Source: Haliotis rufescens
Taxonomy: Eukaryota
Direction: 5' to 3'
DNA length: 64,000 nucleotides
Assembly (NCBI RefSeq): GCF_023055435.1
Contig: NW_025963891.1
Span: 7,936,001-8,000,000 of the forward strand
Position 1 is the first letter of the stretch, and each line of letters begins with the position of its first letter. Made by a program: the position numbers and the translations under genes. The notes beneath the pieces are model-generated. The model worked only from the letters and a program-made list of their open reading frames with translations, searched no databases and was not told the origin of the DNA. Positions 1-64,000 of the stretch are shown here, piece by piece.

Positions 1-106
1 TAGTGATAACGCTGTTTTCTTGAACATTTTGTGAAATATTTGAATTTGGAAAATGGAAACTGTCTTTTGGATTTTTTATTATGTGCACTTTTAATATCTG
101 ATACTG

Positions 107-1306
107 TTAGAGGAGTAGAATACAGAGAGTAATGCCACAACCTACGTTGAGGAACATGAATAGTCTTAGACAGAGGGCATCAAGCACATCAGAAACATCC
201 TTCCAGGCCACGCTGATAACAGGTTTCTCTTCTCTGTCGTTATCCCCATGAAGCTCCATTGTATCTGACGTATCTACCTTCATGTTTGGCTTCTGTGGAG
301 AACAGCATCTCAACAAGGTGACACATCTCTGCACAATTACAGGTACTTTACCTGTCTTCCGATGCACCCTAAGGATGATGATTGACATGGCCACAGAGAG
401 TGAGCTGAGTGTGAGAAGAATGGTGAGGTAGATGGTGAGGTAGGACGTCTGTAGGGATGTTCTTGGCATGTTGTAGGTCATCTGAGTCAGGAACACAGTG
501 AAAGAGAGTAGAACTGTCATGGAAAGCGCCACTTTGTCTCCGTATTCTAACGGCAGAGCAAAAACCAGGGAGCTGAGAAGGGATAGGAGCATGATAGGGA
601 TTATCAGGTTGAAGACATAGTATGCTGGTCGGCGCTTTAAGGTGATAGTAACGCGAAACATAGGATATCCCGCCATCAGAATTTCCTCTGAAAAATCTTT
701 TATTATCCACAATGGATTTCCATCTGTTGATCGGCTAGTGAACGACTTGTTTACTAAAGGTGTAAATCTTGCTTTATCCGGCGGTGTGTGCCAGGTGGAG
801 AGTAATATGGAACAGACCTGAGTATCAAACGGAAAATAGGAAATATCAAATTCACATCGAGTCTTGTAAAGATCTCCATGTCCCCAGCTTACTAAGCCTG
901 TGTTATGTATCAATACAAAGGCAGTTTTCTCCGCAAACATCTTTCTTTCGGTGACCGTATTGAAAATTGTTAAATCAGGAATCCACACACTATCACTAGA
1001 TATACTCAGATTTTCTTGTCCATCAAAGTCAGAAATGTTCCACTTCAGTGAATCATCAACCCATTGGAGGTAATAAAATCCATTGGTGGTCATTGACTGC
1101 TGCAACTCGTTCATTTCCGCTAAATCGAACAAATGAAATTGAATATTGATGTCCATTGCGTCTTCTGTTTCACGAGGAAACACATGTCGATTGTAATCAC
1201 TTAATACATGCTGTAACAGTCTCTTCTGTTCCTGAATCTTGTTGCAATTTATCAGTGTAAGGAAGGTAAAGAATAATTTGAGAAAGAAATGTCCACGGTA
1301 AGTCAT
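107..1306 (-). CDS. Intronless atypical nAChR-like Cys-loop channel subunit (gene 1, about 399 aa)
   Basis: Single ORF with signal peptide (MTYRGHFFLKLFFTFLTLINC), WIPD loop A, Cys-loop CEFDISYFPFDTQVC, pre-M1 LKRRP, M1-M4 and GDK at the M2 start. The ORF is open to 1468, but Met at 1306 precedes the hydrophobic signal and is conserved in the duplicate (ATG at 6795). Confidence 0.9.
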   Translation of the reverse strand: MTYRGHFFLKLFFTFLTLINCNKIQEQKRLLQHVLSDYNRHVFPRETEDAMDINIQFHLFDLAEMNELQQSMTTNGFYYLQWVDDSLKWNISDFDGQENLSISSDSVWIPDLTIFNTVTERKMFAEKTAFVLIHNTGLVSWGHGDLYKTRCEFDISYFPFDTQVCSILLSTWHTPPDKARFTPLVNKSFTSRSTDGNPLWIIKDFSEEILMAGYPMFRVTITLKRRPAYYVFNLIIPIMLLSLLSSLVFALPLEYGDKVALSMTVLLSFTVFLTQMTYNMPRTSLQTSYLTIYLTILLTLSSLSVAMSIIILRVHRKTGKVPVIVQRCVTLLRCCSPQKPNMKVDTSDTMELHGDNDREEKPVISVAWKDVSDVLDALCLRLFMFLNVGCGITLCILLL

Positions 1307-2379
1307 CTCAGCAGTTATCGCTTTCACGTTCGTCGATGCAGTGTCAGAAATCGCGTGTTCATCCATGGACCAGTGTTCTATATACATACAACACCGTTTA
1401 AACTCAAAGTTGGGTTTGTGGTAGTTATCTGTGGAACAGTTGTTTGTCAAGCAATTTACAACATACATCGATAATATATTTGAATGAAAATCCTTTCAGG
1501 TTTAGATAGAATAAAAAAGGTTATCACATAGTACTTTCCTAACGTGAACCTTTACCAAATAAAGGCTTACAATGGAATAGAGAATAACTCAACTAATGCG
1601 TAAATTAGGAGCAAATAAAAATGATAGGAAAATAAAGCAATGCCATTAGCGATTATTGACTTCTGTGTGACCGAGTGTTTTGATTAAGTGCATCTTGGAG
1701 GCAGTTATCAATAGCTGTCCACCTCCTCACTTTGTCATTGGTTAATGCGAGACTTCAGCTTTATGACGACGACCTGTAAATATTCGAATTTATCATTTAA
1801 CTAAAGCATTTATGCATGACATAAGCATATGAAATAAAAACATGTTTGTCATACCCTAATGACATAAGTATGCAAATTAGATTTGCAAATTAGCATGTGT
1901 TTTTGTACTTTTTTCTAGTTTTGCATGTCACCAAATATATTCACTGAACATTAATACTTTTCAAGTGGGCGATAGAAGGTTTATTTATTTCATGATAAGG
2001 ACCATCTTTGATAAATTGTCCCAAGTGTATGCATACATGACAGGGACTACATGGGCTACCATAATTACAAGATATCTTACATTTCTTCTCAGGTGAAATA
2101 CCATTGTTCAAATTGTGTTGTATTTTTTCTAACTTTTTGGATGGCATAAATGCACATACATTCACAAGATGCAAAATACTATGAGCTTTTAAAGTTCTAC
2201 ATAATATTAATGCATACACAAGGTTAAATGGTACAAATGTACTCTTGATATTATCCACTTGAAAATTCATTAGTTTTAGAGGTGTCAAAATTCCAATAGA
2301 ATCATACCTCTCTTGTCAAATCTCCAGTGGTGTCAGTTCTTTAATCAGGGAGTGCAGAGTCTATTGCAAGACAGAAACG

Positions 2380-3658
2380 TCAGTAACGTGTGTATGATCC
2401 ACGGACATTGACCACAGTTTCAACCCTACGCATCATACTCATTACAAGTTGTTGAATGCTTCTCTGAGGCAAACGGATCCATTCTTCATGAAGTGCGGCT
2501 TCAAGTCCAGCGAGATTTTGAACTGGGGGATCACGATGTCTGATTTTCCGGCCAAGAATGTCCCAGAGTTGCTTAATCAGATTAAGATCCGCACTACAGG
2601 CCGGCCAAGGAAGAGTGGCAATAGCTTCTTGACGGAAATAAGCCAAAACTGCCCGAGATCTGTGTGGTCTAGCATTGTCGTCCATGTAAACAGGTCTTGT
2701 CTGAAGAGGATGGTTGTCTAAATGAGGGACTACCACTGAACGAAGAACGGCATCTTGGTGTTGTTGGCCATTCAGGTTTCCACGAATTGTCACCAGCGGA
2801 AGTTTGCAGCCGACGGAAACACAACCCCATATCATGACAGACCCCCCGCCACATGCTAAGGTCTTCTGGATGTTCCTTGGTGCAAAACGAGTGTTATGTT
2901 GCCTCCAAATACGTATTCGACCATCAACAGTTCGTAGCAGCATTCGACACTCGTCAGACCAATGGATCCTTCTCCAGTTGGCCAAGTTCCATCGACTACG
3001 GTCACGACACCATATCAGACGATTCCGCATGTGCCTCTCAGTCAATTGAGGACGTTTTACTGGTCTTCTGGCGTTATAACCAGCCGCTCTGAGGCGACGC
3101 CTTACAGTCATCGTCGAGAGTCTCTGATGGGTAGTCTTAAATCTGTTGAAGTGGCAAATGGATTTCGTCTGACTATCCTGAAAAGACGTCTATCCTCTCT
3201 GTTAGAGGTCTTTCTTGGCCTACCAGACCTATGCCTGTCATTGACATCATTGGTTTGACCATGTTTGAGAATCAAACGAGTGATAACACTTTGATGACGA
3301 CCCATTTGTCTTGCAATGGCCCTGCATGACATGCCAGCATTTTTCATGCCTATCACTTGCCATCTTTCGGCGTTCGTTACCTTTCTTCTCACCATGGCTG
3401 ATTTTCAACCTCTATGGGAAGGGGAATCTCACATAGGAGCAAAATGCAACCGAGCGTCTGAAACTTGAATTTCACTATTTATAGGGTAGGGGAACTGCAG
3501 CAACACGTAAAGCACGCTTTCATTGTCATCTGGACAAATTTGGGTTCGTGAAACTATGGAAGCCTAATTCATACATAATCATATTTCGTATTTCTGATTC
3601 CCACACGTGAAATCAAAAGACTATGAATATGGTGGCGCTTAACTTTTGTACATGTGTA
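2380..3658 (-). mobile_element. Tc1/mariner (DD34E) transposon, inactivated
   Basis: Transposase is split by a frameshift near 3110: HTH part 3108-3395 (SGRPRKT), catalytic part 2380-3111 (WSDE, MDDNARPH, SADLNLIK with E>K at the D34E position, GSYTRY end). Tc1-like end at about 3630-3658; no matching left TIR found. Confidence 0.85.
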
Positions 3659-4782
3659 TATTATGACTGTTTTATCGTATGTAAAAGAGATTAGGATCAT
3701 CAAATTATACAAACGCCGCCTACTTTATTTATGACAGTTTAAACCTCTAATCTATAAGTATTAATAGGAAATGCATGGTCGCAAGACAATAATCTACAGC
3801 AAAGGATACATTTAAAAGCACACAATAGCACATAACGCTGTTCAAATTCTAAATGAATCAGGTGGCGCTTGAACATTTGCTAACTTTTGAAGTTTCTAAT
3901 TTTTCAATGAAATAAAACAAGTATTGAGATGTTGCTATGAAGAAATTAGGCACGTCCCAGCTGATATTGTCATGATAAATTAAAACAGTGACACAATACT
4001 ATGATTCATATGGTTAAGCATTGATAGATAAACTTGAGCTGTATGAAATGTTTGGAAAGCCATACAAGGAATTGTTGTCATCAAAATTTGAAACAGCTAG
4101 AAATATAAAGAGTCGAATCACGATCACCAAACGAGCATTTATTATCTTCATATTTAGTCATAACTTCCAAAGAGGAAACGGGTTAGGCCATGGTTAGTGT
4201 TCCTTTGAACTACAATTAAACAATCCAGTCAATTACATTTTAGAGGCATTTCTTTCTTCATTAAAAGTAAACGTTTCTGTTCTTTTCGCCTGACTTGTAC
4301 ATCTTTTCAAAGCCAGTAAACCTATAAAAGTTGGTGATTTCACGTTTAGAAATGTACCGAATTGTAAAACGGTAATGTATACATGATTTGATCATGTGAC
4401 TCTGTGTCAGAAAGCTTGGAAAACCTTTCACAACGTCACCGACCTCACTTCTATCTACCTGCATCCGTTGATCTAAAAGTGACCAATGTTTAGCAGCATT
4501 AATGCTCTATAGATTTGTGTTGTAGTGTTCCTATAATATGTTCAGTAACGTTAAACATGCAAGACCAGAATTCTTATATCATGCGAAAATCAAAACCAAC
4601 ATCAGTTTGAATAACAAAGTGTTTTTGTCAGTATGGATGGGAGATCATTGCTCACACAAATGTTTTCTTTGCGCTACTCTCTCTCGCCATACCAACCACA
4701 GATCGTTGACAAATAATGTCTCTCACTCTATATGACACACAAAGCTGCTATGAATGCAGTTATTCCAGTGCATAAAGTTTGT

Positions 4783-5660
4783 TATAATCCCCCACCATTC
4801 AGTACGGCATGGATATAAGAATGTACGTCCGTTCGTCCTTCTGTCTGTCCGTTCATCTGTCCGCTTCTCTTAGATGACAAATTTTCTCAAAAATACTTAT
4901 ATTAAAGAAATGAAATTTTACACACTGATATTACTGGTTATGATCTTAAATGAGTTCGAAATTTGGTGTCTAAATTCATTTTTTACAGAGTTATGGCCCG
5001 TTGTCCTTGCTTTTCAACTTATTGCATACTGAAGTTTCTCAGCAACTACTGAAATAACATTAATGAATGTTTGCAGCTTATATAAGATGCTTGTAAAGAT
5101 GAAAATTGGTGCCGCAAATGATCCTGTTTACATACTTATGTCCCTTGCGCCATGCTTTTCAACTTACTGCATAGTGTCTGCAATGGGAACAACTTTTCGC
5201 CGAAACTGCTGACGTTACGTGAATGAAACTGTGCATGCTGATCTGTGATGTACTTGTAAAGACGGTGTTCGAAATTGGTCCAGTTCCTCACTTTTATCCA
5301 GAGTTACCTCCTTTGGAACATGTTTTAGATTCTGCAAAGTGCTATATTTTTATTTCACGAAGTGGGACAGGTTTTCCCAGAAACGACTGCAGTTAGCTTA
5401 TCTAAGAGATGCTTATCAAGACTGAATTCGAGAATCGGTGTCAAAAATAATTATTTTCAGAGAAGGGTCCTTTTGTGTGTATTAATTTCTCACTTTATAT
5501 TTTTTCACCAGACATAAAGCGACCCAAGTGCCTTATCTACTTTTAAGGCTTCAAAGGACTATTTTTAGTTAATATTCACTATTACATGAACAATCAAAGT
5601 TCCAATGTGCTCCATGGCGGGGGATAGTGATAACGTTGTTTTCTAGATTGAGAACATTTT
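4783..5660 (+). mobile_element. HINE/DINE-1/pearl-like non-autonomous Helentron-type element
   Basis: Subterminal inverted repeats atcccccacca (about 4787) and tggcgggggat (about 5615), GTCC/GTCT microsatellite 4827-4862, four degenerate 155-180 bp core repeats (about 4880, 5033, 5192, 5371), short 3' hairpin. The paralogous 3' end is at window positions 1-30. Confidence 0.5.
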
Positions 5661-5737
5661 GTGAAATGATTTGAATTTGGAAAATGAAAAATGTCTTATG
5701 GATATATAATAATGTGCACGTTTAATAACTGATACTG

Positions 5738-6795
5738 TTAGAGGAGTAAATACAGAGAGTAATGCCACAACCTACGTTGAGGAACATAAAGAGTCTTAGA
5801 CAGAGGGCATTAAGCACATCAGAAACATCCTTCCAGGCCACGCTGACAACAGGTTTCTCTCTTCTGTCGTTATCCCCATGAAGCTCCATTGTATCTGACG
5901 TATCTACCTTCATGTTTGGCTTCTGTGGAGAACATCATCTCAACAAGGTGACACATCTCTGCACTATTACAGGTACTTTACCTGTCTTCCGATGCACCCT
6001 AAGGATGAGGATTGACACAGAGTGTGAGCTGAGAGTGAGGAGAATGGTGAGGTAGATGGTGAGGTAGGACTTTTGAAGGGATGTTCTTGGCATGGTGTAG
6101 GTCATCTGAGTCAGGAACACAGTGAAAGAGGGCAGAGCTGTCATGGAGAGAGCCACGTTGTCTCCGTATTCTAAAGGCAGAGCAAACACCAGGGAGCTGA
6201 GAAGGGATAGGAGCGTGATAGAGATTATCAGGTTGAAGACATAGTATGCTGGTCGGCGCTTTAAGGTGATGGTAACGCGAATCATAGATATCCCGCCCTC
6301 AGAACTTCCCCTGAAAAATCTTTTATTATCCACAATGGATTTCCTCTTATGTATCGGTCAGTCAGCGACCTATTTATGAAAGGTGCAAATAGTGTTTTAT
6401 CTGACTGTGTCCCAAGTGGTGAGTGAAATGGAACACACCTGCGTGTCAAACGGAAAATAGGCAACATCAAAGTCACACTGAGTCTTGTAAAGATCCCCAT
6501 GACCCCAGCTAACTAATCCTGTGTTATGTATGCATGCACGGGCGGTTTTCTCCTCAAACATCTTTCTTTCTGTAACCCTGTTTATAACTGTTAAGTCAGG
6601 AATCCACACACTATCACTTGATATACACAGATTTTCTTGTCCATCAAAGTCAGAAATGTTCCACTTCAGTTAATCATCAACCCATTGGAAGTTAAAAAAA
6701 CAACATTGGTGGTCATTGACGGCTGCAACAGGTTCATTTCATCAGTGCCGGGAAGGTAAAGAATAAAGTGTGAAAAAAAGTCCACGGTAAGTCAT
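5738..6795 (-). pseudogene. Pseudogenised duplicate of gene 1 (nAChR-like)
   Basis: Colinear with 107-1306. Has a roughly 130-nt N-terminal deletion near 6740, frameshifts near 6405, 6285 and 5748, and a TGC>TGA stop at 5935. ORF fragments encode WIPDLTVIN, CDFDVAYFPFDTQVC and LKRRPAYYVFNL. Confidence 0.9.
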
Positions 6796-8302
6796 GTTAG
6801 CAGTCATCACTTTCTCCATTCTCGTGATTCGATGCAGTGTCAAAATTCGCGTGTTCGCCATATGTACCGATGTACGAAGCTATCTGAAAACAGCCAACAC
6901 TGTATTCAGTGAGATCCATCTAGTATTGATCAGTGTTGATTACGCCTGCTTTTAGCATATATGCATGGATCCAAAAGCATATGCACAAGCAGTATGGTTG
7001 ATCATAGCATAAGAACAAAATGTAAAAAACATTTTAATTCACTGTTGATAACATCTTAACAGTAACGGTTGACATTCAATTTTCATTTTTGAATACCTTT
7101 ATTTACAATGTGGTTCACTTGTTTGAGAAACACCTAAAGCTTACCAACAAACACTGACAATTCCTGAATCAACCGCCACCTCTGTGATCAGTGTGACCTT
7201 TAGATGCATGTTTGACCTGTATCCAAGTTATGCACCATTTTGCCATTCCACCACCCCTGGAGCTTCTCGTCTAATTGGTGTGGGTGAGAGTGGGTATGCG
7301 GACTGTTGTGTTGTGGGGACAGTGTACTATATAGTTCAGAGATAAGCCGGTGTATATTGCCTGTGATATATTGTCATCAACTTGAACTTTAATGTGGTTG
7401 GATGTACATTATTAGAGGGTGGACCCCCTTGTCTATAATTACAAAACAAAGTATCTACTCCGTACATTCATATACGTACGGCCATGAAATACGATCTTAG
7501 ACAAAAACACAACATACAAACAATAGAATGTTAATCTTATTATTATAACTGTGTATCAGGTATAAAAGCGTGAATGATGGATATGCAATTTAGCATATCT
7601 TGGGGTACCTGACCTGAATATTATTACAAAGAGAATAACAAGTCTTGGCCATTCGCAGAGAGAGATTCAATTAGGCATAAAATTAAAAATAGCCATGAAA
7701 ATTAAATGAATGGACTACTGAAAAACAGTGGTGACACCAGGTGTTTGCGAAAAGGGTCAGCATGTCCTGCCCTACAGGTAGCACCACACTATAGGGGGGT
7801 ACGATGGCAGCCAAGTCACCAAGCCTGACAGCCAGGCCCAATTTGTTGCATTTTGGACAAACATTGGTTATTGGTGCCAAAAAGTATGGGATAGTGGGAA
7901 TCTTTTGATCTATATATTACTTGCAAATGGAAATGATGTTATCATATCTCCTGGGGAGTTGGCGATCACAACTTATGCGTTTTAATGGTTGGTGTGATGA
8001 GATGGTCGCGCACAGGGTCATTAAATTCGAAATTTGCATTTTGCAGCCAAAGTCACTCAAATCTGGTAAAACCACCTCTGTTGGCCAGACATGCACGGAA
8101 TCTTAGAGACATGCTTCTGATGAGACGACTAATGTCAGCTTGACTCATATTGTTCCAGTCATCATGACGAGTTGTAGATGGATTTTGACTTTGAAGTACA
8201 CGTCTCAGACGTATTCAAAGCGGGAAAGATCAGGAACGAGTGCTGGCCATAGCATGACATGGATGTTTTGTTGTACATCGGTATGGTACCGCTCCTGGCT
8301 TC

Positions 8303-8500
8303 TAATTGGTCGGTTGGTCTGATGACGTCACTTCCGGTTTCGGTTTGGTCACGTGACTGCGCATGGGCGCAGTATGATGGGTCCTGCGTGCGCATCCAAG
8401 ATGGCGGCATATCCGTTTCCTGTGGCGTACGCCTCCAAGATGGCGTCCCATCCGTTTCAGGTGGCGCGCGCACCTCCAAGAGGGCGTCCCATGCGTTTCC
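8303..8500. promoter_or_regulatory. Dense TF-motif cluster with three 39-41 bp repeats (probable Maverick subterminal/TIR region)
   Basis: ATTGG near 8305, TGACGTCA 8323-8330 overlapping CACTTCCGG 8329-8337, GTCACGTGAC 8348-8357, TGCGCATG 8358-8365, CAAGATGGCG(GC) at 8397 and 8436, CAAGAGGGCG at 8477. Confidence 0.55.
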
Positions 8501-8568
8501 GGGGAAGGGAAAAAAACCAGAGAAGCGGTCGTAAAAGGTGAACAAGATCGACATTGAAAGAAGCGCGT

Positions 8569-8898
8569 CTAAAATCTTTTTTTTTTTGGTTCTAAAAATA
8601 GACGTGGCGGCGGCGGCGGAGGGGAAGGGTGGAGGAGGAGGGAGGAAGGCGGGAAGGGAGTCGGGTTCTTTGTTTTGTTTTGTTTTGTTTTGTTTTGGTG
8701 GGTGGGTGGCGATGGCATGTGGAGATGATAGCTCACTGAGACGAGCTTATCATACACAGTCGACGACTCTGCCACTTTGTTGCTAGGTTGACGTCATATC
8801 GGCGAAGGATCTTGCAACAACATTTCACAAATCATGTCATCGGGTATGGTGATGTGTTTGTCAACTTTGAGGTGTAAGGTTTCGTTCCATAAGGCCAT
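8569..8898 (-). pseudogene. Possible small Maverick ORF interrupted by an in-frame TGA
   Basis: ATG at 8898 reads MALWNETLHLKVDKHITIPDDMICEMLLQDPSPI*RQPSNKVAESS... in frame with ORF 8569-8775. A TTTAAA box lies about 60 nt upstream, as for the ORF starting at 11112. Confidence 0.3.
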
Positions 8899-9874
8899 CG
8901 TGTATTGTAGCCCACTATGACAGTTGTTCGTCTAAGTTAAAAGTCGGTGAGTGGCGAATTTAAAGGTGCTAAAGGTGTTGGCTGAATTCTAAAGGTGAAT
9001 CGACAGGCACAGACATGAACGTGATGTAGGTATATGCCTACGTGATGTACTTCGTGTCACTCCCATGCAAACATGGTGCCACGCGTGACGACAAACAGAC
9101 GTTGACGTTGATCCATAGGATTATTATTATTATTAATTATACCTAGGTGCTGGCACTCGCGTAGGTTGACATGCGTACTGTCACGCGTGTCTCCGTACAC
9201 ACGTCATGTACTACGTGTTTCCATGCAAACGTGATGCCATGCGTGTCTTCAAACACACGTTGATCCACAGGATTAGTGATCTTATTTAGTATATTTTGAG
9301 AATAGAGAGAGAGAGATCGATAGACATACGTGGTGTTTGACTCGTGTCTCCAGGCACAAGTGGTGTTTCACGCGTCTCTATGTATATATATTTATTTTAT
9401 TATTTTGAGACGTACCATGGTGGTGTCACGCGTAGGCGTGTGCCTCCAAGAGGACGAGGGGGAGGGTGTGGGTTCTTTTGGATGGTTGTTGTTTGGGTTG
9501 GCAAAGCAAGCAGGGTGGGTGTCGATTAGTCTGAACACCATGTGGACTCCATCATGTCTTACCAGGCAGCTGATCTTTCAAGCATGGCCTTTCTCTTTTA
9601 TCTATTTTTTATTTTAATTCATCACTTTTTTCTTAACTTTTACAACGAGCATGTGCACTGACATGACAGACGCACAGACAGACAACGTAGACGACATCTC
9701 AACTCAACCTCTACCCTCGGTTCGGCATTCTATTGGAGTTGAGATCAATCAAAACACAAAGAGTCAGTTCAATTTATCCCTGTTTAATAATGAACAACAA
9801 CTTGGATACAGGGCAAACAATGTGAAACAATGCGAAGAATGCGAAAAAGTAGATGACAACCTTCGTCATCGACA

Positions 9875-11112
9875 TCACACAGGTAGCCTGCTCAATGTTG
9901 CAACGAGTGCCGCTGTGGCTGCTTCTGCTGCTGCGTGGAGCGCGTCGAAGAGTTCTGTTAGTGAGGGTGTTGCTACTGGTGCTTCTATTGCTGTGGGGGT
10001 GGTGTCTGCCACTGCTGGTGCCACTGCTGCTGCCACTGGTTTTGGTGTGGGTGCTGTTGATGAGGGTGCTGTGGTGACTGCCACTCGTTTTGGTGTGGGT
10101 GCTGCAGCATCTGAGGGGTCCATCGGTGATGGTGAAGGTGGTGGTGATGATGACTGCGCTGAAGTTACTCCTGTTACTACGGTGACGAGTGCAGCTGTTA
10201 CTGCTTCTACTGCTGTGGGTGTGGCGGCTGTGGCTGTGGCTGTTGCTGCTGCCCAGGATAGTGCTGAGGCGAATTTTTTGTTGCTGCTGCTTCTCGGGGT
10301 GTCCCCTTCAATGCCCTCACACCTGCCGCGCATTGCGCCATCTGTGGTGCATTGATGAATACTTTTAGTCAGGGTGTTGTTGCTGCGTCTGCAGCTGCAT
10401 CTTCTTCTTCCTGTGTGGTGGCTGCTTCTGCTGCTGCTACAGGTGTTGTTGATGGTGTTGTCTGCGATGAATACTGCTGCAGCAAGGGTGCATGTGAGGT
10501 TACTATTTCAACGAGTGCTACTGCTGCTGCTTCTATGGCTGCAGGTGTTGCTGCGGCTGATGCTAGTATCGCTGTCCATAGTGCTGAGTCGAGTTGTTGT
10601 GCTGTTTTCACTGCTTCTGAGGGTGTTGTTGTTAGTATGGGTGCTGCTTCTGCCGCTGCTGACGCTGCAATGAGTGCTGAGGTGAGTACGTCTGTTTCTT
10701 TTAACGTTCCCTCTGCTACCACTGTGGTAAGTGCTGTGACGTGTGGTGCTGCTGCTTTTTGGGCTGCTTTGAGTATGGATGTTGTGAGTGCTGCTGCTTC
10801 AGGTGTTGGGGTTGACTTTTCCACGTAGAGTTCCATGCTGGGGATGCAGATGCCATACTCCGGAGGCAGAAATGTGTCCACAACACTCTTTAACTTCTCA
10901 TGCATGCAGTCATGGGAAGCTTTGTACAAGGCACTTGCTCTCATCATCTCCCAATGTAGAACTAGCCGCTCCCCCAGGATGTCCGCCATTGCACGACTGA
11001 AATGCTCGCTATTGAGAACGTCCTCGTCCTTGTCCCCCTTCTCCTTCTTCTTCTGTTTGATGATGATGCGGTAGTGGCCATTGTTGTCATACGGTAGTAG
11101 TAGTCGGAACAT
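9875..11112 (-). pseudogene. Maverick accessory gene, Ala/Thr-rich protein of unknown function (disrupted)
   Basis: ORFs 10369-11112 and 9875-10333 join into about 410 aa if one TGA (10369) is read through and one base is added in the A-run near 10275. Upstream TTTAAA (about 11172) and CCAAT boxes (about 11200, 11224). Confidence 0.55.
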
Positions 11113-11452
11113 GATGGTGTTGTTGCTTGGACCGTTCAGTGAAAAGTGATGGCCAGGGAACGTTGGTCGTATTTAAAGACACTGACTCTCTGCTTTCTTA
11201 TTGGTGGAAAATCCGACCTTCTGATTGGCTGGTTTCTGTCCCACACGCCACCCAGGGTACGTCCTTAGTGTTTCTTTTCCAAAGGGTCAGGCTTGTAGCG
11301 TGAGAGAGAGCACAACCTCGTTTCGGCCCATTAGAGTCCACCATGGCCCGAGCCCCGCCTATGATGGGTCGACAATCCAGGCTTCTGATTGGTCAGATTT
11401 CGATCCGTTTTTTTCCATGTCGATTCAGTTTCGATCCGTTGTCATGAATTTT

Positions 11453-13792
11453 TTATAGAAAGTCGTCTCTGTACCCAAAGGGCAGCGTGTCTACAGGCAG
11501 CCCTGTGTTTTCATCGTAGAAGAGACGTCGCTTGTCGTACACGGTACGATAGTCTTTTCGAGTGGGTCGGGTCACAAGAGCGTTTTCGTGCCGAGGTCCT
11601 TTTCGAATGATGTGATGAGGGTAATCCAAACTGATTTTTTCCCCCTCTTTCCCAGGCCGTTGTCAGTCCTTTCATGGTGTCAAAGTTGAGATGTTGTTGG
11701 TTTCTGTAATTCAAAGTGAACCCTCGCACTTTGCAGGTCGTGCGCGTTCCATCGGGTCTGGGGTTCATTAACTCATAGCCATAGCTTTTGGGGCCTCCTG
11801 ACACAAACGTCTTGATGGTGTTTCCGACCAGTTCATCTGTAAACTCACCCAACGAATGACCCAGCTCTGGATTCGCGTCGTGGGGTCGATGAATGTAAAT
11901 GACGCTGTCCGTGTCAAAGTACAAGACCCTGCGGCCCACCAGGGCAAGGGTCTCGTACAGCTTGAGACGTGCTTGGGCGGTGACCCAAGCAGCGATGGCA
12001 ACATTGAAATGAGAATGAGGGGTTTGGAATTCTTTCTGCTGGGTATAGGTCACTTCCACCATGTGTTCGTTGACAACGGTAACATCCTCGATGGTATTGC
12101 GTTCATTCCTCCCCAAGGCAAAGTACTGTACAGGATCGTTTATATAGATGTTCTGACTGTAGTCTACCCGTTGTCCAAACTTGACCCAGAGCGAATTCAG
12201 TTGCATCTTGGCAATCGTGCGACGTCCTGTTTTTTTTTTGATGCGGTCCTTGTCCAACCCAATGCCTTCTTTGTCGTAGATCTCCTGGATGTAAGCGTCG
12301 TGATCCTTACATCCTTTCGGGGTATCCCCTGGCTTCGAGCTTCTCCTTGAAATGTCGATCGATATAAGTGTCAAAGAGTCCTACTTGCTGGGTGTCAGGG
12401 TCATGCTGTGCAAAGGTGTCAAAATGCCAAACGTCGTAGATCTGAAGCACCTGGTAGTCATACTTCTTCACGGCTTCCTGGAGTTCTACGGTGGCGTACG
12501 TGCCCACCCATGACCTCTCTTCGTCTATGTGCTCGCAGGGGGAGTCTGACCGGGTATCGGCACACGTACGGCAGAAAGGACAGAGCAGTTTGCCACCCGA
12601 TCTGTAAGGCAGTAGCGGATGGTAGAGTCGTTTCGGGGGTAGGACACGGCATTGGATCAGGCCTTTCAGTTCAAACAACGTGTCCACAGGGGGTTGATGG
12701 AGAAGGGTCGGGTGTCCCGTGGGAAACGCTCCGGTCTTACAAATGTAAGGATAAAGGGAACAAATATCGATGTACTTGATGGTTTCACCTTCTTGGGCTT
12801 CGTAGCATAATCGCTTGGCATTGGTGCGTCCTCCATAGAAGGCGTCGCGAGGGTTGAGCGGCCCAGGGACGTGGATACAGTGGGGCCCCTGCAAGAACGC
12901 ACGCAGAGCAGAGTCCACCTGTTGCATTTTTGTAAACTCATGCTCCCACAGGGTGACGATCCGTTTCACCTCAGGGTGTTGACTCAAGAGACTCAAGCGG
13001 TAGTGGGTGTCGGTGTAACAGGCTCCCAACGACGGCCCCGGAACGGGATGCGGTTCTCCACGTTGGGTCTTGTGACAGGTCTGGCACCCATGCCAGAAAC
13101 AGCCCAGGAATTCGTAGATGGTGCCTTTCGCTGGATCGTAGCTATCCACACTGTACCGATATTGGCCCTCTCCACACGTGAACTCTTTTTCACCTCCATT
13201 CCTCGCGTGCTGGAGTTGCAGATGGGGGTCCGTTTCCATCAGATAATGGAGCCAGTGCATACAGGCCTGGTAATAGTTTCTCTTGGGTTGGTAGCCTTGA
13301 GGTGGAAGAATGGCGATGGTATTGGGTTTCAGGTCGTGTTTTCAGAAGGATTTCATGGTGAACGCGGCAGCTGTCATCACTTCTACAAAGGGACCCATGC
13401 CAACCGAGTTGATGGCGTTCTGTCGGAAGTCGGCACATCCCCGTCTCAAAATGTCCACATCGCTCTGGCAGTAGGCTAATAGTTCTCCTTGTAAGTCGAA
13501 CAAGGCTCCTTCTTGCACTTTTTGAGTATGCCACTGGAGGAAGACGGTGCGTTCCGCGGGAGACATGCCATAGGGATCGTACATGACGGCTGGTGGATAG
13601 GGACCTCTGTAGGTCTGGTTGGCTTCGGTATTGAAAAAGTGTGGAAAATACCCTTTTTTCAGTTCTTTCAGCCCAAAGCTCTTTGGAAATGCTTTCAGGG
13701 GGTAAGGTATGAAATTTAAACTGTCTTCGAAACACAACTGTCCGAGGGTCACCTGCAAAATTTGTTGACCATGTCGAATCTTGGTGGGGAGT
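11453..13792 (-). pseudogene. Protein-primed DNA polymerase B (pPolB), frameshifted and 5'-truncated
   Basis: DSLNF, KGYFPHFFN, YCQSDV (ExoIII), inserted EFLGCFWHGC domain, YGGRTNA, YIDICSLYP, KMQLNSLWVKFGQ, YFDTDS, GPKSYGY, KVRGFTLN, C-terminal TLPFGY ending at TAA 11453. Spread over ORFs 13342-13833, 12307-13260 and 11511-12374. Confidence 0.9.
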
Positions 13793-13896
13793 TTGTCTGG
13801 TCCAGACTCGATTGTTTCACAGACCGCCGTCATATAGCTGGAATATTGCTGAGTGCGGCGTTAAACAACAAATCAATCAACCAACCAACCAACCAA
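13793..13896 (+). mobile_element. SINE 3' fragment truncating pPolB
   Basis: gtctggtccagactcg...cagaccgccgtcatatagctggaatattgctgagtgcggcgttaaacaac followed by (AACC)n; same family as 15708, 20325, 23572, 36940, 50863 and 57953. Confidence 0.8.
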
Positions 13897-15047
13897 CTTA
13901 CACTACTTACAACTTACAACATCAAAAGTCGATCGAATAGTGAATGACGAAGCTTTCATCATTTGTCAATCAACTAACACAATTACAATATAATCAAATG
14001 GCAAATGACAAACTTTTCGTCATTCATATTGAAACTTTTGGTGATATTATCACAGGTGACTTCTCTATTGTTGACAATAACAAGTATGGCCCAAATATCG
14101 TGAACAAATCTCAATTGGGATCACAGCTTTAATATAATTATGGAAATAGCGTATGCCAAAACAATGGGCCAGTGGAGAAGATTAACCTGTTGAATGTCTT
14201 TCAGAGTGGGTCATGTTATGATGCTTTCATTGGTTGAATGAACAAACTGTGGGGGAGGAAACAGAATCGAAATAAGCCCATTCTGTTCCAGCAAGCTGCC
14301 ATCCAAAGTCTCGCTTCAATGTCACGCCAAGTGGAATCTTTTTTGATGGATTATCGACATGGGTTATTCTCTGGCGTTGAAGATGTATATTCCCAACATG
14401 GAAAATTTGTTGTTGATTCCACTGATAAAGCCTCAAATAAAATCATTATATGTTAACATTACTACATCAACTGTTTAATCAAAAATGGTGTAAGTGACGT
14501 ATCACATTCTTTCTCTGAAACTATCTTATTTTGCCTTACTCTCATGCCTGAAGAGATGTGCATTTCCTTTGTACTGCAATCCGTACAATGAGAGATACAG
14601 TGCTGGGTTCAGCATATGAATGCCCAAATCCCCGTCTCAAAGATTAACCATGATCCTAAATACAGTCAAGGAAGGATTTGATTATTCTCGTTTGCATTGA
14701 CATTCTATGTCTACATTGACAGAAAATATTTGTGACAAGTAGAATTATTATCATGTTGATTCTCCAAGCCCAAAGGCGCAGATAGATCTCAGAAATAAAA
14801 TAAGTTAAAAAACAGGCAACAGACATTTCTTTCTTTTATTCAGTTTGTGAATGGCGGGTACAACCAGTTGGGCAGGATATGCTCAACATGGTGTCATCAA
14901 TGATTTTTAGTGTTTCCAGCCATATAATGTTCACCAAAATTTTGCCTTTTGGAATCTTTTTCGTCAGGTAATCGAAGAAGATATGGTATAAGTGAAAATG
15001 AGGAATTGCATCGCAAATCATGTTTGTTACTGATAAGTCAAATTTGA

Positions 15048-15314
15048 GGGGGCACGGGTGGCCAAGTCGTCTAAGGCGCCGCGATTCGCTGTGCAGAGTT
15101 GCGTCCCTTGGGCACGCCCGGAACCTATGATTGTGGGTTCGAATCCCGGTTCGCCCTGATTATGTTTCTAGGTTTGTCAGCACCATACCGGTGCTCGTGG
15201 GTTTCACCGAACTGGTAAACGTCTGAGACCTGCATCACTTCGGGCTTTCCTCCCACATTAAGCTGTGGAATACTGTTAAAATCGGCGTTAAACAAAACTC
15301 ACTCACTCACTCTC
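15048..15314 (+). mobile_element. tRNA-derived SINE with target-site duplication
   Basis: A-box-like TGGCCAAGTCG, B box GGTTCGAATCC, (ACTC)n tail, flanked by the 10-bp direct repeat TCAAATTTGA (15038-15047 and 15315-15324). Confidence 0.85.
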
Positions 15315-15707
15315 TCAAATTTGAAATTGTATTCCACATGTCAACCATAAAACTGTTTTAAAGCCTTGACTGTTGTAACATTAAGCAAAGATACAACGCT
15401 CTTTTTAAATCTTCGTGGAAAGAGCATGCTCGATTGTCCCTAACAAGTTGTAGACACCAAAGGCCAGAGCCGCGGAAGTATTGCTCGACATCAAGTTAAA
15501 ATGACCCCTCTTGTCATTCAGTCTTCTGAAGAGATTTTTGTCACTCAGAATCTTCTTGTATAGATTTAATAAACAGATGAAGCGGTCTCACTGGTCACTT
15601 TTATTATATAGTTCAGGTGGGTAAATCAGTGGAAAGGAATTGCCTATTTGATGGTTATTGAACAATATCAGATAATCGATATACCTGAAGCTTAAGTTAA
15701 CCAAACT

Positions 15708-15925
15708 GACGACTATGCTTGTAAAAGGCGACTAACTGGATCGGGTGGTCAGGGTCGCTGACTTGGTTGATGCATGTCATCGATCCCAATTGCGTGGATC
15801 GATGCTCATGATATTAATCACTTTGTTGTCTGGTCCAGACGCGATTACTTACAGACCGCCGTCATATAGCTGGAATATTGCTGAGGGCGGCGTTAAACAA
15901 CAATCAAAGAAAGAAAGAAACAAAC
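15708..15925 (+). mobile_element. SINE (family with LINE-like head)
   Basis: atgcttgtaaaaggcgactaac...gctggaatattgctgagggcggcgttaaacaac plus A-rich tail; several copies in the window. Confidence 0.75.
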
Positions 15926-16681
15926 ATCAATCAACTTTGGACTGTTTACACATAAACTTGAAGTTAAATTTGATGTGATGTACATAATTTGAGAGAAGCC
16001 CCTTTTTCATTAGTGACAATAGTAATTATCTACCAAGTACAGTAACATACATAAGACCATGATATACAAACAATGACATAAGCGCATACAAACAATTGAA
16101 TGTTCATATTGTTTTTTTTCACAAACGAGAATCTGTTTTCGATCGTCGAATAGTAAACACACTACAACACTATACAGTTAGGAACATGTGGACGATGTAT
16201 ATGTTTCTATACAAGTGCTGGTATAAATCTTAAAATGATTGGCTGTAAAGCCCAAATAAGCATTTCTGTAGGGGCCTTTACACAATCCATCAGCTAAGTC
16301 TGCCGCAAAGAGACATGAAACCTGGTGCCTTTCCATGACCCATGGCAAGGACCTCGTTAACCTCAGTGATTACTGAATAATTAGAGGACACTGGCGTCAC
16401 TTGTAACAATTTCTCACATGTTAGTGCTCCTTGACGCGGCACATTTTGGAAGAGATGTGACCAGCACATCAAATAAACAAATGACATTTATGATAATCAG
16501 TACCCTTCTGCACAAACCAAGATCAAATTGCATTAAAGTTTGCTGTCATCATCTTTTAAGTCATACGGTGTATAATGGTAATGAAACATCGGTACTTATA
16601 ATATGCGCTTATCGTGCTATTTCCTGCAGTGTTTCATAGCAGGTAAAATAAATATTTACTAAACAATACATAACATCACAA

Positions 16682-17352
16682 CATGTTAATTATATAACAC
16701 ATTGAGTCCATGACTGACAACATCTTAACATGTTAATTACATTACACATTTAGTCTATGACTGGACCACATGAAGTTCAATGTTGTGCCAACATCTCACC
16801 ATGTTAATTACATTACACATTGAGTCTATGACTGGACTACATGAAGTTAAATGTTGTGACAACATCTCACCATGTTAATTACATTACACGTTGCGTCTAT
16901 GACTGGACTACATGAAGTTAATGTTGTGACAACATCTCACCATGTTAATTACATTACACATTGAGTCTATGACTGGACTACATGAAGTTGATGTTGTGGC
17001 AACATCTCACCATGTTAATTACATTACACGTTAAGTCTATGACTGGACTACATGAAGTTAAATGTTGTGACAACATCTCACCATTTTAATTACATTACAC
17101 ATTGAATCTTTGACTGGACTACATGAAGTTAATGTTGTGACAACATCTCACCATGTCAATTACATTACACATTGAGTCTATGACTGGACTACATGAAGTT
17201 AATGTTGTGCCAACATCTCACCATGTTAATTACATTACCATTGAGTCCATGACTGGACTACATGAAGTTAATGTTGTGCCAACATCTCACCATGTTAATT
17301 ACATTACCATTGAGTCCATGACTGGACAACATGAAGTTTAATGTTGTGACAA
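16682..17352. repeat. Minisatellite, about 9 copies of a 69-71 bp unit
   Basis: catgttaattacattacacattgagtctatgactggactacatgaagttaaatgttgtgacaacatctcac recurs at 16729, 16800, 16871, 16941, 17011, 17082, 17152, 17222 and 17291, plus a 47-bp partial unit at 16682. Confidence 0.95.
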
Positions 17353-17429
17353 GTATCATTACCTAAGGCAAAATATGACATGTGTTATTTGTTCCACTGC
17401 ATATCAGATTCCATGCCATACGGATACAC

Positions 17430-17660
17430 TGTTAAAACAAGCACTGGTCGGCTCGGGGTCAGTATACTGTGTCTGAGTGGGGTATTCAATTTAAACTGCG
17501 GCATGGTATCTCAGTGGGCTAGCACTATAATCGACATTAGTCCGGACTAGTACAAGCACACACACACACAAACATGCATGCACGCACGCACGCACGCACG
17601 CACGTCGCAATATAAGTGCAATGATCTTGAACGCGACGTTAAACCCCATTTCACCACACG
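17430..17660 (+). mobile_element. SINE fragment with internal (CA)n/(CACG)n tract
   Basis: actggtcggctcggggtcagtatactgtgtctgagtgggg...gctagcactata central domain resembles mollusc SINE cores; cgacgttaaacccc tail. Confidence 0.45.
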
Positions 17661-17689
17661 TCCCAGCTGATATCTTTTTTGTTTTTTTA

Positions 17690-18030
17690 CTGCTTCAGTT
17701 AAATCATTAGTTTCAACAATGCCAAGGTAAATGAGTATGTTCACCTCATCTATCCACCATTGCAGTCAGAAAGCAATGAAACAAAAGAGAAACCATATTC
17801 AGAGTCTAATCTGGATATTTGCTTAGAAACACAAACTAACAGCAGCCTCTGTTCGAAGCTGGGAGGGAGGAATTAGAGAATATCCCCTTCATGTTGAGGC
17901 ATATAGCATCAGTTCCGTCTACATTTTACAATTGGTTAGGTATTCTTTTATAAAGCATGCCAATTGTAATTAAATTTGAAATTCTTCTTATGGAAAAGGT
18001 TATTCAATGGACATAAGAAACATAAATTGG
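17690..18030 (+). mobile_element. Decayed Penelope-like RT relic
   Basis: Homologous to 26440-26780, 40570-40910 and 54500-54840 (FNN...YVHLIYPP reading). Confidence 0.55.
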
Positions 18031-18068
18031 TTCATTTGGGACACAGGCGTCGATGCAATAATACATTT

Positions 18069-19253
18069 TCAAATGACAAGGGCAAAGAAAATAATACCAC
18101 AACCAACATTAAGCAGGAAGAAGAATCTTAGACACAGAGCATCAAGTACAAGAGATACATCTTTCCAGGTGACCACTGTATTGCACTTCTTCTGATCAAT
18201 GTCTTCAACTGGATCGTCCTGTTCATCAGATTCCATTGCATTCAAAGGCGGATTAGGAATAACATATTTCCAAAATGTGACATAATTCTGCAACACTACA
18301 GGTACATCTCCCGTTCTCTGATGGATCTTAAGAATGAAAACTGATATTGCCACAGTAAGGGAGCTGAGAGTGAGGAGCAGGGTCATGTAGATGGTGAGGT
18401 AGGACGTTTGTAGGGACGTCCTGGGCATGTTGTTGCTCATCTGCGTCAGAAACAAGCTGAATGAGAGGAGAACCGTCATGGAGAGAGACACTTTATCCCC
18501 GTATTGTATAGGCAGAGCAAAGACCACGGAGCTGAGGAGGGACAGAAACATGACGGGGATGATGAGATTGAGGACATAATATGACGCCCGACGCTGTAAG
18601 ATTGCTGTTACAACGATTTCAGGAAATTTGTTATCAGCGGTAGCGGATGACAAAGTTTTAATCTTCCACAGTCCATTCACATTAGTTGTGACGGTACTGC
18701 TGTTTTCATCAATTGAAGGTATGAAACGAGCAGATATGTTCGTGGTCGTCCACGTGGAGAGATTCAGATGGCAGGTCTGAGTATCAAATGGAAAATGTGT
18801 AATGTCAAAGTCACACTGACTTTGGTAGAGATCCCCTCGTTCCCATTCAACCGTTCCAGAATGATGTACACAAGCAGGCGCGTTCAGATTGTTCAGCAGC
18901 TTGCGCTCTTCAACTGTGTTCATGAGCGTTATGTCGGGCATCCATATATTTTCACTTGACATACAGATCATCTCTATCCCTGCATAATCCGTAATGTTCC
19001 ACCTCAATGAATCATCCCGCCACTTAAAGGAAAACCATCCATTTGTGGTCATCGATTGTTGCCTCTCATTAAGCTCAGTAATTTGCGACAAAGTAAATCT
19101 TACGTCTATATTCAACCTGGTTTCACTTGGAAAAACTTGCGGCTCATAGTCATCTTGCAAAAAATGAAGAAGTCTCTTCTGTTCTTTGATGCTGGTCCCT
19201 CCACATAAACAAATCAATGTAGTCAAGCAGATGAAATGTTTGAAGATCACCAT
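18069..19253 (-). CDS. Intronless atypical nAChR-like subunit, paralog A (394 aa)
   Basis: Complete ORF: signal peptide, WMPD, Cys-loop CDFDITHFPFDTQTC, QRR pre-M1, four TM segments, GDK, short M3-M4 loop. Confidence 0.95.
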   Translation of the reverse strand: MVIFKHFICLTTLICLCGGTSIKEQKRLLHFLQDDYEPQVFPSETRLNIDVRFTLSQITELNERQQSMTTNGWFSFKWRDDSLRWNITDYAGIEMICMSSENIWMPDITLMNTVEERKLLNNLNAPACVHHSGTVEWERGDLYQSQCDFDITHFPFDTQTCHLNLSTWTTTNISARFIPSIDENSSTVTTNVNGLWKIKTLSSATADNKFPEIVVTAILQRRASYYVLNLIIPVMFLSLLSSVVFALPIQYGDKVSLSMTVLLSFSLFLTQMSNNMPRTSLQTSYLTIYMTLLLTLSSLTVAISVFILKIHQRTGDVPVVLQNYVTFWKYVIPNPPLNAMESDEQDDPVEDIDQKKCNTVVTWKDVSLVLDALCLRFFFLLNVGCGIIFFALVI

Positions 19254-20324
19254 TGCTACCTTTTTATATATGCATCTGTACTGAATACCAGACTGAGAGA
19301 TGTTCGATAGGAGAAATGCTTAACACTACTGAATAGTATTTCAGTTATATCAAATCGTGTCAGCTTAATGTTGAAGGAACACCCTCGACAAGAGGCGCCA
19401 ATGCCTTCTGGGGGAGTTTATGTTCGTGTTTCACACTCAAGTGTTATAATGGAACCTGCTGTAGTTCAAGTATTAACACGAGAAATCATAAAATTTTGCC
19501 TCTTCTCTCAATGGCTCAACACACTGGCAACGTGAAAACCCATTACTGACTAGGGAGCATAATGGCATAGGAGTATTTGCACAATCATTCTCTTGTCATA
19601 TTGCATCTGTGGAACAGACGGGATTCTGGTTTAATGCAAATAACTGATAACTTCAATAATGTGTTTTGGATGCTATACATGCGTTGATGATTTTATTATT
19701 GGTGGTTATTTTACAATGTGACGCCACTGCATACAGAACATAGAGGTGCCAACACATACATTCTGCATTAGGTAATCTTCATCGACAAATTAATGACATG
19801 TTTTGTAATGAGACTGGTACGTTAGGAGCATGTCTGGTATCATAATAGGAATTTACTAATAAACTTTCTTTGTTCTATAATGAAAGAGGTCGCATACATC
19901 TGAAAACAGTTTAGGTTTTAGAATGTTTGTGATAATGAAGTGATAATGCTAATAAGGTTTTAGACACCTTCATCTGCATTTGAGTTTGGTCATTACTGGC
20001 GATATTGCAAAATAAATATCTCTTATTTCAGAAACTGTTTTTTATCACGAATTGAAAGATACTAACAGCAACTCTTACAGGGCATGGTGGCGAAATATTT
20101 CACAACAGATAACAGTATCGCATGAGACCAGAGGATTCTAAGTGCTCTTAGGTTTGTGATCTCATGGATTCTTGGACAAGAAAGAAAAAGTTGGAGTATC
20201 AGGCAACACATCGTCCAGTGAATACATAAAAGAGGTTGATATAGGGTTCAATGTGGCAATTGTACAGTCAAATACTCACAGAAACCTAAGGATTGTCTAT
20301 TGGTTTTTCATCCGTTATGGTTTT

Positions 20325-20592
20325 GGTTGTTGGTTGGTTGGTTTGTTGTTTAACGATGCACTCAGCAATATTCCAACTATATGACGGCGGTCTGTAAATA
20401 GTCGAGTCTGGACCAGACAATCCAGTGATTGACATCATGAGCAAATATCCACGCAATTTGGATACGATGACATGTATCTAACCAAGTCTGCGAGCCTGAC
20501 CACCCGAACCCGTTATTCGCCTCTTACGCGTACGACAAGCATAGTCGCCTTTTACGGCAAGCATGGGTTGCTGAAGACATACTCCAATCCCG
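20325..20592 (-). mobile_element. SINE (family with LINE-like head)
   Basis: Reverse complement of the gtcttcagcaacccatgcttgccgtaaaaggcgacta...ggaatattgctgagtgcatcgttaaacaac element; found at the same position in duplicates 36940, 50863 and 57953. Confidence 0.8.
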
Positions 20593-20995
20593 AGATATAT
20601 TTTGACACTAGCTTGGGTTATGTCTAAGGTTAGGGTTATCTTAGTCTGTATGTATATCTCAGCCCCTCAATCTGAAAGAAAAATACAGGGAAGCACCTAA
20701 CCTGAAGTGCAATTAATTAGGAGCTTTTGACTGGTACACTGATTAAAATGCCATGTATTGCCTACCTCCTTGGAGGGTGACAAAGAGTGAATCGAAAATA
20801 GGAATGCACCAGTGATCAGTTTCAGATATTGGAACAACATTGTCCCTTCCAGGTGCCAAGAACTGCCAGGTTGTGAAGGGAATCGTATTGACGCCAAATC
20901 CGAGGTAACTTTCTCTTTCTCGACGGCATCGTCTGAAAAATCCTGTTTTGACAACAGAAGAATATGACACTGCTTCCACATCAGCAGCAGATAAG

Positions 20996-21150
20996 AGGGG
21001 CAGTCGGGTAGCCTAGTGGTTAAAGCGTTCGCTCGTCACGTCGAAGACCCTGGTTCGATTAACCACATGGGTACAATGTGTGAAGCCCATTTCTGGTGTC
21101 CCCTGCCGTGATATTGCTGGAATATTGCTAAAAGCGGTGTAAAACCAAGT
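20996..21150 (+). mobile_element. tRNA-derived SINE
   Basis: A box TAGCCTAGTGG, B-box-like GGTTCGATT, tail gccgtgatattgctggaatattgctaaaagcgg; 3' fragments also at about 29258 and 43679. Confidence 0.8.
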
Positions 21151-22109
21151 GAGATAAAGGAAAGCATTTGTATAGGTAACCAGTAGTTATAAGCAATAGT
21201 TCGTTTATCGCCATTCATACTTCACACTCGTGAATGACAAATTTCAAACAACTGATCAAAAGAAAGTATGCATCGACTTGGACTTCTCATAAAAACAATA
21301 CCAGAAAAGTATTACATTTGAAAGTTCATCATCTGTGTTGCAAGATGTAATGGTACAATTTCAAGGCACATCTGGGGTAAGAACTGTCACTTATAAACAA
21401 AATAACACAGGATGAAAGTCTCATAACAAAGCTTCCGAACGCTTCCATAGCACCTCGGTAATGGCATCACTCTCTTGCGTCACATCCTTGGGCGTCCATA
21501 CATGCCTCAACATGACATATATTCCATGACGTAAGCCTCCCGATGACGTCATTGATTATGCATGTCTCACACCTCCAATAATGCATGTCCAGCTGACGTA
21601 TGCTTGTCAATATGATCCCACAGATGTTCTATCAAGTAGATTGTTATCTACTACAGTGTGTGAGCGGGTTAGGTTTAAAGCTGCCTTGAACAGTATTTCA
21701 GTAATATCACGACCCGATAGGTTATAGCGCAAGGACCGCACAACCCACGAGCACTAGAACCAAAATGATCCAAGAAACATTATTAGGACGAATATGGGAC
21801 TAATATCCATTATTTGTTTTTGGCACCAGCAAAGAGCCCCAGATAATATATTAACCCGCTTTGAAAACGCACCAACATCAATCCTTGAGAATATTATGAT
21901 AGTTGGAAAAGAACAACGAAAATACCCCATGGTTAGGAGTTAAGGAAGCTCCAAGACTGAGTCGTAACCAAAACGCAACTGAGAACAGTGCTCCCAAACA
22001 CGTTTGTACACGTGCAAATCACGAAAAAATTCGAAGTGTCATTTTGTTTAGTGCAGAAATGGGGTAAAAAGGGATGGCATAATCGCTGGAGCCGCGGAAT
22101 GGCACTGAG

Positions 22110-23250
22110 GACGCAAAGGCGAGATTGACATTTAGGAACGGAAACGTGTCATAGCCATGATTGAAGTTGGCATGACTACAAGGGCCACAGCAGCCAGGCA
22201 GTACATTACAAGACTGAACCAACGATTTTCAGCAGACAGGACGTACCAGAGACCGACCACGCCCAGGGTAACAACGTGTGACAACAGCTAGGGAAGACCG
22301 ACAGATTGTGATGGCTCATCGAACACTTCCGGCGTCCAGAACAACAGCTACCATCGTAGGTCGACGAGGAGATCCACTGGTTTACGTGCCTGTCGTCCTC
22401 ATGTAAGCCCAATTCGGACCCTAAGGCACCGACATGAACTACAGTGGTCGTTGAGGCACAGACAATGGTTACTTCGACGCTTGTATGGCGTTCTCTTCTC
22501 CGACGAATCCAGATTCCACCTCAGGAACGCCGATGGACGTATTCGGGTATGGCGTCGCCGGGTCGAACGTTATCACGATGCTTGTATTGTGCAGACTGAT
22601 CGATGGGGTGGCGGAAATGTGAGGTTTAGGGCGGTTTCAGTTTTCGGCCCAAAACACAGCTCCGTGTATGCATAGGTCGTGTTAATGCAGTTTACTACAG
22701 GGGCGCCATTTTCAAACGTCACGTTGCCCCCTGTTTCAGTCAACACAAAGAGCTGCATACTTTCCAACAGGACAACGCCAGACCACATACAGCACGTGCT
22801 TCTCAGGACTTCCTGGCACAGAGTAACGTACCTGTTATGCCATGGTCTGCATTATCTCCCGATCTATCGCCCACCGAGCTCTTGTGGGACTATATGGGAC
22901 AGTGCATTGCACGTCGACCTCAAATCGCCAGCGATTGAGAGCTCGCACTTGTCCTGCAACGTGAATGGTGTAGGATACCACAAGTTGTTATCCAGAGACT
23001 GATAGTGTCCATGAGAAGGCGTTATGTGGCATGCATTGCGACCGGGGGCGGTCATACCCGATAATGACTTTGTCTTTGTACGCCTTGTATGTTCCATTTC
23101 CTCTATATTAAAATTGTGTACATTTCAATGACACTTGGCATTACTATTGTGGAACTAAGTTATCTGAGAATGATTGTAGTACACAGCCAACACCATAAAA
23201 TTGGTTTAGTGTCAACTTTACTTTTTACCCCTGGTGCGTTTTCAGTATAT
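22110..23250 (+). mobile_element. Decayed Tc1/mariner transposon
   Basis: Fragments VLFSDESRF, RWGGG, FQQDNARPH, SPDLSP..LWD and GGHTR across frameshifts. A further minus-strand IEHLWD fragment lies at about 21620-21640. Confidence 0.75.
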
Positions 23251-23571
23251 TAGTAACATTCATTATATTAATCTAATGCAGTGAATATGTTCTATCATGC
23301 ATGGCAATAGGAAATATGTTTGTTGGTTTATTATCTGATGATGAAGGTTCAAGCTGATGAATAAAAGAAAATGTCCTGGAACACGTAACCTTCTGAATGA
23401 AGATAGATGTATTTCAAAATAAAATATATATTTTTGTAAACAAACTATGTATGTGATACTTTATGGTTCTATGTCTATTTCATTGACCTGTACCTGTTAA
23501 TCAGGCACACTATGCAAATATTTGACGTTCCATTCCATGCAAGTTATTTGCGCCAGAAACAGTGCAATGCT

Positions 23572-23772
23572 TTTTTGTTTTGTTTTTGTTGTTTAACGCC
23601 GCACTCAGCAATATTCCAGCGATATTGTGGCGGTCTGTAAATAATAAAGCCTGGACCTGACAATCCAGTGATCGACATCATGAGCATCGATCCACTCAAT
23701 CGGGGTACGATGACATGCATCAACCAAGGCAGTGAGCCTGACCACCACGTTAGTCGCCTCTTACGACAAGCA
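23572..23772 (-). mobile_element. SINE (family with LINE-like head)
   Basis: Same family as 20325-20592. Confidence 0.75.
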
Positions 23773-24973
23773 CAGTCGATTTGTATGAGATACAAATTGT
23801 TTCACAGCCTCTGTTACTGAGGTAATGGAGTAATTATATATAGGGGAAAAACCGCATAAGGCTGTTCAGATATCCTGCATGAACATAATAGTAATAACCC
23901 AAATGTACGTGTCTGATTGGGTTACACATTTGGCACAACAATTCCAGGAAAGAGATGTTGTTAGACCTCCGTGTGAACGCACATTCAGCAAATCCGGTGC
24001 GGCCTCTTCTTTGTTTAGGAATATGTTGGCCCCCATCTTCGCCCAACGGAGTCTCAAACAGGCGGTTGATGCAATGAAAATAGCAAACAGCAACGGCAAC
24101 ATTGCAACAGTGTGATGAATGCATATGTTCCCACTTTATTCCACAGACTTGTAAAAAGCCACATTCCCTATGAAAGGGTAAAGATAACTTAACATAAATA
24201 AAAGCCACAAAACCCTCTCCATAATTACAAGAAATCTTAAAGCAGTGCGATTCCAACTATATCGAGCATGTCTTTCCTAATCAATTTAAAAAAGTGACAC
24301 CAGGTGTTCGCAAAAAGGTTTGCGTACCCTGTCCACCGGTGGAACCCCACACAATGTTAAGACAATGATACAATATTTGCAAAGAAAATAATTGTTTCAT
24401 ATCCAAAAAGCATAATATTTTTATTCTTAATAATTAAAACAAATTAATGACATATACAAGTCTCTATGGTTATGTTTAAAAAATATATAACATATTCATA
24501 GAATAACCACTCTCGATTAATTAGGCGTGAAAGGCAAAATAGAGGTGAATCCATATGAATGGATCACTGAAATCCAGTGATGAAACCAGTTGTTTGAAAA
24601 ACATGGAAAACAGAACACTTGATCTTACTCCATGATGCACAAAAAGCATATTTCAATAACTGATAATACTTTCGTTCTTCGGTATTTGCTGTGTGTCAAG
24701 GTGGTTCACACATTGGAAGATAGGTCAACAGTATTCACAGTATGCTACAGCGGCATTTTAGTAACAACACAAACCGTTCTTACAATTTTAAATTTTCTAG
24801 CAGGTAATGATTGAGGCTGAAGGTCAAGGTCCTTCAAAAAAGAAGAAGCATTATTCATGTTTTTTGTCGCCGATTTTCCTGGGCAAGAATGAAGGCATCC
24901 TCTCAGCTGTTGTGAAATAGTTTTAGTATTTCTGAAAAGAGCTTTCAAAATCATTCACTCACATCAATAATCG

Positions 24974-25005
24974 TGAGTGAGTGAGTGAGTGAGTGAGTGA
25001 GTGAG
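24974..25005. repeat. (GAGT)n microsatellite, probably a minus-strand retroelement tail
   Basis: Perfect GAGT run; paralog at about 59607-59643. Confidence 0.8.
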
Positions 25006-26319
25006 AGTACTTTCAACAGTATTTCAGTTATATCTGTCAGCAGTATGAAGAAGGAATGCTCAGGGGGATGAATGTCTTAGAAGTTCATAGTCCTTGGTGA
25101 AACTGGAAGCATGGGTACAGTGCTGACAAACTAAGAATAATAACAGGGCAAATCTGCCCTGATCATAGGATTGATGCACACCTAATGATTGCAACTTAGC
25201 ATTAGAAGGTGCAATATCTTGGGTGACTGGCCACCCATATCCCATGGGAAGAATCTGACAACTGAACTCACCCACAGTGAATTCATTCATGGCAAATAGC
25301 TGCAGTGGCCTAAATAGTCCTGGGTCAGACACCTCAATCATGTATCACACTCCAAGGCACTGACATCTAAACTAGACAGCTTTAGAAAGCACAAGAGAGA
25401 TCTTTATTGTCATCAAACTTCTGTTTCCTAGTTACCAACAACATAACAAAACACAGATTTAAAAAATTTTGAAGTTAACAATATCTATGGAGTTTTTCAA
25501 CTCCGCCAAATCACAATTGCGATGACATGACAGAAGAAAGCCTGACATTAACAACACTTCAAGTCAATCTTGTCACTGGACTAGACACGTGTATGTGTTC
25601 CAGACAAATGTCATAAGGACCATAAATTCAAGCAACTTGTGCCATAATGAACACAAGCTCTTACGAGTTTGGAGAAACAGATTTTGGTCCAAACAGTTAT
25701 TTTAAGTGAGGTATGTTTTAATAATTGACTATGCAAACAATATTCTATCTTGAACAGTGGAACAGTGCAGTTAGTAATATAAGAGAATCTGAATTGTTTT
25801 GAGCTTTTGTTTTATTAAGTTAAATTAATTCACAATACTGTAAGAATTCCATGCCAATAAAGAGTTCTCACTGACAAAGTGACATTAAATATATGGATTT
25901 CAAACCAACATTTTTTCTTGCCTAGTTAATTGAACATATTGGCACAGGCATGAAGTTTGATGATGTTACAAGTATCGCAACCAAAGGCAGCAGTGACATG
26001 GGTTATTTGTTTCACTAAATATTAACTGTAAATCAGATTCCATGAAGATACATAACGACATTTCCTTATGCATGCAATGGCAATATCGAGGGCGTTGGTA
26101 ACAGGTCCAGTCCTCGAAATTCACACTTACGTGATTAGTTCATTAGTTAATCTTTTAGAAGATGTCGAAGCCAGGGCCGCATGAAGGTAGCAAAGCAGGA
26201 CCTTTTGCGAATTAATTTCGATGATTTGCTACCTCTACTTAAAAGTTATATTCCTTTATGCCTATGAGATTCTAAAATGATATAATTAAAACTGAAAAAG
26301 GTATTAAAAACCAAAGAAA

Positions 26320-26900
26320 ATGATCTGTTTCTCTTTGCATATGTATTGGAATTTGTTAAATTGTTAACGACTTTAGTTAAATCAATGAAAGGACGCGTTG
26401 CCAATAAGTGCAACCTCAGTTTAAGATATATGAATGATCTAATTACTTTCAGCAATGCCAAGGTAAATGGGTATGTTCACCTCATCTATCCACCATAGCA
26501 GTCGGAAAGCAACGAAACAAAGACAAAGGAGAAACCATATTCAGAGTCGAATCTGGATCTGTGCTCAGAAATGCAAACTGATGGCACCCTCTGTACAAAG
26601 CTGTACGACAAGAGGGGTGGTTACAGATTCCAAACATGAATTTCCCCTTCATGTTGAGGCATACAGCATCAGCTCCATCTACAATTTTCAATTGCTTTGG
26701 TAATTTTAATAAAGCATGTACATTTTATTTGATGATGATTTATATGGAAAAGGTTGATTAATGGACAAAAGGGACATGGTACGATGAAGAGCGGATGTGA
26801 ATTCCCCCAACAAATTTACGAATTTACGAAGCACAGCACAGCTTAGATTATTCTTGTAATAGTCAGCTTCAAATACTTCATGGTACCAGAAGAATTATCG
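26320..26900 (+). mobile_element. Decayed Penelope-like RT relic
   Basis: RYMNDLITF..GYVHLIYPP and KLYDKRG readings, typical of the Penelope RT YxDD and thumb region. Confidence 0.6.
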
Positions 26901-27295
26901 GTATTGTAATGATTACATTGGACAAACGACGAAGACTACACGCCACACAATAGGAACACTCAATTAACAATTAAAGGTTGTTTTGTATTCAGAAGGTGTA
27001 TTTAGACATACATTGTTGACTAAAATGGATATTGGGGTTTTGCAATAAATGACCTTGCTTATTGAAAGTCATTGTACTCTGATGGCATAGACCATGACAT
27101 AAAGTCATGTTAAAGCCTAATAATTTAAAGACCGATTTTATGTAAAATTAAACTAAATCAAGAGTCAAGGAAAACTTACAGAATCAGAAAAAAATCATCA
27201 ATTCATGTCGACAGATAAATGTTTCATCTCAAACAAAAACATACATGAAACTCCTGACGATTGAAAATAAACCAATTCTTTCACTTTCATAATTA

Positions 27296-27580
27296 TGAGT
27301 GAGCGCGTTTGGTTTCACACCGCTTTGATTAGTGTTCCAGTTACATTACGGCATATCAGCTGAATGTGGGAGGAACGCCCGAGATGATGCACGTCTCAGA
27401 CGTTTATAGTTTTTTGTGAAACCCACAAGAGCCGGGTATGTAGCTGACAGAACTAGAAATATAATCTGGGCAAAACACTCGTGGATTCAACCCACGATCA
27501 TAGGTTTCTTGCGTGCCCAAGGGACACAGCTCTGCACAGCAAATTGCGGCGCCTTAGACTACGGGAACACCCGTGACCCC
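27296..27580 (-). mobile_element. tRNA-derived SINE (same family as 15048)
   Basis: Reverse complement contains gtctaaggcgccgcaatttgctgtgcagag; paralog at 55336-55616; absent beside gene C. Confidence 0.7.
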
Positions 27581-27741
27581 TTACAATCATTGTGTTCGTA
27601 TTTAAATTAGATAAACAATTAAGCATTTACAGATCAAGTTGGGAAGGTGTGGCATCGAGGTCTTCGCCAATAGAGGGTTATGTATCCATGAATTGGTTCA
27701 TTTTGGATTTCATGCAATAATAGTAAAAGATTTTTACCTTT

Positions 27742-28926
27742 TCAAATGACAAGGGCAAAGAAAATAATACCACAACCAACATTAAGCAGAAAGAATAATT
27801 TAAGACACAGAGCATCAACTGCAAGTGATACATCTTTCCAGGTGACCACTGTATTGCACTTCTTCTGATCAATGTCTTCAACTGGATCGTCCTGTTCATC
27901 AGATTCCATTGCATTCATAGGCGGATTAGGAATAACATATTTCCAAAATGTGACATAATTCTGCAACACTACAGGTACATCTCCCGTTCTCTGATGGATC
28001 TTAAGAATGAAAACTGATATTGCCACAGTAAGGGAGCTGAGAGTGAGGAGCAGGGTCATGTAGATGGTGAGGTAGGACGTCTGTAGGGATGTCCTGGGCA
28101 TGTTGTTGCTCATCTGCGTCAGAAACACGCAGAATGAGAGGAGAACCGTCATGGAGAGAGACACTTTATCCCCGTATTGTATAGGCAGAGCAAAGACCAC
28201 GGAGCTAAGGAGGGACAGAAACATGACAGGGACGATGAGATTGAGGACATAATATGACGCCCGACGCTGTAAGATTGCTGTTACAACGATTTCAGGAAAT
28301 TTGTTATCAGCTTTAGCGGATGACAAAGTTTTAATCTTCCACAGTCCATTCACATTAGTTGTAACGGTACTGCTGTTTTCATCAATTGAAGGTATGAAAC
28401 GAGCAGATGCGTTCGTGGTCGTCCATGTGGCGAGATTCAGATGACATGTCTGGGTATCAAATGGAAAATGTGTAATGTCAAAGTCACACTGACTGTGATA
28501 GAGGTCGCCATGGATCCATTCTACCATTCCAGAATGATGTACACTAGCAGGCGCGTTCAGATTGTTCAGCAGCTTGCGCTCTTCAACTGTGTTCATGAGC
28601 GTTATGTCGGGCATCCATATATTTTCACTTGACATACAGATCATCTCTATCCCTGCATAATCCGAAATGTTCCACCTCAATGAATCATCCCGCCACTTAA
28701 AGGAAAACCATCCATTTGTGATCATCGATTGTTGCCTCTCATTAAGCTCAGTAATTTGCGACAAAGTAAATCTTACGTCTATATTCAACCTGGTTTCACT
28801 TGGAAAAACTTGCGGCTCATAGTCATCTTGCAAAAAATGAAGAAGTCTCTTCTGTTCTTTGATGCTGGTCCCTCCACATAAACAAATCAATGTAGTCAAG
28901 CAGATGAAATGTTTGAAGATCACCAT
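27742..28926 (-). CDS. Intronless atypical nAChR-like subunit, paralog B (394 aa)
   Basis: Complete ORF colinear with A; distinct loop E (ASVHHSGMVEWIHGDLYH) and M2 (SFCVF). Confidence 0.95.
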   Translation of the reverse strand: MVIFKHFICLTTLICLCGGTSIKEQKRLLHFLQDDYEPQVFPSETRLNIDVRFTLSQITELNERQQSMITNGWFSFKWRDDSLRWNISDYAGIEMICMSSENIWMPDITLMNTVEERKLLNNLNAPASVHHSGMVEWIHGDLYHSQCDFDITHFPFDTQTCHLNLATWTTTNASARFIPSIDENSSTVTTNVNGLWKIKTLSSAKADNKFPEIVVTAILQRRASYYVLNLIVPVMFLSLLSSVVFALPIQYGDKVSLSMTVLLSFCVFLTQMSNNMPRTSLQTSYLTIYMTLLLTLSSLTVAISVFILKIHQRTGDVPVVLQNYVTFWKYVIPNPPMNAMESDEQDDPVEDIDQKKCNTVVTWKDVSLAVDALCLKLFFLLNVGCGIIFFALVI

Positions 28927-29991
28927 TGCTACCTATTTATATATGCATCTGTACTGAATACCAGACCGAGAGATGTTCGATAGGAGAAATGCTTAACACT
29001 ACTGAATAGTATTTCAGTTATATCAAATCGTGTCAGCTTAATGTTGAAGGAACACCCTGAATTGAGATGAATTTCCAAGATGCAAATACTCGATAAAATC
29101 CCGGAAATAGACACACACATAGTATTTATCTTCTAATTACAATAAAACTAAAACTTACATACCACTGGACACTTAATCACTACTTACATATTTCACTGGT
29201 ATGTATATTTGTAATATTGACCTTATCGGACATGTGTAATGCAGTTCAAATATAATCAGTCCCCCGCCGTGATATTGCTGGAATATTGCTAAAAGCGGCA
29301 TAAAACCATACTCACTCACTCACTCACTCAAATATAATCAACAAAACTCTTCCATTATTCATAAGAAATCTCTGCAAAAGGCAGAGTCGATTGTAAGATT
29401 ACGACTATGTCATGAGCATGTGTTTATTAATCCCTAATTGTGATGATACCAGGCGTTCGCGAAAAGGTGAGCGTATCCTTCCTCACTGGTAGTGGCACCA
29501 TCACAAACACATGCAAAGGCAGGTCAATTGCTCGCATGAAAAAACACGGGAACATGTGGCACAATTGTGGACATTATTCTTGTCACTCATGCGTCATATT
29601 TTGAAATGTGCTCTACGTGTCTACCATAAAACTGTTTGAAAGCTTTCTTAGGCCTTGAATGTTCTTACGTTGATCAAACAGCTTTGAAATGAAATGTCTT
29701 CTTAAAACAGAGTCCACTGTATTATTCCGACTATATCATGAGCAGGTATTGACGAATCACTATCAAATAGCGATAATGCCAGGTGTTTCCGAGAAAGTGA
29801 GTGTACCCTGAAACATACCTTAGGCTTGCTTCGTCCAGGTTTAAGTATTTTCACCGTATGCAATGGCTGTGTATGGAATTGAACGCTTTGATAATGACTG
29901 GTATAAACGAGATACAAATGAAATGTTACTAAGAGAACCATAGTACCTTAGAATACAGAAGATTGCTTTTGATCATTAATCATTCTGGGAA

Positions 29992-30263
29992 AGGGGGCCC
30001 AGTCGTCTAAGGCGCCGCGATTCGCTGTGCAGAGTTGCACGCCAGAAACCTATGATTGTGGGTTCGAATCACGGTTCGCCCCGATTATGTTTCTAGGTTT
30101 GTCAGCACCATACCCGTGCTCGTGAGTTTCACCGAAGTGGTAAACGTCTGAGACCTGCATCACTTCGGGCTTTCCTCCCACATTAAGCTGACACGCCGTG
30201 ATATAACTGGAATACTGTTAAAAGCGGCTTTAAACACAACTCACTCACTCAATCACTCACTCA
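29992..30263 (+). mobile_element. tRNA-derived SINE (15048 family); second partial copy at about 30585-30760
   Basis: gtctaaggcgccgcgattcgctgtgc, GGTTCGAATC, (ACTC)n tail. Confidence 0.8.
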
Positions 30264-30862
30264 GTTTGATAGTTCTCTATATCATTAGACTCCTATAAAC
30301 CAGCCAGGGGCCTCGTTCAATGTGTTCAGCATGTCTCTTGGATATATATTTATTGCTATTTTGTTTCATATGCACTAAGTTGTAATTCTTATACCCTGAA
30401 ACATGCCTTGTATACATAATTTAGTACTGCTCCTATTTGTGCAACACCTGTATTTGAAAATATTAAAAAGGGGGGGGGGGGGGGGGGGGGGGGGAATTGT
30501 CTCTTGGTCAGGTATGAATGCTAGAAAGTAAGAGGATATTGGGGTTGATTCTAAACATTAGCCTAGGGTTATGACAAGGACCCTTCCAGTGGTCTAAGGC
30601 GCCGCGATTCGCTGTGCCCCGATTATGTTTCTATGTTTGTCAGCACCATACCCGTGCTCGTGGGTTTCACCGAAGTGGTAAACGTCTGAAACCTGCATCA
30701 CTTCGGGCTTTCCTCCAACATTAAGCTGACCCAACTCACTAACTCACTAAATCACTCATTCTTAGAAAATGTGTTTTCAGTGTTTTGTCTTGTCTTGAGT
30801 AAATTGAAGTGCTTTGATCTTCAAAATATGAACTATCATGACAAAATTGTCAAAACATTAGT

Positions 30863-30920
30863 GGCACTCGTGAAGAGCAACCTCCCCGTGGTGAGTGCTT
30901 GGTAACGCTAATAGCTCTTC
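30863..30920 (+). ncRNA. Candidate minimal HDV-like self-cleaving ribozyme at LINE 5' end
   Basis: P1 GGCACUC/GAGUGCU (G1.U wobble), P2 GAAGAGCA/U(A)GCUCUUC, P3 ACC/GGU, L3 UCCCCGU, J4/2 GCUAA; P4 essentially absent. Confidence 0.7.
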
Positions 30921-33900
30921 CCTCGTGTGGAACCGAGGTAGAATTTGTCCACAGCACCCCATTGCTGGTCGTAAAAGGCGACCAAATTGGGCAACCCGTT
31001 TGCCGTGGGTTGCGCCCCTGTGTCGGTGGAGGACGGGATTCTGGTGGTTGATGGCACTGGAGCCAGGAACAGGTGTTCCTTTTGCCAAACTTACCACTTT
31101 GACCCTTACTTCACCTAGACGGGTGGTTGAATTGGCCCGAATCAAAGGAAATAAATTGTTAATCATAAGATATGATTATGTTATTAATGCCAATTTATAT
31201 TTTGCCTAGAGTCTTATGCCAGAAGGCGGTGGTACCATGGGCCAATCTGGTGATACGGACCGCTGAATTCTGTGTTTTTATAGGAAAATGCCATGGGCCG
31301 AACCAGCCTGACATTTGTCCTTTTATTAACAACAGCTTTTCATGTCTTTATTTCTGGAGTATAACACCCCTGTAACCCTGGTGTTCCAGACTGGTTTCCA
31401 CTGTGGCACTGTCCTTGTTGACACTCGATGGCGAGTGCGGAGCAGGGGTGCTGAAATATGTTCTTACAACATGGCTTTCAATCCTCATTCTGGTTCATCT
31501 AAAACAAACAAACGCAGGCATATAGATTCTCTTTCATCTGATGAAGATGTCCCTTCACTTCACAGGTAACTGACTCATGGCCAAGGTTCATTGTCATCTC
31601 ATCAGTTGATAGCAATCAACCCAAAAAAACTCAATCCTTTTGCAATCTCAAAAGGAATACAAAGTATTTGTGGGGAAGTAAAGAACGTCATACGTTTACG
31701 ATCTGGCTCAATCCTTGTGGAATGTGATCGGAGGCAGCAATCTGTTAATCTGCTGGGTCTCCAGCAGTTTGTTAACACAAAGGATGTAGTTTCTGAACAC
31801 AAATCCCTGAATTCAAGCAGAGGCATTGTGAGAGATCGTGCTCGCTGTCTCGCAGACATGACAGAGGAAGACATTGTAGCTGAATTGAAACACCAAGGTG
31901 TCACTACAGTCAAACGTTTTCCTAGAAAAACTGAAGATGGAAATATTGTAAATACTTAGACCTACCTTTTCACGTTTTCAATTTCAACTCTCCCCAAATC
32001 AATCAAAGCTGGTTACTTTTCCATCGGAATGGAGGTTTATGTTCCAAATCCACTCCGGTGTTACAAGTGTCAGAAATTCGGTCACGGGGCTAAATTTTGC
32101 ACTGCCAAGACAAGATGCTTCCGTTGCAGCAGATCTCATGAAAGTTCAGATTGCACAAATGACATCAAATATGCCAACTGTGACGGAAAGCACTTGTCTT
32201 CATCCAAATCCTGTCCGGTTTTTGAACGCGAAAGTAAAATACTAAAACTTAAATGTACAAACAGTATTTCTTACACAGAAGCAAAAAAGTTACTTTTTCC
32301 ATCCCTCATTCCAAACAATAAAACCTATTCAGCTGCTGTATCTTCCACAAAACCAGCTCCCACAATGTCAACGGCATCTACTCAAACAGACATCTCTTGG
32401 GTACAGGCTGACCTCATAAACCTTGGTGACCAATTGACAACTGCTTCTACAACACAGTCTAAGCCTTCAGAACCAGACAAGATACATGAAATTGAAAATG
32501 TTCAGGGTAAAGCCAATTTGTCCAAATAAAACAAACAAAAAATGATTTACAGTTATTAATACAAGATTTTATACCATCAGTATTTTGTTTACAGGAAACT
32601 TATTTTAAAGATACCGACCAACTCCAGATAAGATAATATAATTCATATAACTATTTCTCTCCTCCAGGACCTAAAGTCACTGGAGGATCTTCAGTATTGG
32701 TGAGGTAGGGTGTTATACATAGCCCCGTTCCTCTAAATACACCCCTTCAAGCTGTTGCTGTCCGGTTAACTGTAAACATTGTATTTACATTATGCTCACT
32801 TTATGTTCCTCCATCTTCTCATCTTCAACAAACTGACCTTCAAGCACTATATGACCAGCTCCCCAAGCCCTGTATCATTATGGGCGACTTAAATGGACAT
32901 AATCCAATTTGGGGAAGTGCTTATTCCAACCGGAAAGGGAAGATACTAGAAGATTTTCATTTGATAACGCTAAAACCTATTTACATCCTGGTACAGGCAC
33001 CTATCCCCCACTTGACTTATCACTTACAACCTCAGATTTACTAAATGAATTCGAATGGTCAGTCCACGACGACCTCTGTGGAAGAGACCATTTTCCAACT
33101 ATTCTTCAAACAATAGCTCCTACTGATAATCCTCCATCATCAAGATGGAATTTCACAAAAGCTAACTGGTAATTGTTCGAGTTACTCTGTACGAGCAAAT
33201 TAAATCCTGATCGTTTTGTTGATGTTCCTGATTCAATGAATGTGTTCTCTGATGAACAAAACAAAAAAGCTGATGAATGTATGCCCAAGTCCTCTGGAAA
33301 TCCACACATTCGTAAACCATGGTTTTATGATACGTGCAAGCAAGCTAGAAAGGCACGGAAGAAATCTGAACATTATTCCCGTCGCCATCCTATGGTGCAT
33401 AATTTAAATAAATTCAAAATTCTAAATGCTAAAGCACGGCGTACATTTAAGCAAAATAAACGTATGTCTTGGCAAGCTTACGTTTCAAAAATAAATTCAC
33501 GAACGCCGATGTCCAAGGTATGGAACATGATCCAGAAAATCAAAGGTAAGGGATATAAATCTGGCATTCACAATCTAAGGAATGGGAAATGAGTTGTTAA
33601 CTGATAAATCTGATATTGCAAATAAACTGGGTGAAACTTTGGCCAAACACTCTTCCTCTTCCAATTATGTGCCTCAATTTAAGAAATACCAAAAGCAGCA
33701 GGAAAAGAAAACTATTCATTTTAATTCAGATAATGGGGAAGATTACAATGAACAAAATACTGCCTTCGGACAATCTCACGATACTGCTACTGGAGCTGAT
33801 AACATACATTATCAACTCCTGAAGCACTTACCAGAATCATGTTTACAATCACTGTTAAATATTTTGGATGAAATTTGGACGTCAGGACGATTTCCACCGT

Positions 33901-36658
33901 CTTTGCGTGATGCAATTGTTGTTCCAATACCTAAACCAGGACGTGATCACACAGATCCATCAAATTATCGACCAATTTCATTGACAAGCTGCGTTTGCAA
34001 AACCATGGAACGCATGATAAATAATCGACTTGTTTGGTACTTAGAAACCAATAATCTCATTACAAATATACAATGTGGTTTCCGTAAGAACAGAAGTACT
34101 ATCGATCATTTAGTACGTTTAGAATCATTTGTTAAAAATGCCATAATAAACAAACAATATGCAGTGTCTATCTTTTTCGATCTCGAAAAAGCATATGACA
34201 CTACATGGAAACATGGTACTTTAAAAGATTTACATAACTTTGGATTGCGACTTTTTAACAGACACACAATTTCAAGTCCGCGTGGGCACTACCCTGTCTG
34301 ATCATTATAATCAGGATCAGGGCGTCCCACAGGGCAGTATTTTGTCTGTCACATTATTCAGCATAAAGATCAATAGTTTGACGAAAGTTTTAAATGATTC
34401 AAGTGATGGATCACTTTTTGTGGATGATTTTAATATTTCCTGTCGTGGCAAACACATGCATAAAATCGAAAGGCAACTGCAGCTATGTTTAAATAAAATC
34501 CAGAAATGGTCCCTGGAAAATGGATATAAATTCTTAAAATCTAAAACAAACTGCTTTCATTTTTGTAGAAAATATAAACTGCACAAAGATCCGGAACTTA
34601 TTTTAGATAACACTCCTATTACAGTTGTAAAAGAAGCCAAGTTCCTGGGTATAATTTTCGATCACCATTTGACTTTTCTGCCTCACATTAAATATTTGAA
34701 GAATAAATATCTGAATGCCCTGGATTTACTGAAAGTTGTCTCAAATTCTAAGTGGGGAGGAGATAAGAAAACCCTCCTTCAACTATACAGAGCACTTTTC
34801 CGCTCCAAATAAGATTATGACTCCATCATTTTTGGTGGAGCTTGTAAAACCAATTTAAAATATTCTAGATCCTTTTAACCATCAAGGCCTAAGGTTTTGC
34901 CTTGGAACCTTCCGAACTTCTCCAATACAAAGTTTGTATGTGGAGGCTGATGAGCCGTCCCTTAAACAACGTCGCATTACATTGTCTTGGCAATATGTAT
35001 CTAAATTACGTTCTTTGAAATCAAACCCAGCTTATGATTGTGTTTTTAATCCTCTATACACAAATCTCTACCGAACAAAGTCATCTCTTCGTCCACCGCT
35101 TGGAATAAGAATAGCATCTCATATTTCTGCTGCGCAAATGAAGCTTGAAAACATTGCCCCAAATCAGCTTTTCTCTTCTCCACCATGGCAGTTTGTGAAG
35201 CCAGAGGTGAACCTAACATTAACCAAATTAAAAAAATCTGACACAAATCAATATATTTATCAACAACAATATCATGAATTACGCAACACATATGATACTT
35301 ACGAATCTATATATACAGGTGGATCCAAAGATGGTGACGCTGTTGCCAGCGCCACTGTCGTTGGATCCAGGACTATCCCATCCCACTTACCACTTTACTG
35401 TTCTATTTTTACAGCAGAAGCAAATGCTATTTTTAACAGCACTTAAAGACATCAACAGCCAATCTAAACATAAACAGTTCATAATTTGTTCAGATTCTCT
35501 TTCTTGCCTCCAGGCTATTAAAACATATCATCCACGAATCCACTTATAATTGAAATTATTGAATTGTTTAATGATCTTGCTACTGGCCAATACGACATCG
35601 TTTTCTGTTGGATACCCAGCCATGTTGGAATCACTGGGAACACAATGGCCGATGCTGCTGCAATAGCAGCACTCAACAAATCTGTGACGCCACTTCGTAT
35701 CCCATACACCGATATCAAACCTCTTATCAGATGTTACATCCGAGATCGGATGCAAAAGAAGTGGGACACCCAAGTATATATCAATAAATTACATGAAATT
35801 CAACCAACTATCGGTTACACCTACTTGGGTTGTCAGTCCAGATTTGAAGAGGTCGTAATGCGAAGATGTCATATTGGCAATAGCAGATATACACATGAAC
35901 ATTTATTGAAAGGTGAGGATCCTCCATTTTGTATCCCTTGTGATGAGAGACTGTATTGATTTTGCCATCACAAGGGATAAATATTTATCTTCATCTGTCA
36001 AGGATCTTTTTAATAATATTAATTCTCTTTTAATCATTGGTTTTTTAAAAGAAATAGAATTGTTTGAACGTTTTTGATTGATCTGTTTTTTAAATTGGTA
36101 GATTAAATAAGCAACTGAGATTGTCAGTGGCTGTATCCTCGAAGGGTGTTAAAGCACTGTAATATAATTGTCCCCCAGAGAGGATACGTAAGTTCCACAT
36201 CACTCGAAATAAATTTAAGCCTACCACGATTTTAATCGTAGTATTTTTGTCAGTTTTAATTAATGGCTAAACTTGCATACAGTCGCCAGCGCCTGAAGGG
36301 ATGGTGTAAATCCTGCTGGAGTCCATGTAGGTAGCAAAGGTACTATAAGTCCCCATGGTTCCTAGTATGGGATCTCCCTTCAATTCCTGGCGATCTATAG
36401 CCCGTTCTTACAATGTATTGTTATGTTTAGTAACAGCTTTTTATGGTCACATAATAGTTTTGAAAATTGATATCTGTGATAAGTCTAGTAATTTTACTGT
36501 CCTTTGCTGACAGGTTTTTATATAGTCTAAATTAATGTTTTCTTAATGTATTAATTGCTTTAGTCACGATGTGGCTGAAATATTGCCGATGTGACTTTAA
36601 ATATTAACTCACTCACTCACTCACTCACTCACTCACTCACTCACTCACTCACTCACTC
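30863..36658 (+). mobile_element. Near full-length I-group (Nimb/I-like) non-LTR retrotransposon, inactivated (copy 1)
   Basis: ORF1 from about 31471 with CCHC knuckles (RCYKCQKFGH). ORF2 fragments: APE (MGDLNGHN, DHFP), RT (YRPISLTSC, FFDLEKAYD, GVPQGS, FVDD), RNase H (SDSLS, WIPSHVGITGN). (ACTC)13 tail 36607-36658; many stops and frameshifts. Confidence 0.92.
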
Positions 36659-36939
36659 AGTTTATTTATATCAAGATTTTCACATGATAAACCACAGAAG
36701 TTTACAATCACAAGAGGCAATTATATGTCTTAAATGTGTGGCAGCAGCAATGTCAGTAATAAGAAATAAGAAATGTCAGTGAAATCATGAATGTCCAGGA
36801 TTTGTCACTGCCGAATGTCTTGAATTAGACACGTGTTCCGTTCTTGAACCCAGGGAGGAGTGTCGGAGGCTGTGGCAGGTGCTCGATGTTTTCAGAGAGG
36901 TATCCTGTCCGCACTCGGTAATTAGATAATCTTTTGGAG

Positions 36940-37190
36940 TTTTATTTGTTGTTTAACGCCGCACTCAGCAATATTCCAGCTATATGACGGCGGTCTGTAA
37001 ATAGTCGAGGCTGGACCAGACAATCCAGTGACTGATATCATGAGCAACGATACACGCAATTTGGATACGATGACATGTATCTATCCAAGTCTGCGAGCCT
37101 GACCTACCGAACCCGTTAGTCGCCTTTTACGACAAGCATAGTCGCCTTTTACGGCAAGCATGGGTTGCTGAAGACATATTCCAATCCCGA
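36940..37190 (-). mobile_element. SINE (family with LINE-like head)
   Basis: Paralog of 20325-20592 with the same flank (37200-37330 matches 20600-20728). Confidence 0.8.
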
Positions 37191-37652
37191 GATATATATT
37201 TTGACACTAGCTTGGGTTATGTCTAAGGTTAGGGTTATCTTAGTCTGTATGTATTTCTCAGCCCCTCAATCTGAAAGAAAAGTACAGGGAAGTCACCTAA
37301 CCTGAAGTACAATTAATTAGGAGCTTTTTTACACTGACCAAATTACTTATATTTTCACAAAATGCAGTCCAAAACAAGTATCCCTAGTCGATGTTGTTAT
37401 TCTCTTGTATACGTGAAGATTCACAACACAAGTCCGTCTGCGGGTCGATAACTCTTTATTATTTGGTGAGGTCCTCAACTGAAGACAATTGATACCAACC
37501 ACCCATCCCCCTCTGGGTTATAAATCTATGAGAAAGATGCCATATTCAAAAACATTTTGTATGACTGAGCTCATCATGACTCGTCCACAATCCGTATGAC
37601 ACGGGGAGATGACTGAAAAGCCAACTGTATGAAGTTTAAGTCCCAACATTCT

Positions 37653-38130
37653 GAGTGAGTGAGTGAGTTTAATTAAAGTCACGTCGGCAATATTTCAGCC
37701 ATGATGTGACTTGAACGAGTTGGACAATATTAATAAAAAACTGTCGACGAAGGACAGTGTAATAACTAGCAATATATCACAGATTGACTTAAAACTAGTT
37801 CTAGAACATTAAAACTATTTGATCATTTGAATACGACACAATATAAAAATGGGGCTAAAGATCACCAGCAACAAGGTTAAGGTCACCATACTAGGGACCA
37901 AGGGGACTTACGGTACCTCTGCTACCTGCATGGTTCCCCAGAAGGATTTACACCTTTACCCAAGTTACTGGTGATTGTTGCAAGTTTAACCAGAGATTAA
38001 AATCAACAAATATTCTGCAGTTTAAATAGAGGTAGATATAAACATACTTTGAAAGAGGTGGTTTTACATACCCTCTCAGGGGGACAATAATTTTACGCCC
38101 CAACATTCTGAGGACATACCTGGCTTTTCA
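37653..38130 (-). mobile_element. Diverged 3'-UTR fragment of a related LINE in inverted orientation
   Basis: Reverse complement aligns by eye with 36127-36658 (ggctgaaatattgccga, gtaggtagca.aggtac.taagtccc, attgtccccc.gagagg) and ends in (ACTC)n. Confidence 0.75.
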
Positions 38131-39979
38131 CACACCTTTAAGTAAATATTGCCTGTCCTCACGTACCTCATAAGGATTGTGAATGAGGTACCACAGTCAA
38201 AAAAATACATCAACAATGGATTTTCAAAGATAAATTTGAAGTTAAATTTCGTGTGATGTTTATTATTTGAGGGTGACCCTTTTTTACAGATACATACGAC
38301 CACGATATACAATCAATGCCATAAACACATACAACCAATTGAATGTTGATATTGATATATTTACAGTCGAGAATCTGTCACCACAAGCCAAATAGTAAAT
38401 ATACCACAAACTATAAAGTTGCGTAAATTCGGTGGAAGTATATATTTATGTGCAAGTGCTGGTATAAATCTTATAGCTATAACTAAATTAGCCCTAGCAT
38501 ATCAATGTACAGCACAGCCATGTTCGTTCCATACCATTACACTCTCATAAAATGAACATTTCTCATCACAATAATTCTGTCTAAAAGTGTAACTCGCCTC
38601 GGGTTGAAAGGCCATCGCACAATCCACCAGCTAACTCTACCGCATAACTATATGAAACCTGGGGGTTCTCCAAGACCCAAGGCAATGGCCTGATGGCTCT
38701 TTATCCCCAGGTGCCTTATCCTTGTGTATTTACAGTTGACATCAATCTTAGAACACGACATGCAGACTGACTGGATGCTTTTCACAATTTCTGTCTATCA
38801 TAAATGAATATATACCATACTCTGATGATTACCGAACTGCCAGTTGTATGTGGATACTATATTATATAACATTACAAATATTTACATCCGAACATATATC
38901 TTTGGATAATACTGTTAAATATCCATTTCACATAAACAAATTGCATCAGTTTGATGTCGTCTTTTAAATGATACAGGTGTATAATGGAAACGTATGCTAC
39001 AGCACTTATAATCTGCGCTTATCATGTTATATCGAGTTCCATCATATGCAGGTAAAAAATAATTATCTAACTAAATATTAACTAAACAGCATCGCGACAC
39101 GTTAATTATATTACACATTGATGCATGCATAACTTTGTATGAAAAGGAGCACATTCATATGTCCATGATTGCCATGGCACCGGCAGCTTCAGCACGACAT
39201 GAAGATCAAAGTACGAAGTATTACAAGCAAAGGCAAACAGTGACATGGGTTATTTGTTTCACGAAATACTTACTGCAAATCAGATTCCATGAAGATACAC
39301 AACGAAATTTCCATGCGCATGCAATGGCAATGTCGAGGACGTTGGTAACAGGTCCAGTCCTCGAAATTCACGAACTAACGTGATTATTTCATTAGTTAAT
39401 CTTTTAGAAGATCTCGAAGCCAGGGCCGCATGAAGGTAGCAAAGCAGGACCTTTTGCGAATTAATTTCGATGATTTGCTACCTCTACTTAAAAGTTATAT
39501 TCCATTATGCCTCTAAGATTCTAAAATGATATAATTAAAACTGAAAAAGGTATTCAAGAACCAAAGACAATGAACTTCCTTCCACCATTGCATCATACAT
39601 TATTTAACTCCAAACAAGTCCTACAAAGTGAACATTTTAATGATTCGATGGCACATTTATCAGACTATGTGATTGCAGAGATGTTCATACGCATCTGATG
39701 GATGTTTTTGGAATGTATGATCAAAAGTGGGCAAATTGAAATAATGAACCAGTTGAATACATTTCTGTGTGGATCAAATCCATTCGTAACATAGTTACTG
39801 GAATGATTCACAAACTTCGTCGACATGACAAAAAACACCAATTTAGTTGTGTCATTATTCCAACTGTCAAAGTGTCAACCAATATATCACTTTCATTTGT
39901 AAGCAAACATTATATGAACTATCTGTTCAAGGATGTTTCCATTAGTGGATAACTTTTAATCCATCACATGAAGCAGGTC

Positions 39980-40930
39980 TGAAATGGAAACATGTGACAA
40001 TCATGAATTATTTCTATGTATTCGTAGAATTTCTAAAACATCTGTAAATAAACCCCTTCCCGCTTTGTACTGGATTCCTAATCTTTATAAAAATCCATAT
40101 AATGAGAGAAATAGTGCAGGGTCTGCCAAGGCAAAACTACTATCAATAATTCAGACAGGTGGAATTAATCACATATGGCTCTTGAAAGAGTCAAAAGAAA
40201 TACTGTATATACTGTCAGACCAGAAACACTAATTCAAGTAAAAAATAATTGATTTTTTTTCTCCCATTTGCACAACAGTCCCTCACAATAACTTGAAAGG
40301 GAACTTGTATTCCCTAAATAGTAGGGATTTTGTTTCAAAAGTAACTTTATTCAGAATATTCAGATTCACAAATGAGTGAGTATTTGGGCTGGATTTCCTG
40401 ATTGACAATATATTTGTCAAACATGAGGATAGAACATGTCGTAGGATTTCCTAGTAGATCTGTTTCTCTTTGCATATGTATTGGAATTTGTTAAATTGTT
40501 AACGACTTTAGTTAAATCAATGAAAGGACGCGTTGCCAATAAGTGCAACCTCAGTTTAAGATATATGAATGATCTAATTACTTTCAACAATGCCAAGGTA
40601 AATGGGTATGTTCACCTCATCTATCCACAATAGCAGACGGAAAGCAACGAAACAAAGACAAAGGAGAAACCATATTCAGAGTCGAATCTGGATCTGTGCT
40701 CAGAAATGCAAACTGATGGCACCCTCTGTACAAAGCTGTACGACAAGAGGGGTGGTTACAGATTCCAAACATGAATTTCCCCTTCATGTTGAGGCATACA
40801 GCATCAGCTCCATCTACAATTTTCAATTGCTTTGATAATTTTAATAAAGCATGTACATTTTATTTGATGATGATTTATATGGAAAAGGTTGATTAATGGA
40901 CAAAAGGGACATGGTACGATGAAGAGCGGA
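39980..40930 (+). mobile_element. Decayed Penelope-like retroelement
   Basis: LPALYWIPNLYKNPY..R..AGS, FLIDNIFV, RYMNDLITFNN, YVHLIYP and KLYDKR readings. Confidence 0.7.
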
Positions 40931-41422
40931 TGTGAATTCCCCCAGCACAGCACAGCTTAGATTATTCTTGTAATAGTCAGCTTCAAATGCTTCATGGTTT
41001 CAGAAGAATTCTCAGTATTGTAATGTTTACATTGGACAAACGACGAAGACTACACGCCACACAATAGGAACACTCAATTAACAATTAAAGGTTGTTTTGT
41101 ATTCAGAAGGTGGTTTAGACATACATTGTTGACTAAAATGGATAATTGGGGTTTTGCAATAAATGACCTTGCTTATTGAAAGTCATTGTACTCTGATGGC
41201 ATAGACCATGACATAAAGTCATGTTGAAGCATAATAATTTAAAGACCGATTTAATGTATGTATGATGTATGATGTTCATAGTTTAATTAGATAAACAATT
41301 TAAGCATTTACAGATCAAGTTGGGAAGGTGTTGCATCGAGGTCTTCGCCAATAGAGGGTTATGTGTCCATGAATTGGTTCATTTTGGATTTCATGCAATA
41401 ATAGTAAAAGATTTTTACCTTT

Positions 41423-42607
41423 TCAAATGACAAGGGCAAAGAAAATAATACCACAACCAACATTAAGCAGAAAGAATAATTTAAGACACAGAGCATCAAC
41501 TGCAAGTGATACATCTTTCCAGGTGACCACTGTATTGCACTTCTTCTGATCAATGTCTTCAACTGGATCGTCCTGTTCATCAGATTCCATTGCATTCATA
41601 GGCGGATTAGGAATAACATATTTCCAAAATGTGACATAATTCTGCAACACTACAGGTACATCTCCCGTTCTCTGATGGATCCTAAGAATGAAAACTGATA
41701 TTGTCACAGCAAGGGAGCTTAGAGTGAGGAGCAGGGTCATGTAGATGGTGAGGTAGGACGTCTGTAGGGACGTCCTGGGCATGTTGTTGCTCATCTGCGT
41801 CAGAAACAAGCTGAATGAGAGGAGAACCGTCATGGAGAGAGACACTTTATCCCCGTATTGTATAGGCAGAGCAAAGACCACGGAGCTGAGGAGGGACAGA
41901 AACATGACGGGGATGATGAGATTGAGGACATAATATGACGCCCGACGCTGTAAGATTGCTGTTACAACGATTTCAGGAAATTTGATATCAGCGGTAGCGG
42001 ATGACAAAGTTTTAATCTTCCACAGTCCATTCACATTAGTTGTGACGGTACTGCTGTCTTCATTAATTGAAGGTATGAAACGAGCAGATGCGTTCGTGGT
42101 CGTCCATGTGGAGAGATTCAGATGACAGGTCTGGGTATCAAATGGAAAATGTGTAATGTCAAACTCACACTGACTTTGGTAGAGATCCCCGTGTTCCCAT
42201 ACAACCGTTCCAGAATGATGTACACAAGCAGGCGCATTCAGATTGTTCAGCAGCTTGCGCTCTTCAACTGTGTTCATGAGCGTTATGTCGGGCATCCATA
42301 TATTTTCACTTGACATACAGATCATCTCTATCCCTGCATAATCCGAAATGTTCCACCTCAATGAATCATCCCGCCACTTAAAGAAAAACCATCCATTTGT
42401 GGTCATAGATTGTTGCCTCTCATTAAGCTCCGTAATTTGCGACAAAGTAAATCTTACATCTATATCCAACCTGGTTTCACTTGGAAAAACTTGCGGCTCA
42501 TAGTCATCTTGCAAAAAATGAAGAAGTCTCTTCTGTTCTTTGATGCTGGTCCCTCGACATAAACAAATCAATGTAGTCAAGCAGATGAAATGTTTGAAGA
42601 TCACCAT
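41423..42607 (-). CDS. Intronless atypical nAChR-like subunit, paralog C (394 aa)
   Basis: Complete ORF colinear with A; distinct loop D (WFFFKW), loop E (TVVWEH), loop F (SINEDSS) and loop C (ADIKF). Confidence 0.95.
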   Translation of the reverse strand: MVIFKHFICLTTLICLCRGTSIKEQKRLLHFLQDDYEPQVFPSETRLDIDVRFTLSQITELNERQQSMTTNGWFFFKWRDDSLRWNISDYAGIEMICMSSENIWMPDITLMNTVEERKLLNNLNAPACVHHSGTVVWEHGDLYQSQCEFDITHFPFDTQTCHLNLSTWTTTNASARFIPSINEDSSTVTTNVNGLWKIKTLSSATADIKFPEIVVTAILQRRASYYVLNLIIPVMFLSLLSSVVFALPIQYGDKVSLSMTVLLSFSLFLTQMSNNMPRTSLQTSYLTIYMTLLLTLSSLAVTISVFILRIHQRTGDVPVVLQNYVTFWKYVIPNPPMNAMESDEQDDPVEDIDQKKCNTVVTWKDVSLAVDALCLKLFFLLNVGCGIIFFALVI

Positions 42608-44372
42608 TGCTACCTATTTATATATGCATCTGTACTGAATACCAGACTGAGAGATGTTCGATAGGAGAAATGCTTAACACTACTGTATAGTATTGTAGTT
42701 ATATCAAAGCGTGTCAGCTTAATGTTGAAGGAACACCCTCGACAGGAGGCGCCAATGCCTTCTGAGGGATTTTATGTCCGTGTTTCACACTCAAGTGTTA
42801 TAATGGAACCTGCTGTAGTTCAAGTATTAACACGAGAAATCATAAAATTTCGCCTCTTCTCTCAATGGCTCAACACACTGGCAACATGAAAACCCATTAC
42901 TGGCTAAGGAGCATAATGGCATAGGAGTATTTGCACAATCATTCTCTTATCATATTGCATCTGTTGAACAGACACGATTCTGGTTCAATGCAAATAACCG
43001 ATTACTTCAATAATGTGTTTTGAATATTCCTTTAGTTCAGGTGATAGAGGAAACATTTACCAAATACGTCCAAGTTATTTCTCATCAATGCTGTATATGG
43101 GTCGATGATTTTATCACTGGTGTTTATTTTACAATGTAACGGCACCTCATACAAAACATAGAGGTGACAACACATACATTCTGCATTAGGTAATCATCAT
43201 CGACAATTAAATGACATGTTTTGTAATGAGACTGGTACGTTGGGAGCATGTCTGGTATCATAATAGGAATTTACTAATCAACTTTCTTTGTTCTATAATA
43301 TTGAGGACGCACACATCTGAAAACAATTTAGGTTTTAGAATGTTTGTGATAACGAAGTGATAATGCTAATAAGGTTTTAGACACCTTCATCTGCACTTGA
43401 CCTTGGTCATTACTGACGATATTGTAAAAATAAGATATCTCCTTTTTCATAAACTGTTAAAACGGCATGACCTGGAACTGCTTATATTGTGCGTCTAGCG
43501 TGACAGAATTAATACTGTCACCTATTATCTCGGTGGAACATAAACGTTCTCATTGTTTGAAAAGTGGACTGAAACTTACATACCACTGGACACTTAATCA
43601 CTACTTACATATTTCACTGGTATGTATATTTGTAATATTGACCTTATCGGACATGTGTAATGCAGTTCAAATATAATCAGTCCCCGCCGTGATATTGCTG
43701 GAATATTGCTAAAAGCGGCAAAAAAACATACTCACTCACTCACTTACTCAAATATAATCAACAAAACTCTTCTCATAAGAAATCTCTGCAAAAGGCAGAG
43801 TCGATTGTAAGATTACGACTATATCATGAGCATGTGTTTATTAATCCCTAATTGTGATGATACCAGGCGTTTGCGAAAAGGTGAGCGTATCCTTCCTCAC
43901 TGGTAGTGGCACCCATCACAAACACATGCAAAGGCAGGTCAATTGCTCGCATGAAAAAACACGGGAACATGTGGCACAATTGTGGACATTGTTCTTGTCA
44001 CTCATGCGTCGAATTTGAAGCTTTCTTAGGCCTTGAATGTTCTTACCTTGATCAAACAGCTTTGAAACAGCTTTTAAACAGCTTTTGAAATCTCCACTGT
44101 ATTATTCCGACTATATCATGAGCAAGTATTGACGAATCACTATCAAATAGCGATAATGCCAGGTGTTTCCGAGAAAGTGAGTGTACCCTGAAACATACCT
44201 TAGGCTTGCTTCGTCCAGGTTTAAGTATTTTCACAATATGTAATGGCTGTGTATGGAATTGAACGCTTTGATAATGACTGATATAAACGAGATACAAATG
44301 AAATGTTACTAAGAGAACCATAGTACCTTAGAATACAGAAGATTGCTTTTGATCATTAATCATTCTGGGAAA

Positions 44373-44637
44373 AGGGGCAGGGGTGGTCCAGTCATCTAAG
44401 GCGCCGCGATTCGCTGTGCAGAGTTGCACGCCAGGAACCTATGTTTGTGGGTTCGAATCCCGGTTCGCCCCGATTATGTTTCTAGGTTTGTCAGCACCAT
44501 ACCCGTGCTCGTGGGTCTCACCGAAGTGGTAAACGTTTGACACCTGCATTACTTCGGGCTTTCCTCCCACACTGAGCTGCGATATAACTGTAATACTGTT
44601 AAAAGCGGTGCTCAACCAAACTCACTAACTCACTCAT
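44373..44637 (+). mobile_element. tRNA-derived SINE (15048 family)
   Basis: Paralog of 29992-30263; B box GGTTCGAATCC. Confidence 0.8.
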
Positions 44638-44740
44638 TCTTAGAAAATGTGTATTCGGTGTTTTGTCTTGTCTTGAGTCAATTGAAGTGCTTTGATCTTC
44701 AAAAAATGAACTATCATGACAAAATTGTCAAAACATTAGT

Positions 44741-44798
44741 GGCACTCGTGAAGAGCAACCTCCCCGTGGTGAGTGCTTGGTAACGCTAATAGCTCTTC
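44741..44798 (+). ncRNA. Candidate minimal HDV-like ribozyme (second copy)
   Basis: Identical to 30863-30920. Confidence 0.7.
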
Positions 44799-47700
44799 CC
44801 TCGTGTGGAACCGGGGTAGAATTTGTCCACAGCACCCCGTTGCTGGTCGTAAAAGGCGACCAAATTGGGCAACCCGTTTGCCGTGGGTTGCGCCCCTGTG
44901 TCGGTGGAGGACGGGATTCTGGTGGTTGATGGCACTGGAGCCAGGAACAGGTGTTCCTTTTGCCAAACTTACCACTTTGACCCTTACTACACCTAGACGG
45001 GTGGTTGAATTGGCCCGAATCAAAGGAAATAAATTGTTTATCATAAGATATGATTATGTTATTAATGCCAATTTATATTTTGCCTAGAGTCTTATGCCAG
45101 AAGGCGGTGGCTCATGGGCCAATCTGGTGATACGGACCGCTGAATTCTGTGTTTTTATAGGAAAATGCCATGGGCCGAATCAGCCTGACATTTGTCCTTT
45201 TATTAACAACAGCTTTTCATGTCTTTATTTCTGGAGTATAAAACCCCTGTAACCCTGGTGTTCCAGACTGGTTTCCACTGTGGCACTGCCCTTGTTGACA
45301 CTCGATGGCGGGTGCGGAGCAGGGGTGCTGAAATATTTTCTTACAACATGGCTTTCAATCCTCATTCTGGTTCATCTAAAACAAACAAACGCAGGCATAT
45401 AGATTCTCTTTCATCTGATGAAGATGTCCCTTTACTTCACAGGTAACTGACTCATGGCCAAGGTTCATTGTCAAAAAAACTCAATCCTTTTGCAATCTCA
45501 AAGGGAATACAAAGTATTTGTGGGGAAGTAAAGAACGTCATACGTTTACGATCTGGCTCAATCCTTGTGGAATGTGATCGGAGGCAGCAATCTGTTAATC
45601 TGCTGGGTCTCCAGCAGTTTGTTAACACAAAGGATGTGGTTTCTGAACACAAATCCCTGAATTCAAGCAGAGACATTGTGAGAGATCGTGCTCGCTGTTC
45701 ACGTTTTCACTTTCAACTCTCCCCAAATCAATCAAAGCTGGTTACTTTTCCATCGGAGTGGAGGTTTATGTTCCAAATCCACTCTGGTGTTACAAGTGTC
45801 AGAAATTCGGTCACGGGGCTAAATTTTGCACTGCCAAGACAAGATGCTTCCGTTGCAGCAGATCTCATGAAAGCTCAGATTGCACAAATGACATCAAATG
45901 TGCCAACTGTGACGGAAAGCACTTGTCTTCATCCAAATCCTGTCCGGTTTTTGAACGCGAAACTAAAATACTAAAACTTAAATGTACAAATAGTTACTTT
46001 TTCCATCCCTCATTCCAAACAATAAAACCTATTCAGCTACTGTATCTTCCACCAAACCAGCTCCCACAATGTCAACGGCATCTACTCAAACAGACATCTC
46101 TTGGGTACAGGCTGACCTCATAAACCTTGGTGACCAATTGACAACTGCTTCTACAACACAGTCTAAGCCTTCAGAACCAGACAAGATACATGAAATTGAA
46201 AATGTTCAGGGTAAAGCCAATTTGTCCAAAAAACAAACAAAAAAGCAAATGAGAAGGGCCAGGGCACTTCAGCACTTGGAGGTGCCTTCTCCTACAAATA
46301 CCCCTGTAGAGGTTCATAACCCTTTTGAACCTTTGGCGATGGATGCTGTTCTCTAAGCCCCAGTCCATGGGAAAGGGTTTATCTCGCTCACGATCTCCAG
46401 TTGAGCCACCATGAACGGCTCTAATAAAATTATTTAGTGGAATTGCAGAGGGCTAAAGAATAATTTTAATGATTTACAGTTATTAATACTAGATTTTAAA
46501 CCATCAGCATTTTGTTTACAGGAAACTTTTTTTAAAGATACCGACCAACTCCAGATAAGATGACATAATTCATATAACAATTTCTCTTTTCCAGGACCTA
46601 AAGTCACTGGAGGATCTTCCGTATTGGTAAGGCAGGGTGTTATACATAGCCCTGTTCCTCTAAATACACCCCTTCAAGCTGTTGCTGTTCGGTTTACTGT
46701 AAACATTGTATTTACATTATGCTCACTTTATGTTCCTCCATCTTCTCATCTTCAACAAACTGATCTTCAAGCACTATATGACCAGCTCCCCAAGCCCTGT
46801 ATCATTATGGGCGACTTAAATGGACATAATCCACTTTGGGGAAGTGCTGATTCCAAACGGAAAGGGAAGATACTAGAAGATTTCATTTGATAACGCTTTA
46901 TGCATTTTTGATGATAACTCTAAAACCTATTTACATCCTGGTACAGGCACCTATCCCCCACTTGACTTATCACTTACAACCTCAGATTTACTTAATGAAT
47001 TCGAATGGTCAGTCCACGACGACCTCTGTGGAAGTGACCATTTTCCAACTATTCTTCAAACAATAGCCCCTACTGATAATCCTCCATCATCTAGATGGAA
47101 TTTCACAAAAGCTAACTGGTAATTGTTCGAGTTACTCTGTAAGAGCAAATTAAATCCTGATCGTTTTGTTGATGTTCCTGATTCATAAAAGTGTTCTCTG
47201 ATGAACTAAACAAAAAAGGTGATGAATGTATCCCCAAGTCCTCTGCAAATCCACACATTCGTAAACCATGGTTTATGATACGTGCAAGCAAGCTAGAAAG
47301 GCACGGAAGAAATCCGAACATTATTCCCGTCGCCATCCTATGGTGCATAATTTAAATAAATTCAAAATTCTAAATGCTAAAAAGCGGCGTACATTTAAGC
47401 AAAATAAACGTATGTCTTGGCAAGCTTACGTTTAAAAAATAAATTCACGAACGCCGATGGCCAAGGTATGGAACATGATCCAGAAAATCAAAGGTAAGGG
47501 ATATAAATCTGGCATTCACAATCTTAAGAATGGAAATGAGTTGTTAACTGATAAATCTGATATTGCAAATAAACTGGGTGAAACTTTGGCCAAACATTCT
47601 TCCTGTTCCAATTATGTGCCTCAATTTAAGAAATACCAAAAGCAGCAGGAAAAGAAAACTATTCATTTTAATTCAGATAATGGGGAAGATTACAATGAAA

Positions 47701-50579
47701 TATTTTCTATTCATGAACTACATACTGCCCTCGGACAATCTCACGATACTGCTACTGGAGCTGATAACATACATTATCAACTCCTGAAGCACTTACCAGA
47801 ATCATGTTTACAATCACTGTTAAATATTTTGGATGAAATTTGGACGTCAGGACGATTTCCACCGTCTTTGCGTGATGCAATTGTTGTTCCAATACCTAAA
47901 CCAGGACGTGATCACACAGATCCATCAAATTATCGACCAATTTCATTGACAAGCTGCGTTTGCAAAACCATTGAACGCATGATAAATAATCGACTTGTTT
48001 GGTACTTAGAAACCAATAATCTCATTACAAATATACAATGTGGTTTCCGTACAGAAGTACTATCGATCATTTAGTACGTTTAGAATCATTTTTTAAAAAT
48101 GCCATAATAAACAAACAATATGCAGTGTCTATCTTTTTCGATCTCGAAAAAGCATATGACACTACATGGAAACATGGTATTTTAAAAGATTTACATAACT
48201 TTGGATTGCGACTTTTTAACAGACAGACAATTTCAAGTCCGCGTGGGCACTACCCTGTCTGATCATTATAATCAGGATCAGGGCGTCCCACAGGGCAGTA
48301 TTTTGTCTGTCACATTATTCAGCATAAAGATCAATAGTTTAACGAAAGTTTTAAATGATTCAATTGATGGATCACTTTTTGTGGATGATTTTAATATTTC
48401 CTGTCGTGGCAAAAACATGCATACAATCGAAAGGCAACTGCAGCTATGTTTAAATAAAATCCAGAAATGGTTCTTGGCAAATGGATTTAAATTCTCAAAA
48501 TCTAAAACAAACTGCATTCATTTTTGTAGAAAATAAAAACTGCACAAAGATCCGGAACTTATTTTAGATAACACTCCTATTACAGTTGTAAAAGAAGCCA
48601 AGTTCCTGGGTATAATTTTCTATCACCATTTGACTTTTCTGCCTCACATTAGATATTTCAAGAATAAATATCTGAATGCCCTGGATTTACTGAACGTTGT
48701 CTCAAATTCTAAGTGGGGAGGAGATAAGAAAACCCTCCTTCAACTATACAGAGCACTTATCCGCTCCAAATTAGAATATGATTCCATCATTTTTGGTGGA
48801 GCTTGTAAAAGCAGTTTAAAAATTCTAGATCCTATTCACCATCAAGGCCTGAGGCTTTGCCTTGGAACCTTCAGAACTACTCCAATACAAAGTCTGTATT
48901 TTGAGGGCTGATGAGCCGTCCCTTAAACAACGTCGCATTAAATTGTCTTTGCAATATGTATCTAAATTACGTCCTTTGAAATCAAGCCCAGCTTATGATT
49001 GTGTTTTTAATCCTCTATACAAAAATCTCTACCGAACAAAGTCATCTCTTCTTCCACCGCTTGGAATAAGAATAGCATCTCATATTTCTGCTGCGCAAAT
49101 AAAGCTTGAAAACATTGCCCCAAATCAGCTTTTCTCTTCTCCACCATGGCAGTTTGTGAAGCCAGAGGTGTACCTAACATTAACCAAATTAACGAAATCT
49201 GACACAAATCGATATATTTATCAACAACAATATCATGAATTACGCAACACATATGATACTTATTAATCTATATATACAGATGGATCCAAAGATGGTGACG
49301 CTGTTGCCAGCGCAAATGTCGTTGGATCCAGGACTATCCCATCCCACTTACCACTTTACTGTTCTATTTTTACAGCAGAAGCAAATGCTATTTTTAACAG
49401 CACTTAAATACATCAACAGCCAATCTAAACATAAACAGTTCATAATTTGTTCAGATTCTCTTTCTTGCCTCCAGGCTATTAAAACATATCATCCACGAAT
49501 CCACTTATAATTGAAATTATTGAATTGTTTAATGATCTTGCTACTGGCCAATACGACATCGTTTTCTGTTGGATACCCAGCCATGTTGGAATCACTGGGA
49601 ACACAATGGCCGATGCTGCTGCAATAGCAGCACTCAACAAATCCGTGACGCCACTTCGTATCCCGTACACCGATATCAAACCTCTTATCAGATGTTACAT
49701 CCGAGATCGGATGCAAAAGAAGTGGGACACCCAAGTAGGTATCAATAAATTACATGAAATTCAACCAACTATCGGTTACACCTACTTGGGTTGTCAGTCC
49801 AGATTTGAAGAGGTCGTAATGCGAAGATGTCGTATTGGCAATAGCAGATATACACATGAACATTTATTGAAAGGTGAGGATCCTCCATTTTGTATCCCTT
49901 GTGATGAGAGACTGTATTGATTTTGCCATCACAAGGGATAAATATTTATCTTCATCTGTCAAGGATCTTTTTAATAATATTAATTCTCTTTTAATCATTG
50001 GTTTTTTAAAAGAAATAGAATTGTTTGAACGTTTTTGATTAATCTGTTTTTTTAAATTGGTTGATTAAATAAGCAACTGAGATTGTCAGTGGCTGTATCC
50101 TCGAAGGGTGTTAAAGCACTGTAATATTATTGTCCCCCAGAGAGGATACGTAAGTTCCACATCACTCGAAATAAATTTAAGCCTACCACGATTTTGATCG
50201 TAGTATTTTTGTCAGTTTTGATTAATGGCTAAACTTGCATACAGTCGCCAGCGCCTGAAGGGATGGTGTAAATCCTGCTGGAGTCCATGTAGGTAGCAAA
50301 GGTACTATAAGTCCCCATGGTTCCTAGTATGGGGATCTCCCTTCAATTCCTGGCGATCTATAGGCCGTTTTTACAATGTATTGTTATGTTTAGTAACAGC
50401 TTTTTATGGTCACATAATAGTTTTGAAAATTGATATCTGTGATAAGTCTAGTAATTTTACTGTCCTTTGCTGACAGGTTTTTATATAGTCTAAATTAATG
50501 TTTTCTTAATGTATTAATTGCTTTAGTCACGATGTGGCTGAAATATTGCCGAAATATTCACTCACTCACTCACTCACTC
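44741..50579 (+). mobile_element. I-group LINE, inactivated (copy 2, duplicated with its flanks)
   Basis: Colinear with 30863-36658 and has the same flanks. Keeps the ORF1 end and ORF2 start (MNGSNKII*WNCRGL at about 46411) deleted in copy 1; (ACTC)5 tail. Confidence 0.92.
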
Positions 50580-50862
50580 AAGTTTATTTATATCAAGATT
50601 TTCACATGATAAACCACAGAAGTTTACAATCACAAGAGGCAATTATATGTCTTAAATGTGTGGCAGCAGCAATGTCAGTAATAAGAAATAAGAAATGTCA
50701 GTGAAATCATGAATGTCCAGGATTTGTCACTGCCGAATGTCTTGAATTAGACACGTGTTCCGTTCTTGAACCCAGGGAGGAGTGTCGGAGGCTGTGGCAG
50801 GTGCTCGATGTTTTCAGAGAGGTATCCTGTCCGCACTCGGTAATTAGATAATCTTTTGGAGT

Positions 50863-51112
50863 TTTATTTGTTGTTTAACGCCGCACTCAGCAATATTCCA
50901 GCTATATGACGGCGGTCTGTAAATAGTCGAGGCTGGACCAGACAATCCAGTGATTGATATCATGAGCAACGATACACGCAATTTGGATACGATGACATGT
51001 ATCTATCCAAGTCTGCGAGCCTGACCTACCGAACCCGTTAGTCGCCTCTTACGACAAGCATAGTCGCCTTTTACGGCAAGCATGGGTTGCTGAAGACATA
51101 TTCCAATCCCGA
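50863..51112 (-). mobile_element. SINE (family with LINE-like head)
   Basis: Paralog of 36940-37190. Confidence 0.8.
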
Positions 51113-51572
51113 GATATATTTTGACACTAGCTTGGGTTATGTCTAAGGTTAGGGTTATCTTAGTCTGTATGTATTTCTCAGCCCCTCAATCTGAAAGAAA
51201 AGTACAGGGAAGTCACCTAACCTGAAGTACAAATAATTAGGAGCTTTTTTACACTTTGACCAAATTACTTATATTTTCACAAAATGCAGTCCAAAACAAG
51301 TATCCCTAGTCGATGTTGTTATTCTCTTGTATACGTGAAGATTCACAACACAAGTCCGTCTGCGGGTCGATAACTCTTTATTATTTGGTGAGGTCCTCAA
51401 CTGAAGACCATTGATACCAACCACCCATCCCCCTCTGGGTTATAAATCTATGAGAAAGATGCCATATTCAAAAACATTTTGTATGACTGAGCTCATCATG
51501 ACTCGTCCACAATCCGTATGACACGGGGAGATGACTGAAAAGCCAACTGTATGAAGTTTAAGTCCCAACATT

Positions 51573-52045
51573 CTGAGTGAGTGAGTGAGTTTAATTAAAG
51601 TCACGTCGGCAATATTTCAGCCATAATGTGACTTGAACGAGTTGGACAATATTAATAAAAAACTGTCGACGAAGGACAATATAATAACTAGCAATATATC
51701 ACAGATTGACTTAAAACTAGTTCTAGAACATTAAAACTATTTGATCATTTGAATACGACACAATATAAAAATGGGGCTAAAGATCACCAGCAACAAGGTT
51801 AAGGTCACCATACTAGGGACCAAGGGGACTTACGGTACCTCTGCTACCTGCATGGTTCCCCAGAAGGATTTACACCTTTACCCAAGTTACTGGTGATTGT
51901 TGCAAGTTTAACCAGAGATTAAAATCAACAAATATTCTGCAGTTTAAATAGAGGTAGATATAAACATACTTTGAAAGAGGTGGTTTTACATACCCTCTCA
52001 GGGGGACAATAATTTTACGCCCCAACATTCTGAGGACATAACTGG
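51573..52045 (-). mobile_element. Inverted LINE 3'-UTR fragment
   Basis: Paralog of 37653-38130. Confidence 0.75.
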
Positions 52046-53909
52046 CTTTTCACACACCTATAAGTAAATATTGCCTGTCCTCACGTACCTCATAAGGATT
52101 GTGAATGAGGTACCACAGTCAAAAAAATACATCAACAATGGATTTTCAAAGATACATTTGAAGTTAAATTTCGTGTGATGTTTATTATTTGAGGGTGACC
52201 CTTTTTTACAGATACATACGACTACGATATACAATCAATGCCATAAACACATACAACCAATTGAATGTTGATATTGATATATTTACAGTCGAGAATCTGT
52301 CACCACAAGCCAAATAGTAAATATACCACAAACTATAAAGTTGCGTAAATTCGGTGGAAGTATATATTTATGTGCAAGTGCTGGTATAAATCTTATAACT
52401 ATAACTAAATTAGCCCTAGCACATCAATGTACAGCACAGCCATGTTCGTTCCATACCATTACACTCTCATAAAATGAACATTTCTCATCACAATAATTCT
52501 GTCTAAAAGTGTAACTCGCCTCGGGTTGAAAGGCCATCGCACAATCCACCAGCTAACTCTACCGCATAACTATATGGAACCTGGGGGTTCTCCAAGACCC
52601 AAGGCAATGGCCTGATGGCTCTTTATCCCCAGGTGCCTTATCCTTGTGTATTTACAGTTGACATCAATCTTAGAACACGACATGCAGACTGACTGGATGC
52701 TTTTCACAATTTCTGTCTATCATAAATGAATATATACCATACTCTGATGATTACCGAACTGCCAGTTGTATGTGGATACTATATTATATAACATTACAAA
52801 TATTTACATCCGAACATATATCTTTGGATAATACTGTTAAATATCCATTTCACATAAACAACTTGCATCAGTTTGATGTCGTCTTTTAAATGATACAGGT
52901 GTATAATGGAAACGTATGCTACAGCACTTATAATCTGCGCTTATCATGTTATAGCGAGTTCCATCATATGCAGGTAAAAAATAATTATCTAACTAAATAT
53001 TAACTAAACAGCATCACGACACGTTAATTATATTACACACTGATGCATGCATAACTTTGTATGAAAAGGAGCACATTCATATGTCCATGATTGCCATGGC
53101 ACCGGCAGCTTCAGCACGACATGAAGATCAAAGTACGAAGTATTACAACCAAAGGCAAACAGTGACATTGGTTATTTGTTTCACTAAATACTTACTGCAA
53201 ATCAGATTCCATGAAGATACACAACGAAATTTCCATATGCATGCAATGGCAATGTCGAGGAAGTTGGTAACAGGTCCAGTCCTCGAAATTCACACTAACG
53301 TGATTAGTTCATAAGTTAATCTTTTAGAAGATGTCGAAGCCAGGGCCGCATGAAGGTAGCAAAGCAGGACCTTTTGCGAATTAATTTCGATGATTTGCTA
53401 CCTCTACTTAAAAGTTATATTCCATTATGTCTCTGAGATTCTAAAATGATATAATTAAAACTGAAAAAGGTGTTCAAGAACCAAAGAAAATGAACTTCCT
53501 TCCACCATTGCATCATACATTATTTAACTCCAAACAAGTCCTACAAAGTGAACACTTTAATGATTCGATGGCACATTTATCAGACTATGTGATTACAGAG
53601 ATTTGCATACGCATCTGATGGATTTTTTTGGAATATATGATAAAAAGTGGGCAAATTGAAATAATGAACCAGTTGAATACATTTCTGCGTGCATCAAATT
53701 AATCTATTCGTAACATAGTTACTGGAATGATTCACAAACTTCATCGACATGAGCATAGACAAAAAACACCAATTTAGTTGTGTCATTATTCCAACTGTCA
53801 ACTGTCAACCAATATATCACTTTCATTTGTAAGCAAACACTATATGAACTATCTGTTCAAGGCTGTTTCCATTAATGGATAACTTTTAATCCATCACATG
53901 AAGCCAGTC

Positions 53910-54860
53910 TGAAATGGAAACATGTGACAATCATAAATTATTTCTATGTATTCGTAGAATTTCTAAAACATCTGTAAATAAACCTCTTCCCGCTTTGTAC
54001 TGGATTCCCAATCTTTATAAAAATCCATATAATGAGAGAAATAGTGCAGGGTCTGCCAAGGCAAAACTACTATCAATAATTCAGACAGATGGAGTTAATC
54101 ACATATGGCTCTTGAAAGAGTCAAAAGAAATACTGTATATACTGTCAGACCAGAAACACTAATTCAAGTCAAAAATAATTTTAATTTTTTCTCCCTTTTG
54201 CACAATAGTCCCTCACAATAACTTGAAAGGGAACTTGTATTCCCTAAATAGTAGGGATTTTGTTTCAAAAGTAACTTTACTCAAAAATATTCAGATTCAC
54301 AAATAAGTGAGTATGTGGGCTGGATTTCCTGATTGACAATATATTTGTCAAACATGAGGATAGAACATGTCATGGATTTCCTAGTTGATCTGTTTCTCTT
54401 TGCATATGTATTGGAATTTGTTAAATTGTTAACGACTTTAGTTAAATCAATGAAAGGACGCGTTGCCAATAAGTGCAACCTCAGTTTAAGATATATGAAT
54501 GATCTAATTACTTTCAACAATGCCAAGGTAAATGGGTATGTTCACCTCATCTATCCACCATAGCAGTCGGAAAGCAACGAAACGAAGACAAAGGAGAAAC
54601 CATATTCAGAGTCTAGTCTGGATCTGTCCTCAGAAATGCAAACTGATCGCACCCACTGTACAAAGCTGTACGACAAGAGGGGTGGTTACAGATTCCAAAC
54701 GTGAATTTCCCCTTCATGTTGAGGCATACAGCATCAGCTCCATCTACAATTTTCAATTGCTTTGGTAATTTTAATAAAGCATGTACATTTTATTTGATGA
54801 TGATTTATACGGAAAAGGTTGATTAATGGACAAAAGGGGCATGGTACGATGAAGAGCGGA
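53910..54860 (+). mobile_element. Decayed Penelope-like retroelement
   Basis: Paralog of 39980-40930; ORF 54333-54563 ends RYMNDLITFNNAKVNGYVHLIYPP. Confidence 0.7.
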
Positions 54861-55335
54861 TGTGAATTCCCCCAACAAATTTACGTAGCACAGCACAGCT
54901 TAGATTATTCATGTAATAGTCAGCTTCAAATGCTTCATGGTTTCAGAAGAATTCTCAGTATTGAAATGTTTACATTGGACAAACGACAATAGGAACACTC
55001 AATTAACAATTAAAAGTTGTTTTGTATTCAGAAGGTGGTTTTGACATACATAGTTGACTAAAATGGATATCGGGGTTTTGCAATAAATGACCTTGCTTAT
55101 TGTAAGTCATTGTACTCTATTGGCATAGACCATGACATAAAGTCATGTTGAAGCCTAACAATTTAAAGACCGATTTAATGTAAAATTAAACTAAATCAAG
55201 AGTCAAGGAAAACTTACAGAATCAGAAAAAAATCATCAATTCATGTCGACAGATAAATGTTTCATCTCAAACAAAAACATATATGAAACTCCTGACGATT
55301 GAAAATAAACCATTTCTTTCACTTTCATAATTATT

Positions 55336-55616
55336 AGTGAGCGCGTTTGGTTTCACACCGCTTTGATTAGTGTTCCAGTTACATTACGGCATATCAGCTT
55401 AATGTAGGAGGAACGCCCGGGGTGATGCACGTCTCAGACGTTTATAGTTTTTGTGAAACCCACAAGCACGGGTATGTAGCTGACATAACTAGAAATATAA
55501 TCTGGGCAAAACACTCGTTGATTCAACCCACGATCATAGGTTTCTTGCGTGCCCAAGGGACGCAGCTCTGAACAGCAAATTGCGGCGCCTTATACGACGG
55601 GGACACCCGTGACCCC
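55336..55616 (-). mobile_element. tRNA-derived SINE
   Basis: Paralog of 27296-27580. Confidence 0.7.
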
Positions 55617-55783
55617 TTACAATCATGATGTAAGTATTTAAATTAGATAAACATGTACAATTAAGCATTTACAGATCAAGTTGGGAAGGTGTGGCATCGA
55701 TGTCTTCGCCAATAGAGGGTTATGTGTCCATGAATTGGTTCATTTTGGATTTCATGCAATAATAGTAAAAGATTTTTACCTTT

Positions 55784-56968
55784 TCAAATGACAAGGGCAA
55801 AGAAAATAATACCACAACCAACATTAAGCAGAAAGAATAATTTAAGACACAGAGCATCAACTGCAAGTGATACATCTTTCCAGGTGACCACTGTATTGCA
55901 CTTCTTCTGATCAATGTCTTCAACTGGATCGTCCTGTTCATCAGATTCCATTGCATTCATAGGCGGATTAGGAATAACATATTTCCAAAATGTGACATAA
56001 TTCTGCAACACTACAGGTACATCTCCCGTTCTCTGATGGATCTTAAGAATGAAAACTGATATTGCCACAGTAAGGGAGCTGAGAGTGAGGAGCAGGGTCA
56101 TGTAGATGGTGAGGTAGGACGTCTGTAGGGATGTCCTGGGCATGTTGTTGCTCATCTGCGTCAGAAACAAGCTGAATGAGAGGAGAACCGTCATGGAGAG
56201 AGACACTTTATCCCCGTATTGTATAGGCAGAGCAAAGACCACGGAGCTGAGGAGGGACAGAACCATGACAGGGATGATGAGATTGAGGACATAATATGAC
56301 GCCCGACGCTGTAAGATTGCTGTTACAACGATTTCAGGAAATTTGTTATCAGCGGTAGCGGATGACAAAGTTTTAATCTTCCACAGTCCATTCACATTAG
56401 TTGTGACGGTACTGCTGTTTTCATCAATTGAAGGTATGAAACGAGCAGATGTGTTCGTGGTCGTCCACGTGGAGAGATTCAGATGGCAGGTCTGAGTATC
56501 AAATGGAAAATGTGTAATGTCAAAGTCACACTGACTTTGGTAGAGATCCCCTTGTTCCCATTCAACCGTTCCAGAATGATGTACACAAGCAGGCGCATTC
56601 AGATTGTTCAGCAGCTTGCGCTCTTCAACTGTGTTCATGAGCGTTATGTCGGGCATCCATATATTTTCACTTGACATACAGATCATCTCTATCCCTGCAT
56701 AATCCGAAATGTTCCACCTCAATGAATCATCCCGCCACTTAAAGGAAAACCATCCATTTGTGGTCATCGATTGTCGCCTCTCATTAAGCTCCGTAATTTG
56801 CGACAAAGTAAATCTTACGTCTATATCCAACCTGGTTTCACTTGGAAAAACTTGCGGCTCATAGTCATCTTGCAAAAAATGAAGAAGTCTCTTCTGTTCT
56901 TTGATGCTGGTCCCTCCACATAAACAGATCAATGTAGTCAAGCAGATGAAATGTTTGAAGATCACCAT
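55784..56968 (-). CDS. Intronless atypical nAChR-like subunit, paralog D (394 aa)
   Basis: Complete ORF colinear with A; loop E TVEWEQ, loop B TNTSA. Confidence 0.95.
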   Translation of the reverse strand: MVIFKHFICLTTLICLCGGTSIKEQKRLLHFLQDDYEPQVFPSETRLDIDVRFTLSQITELNERRQSMTTNGWFSFKWRDDSLRWNISDYAGIEMICMSSENIWMPDITLMNTVEERKLLNNLNAPACVHHSGTVEWEQGDLYQSQCDFDITHFPFDTQTCHLNLSTWTTTNTSARFIPSIDENSSTVTTNVNGLWKIKTLSSATADNKFPEIVVTAILQRRASYYVLNLIIPVMVLSLLSSVVFALPIQYGDKVSLSMTVLLSFSLFLTQMSNNMPRTSLQTSYLTIYMTLLLTLSSLTVAISVFILKIHQRTGDVPVVLQNYVTFWKYVIPNPPMNAMESDEQDDPVEDIDQKKCNTVVTWKDVSLAVDALCLKLFFLLNVGCGIIFFALVI

Positions 56969-57952
56969 TGCTACCTATCTATACATGCATCTGTACTGAA
57001 TACCAGACTGAGAGATGTTCGATAGGAGAAATGCTTAACACTACTGAATAGTATTTCAGTTATATCAAAGCGTGTCAGCTTAATGTTAAAGGAACACCCT
57101 CGACAGCAGGCGTCAATACCTTTTGGGTGATTTTATGTTCGTGTTTCACACTCAAGTGTTATAATGGAACCTGCTGTAGTTCAAGTATTAACACGAGAAA
57201 TCATAAAATTTCGCCTCTTCTCTCAATGGCTCAACACACTGGCAACGTGAAAACCCATTACTGGCTAAGGAGCATAATGGCATAGGAGTATTTTCACAAT
57301 CATTCTGTTATCATATTGCATCTGTGGAACAGACGGGATTCTGGTTTAATGCAAATAACTGATTACTTCAGTAATATGTTTTGGATGCTATACCTGCGTT
57401 GATGATTTTATTACTGGTGGTTATTTTACAATGTGACGCCACTGCATACAGAACATAGAGGTGCCAACACAATCATAATAGGAATTTACTAATAAACTTT
57501 CTTTGTTCTATAATGAAAGAGGACGCATACATCTGAAAACAGTTTAGGTTTTAGAATGTTTGTGATAATGAAGTGATAATGCTAAAAAGGTTTTAGACAC
57601 CTCCAACTGCATTTGACTTTGGTCATTACTGGCGATATTGCAAAATAAATATCTCTTATTTCAGAAACTGTTTTTGATCACGAATTGAAAGATACTAGCA
57701 GCAACTCTTACAGGGCATGGTGGCGAAATATTTCACAACAGATAACAGTATCGCATGAGACCAGAGGATTCTAAGTGCTCTTAGGTTTGTGATCTCATGG
57801 ATTCTTGGGACAAGAAAGAAAAAGTTGGAGTATCAGGCAACACATCGTCCAGTGAATACATAAAGGAGGTTGATATAGGGTTCAATGTGGCAATTGTACA
57901 GTCAAATACTCACAGAAACCTGGATTGTCTATTGGTTTTCATCCGTTATGGT

Positions 57953-58213
57953 TTTGGTTGTTGGTTGGTTGGTTGTTTAACGATGCACTCAGCAATATTC
58001 CAACTATATGACGGCGGTCTGTAAATAGTCGAGTCTGGACCAGACAATCCAGTGATTGACATCATGAGCAACGATACACGCAATTTGGATACGATGACAT
58101 GTATCTAACCAAGTCTGCGCGCCTGGCCACCCGAACCCGTTAGTCGCCTCTTACGCCAAGCATAGTCGCCTTTTACGGCAAGCATGGGTTGCTGAAGACA
58201 TATTCCAATCCCG
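57953..58213 (-). mobile_element. SINE (family with LINE-like head)
   Basis: Paralog of 20325-20592. Confidence 0.8.
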
Positions 58214-58386
58214 ATTCATATTTTGACACTAGCTTGGGTTATGTCTAAGGTTAGGGTTATCTTAGTCTGTATGTATATCTCAGCCCCACAATCTGGAAGA
58301 AAAATACAGGGAAGCACCTAACCTGAAGTACAATTAATTAGGAGCTTTTGATTGGTACACTGATTAAAATGCCATGTGTTGCCTAC

Positions 58387-58743
58387 CTCCTTGGAGAGTG
58401 ACGAAGAGTGAATCGAAAATAGGAATGCACCCGTGATCAGTTGCAGATATTGGAACAACATTGTCCCTTCCAGGTGCCAAGAACTGTCAGGTTGTGAAGG
58501 GAATCGTATTGACGCCAAATGTACGTGTCTGATTCGGTCACACATTTGGCATAACAATTCCAGGAAAGAGATGTTGTTAGACGTCCGTGTGTACGTACAT
58601 TCAGCAAATCCGGTGCCGCCTGTCCATTGTTGAGGAATATGCTGCACCCTATCTGCACCCAATGGAGCCTCAAACAGGCGGTCTGTGCAACATGGGGCGG
58701 CTGCCAACGTTGATGCAATGAAGATAGCAAACAGCAATGGCAA
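58387..58743 (-). pseudogene. Second, internally deleted copy of the ependymin-like remnant
   Basis: LPLLFAIFIASTLAAAPCCTDRLFE exon followed by a gtacgt donor, fused at CCAAAT (58515-58520) to the 3' part of the exon seen at 20766-20899; start ATG lost. Confidence 0.45.
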
Positions 58744-61700
58744 CGGTGTATATGAATGCATATCTCTACCACAGACTTGTATAAAGCTACATTCCCTATG
58801 TAAGGATAAAGATAACGTGACATAAATAAAAGCCACAAAACCCTCTCCATAATTACAAGAAATCGTAAAGCAGTGCGATTCCAACTCTATCGTGAGCATG
58901 TCTTTCCTAATCAATTTCAAATAATGACACCAGGTGTTCGCAAAAAGGTTTGGTATATTGTCCACCGGTGGCATACCACACAATGATAAGACAATGATAC
59001 AATATTTGCAAAGAAAATAATTGTTTCATACTAAAAAGGCATTATAGTTTTATTCTTATTAATTAAAACAAATTAATGACATATATCAGTCTCTATGGTT
59101 ATTTAAAAAACTTATATAACGTATTCATAGAATAACCACTCTCGATTAACTGGGCGTGAAAGGCAAAATAGAGGTGAATCCTTATGAACTGATCACTGAA
59201 AATCAGTGATGGAACCAGTTGTTTGAAAAACATGGAAAACAGAACACTTAATCTTACTCCATTATACACAAAAGCATATTTCAATAACAGATATTTTCGT
59301 TCTTCAGTATTTGCTTTGTGTCTTGGTGGTTCACACATTGAGAGATTAGTCAACAGTATTCACTGTATGCTACAGCGACATTTTAGTTACAACACCAACT
59401 GTTCTTACAATTATAAATTTCCTAGCACGTCATGATTGAGCAGGTCAAAGTCCTTTGAAAAAAAAGAAGCATTATTCTTTTTTTTTTTGTCACCAATTTT
59501 CCAGGGCAAGAATGAAGGCATCCTCTCAGCTGTTGTGAAATAGCTTTAGTGTTTCTAACAAGAGCTTTCTCAAAATCATTCACTCACATCAAGAATCAAG
59601 AAGTTTGAGTGAGTGAGTGAGTGAGTGAGTGAGTGAGTGAGAGTACTTTCAACAGTATTTCAGTTATATCTGTCAGCAATATGCAGAAGGAAAGCTCAGA
59701 GGAGTGAAGGTCTTAGAAGTTCATAGTCCTTGGTGAAACTGGAAGCATGGTTACAGTGCTGACAAACTAAGAATAATAACAGGGCAAATCTGCCCTGATC
59801 ATAGGATGGATGCACACCTAATGATTGCAACTTAGCATTAGAAGGTGCAATATCTTGGATGACTGGCCACCCATATCCCATGGGAAGTATCTGACAACTG
59901 AACTCACACACAGTGAATCCATTCATGGCAAATAGCTGCAGTGGCCTAAATAGTCCTGGGTCAGACACCTCAATCATGTATCACACTCCAAGGCACTGAC
60001 ATCTAAACGAGACAGCTTCAGAAAGCACAAGAGAGATCTTTATTGTCATCAAACTTCTGTTTCCTAGTTACCAACAACATAACAAAACACAGATTGTAAA
60101 ATTTATTGAACTCCACAATATCTATGGAGTTTTTCAACTCCGCCCGATCACATTGCGATGACATGACAGAAGAAAGCCTGACATTAACAACACTTCAAGT
60201 CAATCTTGTCACTGGACTAGACACGTGTATGTGTTCCAGACAAATGTCATAAGGACCATAAATTCAAGCAACTTGTGCCATAATGAACACAAGCTCTTAC
60301 GAGTTTGGAGAAACAGATTTTGGTCCAAACAGTTATTTTAAGTGAGGTATGTTTTAATAATTGACTATGCAAAAAATATTCTATCTTGAACAGTGGAACA
60401 GTGCAGTTAGTAATATAAGAGAATCTGAATTGTTTTGAGCTTTTGTTTTATCGGTGAGAAAGTGACTTCAAATATATGGATTTCAAACCAACATTTTCCT
60501 GCCTAGTTAATTGAACGTATTGCCTTGAACCATTAACCATGTGGATTATTCCGACATGTAAGGATATGAATGTTTAGTTTGCTAAGGGCAGTCAATGAAA
60601 CATGGACTTGATTCAAATTGTGCTTTACAAGGTGTATATTTACACTGACACTGGTTTCACACACTGGGAATCTGTACACTGTCTTGTAAGAAATGTACAT
60701 AACATACAGCGATATAAAATTAGCATGCCATACATCAACATTTACAAAGCATAGATCAGAAAACGGACATGATATTGTGGTCAACATATCTTGCATACTG
60801 AATCACAAGAATAGAAAAAAACATAATGTCCATCTTTTTACCATTTCCAAGTATTTTGTTCTTCACACCTCTGGATGATGTCTGCATTGAAACATTTGAA
60901 ATATACTACAATGAAATGTAATACACCACATGTTATAAGTGATAAATACAATTAAAGTGACTGTTATATTGTTCACATTATAAAATAACAAACATATTTT
61001 CTTGCTTGTTGTTTACCACCATACTGTAAGGGTAATGCTATTCTTCAGGGCATTATCATTTGTTGAAGCCTGAGGTTTTTCATTTAACTGCCCGACGAAG
61101 GAGGGCAGTTGAAAAGACCGAGGGTTTCTGCAAATGGCAATGCCCTGAAAAAAAGCGTTACCGTTATTATAGCTAAAATGGATGGAATTTGCTATCAAAT
61201 AAAAAAAACCACTATCAGTTTGGGAACATTTACTGCAATCAACATGAATGTCACTGACCCACTTTTACAAATATGGAAACGTCATTGAACAAACCAGATG
61301 ACGTCAGTATAGAACATTAGGGCATTATTAAGTTACAGTGGTCAGCTCATTTCTGTTAACATGCGGGTGGTTTAATGATAATACTATCCGTTTTAGCTAT
61401 AATAAGCAATATTCAATTATATGGTGGCAGCCTGTAAATAATTGAGTCTAGACCAGACAATCTATTGATTGGCATAATGAACAATGATCCAAGCTGTCGG
61501 GGTACAATGACACGCCAAGTCACCAAATCTGATCACCCAATCCATTAGTTGCCTTATGACAAGCATATTCTTACCTGGAATCCACACGGTATAAACTAAT
61601 AATGGAGCACAGAAATGTTACCCTGAATGACAGTGATTGAGGTGTCATGCTGTCACCAATATGTGAAGACACATGACAGTTTTCTACACCAAATAGATTT

Positions 61701-63677
61701 GCCAATAAGATCAATGGCTGTAGGACTGAGACACACGGGCAAAATCACTGAAAATTAGTCAACTGTGGAAGGCCAAGTTTTAGATCAAGTTGCTGTAGTA
61801 TGTTGATGAAGATCTCCATCATTACATAATGTCATTAAGAAATGTGTGTGACATAATGTGAAGGTGATGTCCAATATGTTTGAATGTAAGTTGCATGATA
61901 TCCATGATACCTCTATCTTGAAACAACTAGTAACCATGAGGGAGCAAGAAAAATACATGGCAAACCTTCAACTTCTTTCATGTCCTACTCACCCATACTA
62001 CTAAAATACCAAAGATATATTACACACTTGAGTATCTTTTGGCATATGATACCATCGATAATGAATTAAAGAAACTACCAAATGCTATATATGCAATATG
62101 ACCATATGAAGCTATCAGACCCATGTTACATAAATCTAAGAAAAATAGTTTTCATAATATCATTGAATCGATGGACTTACAATTCATATCCATCTTTGTT
62201 GCACGGTATAAAGGGCACCAACTGCATCTAACTACAAATGAATGACATGTCTAAATGTCCCAGTCTTTCATTGTTATCAATAGTTTCCCACCTAACCACT
62301 TTCTCAGTAATGTTTTATATTTCTTTTCTGTATTCTTCTTCCGTTTTTTTTGCCATAAATATGAATGTTGATACAATTTTGAGCAATTGTTTGAGGAAAA
62401 TAATATTATTCGCTGGTACAGATTCTCTTACAATGTCATATAATTCTGTGGAATACACAGTGCTTTCACTGAACAGCAATACATTGCCTGATAGAGGACC
62501 AAAATGCTACAGAAGAACCTCTTTATTTCAGCAATTGAACTACATCCCTGGAAGACTAGCACAGACAGCCTGCAGCCCCACAGACAAGGTAATTGACACA
62601 TCCTAGTCATATCTTCCACCACATAACATCACCTTATGTCAGCCTACTACCAGAGGATAGTCCAGTGATGCAGGTTATAGACGATTACCACTTGGCAAGC
62701 ATGGGTATATTGCTGACAAACCAAAAACCATAATTAGGGCTGATCTGGGATTGATTCAAACACATGATCAGTGAATCCTGATATGGCAAAGGGATGCAAC
62801 TCTGCAGTGAAATGTGGTGACTTAGACCACCCATGACCCTCTTTCTGAATAACATTATTTTGGGAAAATAATGACAATAACCTCTCAGTTGACAATAAAT
62901 GCTACAGTCCAGCACTACATGCTGATATTTAGCAAAATAGAAATTCTTCTTGAAATTGTGCAGATGAAGAAAATGTGTATCTTGGATTTATAAAATGGCA
63001 TAGAAAGTTGAACACATAGATACCATTAGCATAAACTGACAATGAATTTGTCTATGGTCAAAGAATATCACATGAAACAGTAAGCAATTTTTCGCACCAT
63101 TTTGATAGTAAATGGACTGAAAAAATGAAATGCACCTTCAACCTATATAAGTTTGTATATTATTGATCGAACACTAAAACACCCATAACAGTAACTGTTC
63201 ACGTTACCATGTTCACCCTAAAATAAACATGTGAAATCACCTTTCACCATATCATTGAATATTTTGTAGAAACTATTCTCAACAATAAATATTTTCTCTA
63301 AAAAGCAAAACAATAAACAAAACATAACTGGTACTTAATCTATTGATATTAATATTTCTGAACATTTTACTATAATCTTACTTCCATAATGATGGTAATC
63401 GGTTATTTGATGCCAATTGCAAACAGAATTCATTTGCAACAGATTCACCTGCCAATCCATTGTAATCCTTTGATATTGAAAGGAATAAATTAAATTAAAA
63501 CTTTAGCAATTTTCATCATATCATAATGCTTATTAAAGCCAGTCAATCTAGAAAGTCATTCTTGTTGTATATTTCCATCAAATGTCAATCAGGAAATTTC
63601 TAGCAGTCAGTTTTAATAATAATTGTAGCCAATCAATGTAACTGTCACATCCATCTTCAGCCAATGGACTTCAAAGG

Positions 63678-63805
63678 TCAATCATTCTTGTGTGTCATTG
63701 GTGGAAACTCATTATCATCGTCCAATCGTAGCGCAGCAATGCCTTGTCCTTCTCCATTGTCCCCGCCCACGGCACCCTCTAGCTCCTCCTGATAGGGCTG
63801 GGATT
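63678..63805 (-). CDS. Probable terminal coding exon of a neighbouring spliced gene (unidentified)
   Basis: Acceptor tgtgttttcattgcag, GC-richer frame SQPYQEELEGAVGGDNGEGQGIAALRLDDDNEFPPMTHKND*, followed by an AT-rich UTR-like stretch. Confidence 0.5.
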
Positions 63806-64000
63806 CTGCAATGAAAACACACTGTCTCAGCTTTCTTGTTTCAGAGAAACGCTGAATTTGAACACACTTCATGTTCACATTATCATAAAAATACACAAAG
63901 CTTTCTCCATGTTTAAATTTCATCATTTAATATCACTGACAATATTCACTTTAAGACCTAATCAAAGAACCTAATTAATATTATTGCTGATATGTATATT

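Follow-up and report, generated by a model that had tools for sequence, protein, structure and literature searches.

The 64,000-nt window of the Haliotis rufescens genome analysed here (C113:7.936-8.000 Mb) contains five intact Cys-loop receptor genes, each a single ORF on the minus strand, and the question it raises is what kind of channel these genes encode and what gates it. We lean towards reading the locus as part of a Haliotis-specific cluster of non-alpha nicotinic-like channel subunits, which would be gated by ligands other than acetylcholine (ACh), differ in ligand from paralogue to paralogue, and function in the periphery.

The intact genes fall into one A-type and four B-type copies (B1-B4), and one A-type pseudogene is also present. 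The A-type gene (107-1306, minus strand) is a single-exon CDS of 399 aa counted from M55; its open frame extends further upstream (107-1468), and we place the CDS at 107-1306 because the conserved start is at M55, the position at which paralogue L005 also begins. B1 (18069-19253), B2 (27742-28926), B3 (41423-42607), and B4 (55784-56968), all on the minus strand, are intact ORFs of 394 aa. The pseudogene (~5731-6856, minus strand) is 89% identical to A at the nucleotide level; its reading frame is broken by five in-frame stops and by frameshifts, and ~127 nt are deleted internally. The A and B coding sequences run from the signal peptide to a stop after M4 in one frame and are intronless at the CDS level, with UTR introns possible. 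Protein identity is 95-97% among the B copies and 51% between A and B. The sequence-only reading had listed five intact genes and one pseudogene, single-exon, co-oriented, and in two subfamilies, and the ORFs, Pfam matches, and identities confirm that inventory. The window contains no N bases, and neither Rfam (at the gathering threshold) nor ARAGORN gave a match within it. The NCBI models of B1-B4 are cut down to 300 aa (P0180, for example, corresponds to B1 residues 95-394), which leaves only indirect annotation support for a full-length ORF in H. rufescens; the full-length B ORF is supported by a H. rubra protein (P0002, 393 aa) and by P0181, a protein of 394 aa encoded on a Logan public-run assembly contig.

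All five ORFs match both Pfam Neur_chan_LBD (E-values 1e-38 to 1e-41) and Neur_chan_memb (1e-13 to 1e-16). The two Cys-loop cysteines, 13 residues apart (C147 and C161), are invariant, and the transmembrane core conserves the acidic -1' residue and the 9' Leu. The AF2 model (pLDDT 87) has four helices at residues 223-246, 253-273, 285-312, and 363-393. With M3 ending at 312 and M4 beginning at 363, the M3-M4 loop comprises ~50 residues, and the short loop suspected earlier is thus borne out by the model. The best fold matches of the model are nAChRs, with human alpha7 (8ut1) giving Z 29.4 and an rmsd of 2.3 over 343 residues; a search of the ESM Atlas gave an assignment at the family level only. 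Domains, Cys-loop, and four-helix fold place these proteins in the Cys-loop pentameric ligand-gated ion channels, on the nAChR/5-HT3 branch, and each gene is predicted to code for a functional subunit of a pentameric cation channel.

Seven intact genes and a pseudogene, every one on the minus strand, make up a tandem cluster of 82 kb that is specific to Haliotis; its B end, a recently duplicated row of genes, lies in the window. The B genes lie within whole duplicated units of 9-14 kb that are ~96% identical. Self-BLAST delimits unit 1 (17706-26320), which carries B1 and falls short of units 2 and 3 in length; unit 2 (26321-40456), with B2 and a LINE remnant; unit 3 (40457-54385), with B3 and a copy of that remnant; and unit 4 (54386-60451), with B4. 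Units 2 and 3 are ~96% identical across 8.8 kb of non-coding DNA, and the 5' flank of unit 4 matches the 5' flank of unit 1 at 90-97%. An assembly artefact is ruled out by the ~4% divergence between units and their differing transposon content, as well as by four separate NCBI models and by orthologues in other species. Superimposed on the units are two short patches of private differences. In B2, 11 such differences, about half of them synonymous, fall within 51 nt of loop E (28495-28545, minus strand; scan statistic p<5e-5); the patch looks like a conversion tract, and no donor was found for it in the assembly, where only the four B copies match genome-wide, at 88-90%. In B1, seven private differences, mostly to A-type states, fall within 37 nt of the pre-M4/M4 region (18117-18153, minus strand; scan statistic p about 2e-4), a pattern that looks like gene conversion between subfamilies A and B. 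The cluster would then have grown by unequal crossing-over that duplicates whole units, been remodelled by short gene-conversion tracts, and lost copies through pseudogenes. In this respect the proposed reading is supported: the cluster is tandem, evolves by birth and death, and consists of intronless subunits of non-ACh type that derive from nAChRs, in a mollusc that is not a cephalopod but an abalone, as the tissues proposed for testing had implied.

The locus is one of many such arrays and is not special within its genome. Of 502 candidates, 150 LBD matches were scored, and ~114 of them had an open frame of 370 aa or more, which gives at least ~114 intact intronless genes of this kind in H. 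rufescens, in more than 20 arrays. Orthologues were found in H. rubra, H. asinina, and H. cracherodii. In the tree, A, B, and C form a Haliotis-only clade (support 100) inside a gastropod-only clade (95), and the two H. rubra B sequences branch separately from the four B copies of H. rufescens. Canonical subunits from octopus, shark, sea cucumber, and limpet make up a clade of their own (support 99), so that nesting within conserved canonical subunit clades, against which the cluster had to be checked, is not seen. By homology and tree position, the A/B cluster is best placed as a member of a genome-wide, mollusc-specific radiation of intronless nAChR-like genes. Radiations of this type were published for molluscs in 2019 by Jiao et al., who attribute them to retroposition and subsequent tandem duplication and whose study, centred on bivalves, reports 99-217 genes in bivalves and fewer in gastropods (PMC6896357). 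The A/B genes resemble that expansion in being nAChR-derived, intronless, tandem, lineage-specific, and highly diverse in sequence. They differ from it in the abalone gene count given above, in the restriction of the A/B/C clade to Haliotis, and in showing pocket-focused variation and conversion tracts, neither of which is described there.

We also examined the agonist site, using an alpha4 alignment that is gap-free from loop E through loop B. The loop-C Cys-Cys is absent from A, B, and all 26 intronless ORFs of the same genome that were aligned; the canonical outgroup sequences in the same alignment (P0094, P0084, and P0072) have it. Loop C is 7-8 residues shorter in the A/B genes than in any canonical subunit aligned. 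The Tyr of loop A is replaced by Met in B and by Phe or Ile in the A-type sequences; the Trp of loop B is retained in both, and that of loop D is retained in B and is Phe in A. For the aromatic box of Tyr (loop A), Trp (loop B), two Tyr (loop C), and Trp (loop D), B accordingly reads Met, Trp, none, Phe, Trp, and A reads Phe, Trp, none, Tyr, Phe. Judged by these residues, neither A nor B qualifies as a canonical nAChR alpha subunit, for which the vicinal Cys-Cys of loop C is the mark, and neither has an ACh-type aromatic box. The remodelling of the agonist site that had been read from the sequence holds, with the Cys-Cys missing, loop C shortened, and the loop-A Tyr lost. The orthosteric site no longer appears tuned to ACh; gating would be by other ligands, with a specificity that may differ somewhat between paralogues, and most likely in peripheral tissue exposed to sea water. 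A heteromer may nevertheless be sensitive to ACh, since the loop-B Trp and, in the B-type, the loop-D Trp are kept.

That possibility leads to the alternative that survives best, although we consider it rather unlikely: the A/B proteins may be beta-like complementary subunits of ordinary ACh-gated receptors, co-assembling with alpha-type subunits encoded elsewhere, in which variation on the complementary face would merely tune ACh pharmacology in neurons, muscle, ciliated epithelium, or immune cells. Canonical non-alpha subunits (beta, gamma, delta, epsilon) likewise lack the vicinal cysteines and supply the complementary face. Ordinary non-alpha nAChR subunits are also variable on that face, where the fastest-changing sites of the A/B genes sit. 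Absence of the loop-A Tyr is a further feature in common with the vertebrate chains, the two Trp kept in B suit such a role, and canonical non-alpha subunits, Torpedo beta and gamma among them, are among the best PDB sequence matches of B1. Against this, no Cys-Cys occurs in any of the 26 intronless ORFs examined from the same genome, so that an alpha partner would have to be supplied by a canonical multi-exon gene, the shortened loop C is unlike that of any aligned canonical subunit, and homologue searches and the tree gave no one-to-one orthologue of the A/B clade outside Haliotis. Canonical genes are multi-exon and have a long M3-M4 loop, a full-length loop C, and orthologues across phyla, none of which applies to the A/B genes.

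The preferred reading of non-ACh, paralogue-specific gating draws further on where the copies differ. Amino-acid variation is enriched in the pocket loops of both the B quartet (odds ratio 3.1, p 0.007) and the A trio (odds ratio 5.2, p 5e-7), and two other arrays in the same genome, taken as a control, give pocket odds ratios of ~1. The earlier claim that variation is concentrated in pocket loops thus has statistical support, with odds ratios of 3-5; part of the signal in the B quartet is due to the single 51-nt patch in B2. The fastest-changing parts between copies are the complementary face (loops D, E, and F) and loop C, and variable sites 75, 128, 136, and 138 correspond to alpha7 Q57, L109, Q117, and L119. 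The dN/dS values are 0.33-0.66 overall. In the transmembrane and intracellular part they are 0.15-0.48 in seven of nine A and B pairs and 0.30 and 1.23 in the two low-count pairs; by these ratios the channel core is under purifying selection. In the pocket loops they are 1.0-1.2 in A and 0.3-1.7 in B, not significantly above 1, and Fisher tests of non-synonymous against synonymous counts in pocket and rest gave p<0.05 in one of six cases. As the pocket dN/dS is only ~1, diversifying selection is not demonstrated, and we rejected these data as proof of positive selection, with synonymous changes clustering alongside the non-synonymous ones. Relaxed constraint together with gene conversion would fit the pocket variation as well as diversifying selection does.

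The same pocket signal bears on the sequence-only reading of the genes as gastropod receptors for contact or distance chemoreception, convergent with the chemotactile receptors (CRs) of cephalopods, which we regard as tentative and, on balance, doubtful. In CRs, which derive from nAChRs and lack introns, the pocket is under diversifying selection (PMC11526382). CRT1 and CRB1 have in common with the A/B genes their intronless, nAChR-derived nature, tandem clustering, loss of ACh-site residues, short intracellular loop, and pocket-focused variation. A taste or smell role for the A/B array is plausible. A 2026 preprint, which describes divergent and CR-like clades in gastropods, already raises the gastropod chemosensory idea (PMC13174522). 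However, the pocket dN/dS does not rise above 1, more than 110 similar genes exist in the H. rufescens genome, and the bivalve relatives are expressed in gill, during development, and in immune responses, not restricted to sensory organs (PMC6896357). The B pocket also keeps two Trp and has Glu residues and does not have the uniformly hydrophobic character of CR pockets. We would give a similarly reserved chance to the fuller version, in which the A/B genes, perhaps together with many of their more than 110 sister genes, are gastropod ionotropic chemoreceptors independent of cephalopod CRs, with paralogues differently tuned to cues. These cues may be waterborne or contact ones, for example algal or settlement cues, with tuning through the complementary face of the pocket and an origin in the mollusc-wide intronless nAChR radiation. 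If so, the genes would be candidate receptors for abalone feeding and settlement cues, and the change of a neurotransmitter receptor into a sensor of the environment, as made by octopus and squid, would have resulted more than once from a gene radiation that spans the molluscs. Both the phenomenon in general and the chemosensory hypothesis have already been published (PMC6896357; PMC13174522), and our literature searches found no abalone-specific report on A/B-type genes. What this locus mainly adds is an abalone-specific clade, a gastropod gene count within the range reported for bivalves, and a clean example of unit duplication and gene conversion reshaping a binding pocket.

It is improbable that the copies are young duplicates, mostly silent and drifting towards pseudogenes. 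One pseudogene does lie in the cluster, and retrogene-type nAChRs in bivalves are more often unexpressed (PMC6896357), but all seven other copies have full open frames, dN/dS is 0.33-0.66 overall and mostly 0.15-0.5 in the channel part, and for every subfamily there are orthologues in further species of Haliotis.

Least likely is that the A/B genes are true members of, or sister to, the cephalopod CR clade, a relationship also raised in the sequence-only reading that gains no support here: intronless structure and molluscan origin are common to both and the CR-like clade of the preprint takes in gastropods (PMC13174522), but all named near relatives of the A/B genes are gastropod, and B1 is no closer to octopus CRT1 (25% identity) or squid CRB1 (20%), each with Z about 22, than to human alpha7 (28%, with the higher Z given above). 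Word-based homologue searches returned 18 proteins with a single-protein query and 27 with an 85-row alignment query, with no cephalopod CR among them, and no CR chain is among the best 60 PDB sequence matches of B1 or of the mollusc-radiation profile, whereas 5-HT3A is; CR chains surfaced only by structural search. The only octopus cluster recovered (P0050) is a canonical subunit, matching human alpha4 and alpha7 with E 1e-92.

A different point of comparison is Alpo4, an orphan nAChR-like receptor of the annelid Alvinella pompejana with no known agonist (PMC10338036; 8bx5). Like A and B, it is an nAChR-like subunit from a lophotrochozoan that lacks both the loop-C Cys-Cys and the alpha signature; it differs in its annelid origin, its distance (24% identity, Z 25), and in not lying, as far as described, in a young tandem array.

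A search for sequencing runs containing this CDS listed none recorded as RNA. Four of the runs (X1-X4), taken as RNA only by guess and selected for containing this CDS, gave only contigs of 150-270 nt at a depth of 2-3 over 17650-23400, in coding and non-coding sequence alike. They look like low-coverage DNA, consistent with roughly 8% random coverage of the genome.

The array in the window consists of young, still-changing, abalone-specific intronless genes for non-alpha nAChR-like channels, and it is one among many in the H. rufescens genome, of a kind already published. The window, which contains no N, holds 14 open reading frames of at least 200 aa. Five of them, each encoded on the minus strand, have matches to two Pfam domains, Neur_chan_LBD (E 1e-38 to 1e-41) and Neur_chan_memb. 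These are the A gene (open frame 107-1468) and four intact genes of 394 aa each, B1 (18069-19253), B2 (27742-28926), B3 (41423-42607) and B4 (55784-56968). The likeliest coding sequence of A is 107-1306 (399 aa), because its upstream paralogue L005 begins at the equivalent of Met55 of A. Using A as tblastn query, an A-type pseudogene was located at ~5731-6856, with 89% nucleotide identity to A; it is disrupted by five stops and by frameshifts, and has lost ~127 nt internally. The B proteins are 95-97% identical to each other and A is 51% identical to B. The open frames, Pfam matches, protein identities and tblastn result thus agree with the sequence-only reading in gene count, orientation, two subfamilies and pseudogene, and the tandem intronless receptor array that it described is confirmed overall. 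The window covers C113:7,936,001-8,000,000, and a further pair of intact A-type genes is found 16 and 25 kb ahead of its start; counting these, the cluster comprises seven intact genes plus a single pseudogene in ~82 kb. On the same contig, at 10.03-10.07 Mb, there is a third subfamily, C, with 47-50% identity to B. The proteins of the neighbouring paralogues L005 and L010 are identical to NCBI H. rufescens proteins (P0006 and P0008, respectively). The NCBI models of B1, B2, B3 and B4 (P0180, P0177, P0178 and P0001, respectively) are shortened to 300 aa starting at Met95, as is the annotated H. cracherodii orthologue, and omit the signal peptide and first strands; a Logan protein with 94% identity and H. 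rubra both preserve the frame over all 394 aa.

Self-comparison of the window revealed that the repeats comprise whole units, beyond the genes alone. Segments 32541-41258 and 46468-55182 share 96.1% identity across 8.8 kb of non-coding DNA, segments 26321-29058 and 54386-57100 share 95.5%, and the flanks of B1 and B4 are 90-97% identical; B coding identity (96.6-97.4%) is near that of the flanks. A decayed non-LTR retrotransposon on the plus strand (33173-35959, copy at ~47457-49920; RVT_1 in two adjacent frames, weak RNase H) is present once in each of the units carrying B2 and B3 and absent from the B1 unit, so its insertion predates the copying of the former two. At synonymous sites, B copies have diverged from each other by 0.035-0.07 and A copies by 0.07-0.12. 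The differences among B copies are unevenly spread in clustered patches: loop E of B2 carries 11 private changes within 51 nt, about half of them synonymous (scan statistic p<5e-5), and B1 carries seven within 37 nt before M4, mostly to A-type states (p ~2e-4). Both patches look like short gene-conversion tracts, and the genome assembly contains no sequence that could have donated the one in B2. In the tree, the two H. rubra B genes cluster apart from the four of H. rufescens, which places the duplications, or their homogenisation, at species level.

The AlphaFold2 model of B1 (85 sequences, mean pLDDT 87) has a signal helix followed by a beta-sandwich ectodomain, then M1-M3 (223-312), a short helix (319-331), a disordered stretch and M4 (363-393). 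The helix positions leave an M3-M4 loop of ~50 residues, as short as first proposed. In structural comparison, nicotinic receptors match the model best (alpha7 8ut1, Z 29.4, 28% identity; muscle epsilon, Z 30). Loop E to loop B aligns without gaps to human alpha4 (HMMER), and this alignment together with the motif positions fixes the alpha7 equivalences of B1 as W73 = W55, S75 = Q57, M111 = Y93, C147 = C128 and W168 = W149. B-type proteins retain the Trp of loops B and D; in them Met replaces the loop-A Tyr and Phe the second loop-C Tyr, the first loop-C Tyr and the Cys-Cys are missing, and loop C falls 7-8 columns short of that in the canonical rows. A-type proteins have Phe or Ile in loop A, Phe in loop D and, at the second loop-C position, Tyr. 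M2 begins with Gly-Asp-Lys (acidic -1') and carries the 9' Leu, features that in this receptor family predict a cation channel. On balance, we favour predicted orphan ligand-gated cation channels whose pocket would have departed from acetylcholine and would differ between paralogues. The earlier label "non-ACh-type" is fair for the remodelled agonist site, but these residues fit a non-alpha subunit equally well, and the Cys-Cys is absent from all 26 intronless own-genome frames extracted; a putative beta-like accessory role is rather unlikely in our judgement.

For the predicted orphan channels, variation is indeed concentrated in the pocket loops, which were delimited in advance using alpha7 positions together with the B1 model. 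These loops hold 11 of the 30 variable amino-acid sites of the B quartet (odds ratio 3.1, p 0.007; 3.9, p 3e-4 with P0181, a 394-aa Logan public-run contig protein) and 24 of the 55 of the A trio (5.2, p 5e-7); as controls, a further two four-gene arrays from this genome gave 0.95 and 1.2. Of the five classical contact positions on the complementary face, four are variable in B1-B4 (75, 128, 136, 138; binomial p 2e-4), the H. cracherodii orthologue differs at residues 128, 136, 208 and 212, and the substitutions are frequently radical (e.g. Glu to Val or Ile, Ser to Phe). Without the B2 patch, the B enrichment is weaker (p 0.04-0.06). Taken overall, B pairs have a dN/dS of 0.33-0.45 and A pairs one of 0.37-0.66. 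For the pocket loops, other ectodomain, and membrane plus intracellular part, the ratio is 1.0-1.2, 0.5-0.9 and 0.15-0.44 in the A trio, and 0.3-1.7, ~0.2 (five of six pairs; 1.04 for B1-B4) and ~0.4 in B pairs. Non-synonymous versus synonymous counts in pocket and rest differ significantly in just one of six pairs. These rates show a conserved channel core and a pocket evolving fast at a roughly neutral rate; diversifying selection on the pocket is possible. As a side observation, L019-L028 (C301:0.45-0.50 Mb), at least ten intronless 409-aa genes of two alternating subtypes, show no pocket-loop enrichment of variable sites (odds ratio ~1), and their Q57-equivalent position varies too.

A six-frame genome scan with Pfam PF02931, in which 150 of 502 candidates were scored, gave at least ~114 domain-covering stop-free frames of at least 370 aa and another 19 exon-sized pieces of multi-exon genes. 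Intronless LBD genes occupy more than 20 tandem arrays across many contigs, a picture with which a further search of the genome agrees. Rows of exon-sized LBD matches, spanning profile positions ~90-216 only, were also seen at C1:75.01-75.39 Mb, C1:67.10-67.30 Mb and C113:3.09-3.85 Mb; their arrangement suggests tandem repetition of multi-exon Cys-loop genes as well. Among 1.84 billion representatives searched with HMMER, 1149 proteins were retrieved at E<1e-30, and outside Haliotis none exceeds ~41% identity to B1. Trees were built with FastTree (140 rows) and IQ-TREE (PMSF C20, 56 rows). Canonical subunits (octopus, with E 1e-92 to human alpha4 and alpha7; shark beta1; sea cucumber alpha9-like; limpet alpha2-like) form a separate clade (support 99), and the array genes do not nest within it. 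A, B and C together make up a clade restricted to Haliotis (100), nested in a Haliotis-only group of 20 rows (98). The sister of this group consists of limpet, sea slug and whelk genes (95), with bivalve and chiton genes further out.

The chemosensory version, in which these would be putative chemoreceptor channels, draws on the intronless structure and pocket diversification listed as traits of cephalopod chemotactile receptors (CRs) in a review (PMC11526382). A 2026 preprint sorted 3,586 molluscan nAChR-family sequences into 15 clades, with CR-like sequences in gastropods, bivalves and chitons, and proposed that divergent clades with substituted ligand-binding residues may supply an ionotropic component to gastropod chemosensory organs (PMC13174522). 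We regard the chemosensory version as rather unlikely, about on a par with the beta-like role. According to Jiao et al. (PMC6896357), expression of the bivalve nAChR expansions peaks in gill and changes under stress and infection. No abalone-specific study of these receptor genes was found in the literature. Among public sequencing runs, none recorded as RNA was found to contain the sequence. Four runs guessed to be RNA yielded scattered read-length contigs over coding and non-coding DNA, at the density expected of low-coverage genome data. The proposal that the array is sister to CRs finds no support, as octopus CRT1 (9e6b, Z 21.9, 25% identity) and squid CRB1 (8eiz, Z 21.6, 20%) match B1 structurally below alpha7, muscle subunits, 5-HT3A and the annelid orphan receptor Alpo4, and CR chains are absent from the 60 best PDB sequence matches of both B1 and the mollusc-radiation profile, which include 5-HT3A, although with fast CR evolution such low similarity falls short of firm exclusion.

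Rfam gave no family at gathering score anywhere in the window. A Tc1/mariner-type transposase remnant (2380-3111, minus strand; HTH_Tnp_Tc3_2 and DDE_3) lies between the A gene and the pseudogene. A G+C-rich block at 8000-13800 (49% versus ~38% in its surroundings) contains minus-strand frames for a type-B DNA polymerase (organellar/viral, PF03175; 11511-12374 and 12307-13260) and may be the remnant of a Maverick/Polinton-like or other polB-carrying element. A satellite of ~9 70-nt units (16715-17352, 93% matches) lies immediately downstream of B1. Upstream of B1, 20357-20578 and 20997-21147 are very abundant dispersed repeats: contig depth over them sums to 1e5-1e6 in each of the four runs, with numerous joints and loose ends; further copies occur at 36945-37328, 50867-51248 and 57969-58349.

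Follow-up and report, generated by a model that had tools for sequence, protein, structure and literature searches.

Intronless nAChR-like genes of an abalone array: lost acetylcholine-binding residues and paralog divergence focused on the ligand pocket

A tandem array of nAChR-like genes in the abalone Haliotis rufescens has lost residues that grip acetylcholine, and its near-identical copies differ mostly around the ligand pocket. The loss of these residues, together with the fast change of the pockets, makes it likely that the genes sense other chemicals. We consider it probable that their products are cation channels gated by ligands that are not acetylcholine; by analogy with receptors described in cephalopods, a chemosensory use is the likeliest one, with a manner of working similar to that of the chemotactile receptors (CRs). 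A lost aromatic box and a short loop C are by themselves ordinary for this gene family, and intronless molluscan expansions with altered ligand sites have already been published. The pocket-focused divergence of paralogs is what the present analysis adds; it does not figure in the sections of Jiao et al. 2019 (PMC6896357) and of the MolluscaGenes study (PMC13174522) considered here.

The array and its ligand site

The window, meaning the whole stretch of 64,000 nucleotides analyzed here (assembly GCF_023055435.1, contig NW_025963891.1, positions 7,936,001 to 8,000,000), contains four near-identical copies, A to D (95-97% identity), together with gene 1 of a second subfamily and a pseudogene:

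107..1366, minus strand: gene 1, second subfamily; about 51% identity to gene A; F55, F93, W149, Y195; 14-step loop C
5758..6800 (bounds approximate), minus strand: pseudogene of the gene 1 subfamily, with frameshifts and stops
18069..19253, minus strand: gene A; intact single exon, 394 aa; signal peptide, ligand-binding domain, M1-M4, short M3-M4 loop; PF02931 (E 1e-40) and PF02932; mean pLDDT 80.9
27742..28926, minus strand: gene B; intact; 95% identity to gene A
41423..42607, minus strand: gene C; intact; changes in loops D, E, F and C
55784..56968, minus strand: gene D; intact; 97% identity to gene A

The coding sequence of each intact gene in the window is one open frame that runs from the signal peptide through M4 without introns, and a domain scan found PF02931 and PF02932 in all five intact genes. 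With these two domains, a Cys-loop of the C-x13-C form and four transmembrane helices, the genes are nAChR-like Cys-loop channels. Both in sequence and in fold, nAChRs are the best matches of gene A, its AlphaFold model (built from an 81-sequence alignment) giving top Z scores of 30.5 to 28.8 in a fold search. The closest named proteins to the window genes come from Haliotis rubra, H. asinina and H. rufescens. A genome search extended the tandem layout from the six copies in the window to two more upstream and four about 2 Mb off. Four runs presumed to be RNA, with no tissue recorded, yielded fragments of 150-270 bases at a depth of 2-3.5, some of them lying beside the coding sequence.

Several other elements share the window. 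Genes B, C and D sit in tandem duplicated units of about 14 kb (26300-58500, 94-97% identity), two of which hold a decayed LINE with remnants of reverse transcriptase and RNase H. A Tc1/mariner transposase remnant (2380-3404) lies between gene 1 and the pseudogene, and a frame at about 22200-23100 resembles it by look only. Broken frames of a protein-primed type B DNA polymerase (11511-13860, PF03175) represent a Polinton/Maverick-like remnant, which is adjoined by a low-complexity Ala/Thr-rich frame (9600-11200).

Gene A was aligned to alpha7 (PDB sequence), alpha4 and alpha9. We take alpha7 mature numbering to be the precursor numbering minus 22, an offset that reproduces the textbook numbers. 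The ligand-site features of gene A, with alpha7 equivalents in brackets, and its pore helix are:

19029..19037, minus strand: loop D, W73 (W55, retained in A-D) and S75 (Q57 position; F in copy C)
18921..18923, minus strand: loop A, M111 (Y93), from the alignment
18837..18872, minus strand: loop E, C128 (L109), E136 (Q117), E138 (L119) and R139; most variable stretch among A-D
18771..18815, minus strand: Cys-loop, intact, C147 to C161
18750..18752, minus strand: loop B, W168 (W149), retained, from the alignment
18624..18668, minus strand: beta9-loop C, W196 to F210 (W174 to Y195); 14 steps, no Y188, no CC
18441..18497, minus strand: M2 pore helix, with D at -1', S2', T6', L9', L13', T16' and Q17'

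The preliminary description had proposed that the loop A tyrosine Y93 is replaced (by M in A-D, F in gene 1 and I in the pseudogene), that Y188 and C190-C191 are missing from loop C, and that the interval from W174 to the Y195 equivalent takes 14 steps in both subfamilies, seven residues fewer than the 21 of alpha7; the alignment agrees on all three points. The same interval measures 21 steps in alpha4 as well, and 18 in the Torpedo beta chain. The deletion is firmly anchored, the beta9 tryptophan and the pre-M1 arginine being invariant alignment columns, and in the model of gene A a turn of three residues joins beta9 (196-207) to beta10 (211-221). Chance does not account for the short loop C, since the same length is common to all 11 genes of the clade in this genome and to all three proteins measured from two other abalone species. 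The further claim that only W55, W149 and an aromatic residue at 195 remain holds for A-D and fails for gene 1, which has F55, F93, W149 and Y195 plus a tyrosine at 57, position 55 being F in its two sisters also. The aromatic box, which had been called dismantled, has indeed lost residues, and that of gene 1 is therefore better described as remodeled, with four aromatic positions kept. The interval first assigned to these changes, 18615..18950, leaves W55 (19035-19037) just outside.

As CC and Y188 are absent from loop C and Y93 is replaced, the window genes fall outside the alpha subunits. The hallmark of an accessory subunit is the lack of CC with W55 kept: CC is absent from all of them, and position 55 is W in A-D and F in the gene 1 subfamily.

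Gene A also carries two extra cysteines, C97 (18963-18965) and C128 (18870-18872), on predicted strands near the complementary face. They occur together in seven sequences (A, C, D, L005, L006 and two H. rubra proteins), the pseudogene having both as well; neither is found in gene 1, B has only C97, and L008 and L009 have only C128. The two possibly form, at the rim of the pocket, a disulfide specific to the clade.

Ligand-site residues across the intronless family

The genome search scored 105 of 611 candidates, so that the counts given here are lower bounds. All 105 loci were fetched; 97 passed an open-frame filter, and the removal of two short ones left 95 frames, each of at least 340 aa. 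The abalone genome therefore contains 95 or more long nAChR-like frames of a single exon, most of them arranged in tandem. Four of the eight loci that were filtered out are broken, and the other four are intact intronless members without one or both Cys-loop cysteines (L047 and L053 in G000:C23; L091 and L101 in G000:C334).

None of the 95 frames carries the CC of loop C, and two have Y93. W149 is found in 67, W55 in 49 and an aromatic residue at 55 in 79, while position 93 is occupied by 17 different residues and the positions of L109, Q117 and L119 by 14 residue types each. As an in-genome control we used 16 intron-type exons, found with an alpha9/10-like query. W149 and the full loop C length are present in all 16 and CC in 15; the span from the beta9 tryptophan to the pre-M1 arginine scored 33 in 15 of them and 32 in one, in which the pattern had stopped one residue early. 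The sole intron-type non-alpha exon seen, locus L119, is of full length and keeps Y188, Y195 and W149. Given 0/95 frames with CC and 2/95 with Y93, against 15/16 intron-type exons with CC, the lost box is the norm for the abalone intronless family and is not peculiar to the two subfamilies of the window. Tandem intron-type alpha subunits exist too (L112 and L114-L116, with L108 and L113, in G000:C1); the tips of their loops B and C are near-invariant, in contrast to the intronless arrays.

Loop C length sets the clade apart within this genome. The span just defined is 26 in all 11 clade genes, 27-33 in the other 83 anchorable frames and 33 in alpha7; the 11-gene clade has the shortest loop C in the abalone genome, among the at least 95 long intronless frames. 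For comparison outside this genome, 102 single-domain proteins out of 146 new ones were combined with 10 others, and 111 of these 112 relatives could be anchored. A span of 26 or less was measured in 17 of the 111, three of them clade members, which leaves 14 of the other 108 with a loop C equally short or shorter; those that are named come from clam, scallop, mussel and abalone. The short loop C is thus extreme within this genome, not among molluscs, and a seven-residue deletion unique to the clade is ruled out by the equally short relatives in clam, scallop and mussel. Among the sequences in our tree, the 11-gene clade is monophyletic (support 0.999) and consists of abalone proteins only, its nearest named neighbors being other abalone and limpet proteins.

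Pocket divergence, pore constraint and competing readings

Copies A-D are variable at 18 of 200 ECD residues, and they vary at four of five alpha7 complementary-face positions (Q57, L109, Q117 and L119; hypergeometric p 2e-4). This five-site set was fixed after the loop E differences had been seen. The ligand-position list for this face in PMC10133702, in the part of that paper used here, adds Y168, whose approximate equivalent is invariant among A-D, and with it the count becomes 4/6. Without gene B, two of the five sites vary (p 0.025), and the 29-site pocket set scores 4/11 (p 0.057). The gene 1 subfamily is independently enriched, 14 of its 39 variable sites falling in the 29-site set (p 1e-4); the L008-L010 subfamily is not enriched in that set (6/33, p 0.34). 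When pocket sites were compared with 49 polar sites outside the pocket over 20 close-paralog clusters, the pocket was the more variable in 15 clusters and the less variable in 5 (Wilcoxon p 0.003); the same comparison without loop C gives 12 clusters against 8 (p 0.04).

Substitution rates were assessed with codon models in our own code, without a PAML cross-check. M2a beats M1a in the 17 other clusters (p 1e-9), with five of the seven flagged sites in loop C, and the comparison is not significant for A-D (p 0.125) or for the 11-gene clade (p 0.08); gene conversion and indels can inflate tests of this type. Under a shared synonymous rate, with nuisance parameters fixed under the null, omega reaches 7.0 at the five sites of A-D and 1.8-1.9 in loop C. 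Under class-specific synonymous rates pocket omega falls to about 1, from which it does not differ (p 0.3-0.65), and we make no claim of a pocket omega above 1. It follows that relaxed constraint fits the rates as well as selection does. The rate of change in the pocket is close to neutral or above it.

The pore behaves otherwise. An acidic residue at -1' is a signature of cation channels. It is present in all 95 frames, with L9' in 89 and S or T at 16' in 81, and D-1' and Q17' are confined to the 11-gene clade (11/95). From the acidic -1' and established M2 rules, we predict a cation-selective pore. Omega in the codon models is 0.24 in M1-M3 and 0.40-0.47 in the rest of the ECD, against 0.89 in the pocket: the pore and the core are under purifying selection, and the low value in M1-M3 indicates that the genes are maintained as channels. 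The open pocket for non-cholinergic ligands envisaged in the preliminary description gains from this purifying selection on the pore and from the pocket-focused divergence; it does not stand as a trait special to two subfamilies, being family-wide.

Part of the divergence among A-D has a history of its own, since two of the four variable complementary-face sites stem from a patch in gene B:

28489..28551, minus strand: gene B, loop E patch; differs from A, C and D at 11-12 of 63 bases (remainder of the gene: about 2%), with four silent changes included

We looked for a donor among the other clade loci of the assembly and rejected this origin, the eight others all differing from the patch at 20 or more of the 63 bases. 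In its protein pattern the patch resembles H. rubra P0008, and at 138-139 gene D is like H. rubra P0007. H. rubra and the H. rufescens genome thus have two loop E types in common, although whole proteins group by species in the tree. These patterns suggest that the array has been homogenized with loop E escaping, convergence being the alternative. In gene A, 7 of the 12 private base differences cluster in M4 (codons 367-379, about 18117-18155), possibly as a second converted patch.

A different account of this variation is that the genes encode accessory (non-alpha) subunits, which would supply the complementary face beside a CC-bearing alpha subunit. The channel would then be gated by acetylcholine, its accessory subunits having a vestigial loop C of their own and loop D/E changes that tune pharmacology. 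We regard this as unlikely, although the most variable face is the very one that an accessory subunit would supply, which speaks against our preferred reading. A-D retain W55, an omega near 1 in loop C is in keeping with a vestigial loop, no fewer than 15 alpha subunits with CC are available in the genome as possible partners, and vertebrate beta chains are likewise shortened in loop C (18 steps). However, the intron-type non-alpha exon at locus L119 retains its full length with Y188, Y195 and W149; furthermore, W55 in only 49/95 frames and 14 residue types at each of the L109, Q117 and L119 positions fit poorly with one shared ligand. To our knowledge, some 100 accessory genes in birth-and-death arrays have no parallel among synaptic receptors, which also counts against this account.

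It is quite improbable, in our estimation, that the pocket has simply been released from constraint, in channels gated away from the orthosteric site (by protons, by metal ions or through constitutive opening) or in largely dispensable copies subject to birth and death. The pocket omega of 0.89, indistinguishable from 1, and the pseudogenes within the arrays would fit, and a polar 16' (S or T in 81/95) may weaken the gate. Published cases lend some weight as well: the zinc-gated ZAC has a very short and poorly conserved loop C according to the portion of PMC11536092 considered, and in oyster low or no expression is commoner in intron-poor than in intron-rich copies (PMC6896357, in part). Against it count the retention of W149 in 67/95 frames and of an aromatic residue at 55 in 79/95, the greater variability of pocket sites than of other polar sites, the concentration of M2a sites in loop C, and the two loop E types found in both H. 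rubra and this genome.

Least probable are low-affinity receptors for choline, betaine or acetylcholine with a reduced cation-pi site made of W149, W55 and aromatic 195: A-D still have three of the five box aromatics and gene 1 has four, and A and D carry the acidic E117 and E119 close by, but Y188 and the CC cap are gone, the loop is presumably too short to close over a small cation, and all canonical subunits examined in the genome keep the full loop length and W149.

Under the reading that we prefer, of channels opened by other chemicals, an intronless ancestor (a retrocopy) would have lost the cation-pi box and then been copied in tandem, the duplicated units of this array being about 14 kb long. 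Its descendants would assemble as homopentamers or as mixed pentamers with other family members. The beta9-beta10 hairpin would be too short to cap the site, which would become a shallow cleft with W149, aromatic 55, aromatic 195 and variable residues of loops D and E as its walls. Each paralog may be tuned to different ligands through positions 57, 109, 117 and 119 and loop C, and the intact Cys-loop would couple binding to the gating of the cation pore. Octopus CRT1 suggests, by analogy, that the likeliest use is the sensing of an environmental chemical.

More speculatively, and with less than even confidence, the abalone may possess an nAChR-built repertoire of about 100 ionotropic chemoreceptors, a gastropod parallel to the octopus chemotactile receptors, in which array paralogs would be homogenized over most of their length, except for a loop D/E ligand face that stays distinct from copy to copy, and old loop E types would be shared between abalone species. 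Nature would then have supplied a set of nearly identical receptors with different ligand specificities, for seaweed, settlement, predator or mate cues. If the genes are chemoreceptors, they would give a farmed gastropod a further pathway, based on ion channels, for grazing, for the settlement of larvae or for the detection of predators, and they would represent a large-scale shift from nAChR to chemoreceptor beyond the cephalopods. Intronless nAChR-like genes number in the hundreds among molluscs, and functional tests of such clades are named a priority in the sections of PMC13174522 considered here. With 95-97% identity and differences that lie mostly around the pocket, A-D make a small and clean set for ligand finding and specificity mapping.

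Comparison with known systems

The broadest setting is the molluscan intronless expansion, as described in the sections of two papers considered here. Jiao et al. (PMC6896357) report 99-217 nAChR genes in bivalves, many of them intronless and in tandem; only 33 of 132 oyster genes are of alpha type, and diverse ligands are suggested. The MolluscaGenes study (PMC13174522) describes clades with substituted ligand residues, finds CR-like sequences in gastropods and puts forward gastropod chemosensory roles as a proposal. The abalone genes have in common with this expansion their single exon, tandem arrays and lineage-specific growth, and also a mostly non-alpha character, altered ligand residues and a cation motif of the GEK type; the abalone clade differs by the shortest loop C of its genome and by a private M2 (D-1', Q17'). 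The abalone and limpet proteins that are its nearest named relatives in our tree are likewise of the expanded type. The sections of Jiao et al. examined do not cover abalone, and 'Haliotis' is absent from the main text of PMC13174522, supplements aside. Likewise, no abalone-specific account of the family was found at the level of titles and abstract openings, and supplements may list abalone sequences.

With human alpha7 the genes share the fold (Z 29.8, rmsd 2.4 A over 344 residues), the Cys-loop, W55 (in A-D), W149, L9' and an acidic -1'. They differ in having no Y93, Y188 or C190-C191 and a loop C seven residues shorter, as well as T16', Q17' and N20', a short M3-M4 loop and no introns. The Alvinella receptor Alpo4 (PDB 8BX5; Z 25.8) is another lophotrochozoan nAChR-like protein without the vicinal disulfide. 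According to the part of PMC10338036 considered, this worm protein is an orphan, unresponsive to acetylcholine and giving no current with any tested ligand; unlike the abalone genes, it retains the full set of five box aromatics (F103, W159, Y199, Y205 and W65) and is an isolated member, not a young tandem array.

The cephalopod chemotactile receptors CRT1 (PDB 8EIS, 9E6B) and CRB1 (8EIZ) are, in the accounts considered, nAChR-derived and intronless like the abalone genes, with a ligand site that is altered and diversifying. Octopus CRT1 binds microbial metabolites and progesterone, and its pocket is under diversifying selection while AChR sites are conserved (bioRxiv 10.1101/2025.10.28.685082 and 10.1101/2025.03.03.641191, with the review PMC11526382, each in part); a short loop C in CRT1 is implied by the portion of PMC11536092 considered. 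In fold and in identity, however, CRT1 (Z 22.6, 25% identity) and CRB1 (Z 22.5, 20%) are no closer to gene A than ordinary nAChRs (Z 28.8-30.5, 27-29%), and neither was among the best 60 matches of the PDB sequence searches; an Atlas search returned generic nAChR clusters only, and our tree has no identified cephalopod CR sequence among its members. The pockets differ too, that of A-D being polar and acidic (S57, E117, E119) and that of CRT1 hydrophobic. The likeness of the abalone genes to the cephalopod chemotactile receptors would be an analogy of working, and we make no claim of membership in one clade.

What the first reader, a model, noticed from the sequence alone, without database searches (positions are those of the whole stretch)
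41980..42390. Substitutions among the four near-identical paralogs hit ligand-contact positions
In alpha7 numbering (A/B/C/D): loop D 57 S/S/F/S; loop E 109 C/S/C/C, 115 T/M/T/T, 117 E/E/V/E, 119 E/I/E/E, 120 R/H/H/Q (four different codons CGA/CAT/CAC/CAA); after loop B N-[I/A/A/T]-S with the sequon kept; loop F DENSS vs NEDSS in C (sequon lost); loop C T>K in B and N>I in C. Positions 57, 109, 117 and 119 are classic complementary-face contacts, and several changes swap charge for hydrophobicity. This suggests diversifying selection on specificity and combinatorial heteropentamers.
Basis: partly seen in the sequence, partly recalled or inferred. Interest (0 to 1): 0.78.

Follow-up and report, generated by a model that had tools for sequence, protein, structure and literature searches.

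The report
Abalone nicotinic-like receptor copies: pocket variation
Four nearly identical abalone genes for orphan nicotinic-receptor-like channel subunits do differ mostly around the predicted ligand pocket, but the differences fit relaxed constraint plus patchwise DNA exchange between copies rather than proven positive selection.

Summary
The window carries four intact, intronless 394-aa Cys-loop subunit genes on the minus strand (A 18069-19253, B 27742-28926, C 41423-42607, D 55784-56968).

Amino-acid differences are denser in the six binding loops: 11 of 73 loop codons against 20 of 321 others, p=0.027. With two further close homologues it is 17 of 73 against 26 of 321, p=0.0006.

Diversifying selection is not shown.
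- Gene-wide dN/dS is 0.33-0.45.
- The N:S contrast between loops and the rest is not significant (p=0.15-0.38).
- The enrichment disappears without codons 128-144.
- In that block copy B carries 10 of its 20 private changes within 51 nt. Synonymous divergence there is about 0.5, against 0.06 gene-wide, so the patch has a separate, older history.
- Its informative sites fall in three conflicting blocks, which marks a gene-conversion mosaic.

The B patch is real. It is present in contigs of two studies of the same species and of another organism.

Across 29 young paralog pairs genome-wide, loops evolve faster (omega 0.59 against 0.37) but stay below 1. This is a new member of the published mollusc nAChR expansion. 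The scan had already found such arrays elsewhere in this genome.

The parts
18069..19253 (-). Copy A: intact intronless 394-aa Cys-loop subunit gene
   Evidence: ORF list; alignment; 97% identical to D
27742..28926 (-). Copy B: intact 394-aa gene, the most divergent copy (20 private nucleotide changes)
41423..42607 (-). Copy C: intact 394-aa gene. The finding's coordinates 41980-42390 are its codons 73-210 (loops D to C)
   Evidence: Pfam PF02931 + PF02932
55784..56968 (-). Copy D: intact 394-aa gene, with the fewest private changes (3)
   Evidence: AlphaFold2 model pLDDT 81.7; Foldseek top hits nAChR subunits
28495..28545 (-). Hyperdivergent 51-nt patch in copy B (codons 128-144, loop E hairpin): 10 private B changes plus the multi-state site of codon 139
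   Evidence: permutation p<5e-5; no better donor in the assembly; B-type contigs in runs X1, X5 and X16
18117..18153 (-). Second divergent patch, in copy A (codons 367-379, start of M4): 7 of A's 12 private changes, 3 silent and 4 replacing
   Evidence: p=5e-5; A's downstream flank does not align to the other units
42191..42226 (-). Loop E of copy C (codons 128-139) with E136V
42383..42385 (-). Codon 75 of copy C (TTC, Phe; alpha7 position 57, loop D)
107..1270 (-). Fifth, distant paralog (52% identical), member of the neighbouring subfamily L005-L007
5625..6740 (-). Broken copy of the distant paralog (five stops inside the match)
   Evidence: self-BLAST; L012

Best explanation
The region is a young, concertedly evolving tandem array of four intronless genes in an abalone (Haliotis). 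They encode non-alpha, nicotinic-receptor-like Cys-loop subunits whose acetylcholine aromatic box is incomplete, so the ligand is unknown.

The differences between copies have three sources:
1. Scattered point substitutions under moderately relaxed purifying selection. The pocket loops are the least constrained part of the extracellular domain.
2. Block-wise exchange between copies by gene conversion or unequal crossing-over.
3. Two short patches with roughly tenfold higher silent divergence: loop E in B and M4 in A. These carry an older or foreign history.

The apparent targeting of ligand-contact positions is mainly the loop-E patch plus weak constraint on the loops.

Shown: the gene family, the intact reading frames, omega below 1, the mosaic, the patches, and the presence of the B patch in other samples.

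Inferred: that the proteins form ligand-gated cation channels; that the patches arose by conversion from a lost donor or by escape from homogenisation; and that the pocket differences change ligand preference.
For: Family: PF02931 and PF02932; best solved relatives are nAChR subunits at E about 1e-47; Foldseek TM about 0.8.

Genome context: at least 105 scored matches out of 740 candidates, in tandem clusters. The nearest named proteins are Haliotis proteins.

Selection on the four copies:
- omega 0.33-0.45 gene-wide.
- 22 silent of 53 variable codons against 0.22 expected, p=0.001. Without the two patches it is 15 silent of 36, p=0.006.
- Silent divergence of 0.035-0.071 gene-wide matches non-coding divergence between units of 0.015-0.079.

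Mosaic: the nine informative sites sort into AB|CD (nt 142-372), AD|BC (474-517) and AC|BD (699-837). The chance of such perfect sorting is 0.0048.

Patches:
- B has 10 of 20 private changes in 51 nt, p<5e-5. A has 7 of 12 in nt 1101-1137, p=5e-5.
- Loop-E dS for B against the other copies is 0.48-0.62.
- The B-type patch contig has 0 differences in X1, 1 in X5, and 1 in X16 from another organism.

Family-wide, 29 independent young pairs from 88 ORFs: omega is 0.59 in loops, 0.37 in the rest of the extracellular domain, 0.22 in M1-M3 and 0.70 in the intracellular loop plus M4.

Similar patches with raised pS and raised pN occur at loop E in three other pairs and elsewhere.
Against: - Amino-acid variation is enriched in the loops: p=0.027 with four copies and p=0.0006 with six close sequences.
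- Five of the six sites with three or more states among close sequences are in or next to pocket loops: 128, 136, 139, 173 and 208.
- The most divergent 51-nt window falls in loop E in 4 of the 15 pairs with clustering at p<0.05, where about 0.8 is expected (post hoc p=0.007). Islands of old divergence at a binding loop are what selection against homogenisation would leave.
- No donor for the B patch exists in the assembly.
- With four sequences the power to detect omega above 1 at single sites is very low.
Confidence: 0.6

Rival explanations
1. True diversifying selection. The copies are being driven apart at pocket residues to recognise different ligands, as reported for octopus chemotactile receptors. 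Divergent loop-E and loop-C segments are kept by selection against homogenising gene conversion, so homo- and heteropentamers offer a combinatorial set of pockets.
For: - Loop enrichment of replaced codons.
- Repeated replacement at 128, 136, 139, 173 and 208 among sequences more than 93% identical.
- Charge-to-hydrophobic swaps E136V, E138I and N208I, and S75F.
- The B patch is kept in another organism with one difference, and it shares M134, H139 and H144 with H. rubra P0003.
- Loop-E and loop-C patches recur in other arrays.
- One loop-C patch (L005/L006) has Nd 8 against Sd 1.
Against: - No partition reaches omega above 1: loops 0.59, 15 core positions 0.58, loop E 0.45 family-wide.
- No single site exceeds the neutral expectation after correction. 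The best is p=0.015 among 374 sites.
- N:S tests are not significant.
- An equally strong patch lies in M4, and the signal peptide and intracellular loop show patches too.
- There is no expression or ligand data.
Confidence: 0.28
2. Neutral decay. The copies are redundant retrogene-like duplicates drifting towards pseudogenes, and the loop changes are simply unconstrained.
For: - Loop N:S of 11:4 is indistinguishable from the neutral 3.5:1.
- A broken relative lies in the same window (L012).
- No RNA holder was found.
- Jiao et al. report more unexpressed genes among intron-poor nAChR genes (PMC6896357 passage).
Against: - All four 394-codon frames are intact despite 3-5% divergence.
- omega is significantly below 1 (p=0.001).
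- M1-M3 is strongly conserved: family-wide omega 0.22.
- A 95-97% identical homologue is annotated in H. cracherodii.
Confidence: 0.07
3. Assembly artefact. The copy differences, especially the B patch, come from mis-joined haplotypes or collapsed repeats.
For: Near-identical tandem repeats are error-prone. Single B-private letters outside the patch were not seen in the contigs laid, although those contigs drop minority paths.
Against: A contig identical to B over 28465-28575 is present in X1, and one with a single difference is in X5, a different study. X16, another organism, also holds it with one difference. The units differ in their flanks and transposon insertions.
Confidence: 0.03

Closest known systems
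Lophotrochozoan (mollusc) expansion of intronless, tandemly arrayed nAChR genes (Jiao et al. 2019, PMC6896357; passages read)
   Same: Intronless genes in tandem arrays, lineage-specific young duplicates, high sequence diversity. This genome has at least 105 scored matches in clusters.
   Different: That paper centres on bivalves. The word search found no mention of Haliotis and none of positive selection. The mosaic structure and the divergent patches are not described in the passages I read.
Cephalopod chemotactile receptors (CRs) and the 'CR-like' clade of other molluscs (PMC11526382 and PMC13174522; passages read)
   Same: nAChR-derived, intronless, acetylcholine site altered, variable pocket residues, and homo- or heteropentamers proposed to widen the ligand range.
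   Different: Clade membership was not tested, because no CR sequence was at hand. Solved CR chains were not among the listed hits (the 60 rows and the rows printed). Diversifying selection, sensory expression and hydrophobic ligands are reported for octopus CRs, but none is shown here.
Vertebrate non-alpha nAChR subunits (Torpedo beta and gamma, human beta2)
   Same: Best sequence and fold matches. The Cys-loop, four membrane helices, loop B Trp and loop D Trp are kept, and there is no vicinal Cys pair in loop C.
   Different: About 26% identity. Loop C is 7 residues shorter than in Torpedo gamma. The loop A Tyr position is Met and the first loop C Tyr position is Ser. The intracellular loop is very short.
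Concerted evolution of tandem duplicates with islands of divergence (population-genetic theory of gene conversion between duplicates; recalled, no paper read)
   Same: Low background divergence, conflicting site blocks, and short tracts with much higher silent divergence.
   Different: No donor copy was found, and selection on the island is not demonstrated.

Membership tests
Cys-loop pentameric ligand-gated ion channel, nAChR branch | Neur_chan_LBD plus Neur_chan_memb domains | tested here: met
   PF02931 E=9.6e-41 and PF02932 E=8.6e-14 for copy C
Cys-loop pentameric ligand-gated ion channel, nAChR branch | Cys-loop: two cysteines 13 residues apart, with an FPFD core | tested here: met
   C147 and C161 with FPFD at 154-157 are invariant in all copies
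Cys-loop pentameric ligand-gated ion channel, nAChR branch | Beta-sandwich extracellular domain followed by four membrane helices, with a fold like solved nAChRs | tested here: met
   AlphaFold2 model, mean pLDDT 81.7, helices 224-246, 253-275, 285-312 and 363-393. Foldseek E about 1e-31 and TM 0.72-0.80 to muscle, alpha7 and alpha4beta2 receptors
Acetylcholine-binding (alpha-type) nAChR subunit | Vicinal Cys pair in loop C and a complete aromatic box (loop A Tyr, loop B Trp, two loop C Tyr, loop D Trp) | tested here: not met
   Alignment to alpha4 and Torpedo gamma: T205-A206 stand where alpha4 has the Cys pair, S203 where it has the first loop C Tyr, and M111 at the loop A Tyr position. W168, W73 and F210 are kept. 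Which residues define the box is recalled and partly backed by PMC3066128
Cephalopod chemotactile receptor (CR) / CR-like clade | Placement inside the CR or CR-like clade in a phylogeny | not tested
   No CR sequence was available from any call
Cephalopod chemotactile receptor (CR) / CR-like clade | Pocket sites under diversifying selection (omega above 1) | tested here: not met
   Loops omega 0.59, 15 core positions 0.58. No site is significant after correction. Power is low for the four copies alone
Cephalopod chemotactile receptor (CR) / CR-like clade | Expression in sensory epithelium and gating by contact chemicals | not testable with these tools
   No RNA holder on record. One 217-nt contig of a run only guessed to be RNA
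Gene-conversion mosaic among tandem paralogs | Conflicting phylogenetic partitions arranged in contiguous blocks | tested here: met
   AB|CD, AD|BC and AC|BD blocks, sorting p=0.0048
Gene-conversion mosaic among tandem paralogs | Tracts with raised silent as well as replacement divergence | tested here: met
   B loop E pS 0.47-0.55 against 0.04 in the rest; A M4 pS 0.22 against 0.024
Gene-conversion mosaic among tandem paralogs | An identifiable donor copy | tested here: not met
   A genome-wide DNA search with 106 nt around the patch found only the four copies, at 100, 89, 89 and 87%

The most novel reading that the evidence does not exclude
In abalone orphan nicotinic-like receptor arrays, gene conversion keeps tandem copies nearly identical. 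Selection meanwhile preserves old, divergent cassettes at the pocket-forming loop E and loop C hairpins. The B-type loop E is one such cassette: it is shared across species and resembles one of two H. rubra paralogs. The arrays would then behave like a chemoreceptor family whose specificity is stored in short protected islands.
Probability: 0.22. Interest if true: 0.55.

Novelty: new member of a known kind. Interest (0 to 1): 0.3.

Why it matters
If the pocket differences were selected, abalone (a gastropod) would have an ionotropic chemoreceptor-like family parallel to the octopus chemotactile receptors. The four copies would then be a natural mutagenesis series for finding the ligand.

As it stands, the value is mostly cautionary. 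In young tandem arrays, clusters of amino-acid changes at functional sites can be single conversion tracts. Silent-site and recombination checks are needed before calling diversifying selection.

The recurrence of divergent loop-E and loop-C patches across independent arrays is the one lead worth a proper multi-species test.

Tried and rejected
- Donor search for the B patch in the whole assembly: only the four copies were found.
- Nucleotide comparison of the patch with seven more distant paralogs: B shares GTA135 and CAT139 with some of them, but its other changes are unique. None of them is the donor.
- Site-wise counting on a tree: iqtree2 would not give ancestral sequences.
- Mapping variable sites on a pentamer: structure prediction returns no coordinates. 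I used alignments to solved receptors and the literature instead.
- Expression: no RNA run holds the gene. The one contig from a run guessed to be RNA covers only 27665-27880 and cannot be assigned to a copy.
- Local mutational hot spot at loop E: rejected, because family-wide loop-E pS (0.084) equals the rest of the extracellular domain (0.087).
- Caveat on the loop boundaries and the 15 core positions: they were set from recalled alpha7 numbering before the tests. Mapping of loops C and F onto distant paralogs is uncertain because of indels.
- Caveat on the 29 pairs: they were picked greedily by lowest dS, and several come from the same clusters.
- Supplementary files of the papers were not seen. 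Those of PMC13174522 may hold clade assignments for Haliotis sequences.

Full report
WHAT IS THERE

The window is G000:C113:7936001-8000000 of a 1.33-Gb genome. Its nearest named proteins are all from Haliotis, so it is an abalone.

Four intact intronless ORFs of 394 codons lie on the minus strand: A 18069-19253, B 27742-28926, C 41423-42607 and D 55784-56968. They are 94.7-97.2% identical in protein. They sit 9.7-14.4 kb apart, and reverse-transcriptase ORFs lie between B and C and between C and D.

Each has the Neur_chan_LBD and Neur_chan_memb domains, a Cys-loop (C147-C161) and four predicted membrane helices. Their closest solved relatives are nicotinic receptor subunits.

Alignment to human alpha4 and Torpedo gamma shows the following.
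- There is no vicinal cysteine pair in loop C.
- Loop C is 7 residues shorter than in Torpedo gamma.
- Met stands at the loop A tyrosine position.
- The loop B and loop D tryptophans (W168, W73) are kept.

The copies are therefore non-alpha, probably acetylcholine-insensitive orphan subunits.

The genome holds at least 105 scored matches of this kind in tandem clusters. This is the expansion described for molluscs by Jiao et al. 2019 (PMC6896357, passages). Earlier notes of this scan describe several such arrays elsewhere in this genome.

THE OBSERVATION

The alpha7 numbering checks out against the Torpedo gamma residue alignment and the alpha7 chain ranges. The chain-index offsets used for that check are recalled.

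Positions 55, 57, 109, 117 and 119 are named as complementary-face residues of alpha7 in passages of PMC3066128 and PMC10133702.

In all, 53 codons vary: 31 with replacements and 22 silent. Twelve of the 31 replaced codons are outside the extracellular domain.

IS IT MORE THAN CHANCE?

I fixed the loop boundaries from recalled alpha7 numbering: D 71-77, A 104-112, E 123-139, B 164-172, F 179-194 and C 199-213, 73 codons in total.

- Replaced codons number 11 of 73 in loops against 20 of 321 elsewhere (p=0.027).
- They number 5 of 15 at a recalled list of core pocket positions against 26 of 379 elsewhere (p=0.004).
- Silent codons are not enriched in loops.
- Adding the H. cracherodii homologue P0013 (300 aa) and a 394-aa Logan protein P0015 gives 17 of 73 against 26 of 321 (p=0.0006). 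The sites with three or more states are then 128, 136, 139, 173, 208 and 377.

So amino-acid variation really does concentrate near the predicted pocket.

IS IT POSITIVE SELECTION?

Nei-Gojobori estimates:

| Region | omega |
|---|---|
| Whole gene | 0.33-0.45 |
| Extracellular domain | 0.27-0.65 |
| Membrane part | 0.30-0.49 (one pair at 1.24, on 1 silent and 4 replacing changes) |

The excess of silent changes over neutral expectation is significant: 22 of 53 against 0.22 expected, p=0.001.

Silent divergence (0.035-0.071) equals non-coding divergence between the units (0.015-0.079).

The N:S ratio in loops (11:4) does not differ significantly from the rest of the extracellular domain (7:9, p=0.15) or from all other codons (20:18, p=0.22). 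Without codons 128-144 all enrichment tests lose significance.

TRACTS AND MOSAIC

Copy B has 20 private nucleotide changes. Ten of them, plus the multi-state third base of codon 139, lie within nt 382-432 (permutation p<5e-5). They include four silent changes and a GAA-to-ATC codon.

Silent divergence of B from the other copies in codons 125-144 is 0.48-0.62, against 0.056-0.071 for the whole gene. A run of independent selected point mutations would not raise silent divergence, so this stretch has a separate history.

Copy A has a second such patch at the start of M4: 7 of its 12 private changes lie in nt 1101-1137 (p=5e-5). Right after its stop codon, homology to the other units ends.

The nine parsimony-informative sites fall into three mutually incompatible partitions in perfectly contiguous blocks (p=0.0048). 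The copies have therefore exchanged segments.

No donor for the B patch exists in the assembly.

The patch is not an assembly error. A contig identical to B over 28465-28575 is in run X1, one with a single difference is in X5 (another study), and one with a single difference is in X16 (another organism). In X16 the differing letter turns codon 128 back to Cys.

B also shares M134, H139 and H144 with H. rubra P0003, whereas D shares E138-Q139 with H. rubra P0002. Over the 17 residues B matches P0003 at 14 of 17, and matches every other sequence compared at 11-13 of 17. The B-type loop E therefore looks old.

FAMILY-WIDE TEST

I used 88 ORFs from 90 fetched loci. Of the 105 matches, 15 were not fetched. 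From the 88 ORFs I took 29 non-overlapping closest pairs with dS below 0.30.

| Partition | Pooled omega |
|---|---|
| Binding loops | 0.59 |
| Rest of extracellular domain | 0.37 |
| M1-M3 | 0.22 |
| Intracellular loop plus M4 | 0.70 |
| 15 core positions | 0.58 |
| Loop C | 0.86 |
| Loop B | 1.03 |
| Loop E | 0.45 |

The loop excess over the scaffold is significant (N:S 250:118 against 295:201, p=0.013), but omega stays below 1.

Codon 75 ranks 4th of 374, and pooled pN/pS at the 11 sites is 0.60. No site beats the neutral expectation after correction for 374 tests.

A scan for 51-nt clusters found significant ones (p<0.01) in 7 of 29 pairs. The most divergent window lay in loop E in 4 pairs and in loop C in 6. 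In these patches silent divergence is raised along with replacement divergence. The exception is the L005/L006 loop C patch, with Nd 8 and Sd 1.

READING

The best-supported account is a concertedly evolving array under relaxed purifying selection, with weakly constrained pocket loops and with tract-wise exchange.

Old divergent segments at loop E and loop C, persisting in otherwise homogenised copies and across species, are what selection for different pockets would leave behind. Chance conversion from a lost copy explains them as well. The M4, signal-peptide and intracellular-loop patches show that such tracts are not confined to the pocket.

Heteromer formation, expression and ligands remain untested.

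COMPARISON WITH WHAT IS KNOWN

The gene kind and its expansion are published (PMC6896357). Pocket diversification of nAChR-derived receptors is published for cephalopod chemotactile receptors (PMC11526382, passages). A CR-like clade that includes gastropods has been proposed (PMC13174522, passages).

In three full-text searches I found no paper on these abalone genes or on conversion tracts in such arrays. None of the three searches used the word Haliotis or abalone, so they do not establish absence.

Noticed in passing
window 28977-29100: Contig depth jumps to about 10^4 in all four runs just upstream of copy B's start codon, close to where B's homology with the other units ends (29058). This suggests a very high-copy repeat inserted about 50-170 nt upstream of the ATG.
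   Followed up: no
window 11511-13833 (minus strand), with alanine-rich ORFs at 9651-11112: Split ORFs match DNA_pol_B_2 (PF03175, E=3e-14 and 3e-5) inside a GC-rich island (0.47-0.52 against about 0.38). This is probably a decayed Polinton/Maverick-like or virus-derived element.
   Followed up: partly
window 2380-3111 (minus strand): A 243-aa ORF with Tc3-type HTH and DDE_3 transposase domains (Tc1/mariner-like).
   Followed up: partly
window 32029-35446 and 45468-48074 (plus strand): Two copies, about 96% identical, of a non-LTR retrotransposon with an RVT_1 ORF lie in the B-C and C-D spacers. The element was therefore part of the duplicated unit.
   Followed up: partly
window 107-1270 and 5625-6740; loci L005, L006: A second subfamily (52-54% identical to A-D) has one intact copy and one broken copy (5 stops) in the window, and two more copies upstream. 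The L005/L006 pair has a loop C patch with 8 replacing changes against 1 silent change.
   Followed up: partly
L079 and L084 (G000:C246), codons 197-213 in D numbering: 26 nucleotide differences within 51 nt of loop C between two otherwise close paralogs (dS 0.157). This is the strongest patch in the family scan.
   Followed up: partly
window copies A-D; proteins P0001, P0011, P0012, P0014: The public protein models for these four genes are 300 aa long. Judging from the same-length H. cracherodii model P0013, which aligns from codon 95, they start at the internal Met95. That would omit the signal peptide and loop D, although the full 394-codon frame is open.
   Followed up: no
window copy B, codons 266-267 (about 28126-28131): B alone has Cys-Val instead of Ser-Leu at two consecutive M2 positions. 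By my recalled numbering these are 12' and 13', near pore-lining positions. Val is also the residue in both H. rubra proteins.
   Followed up: no
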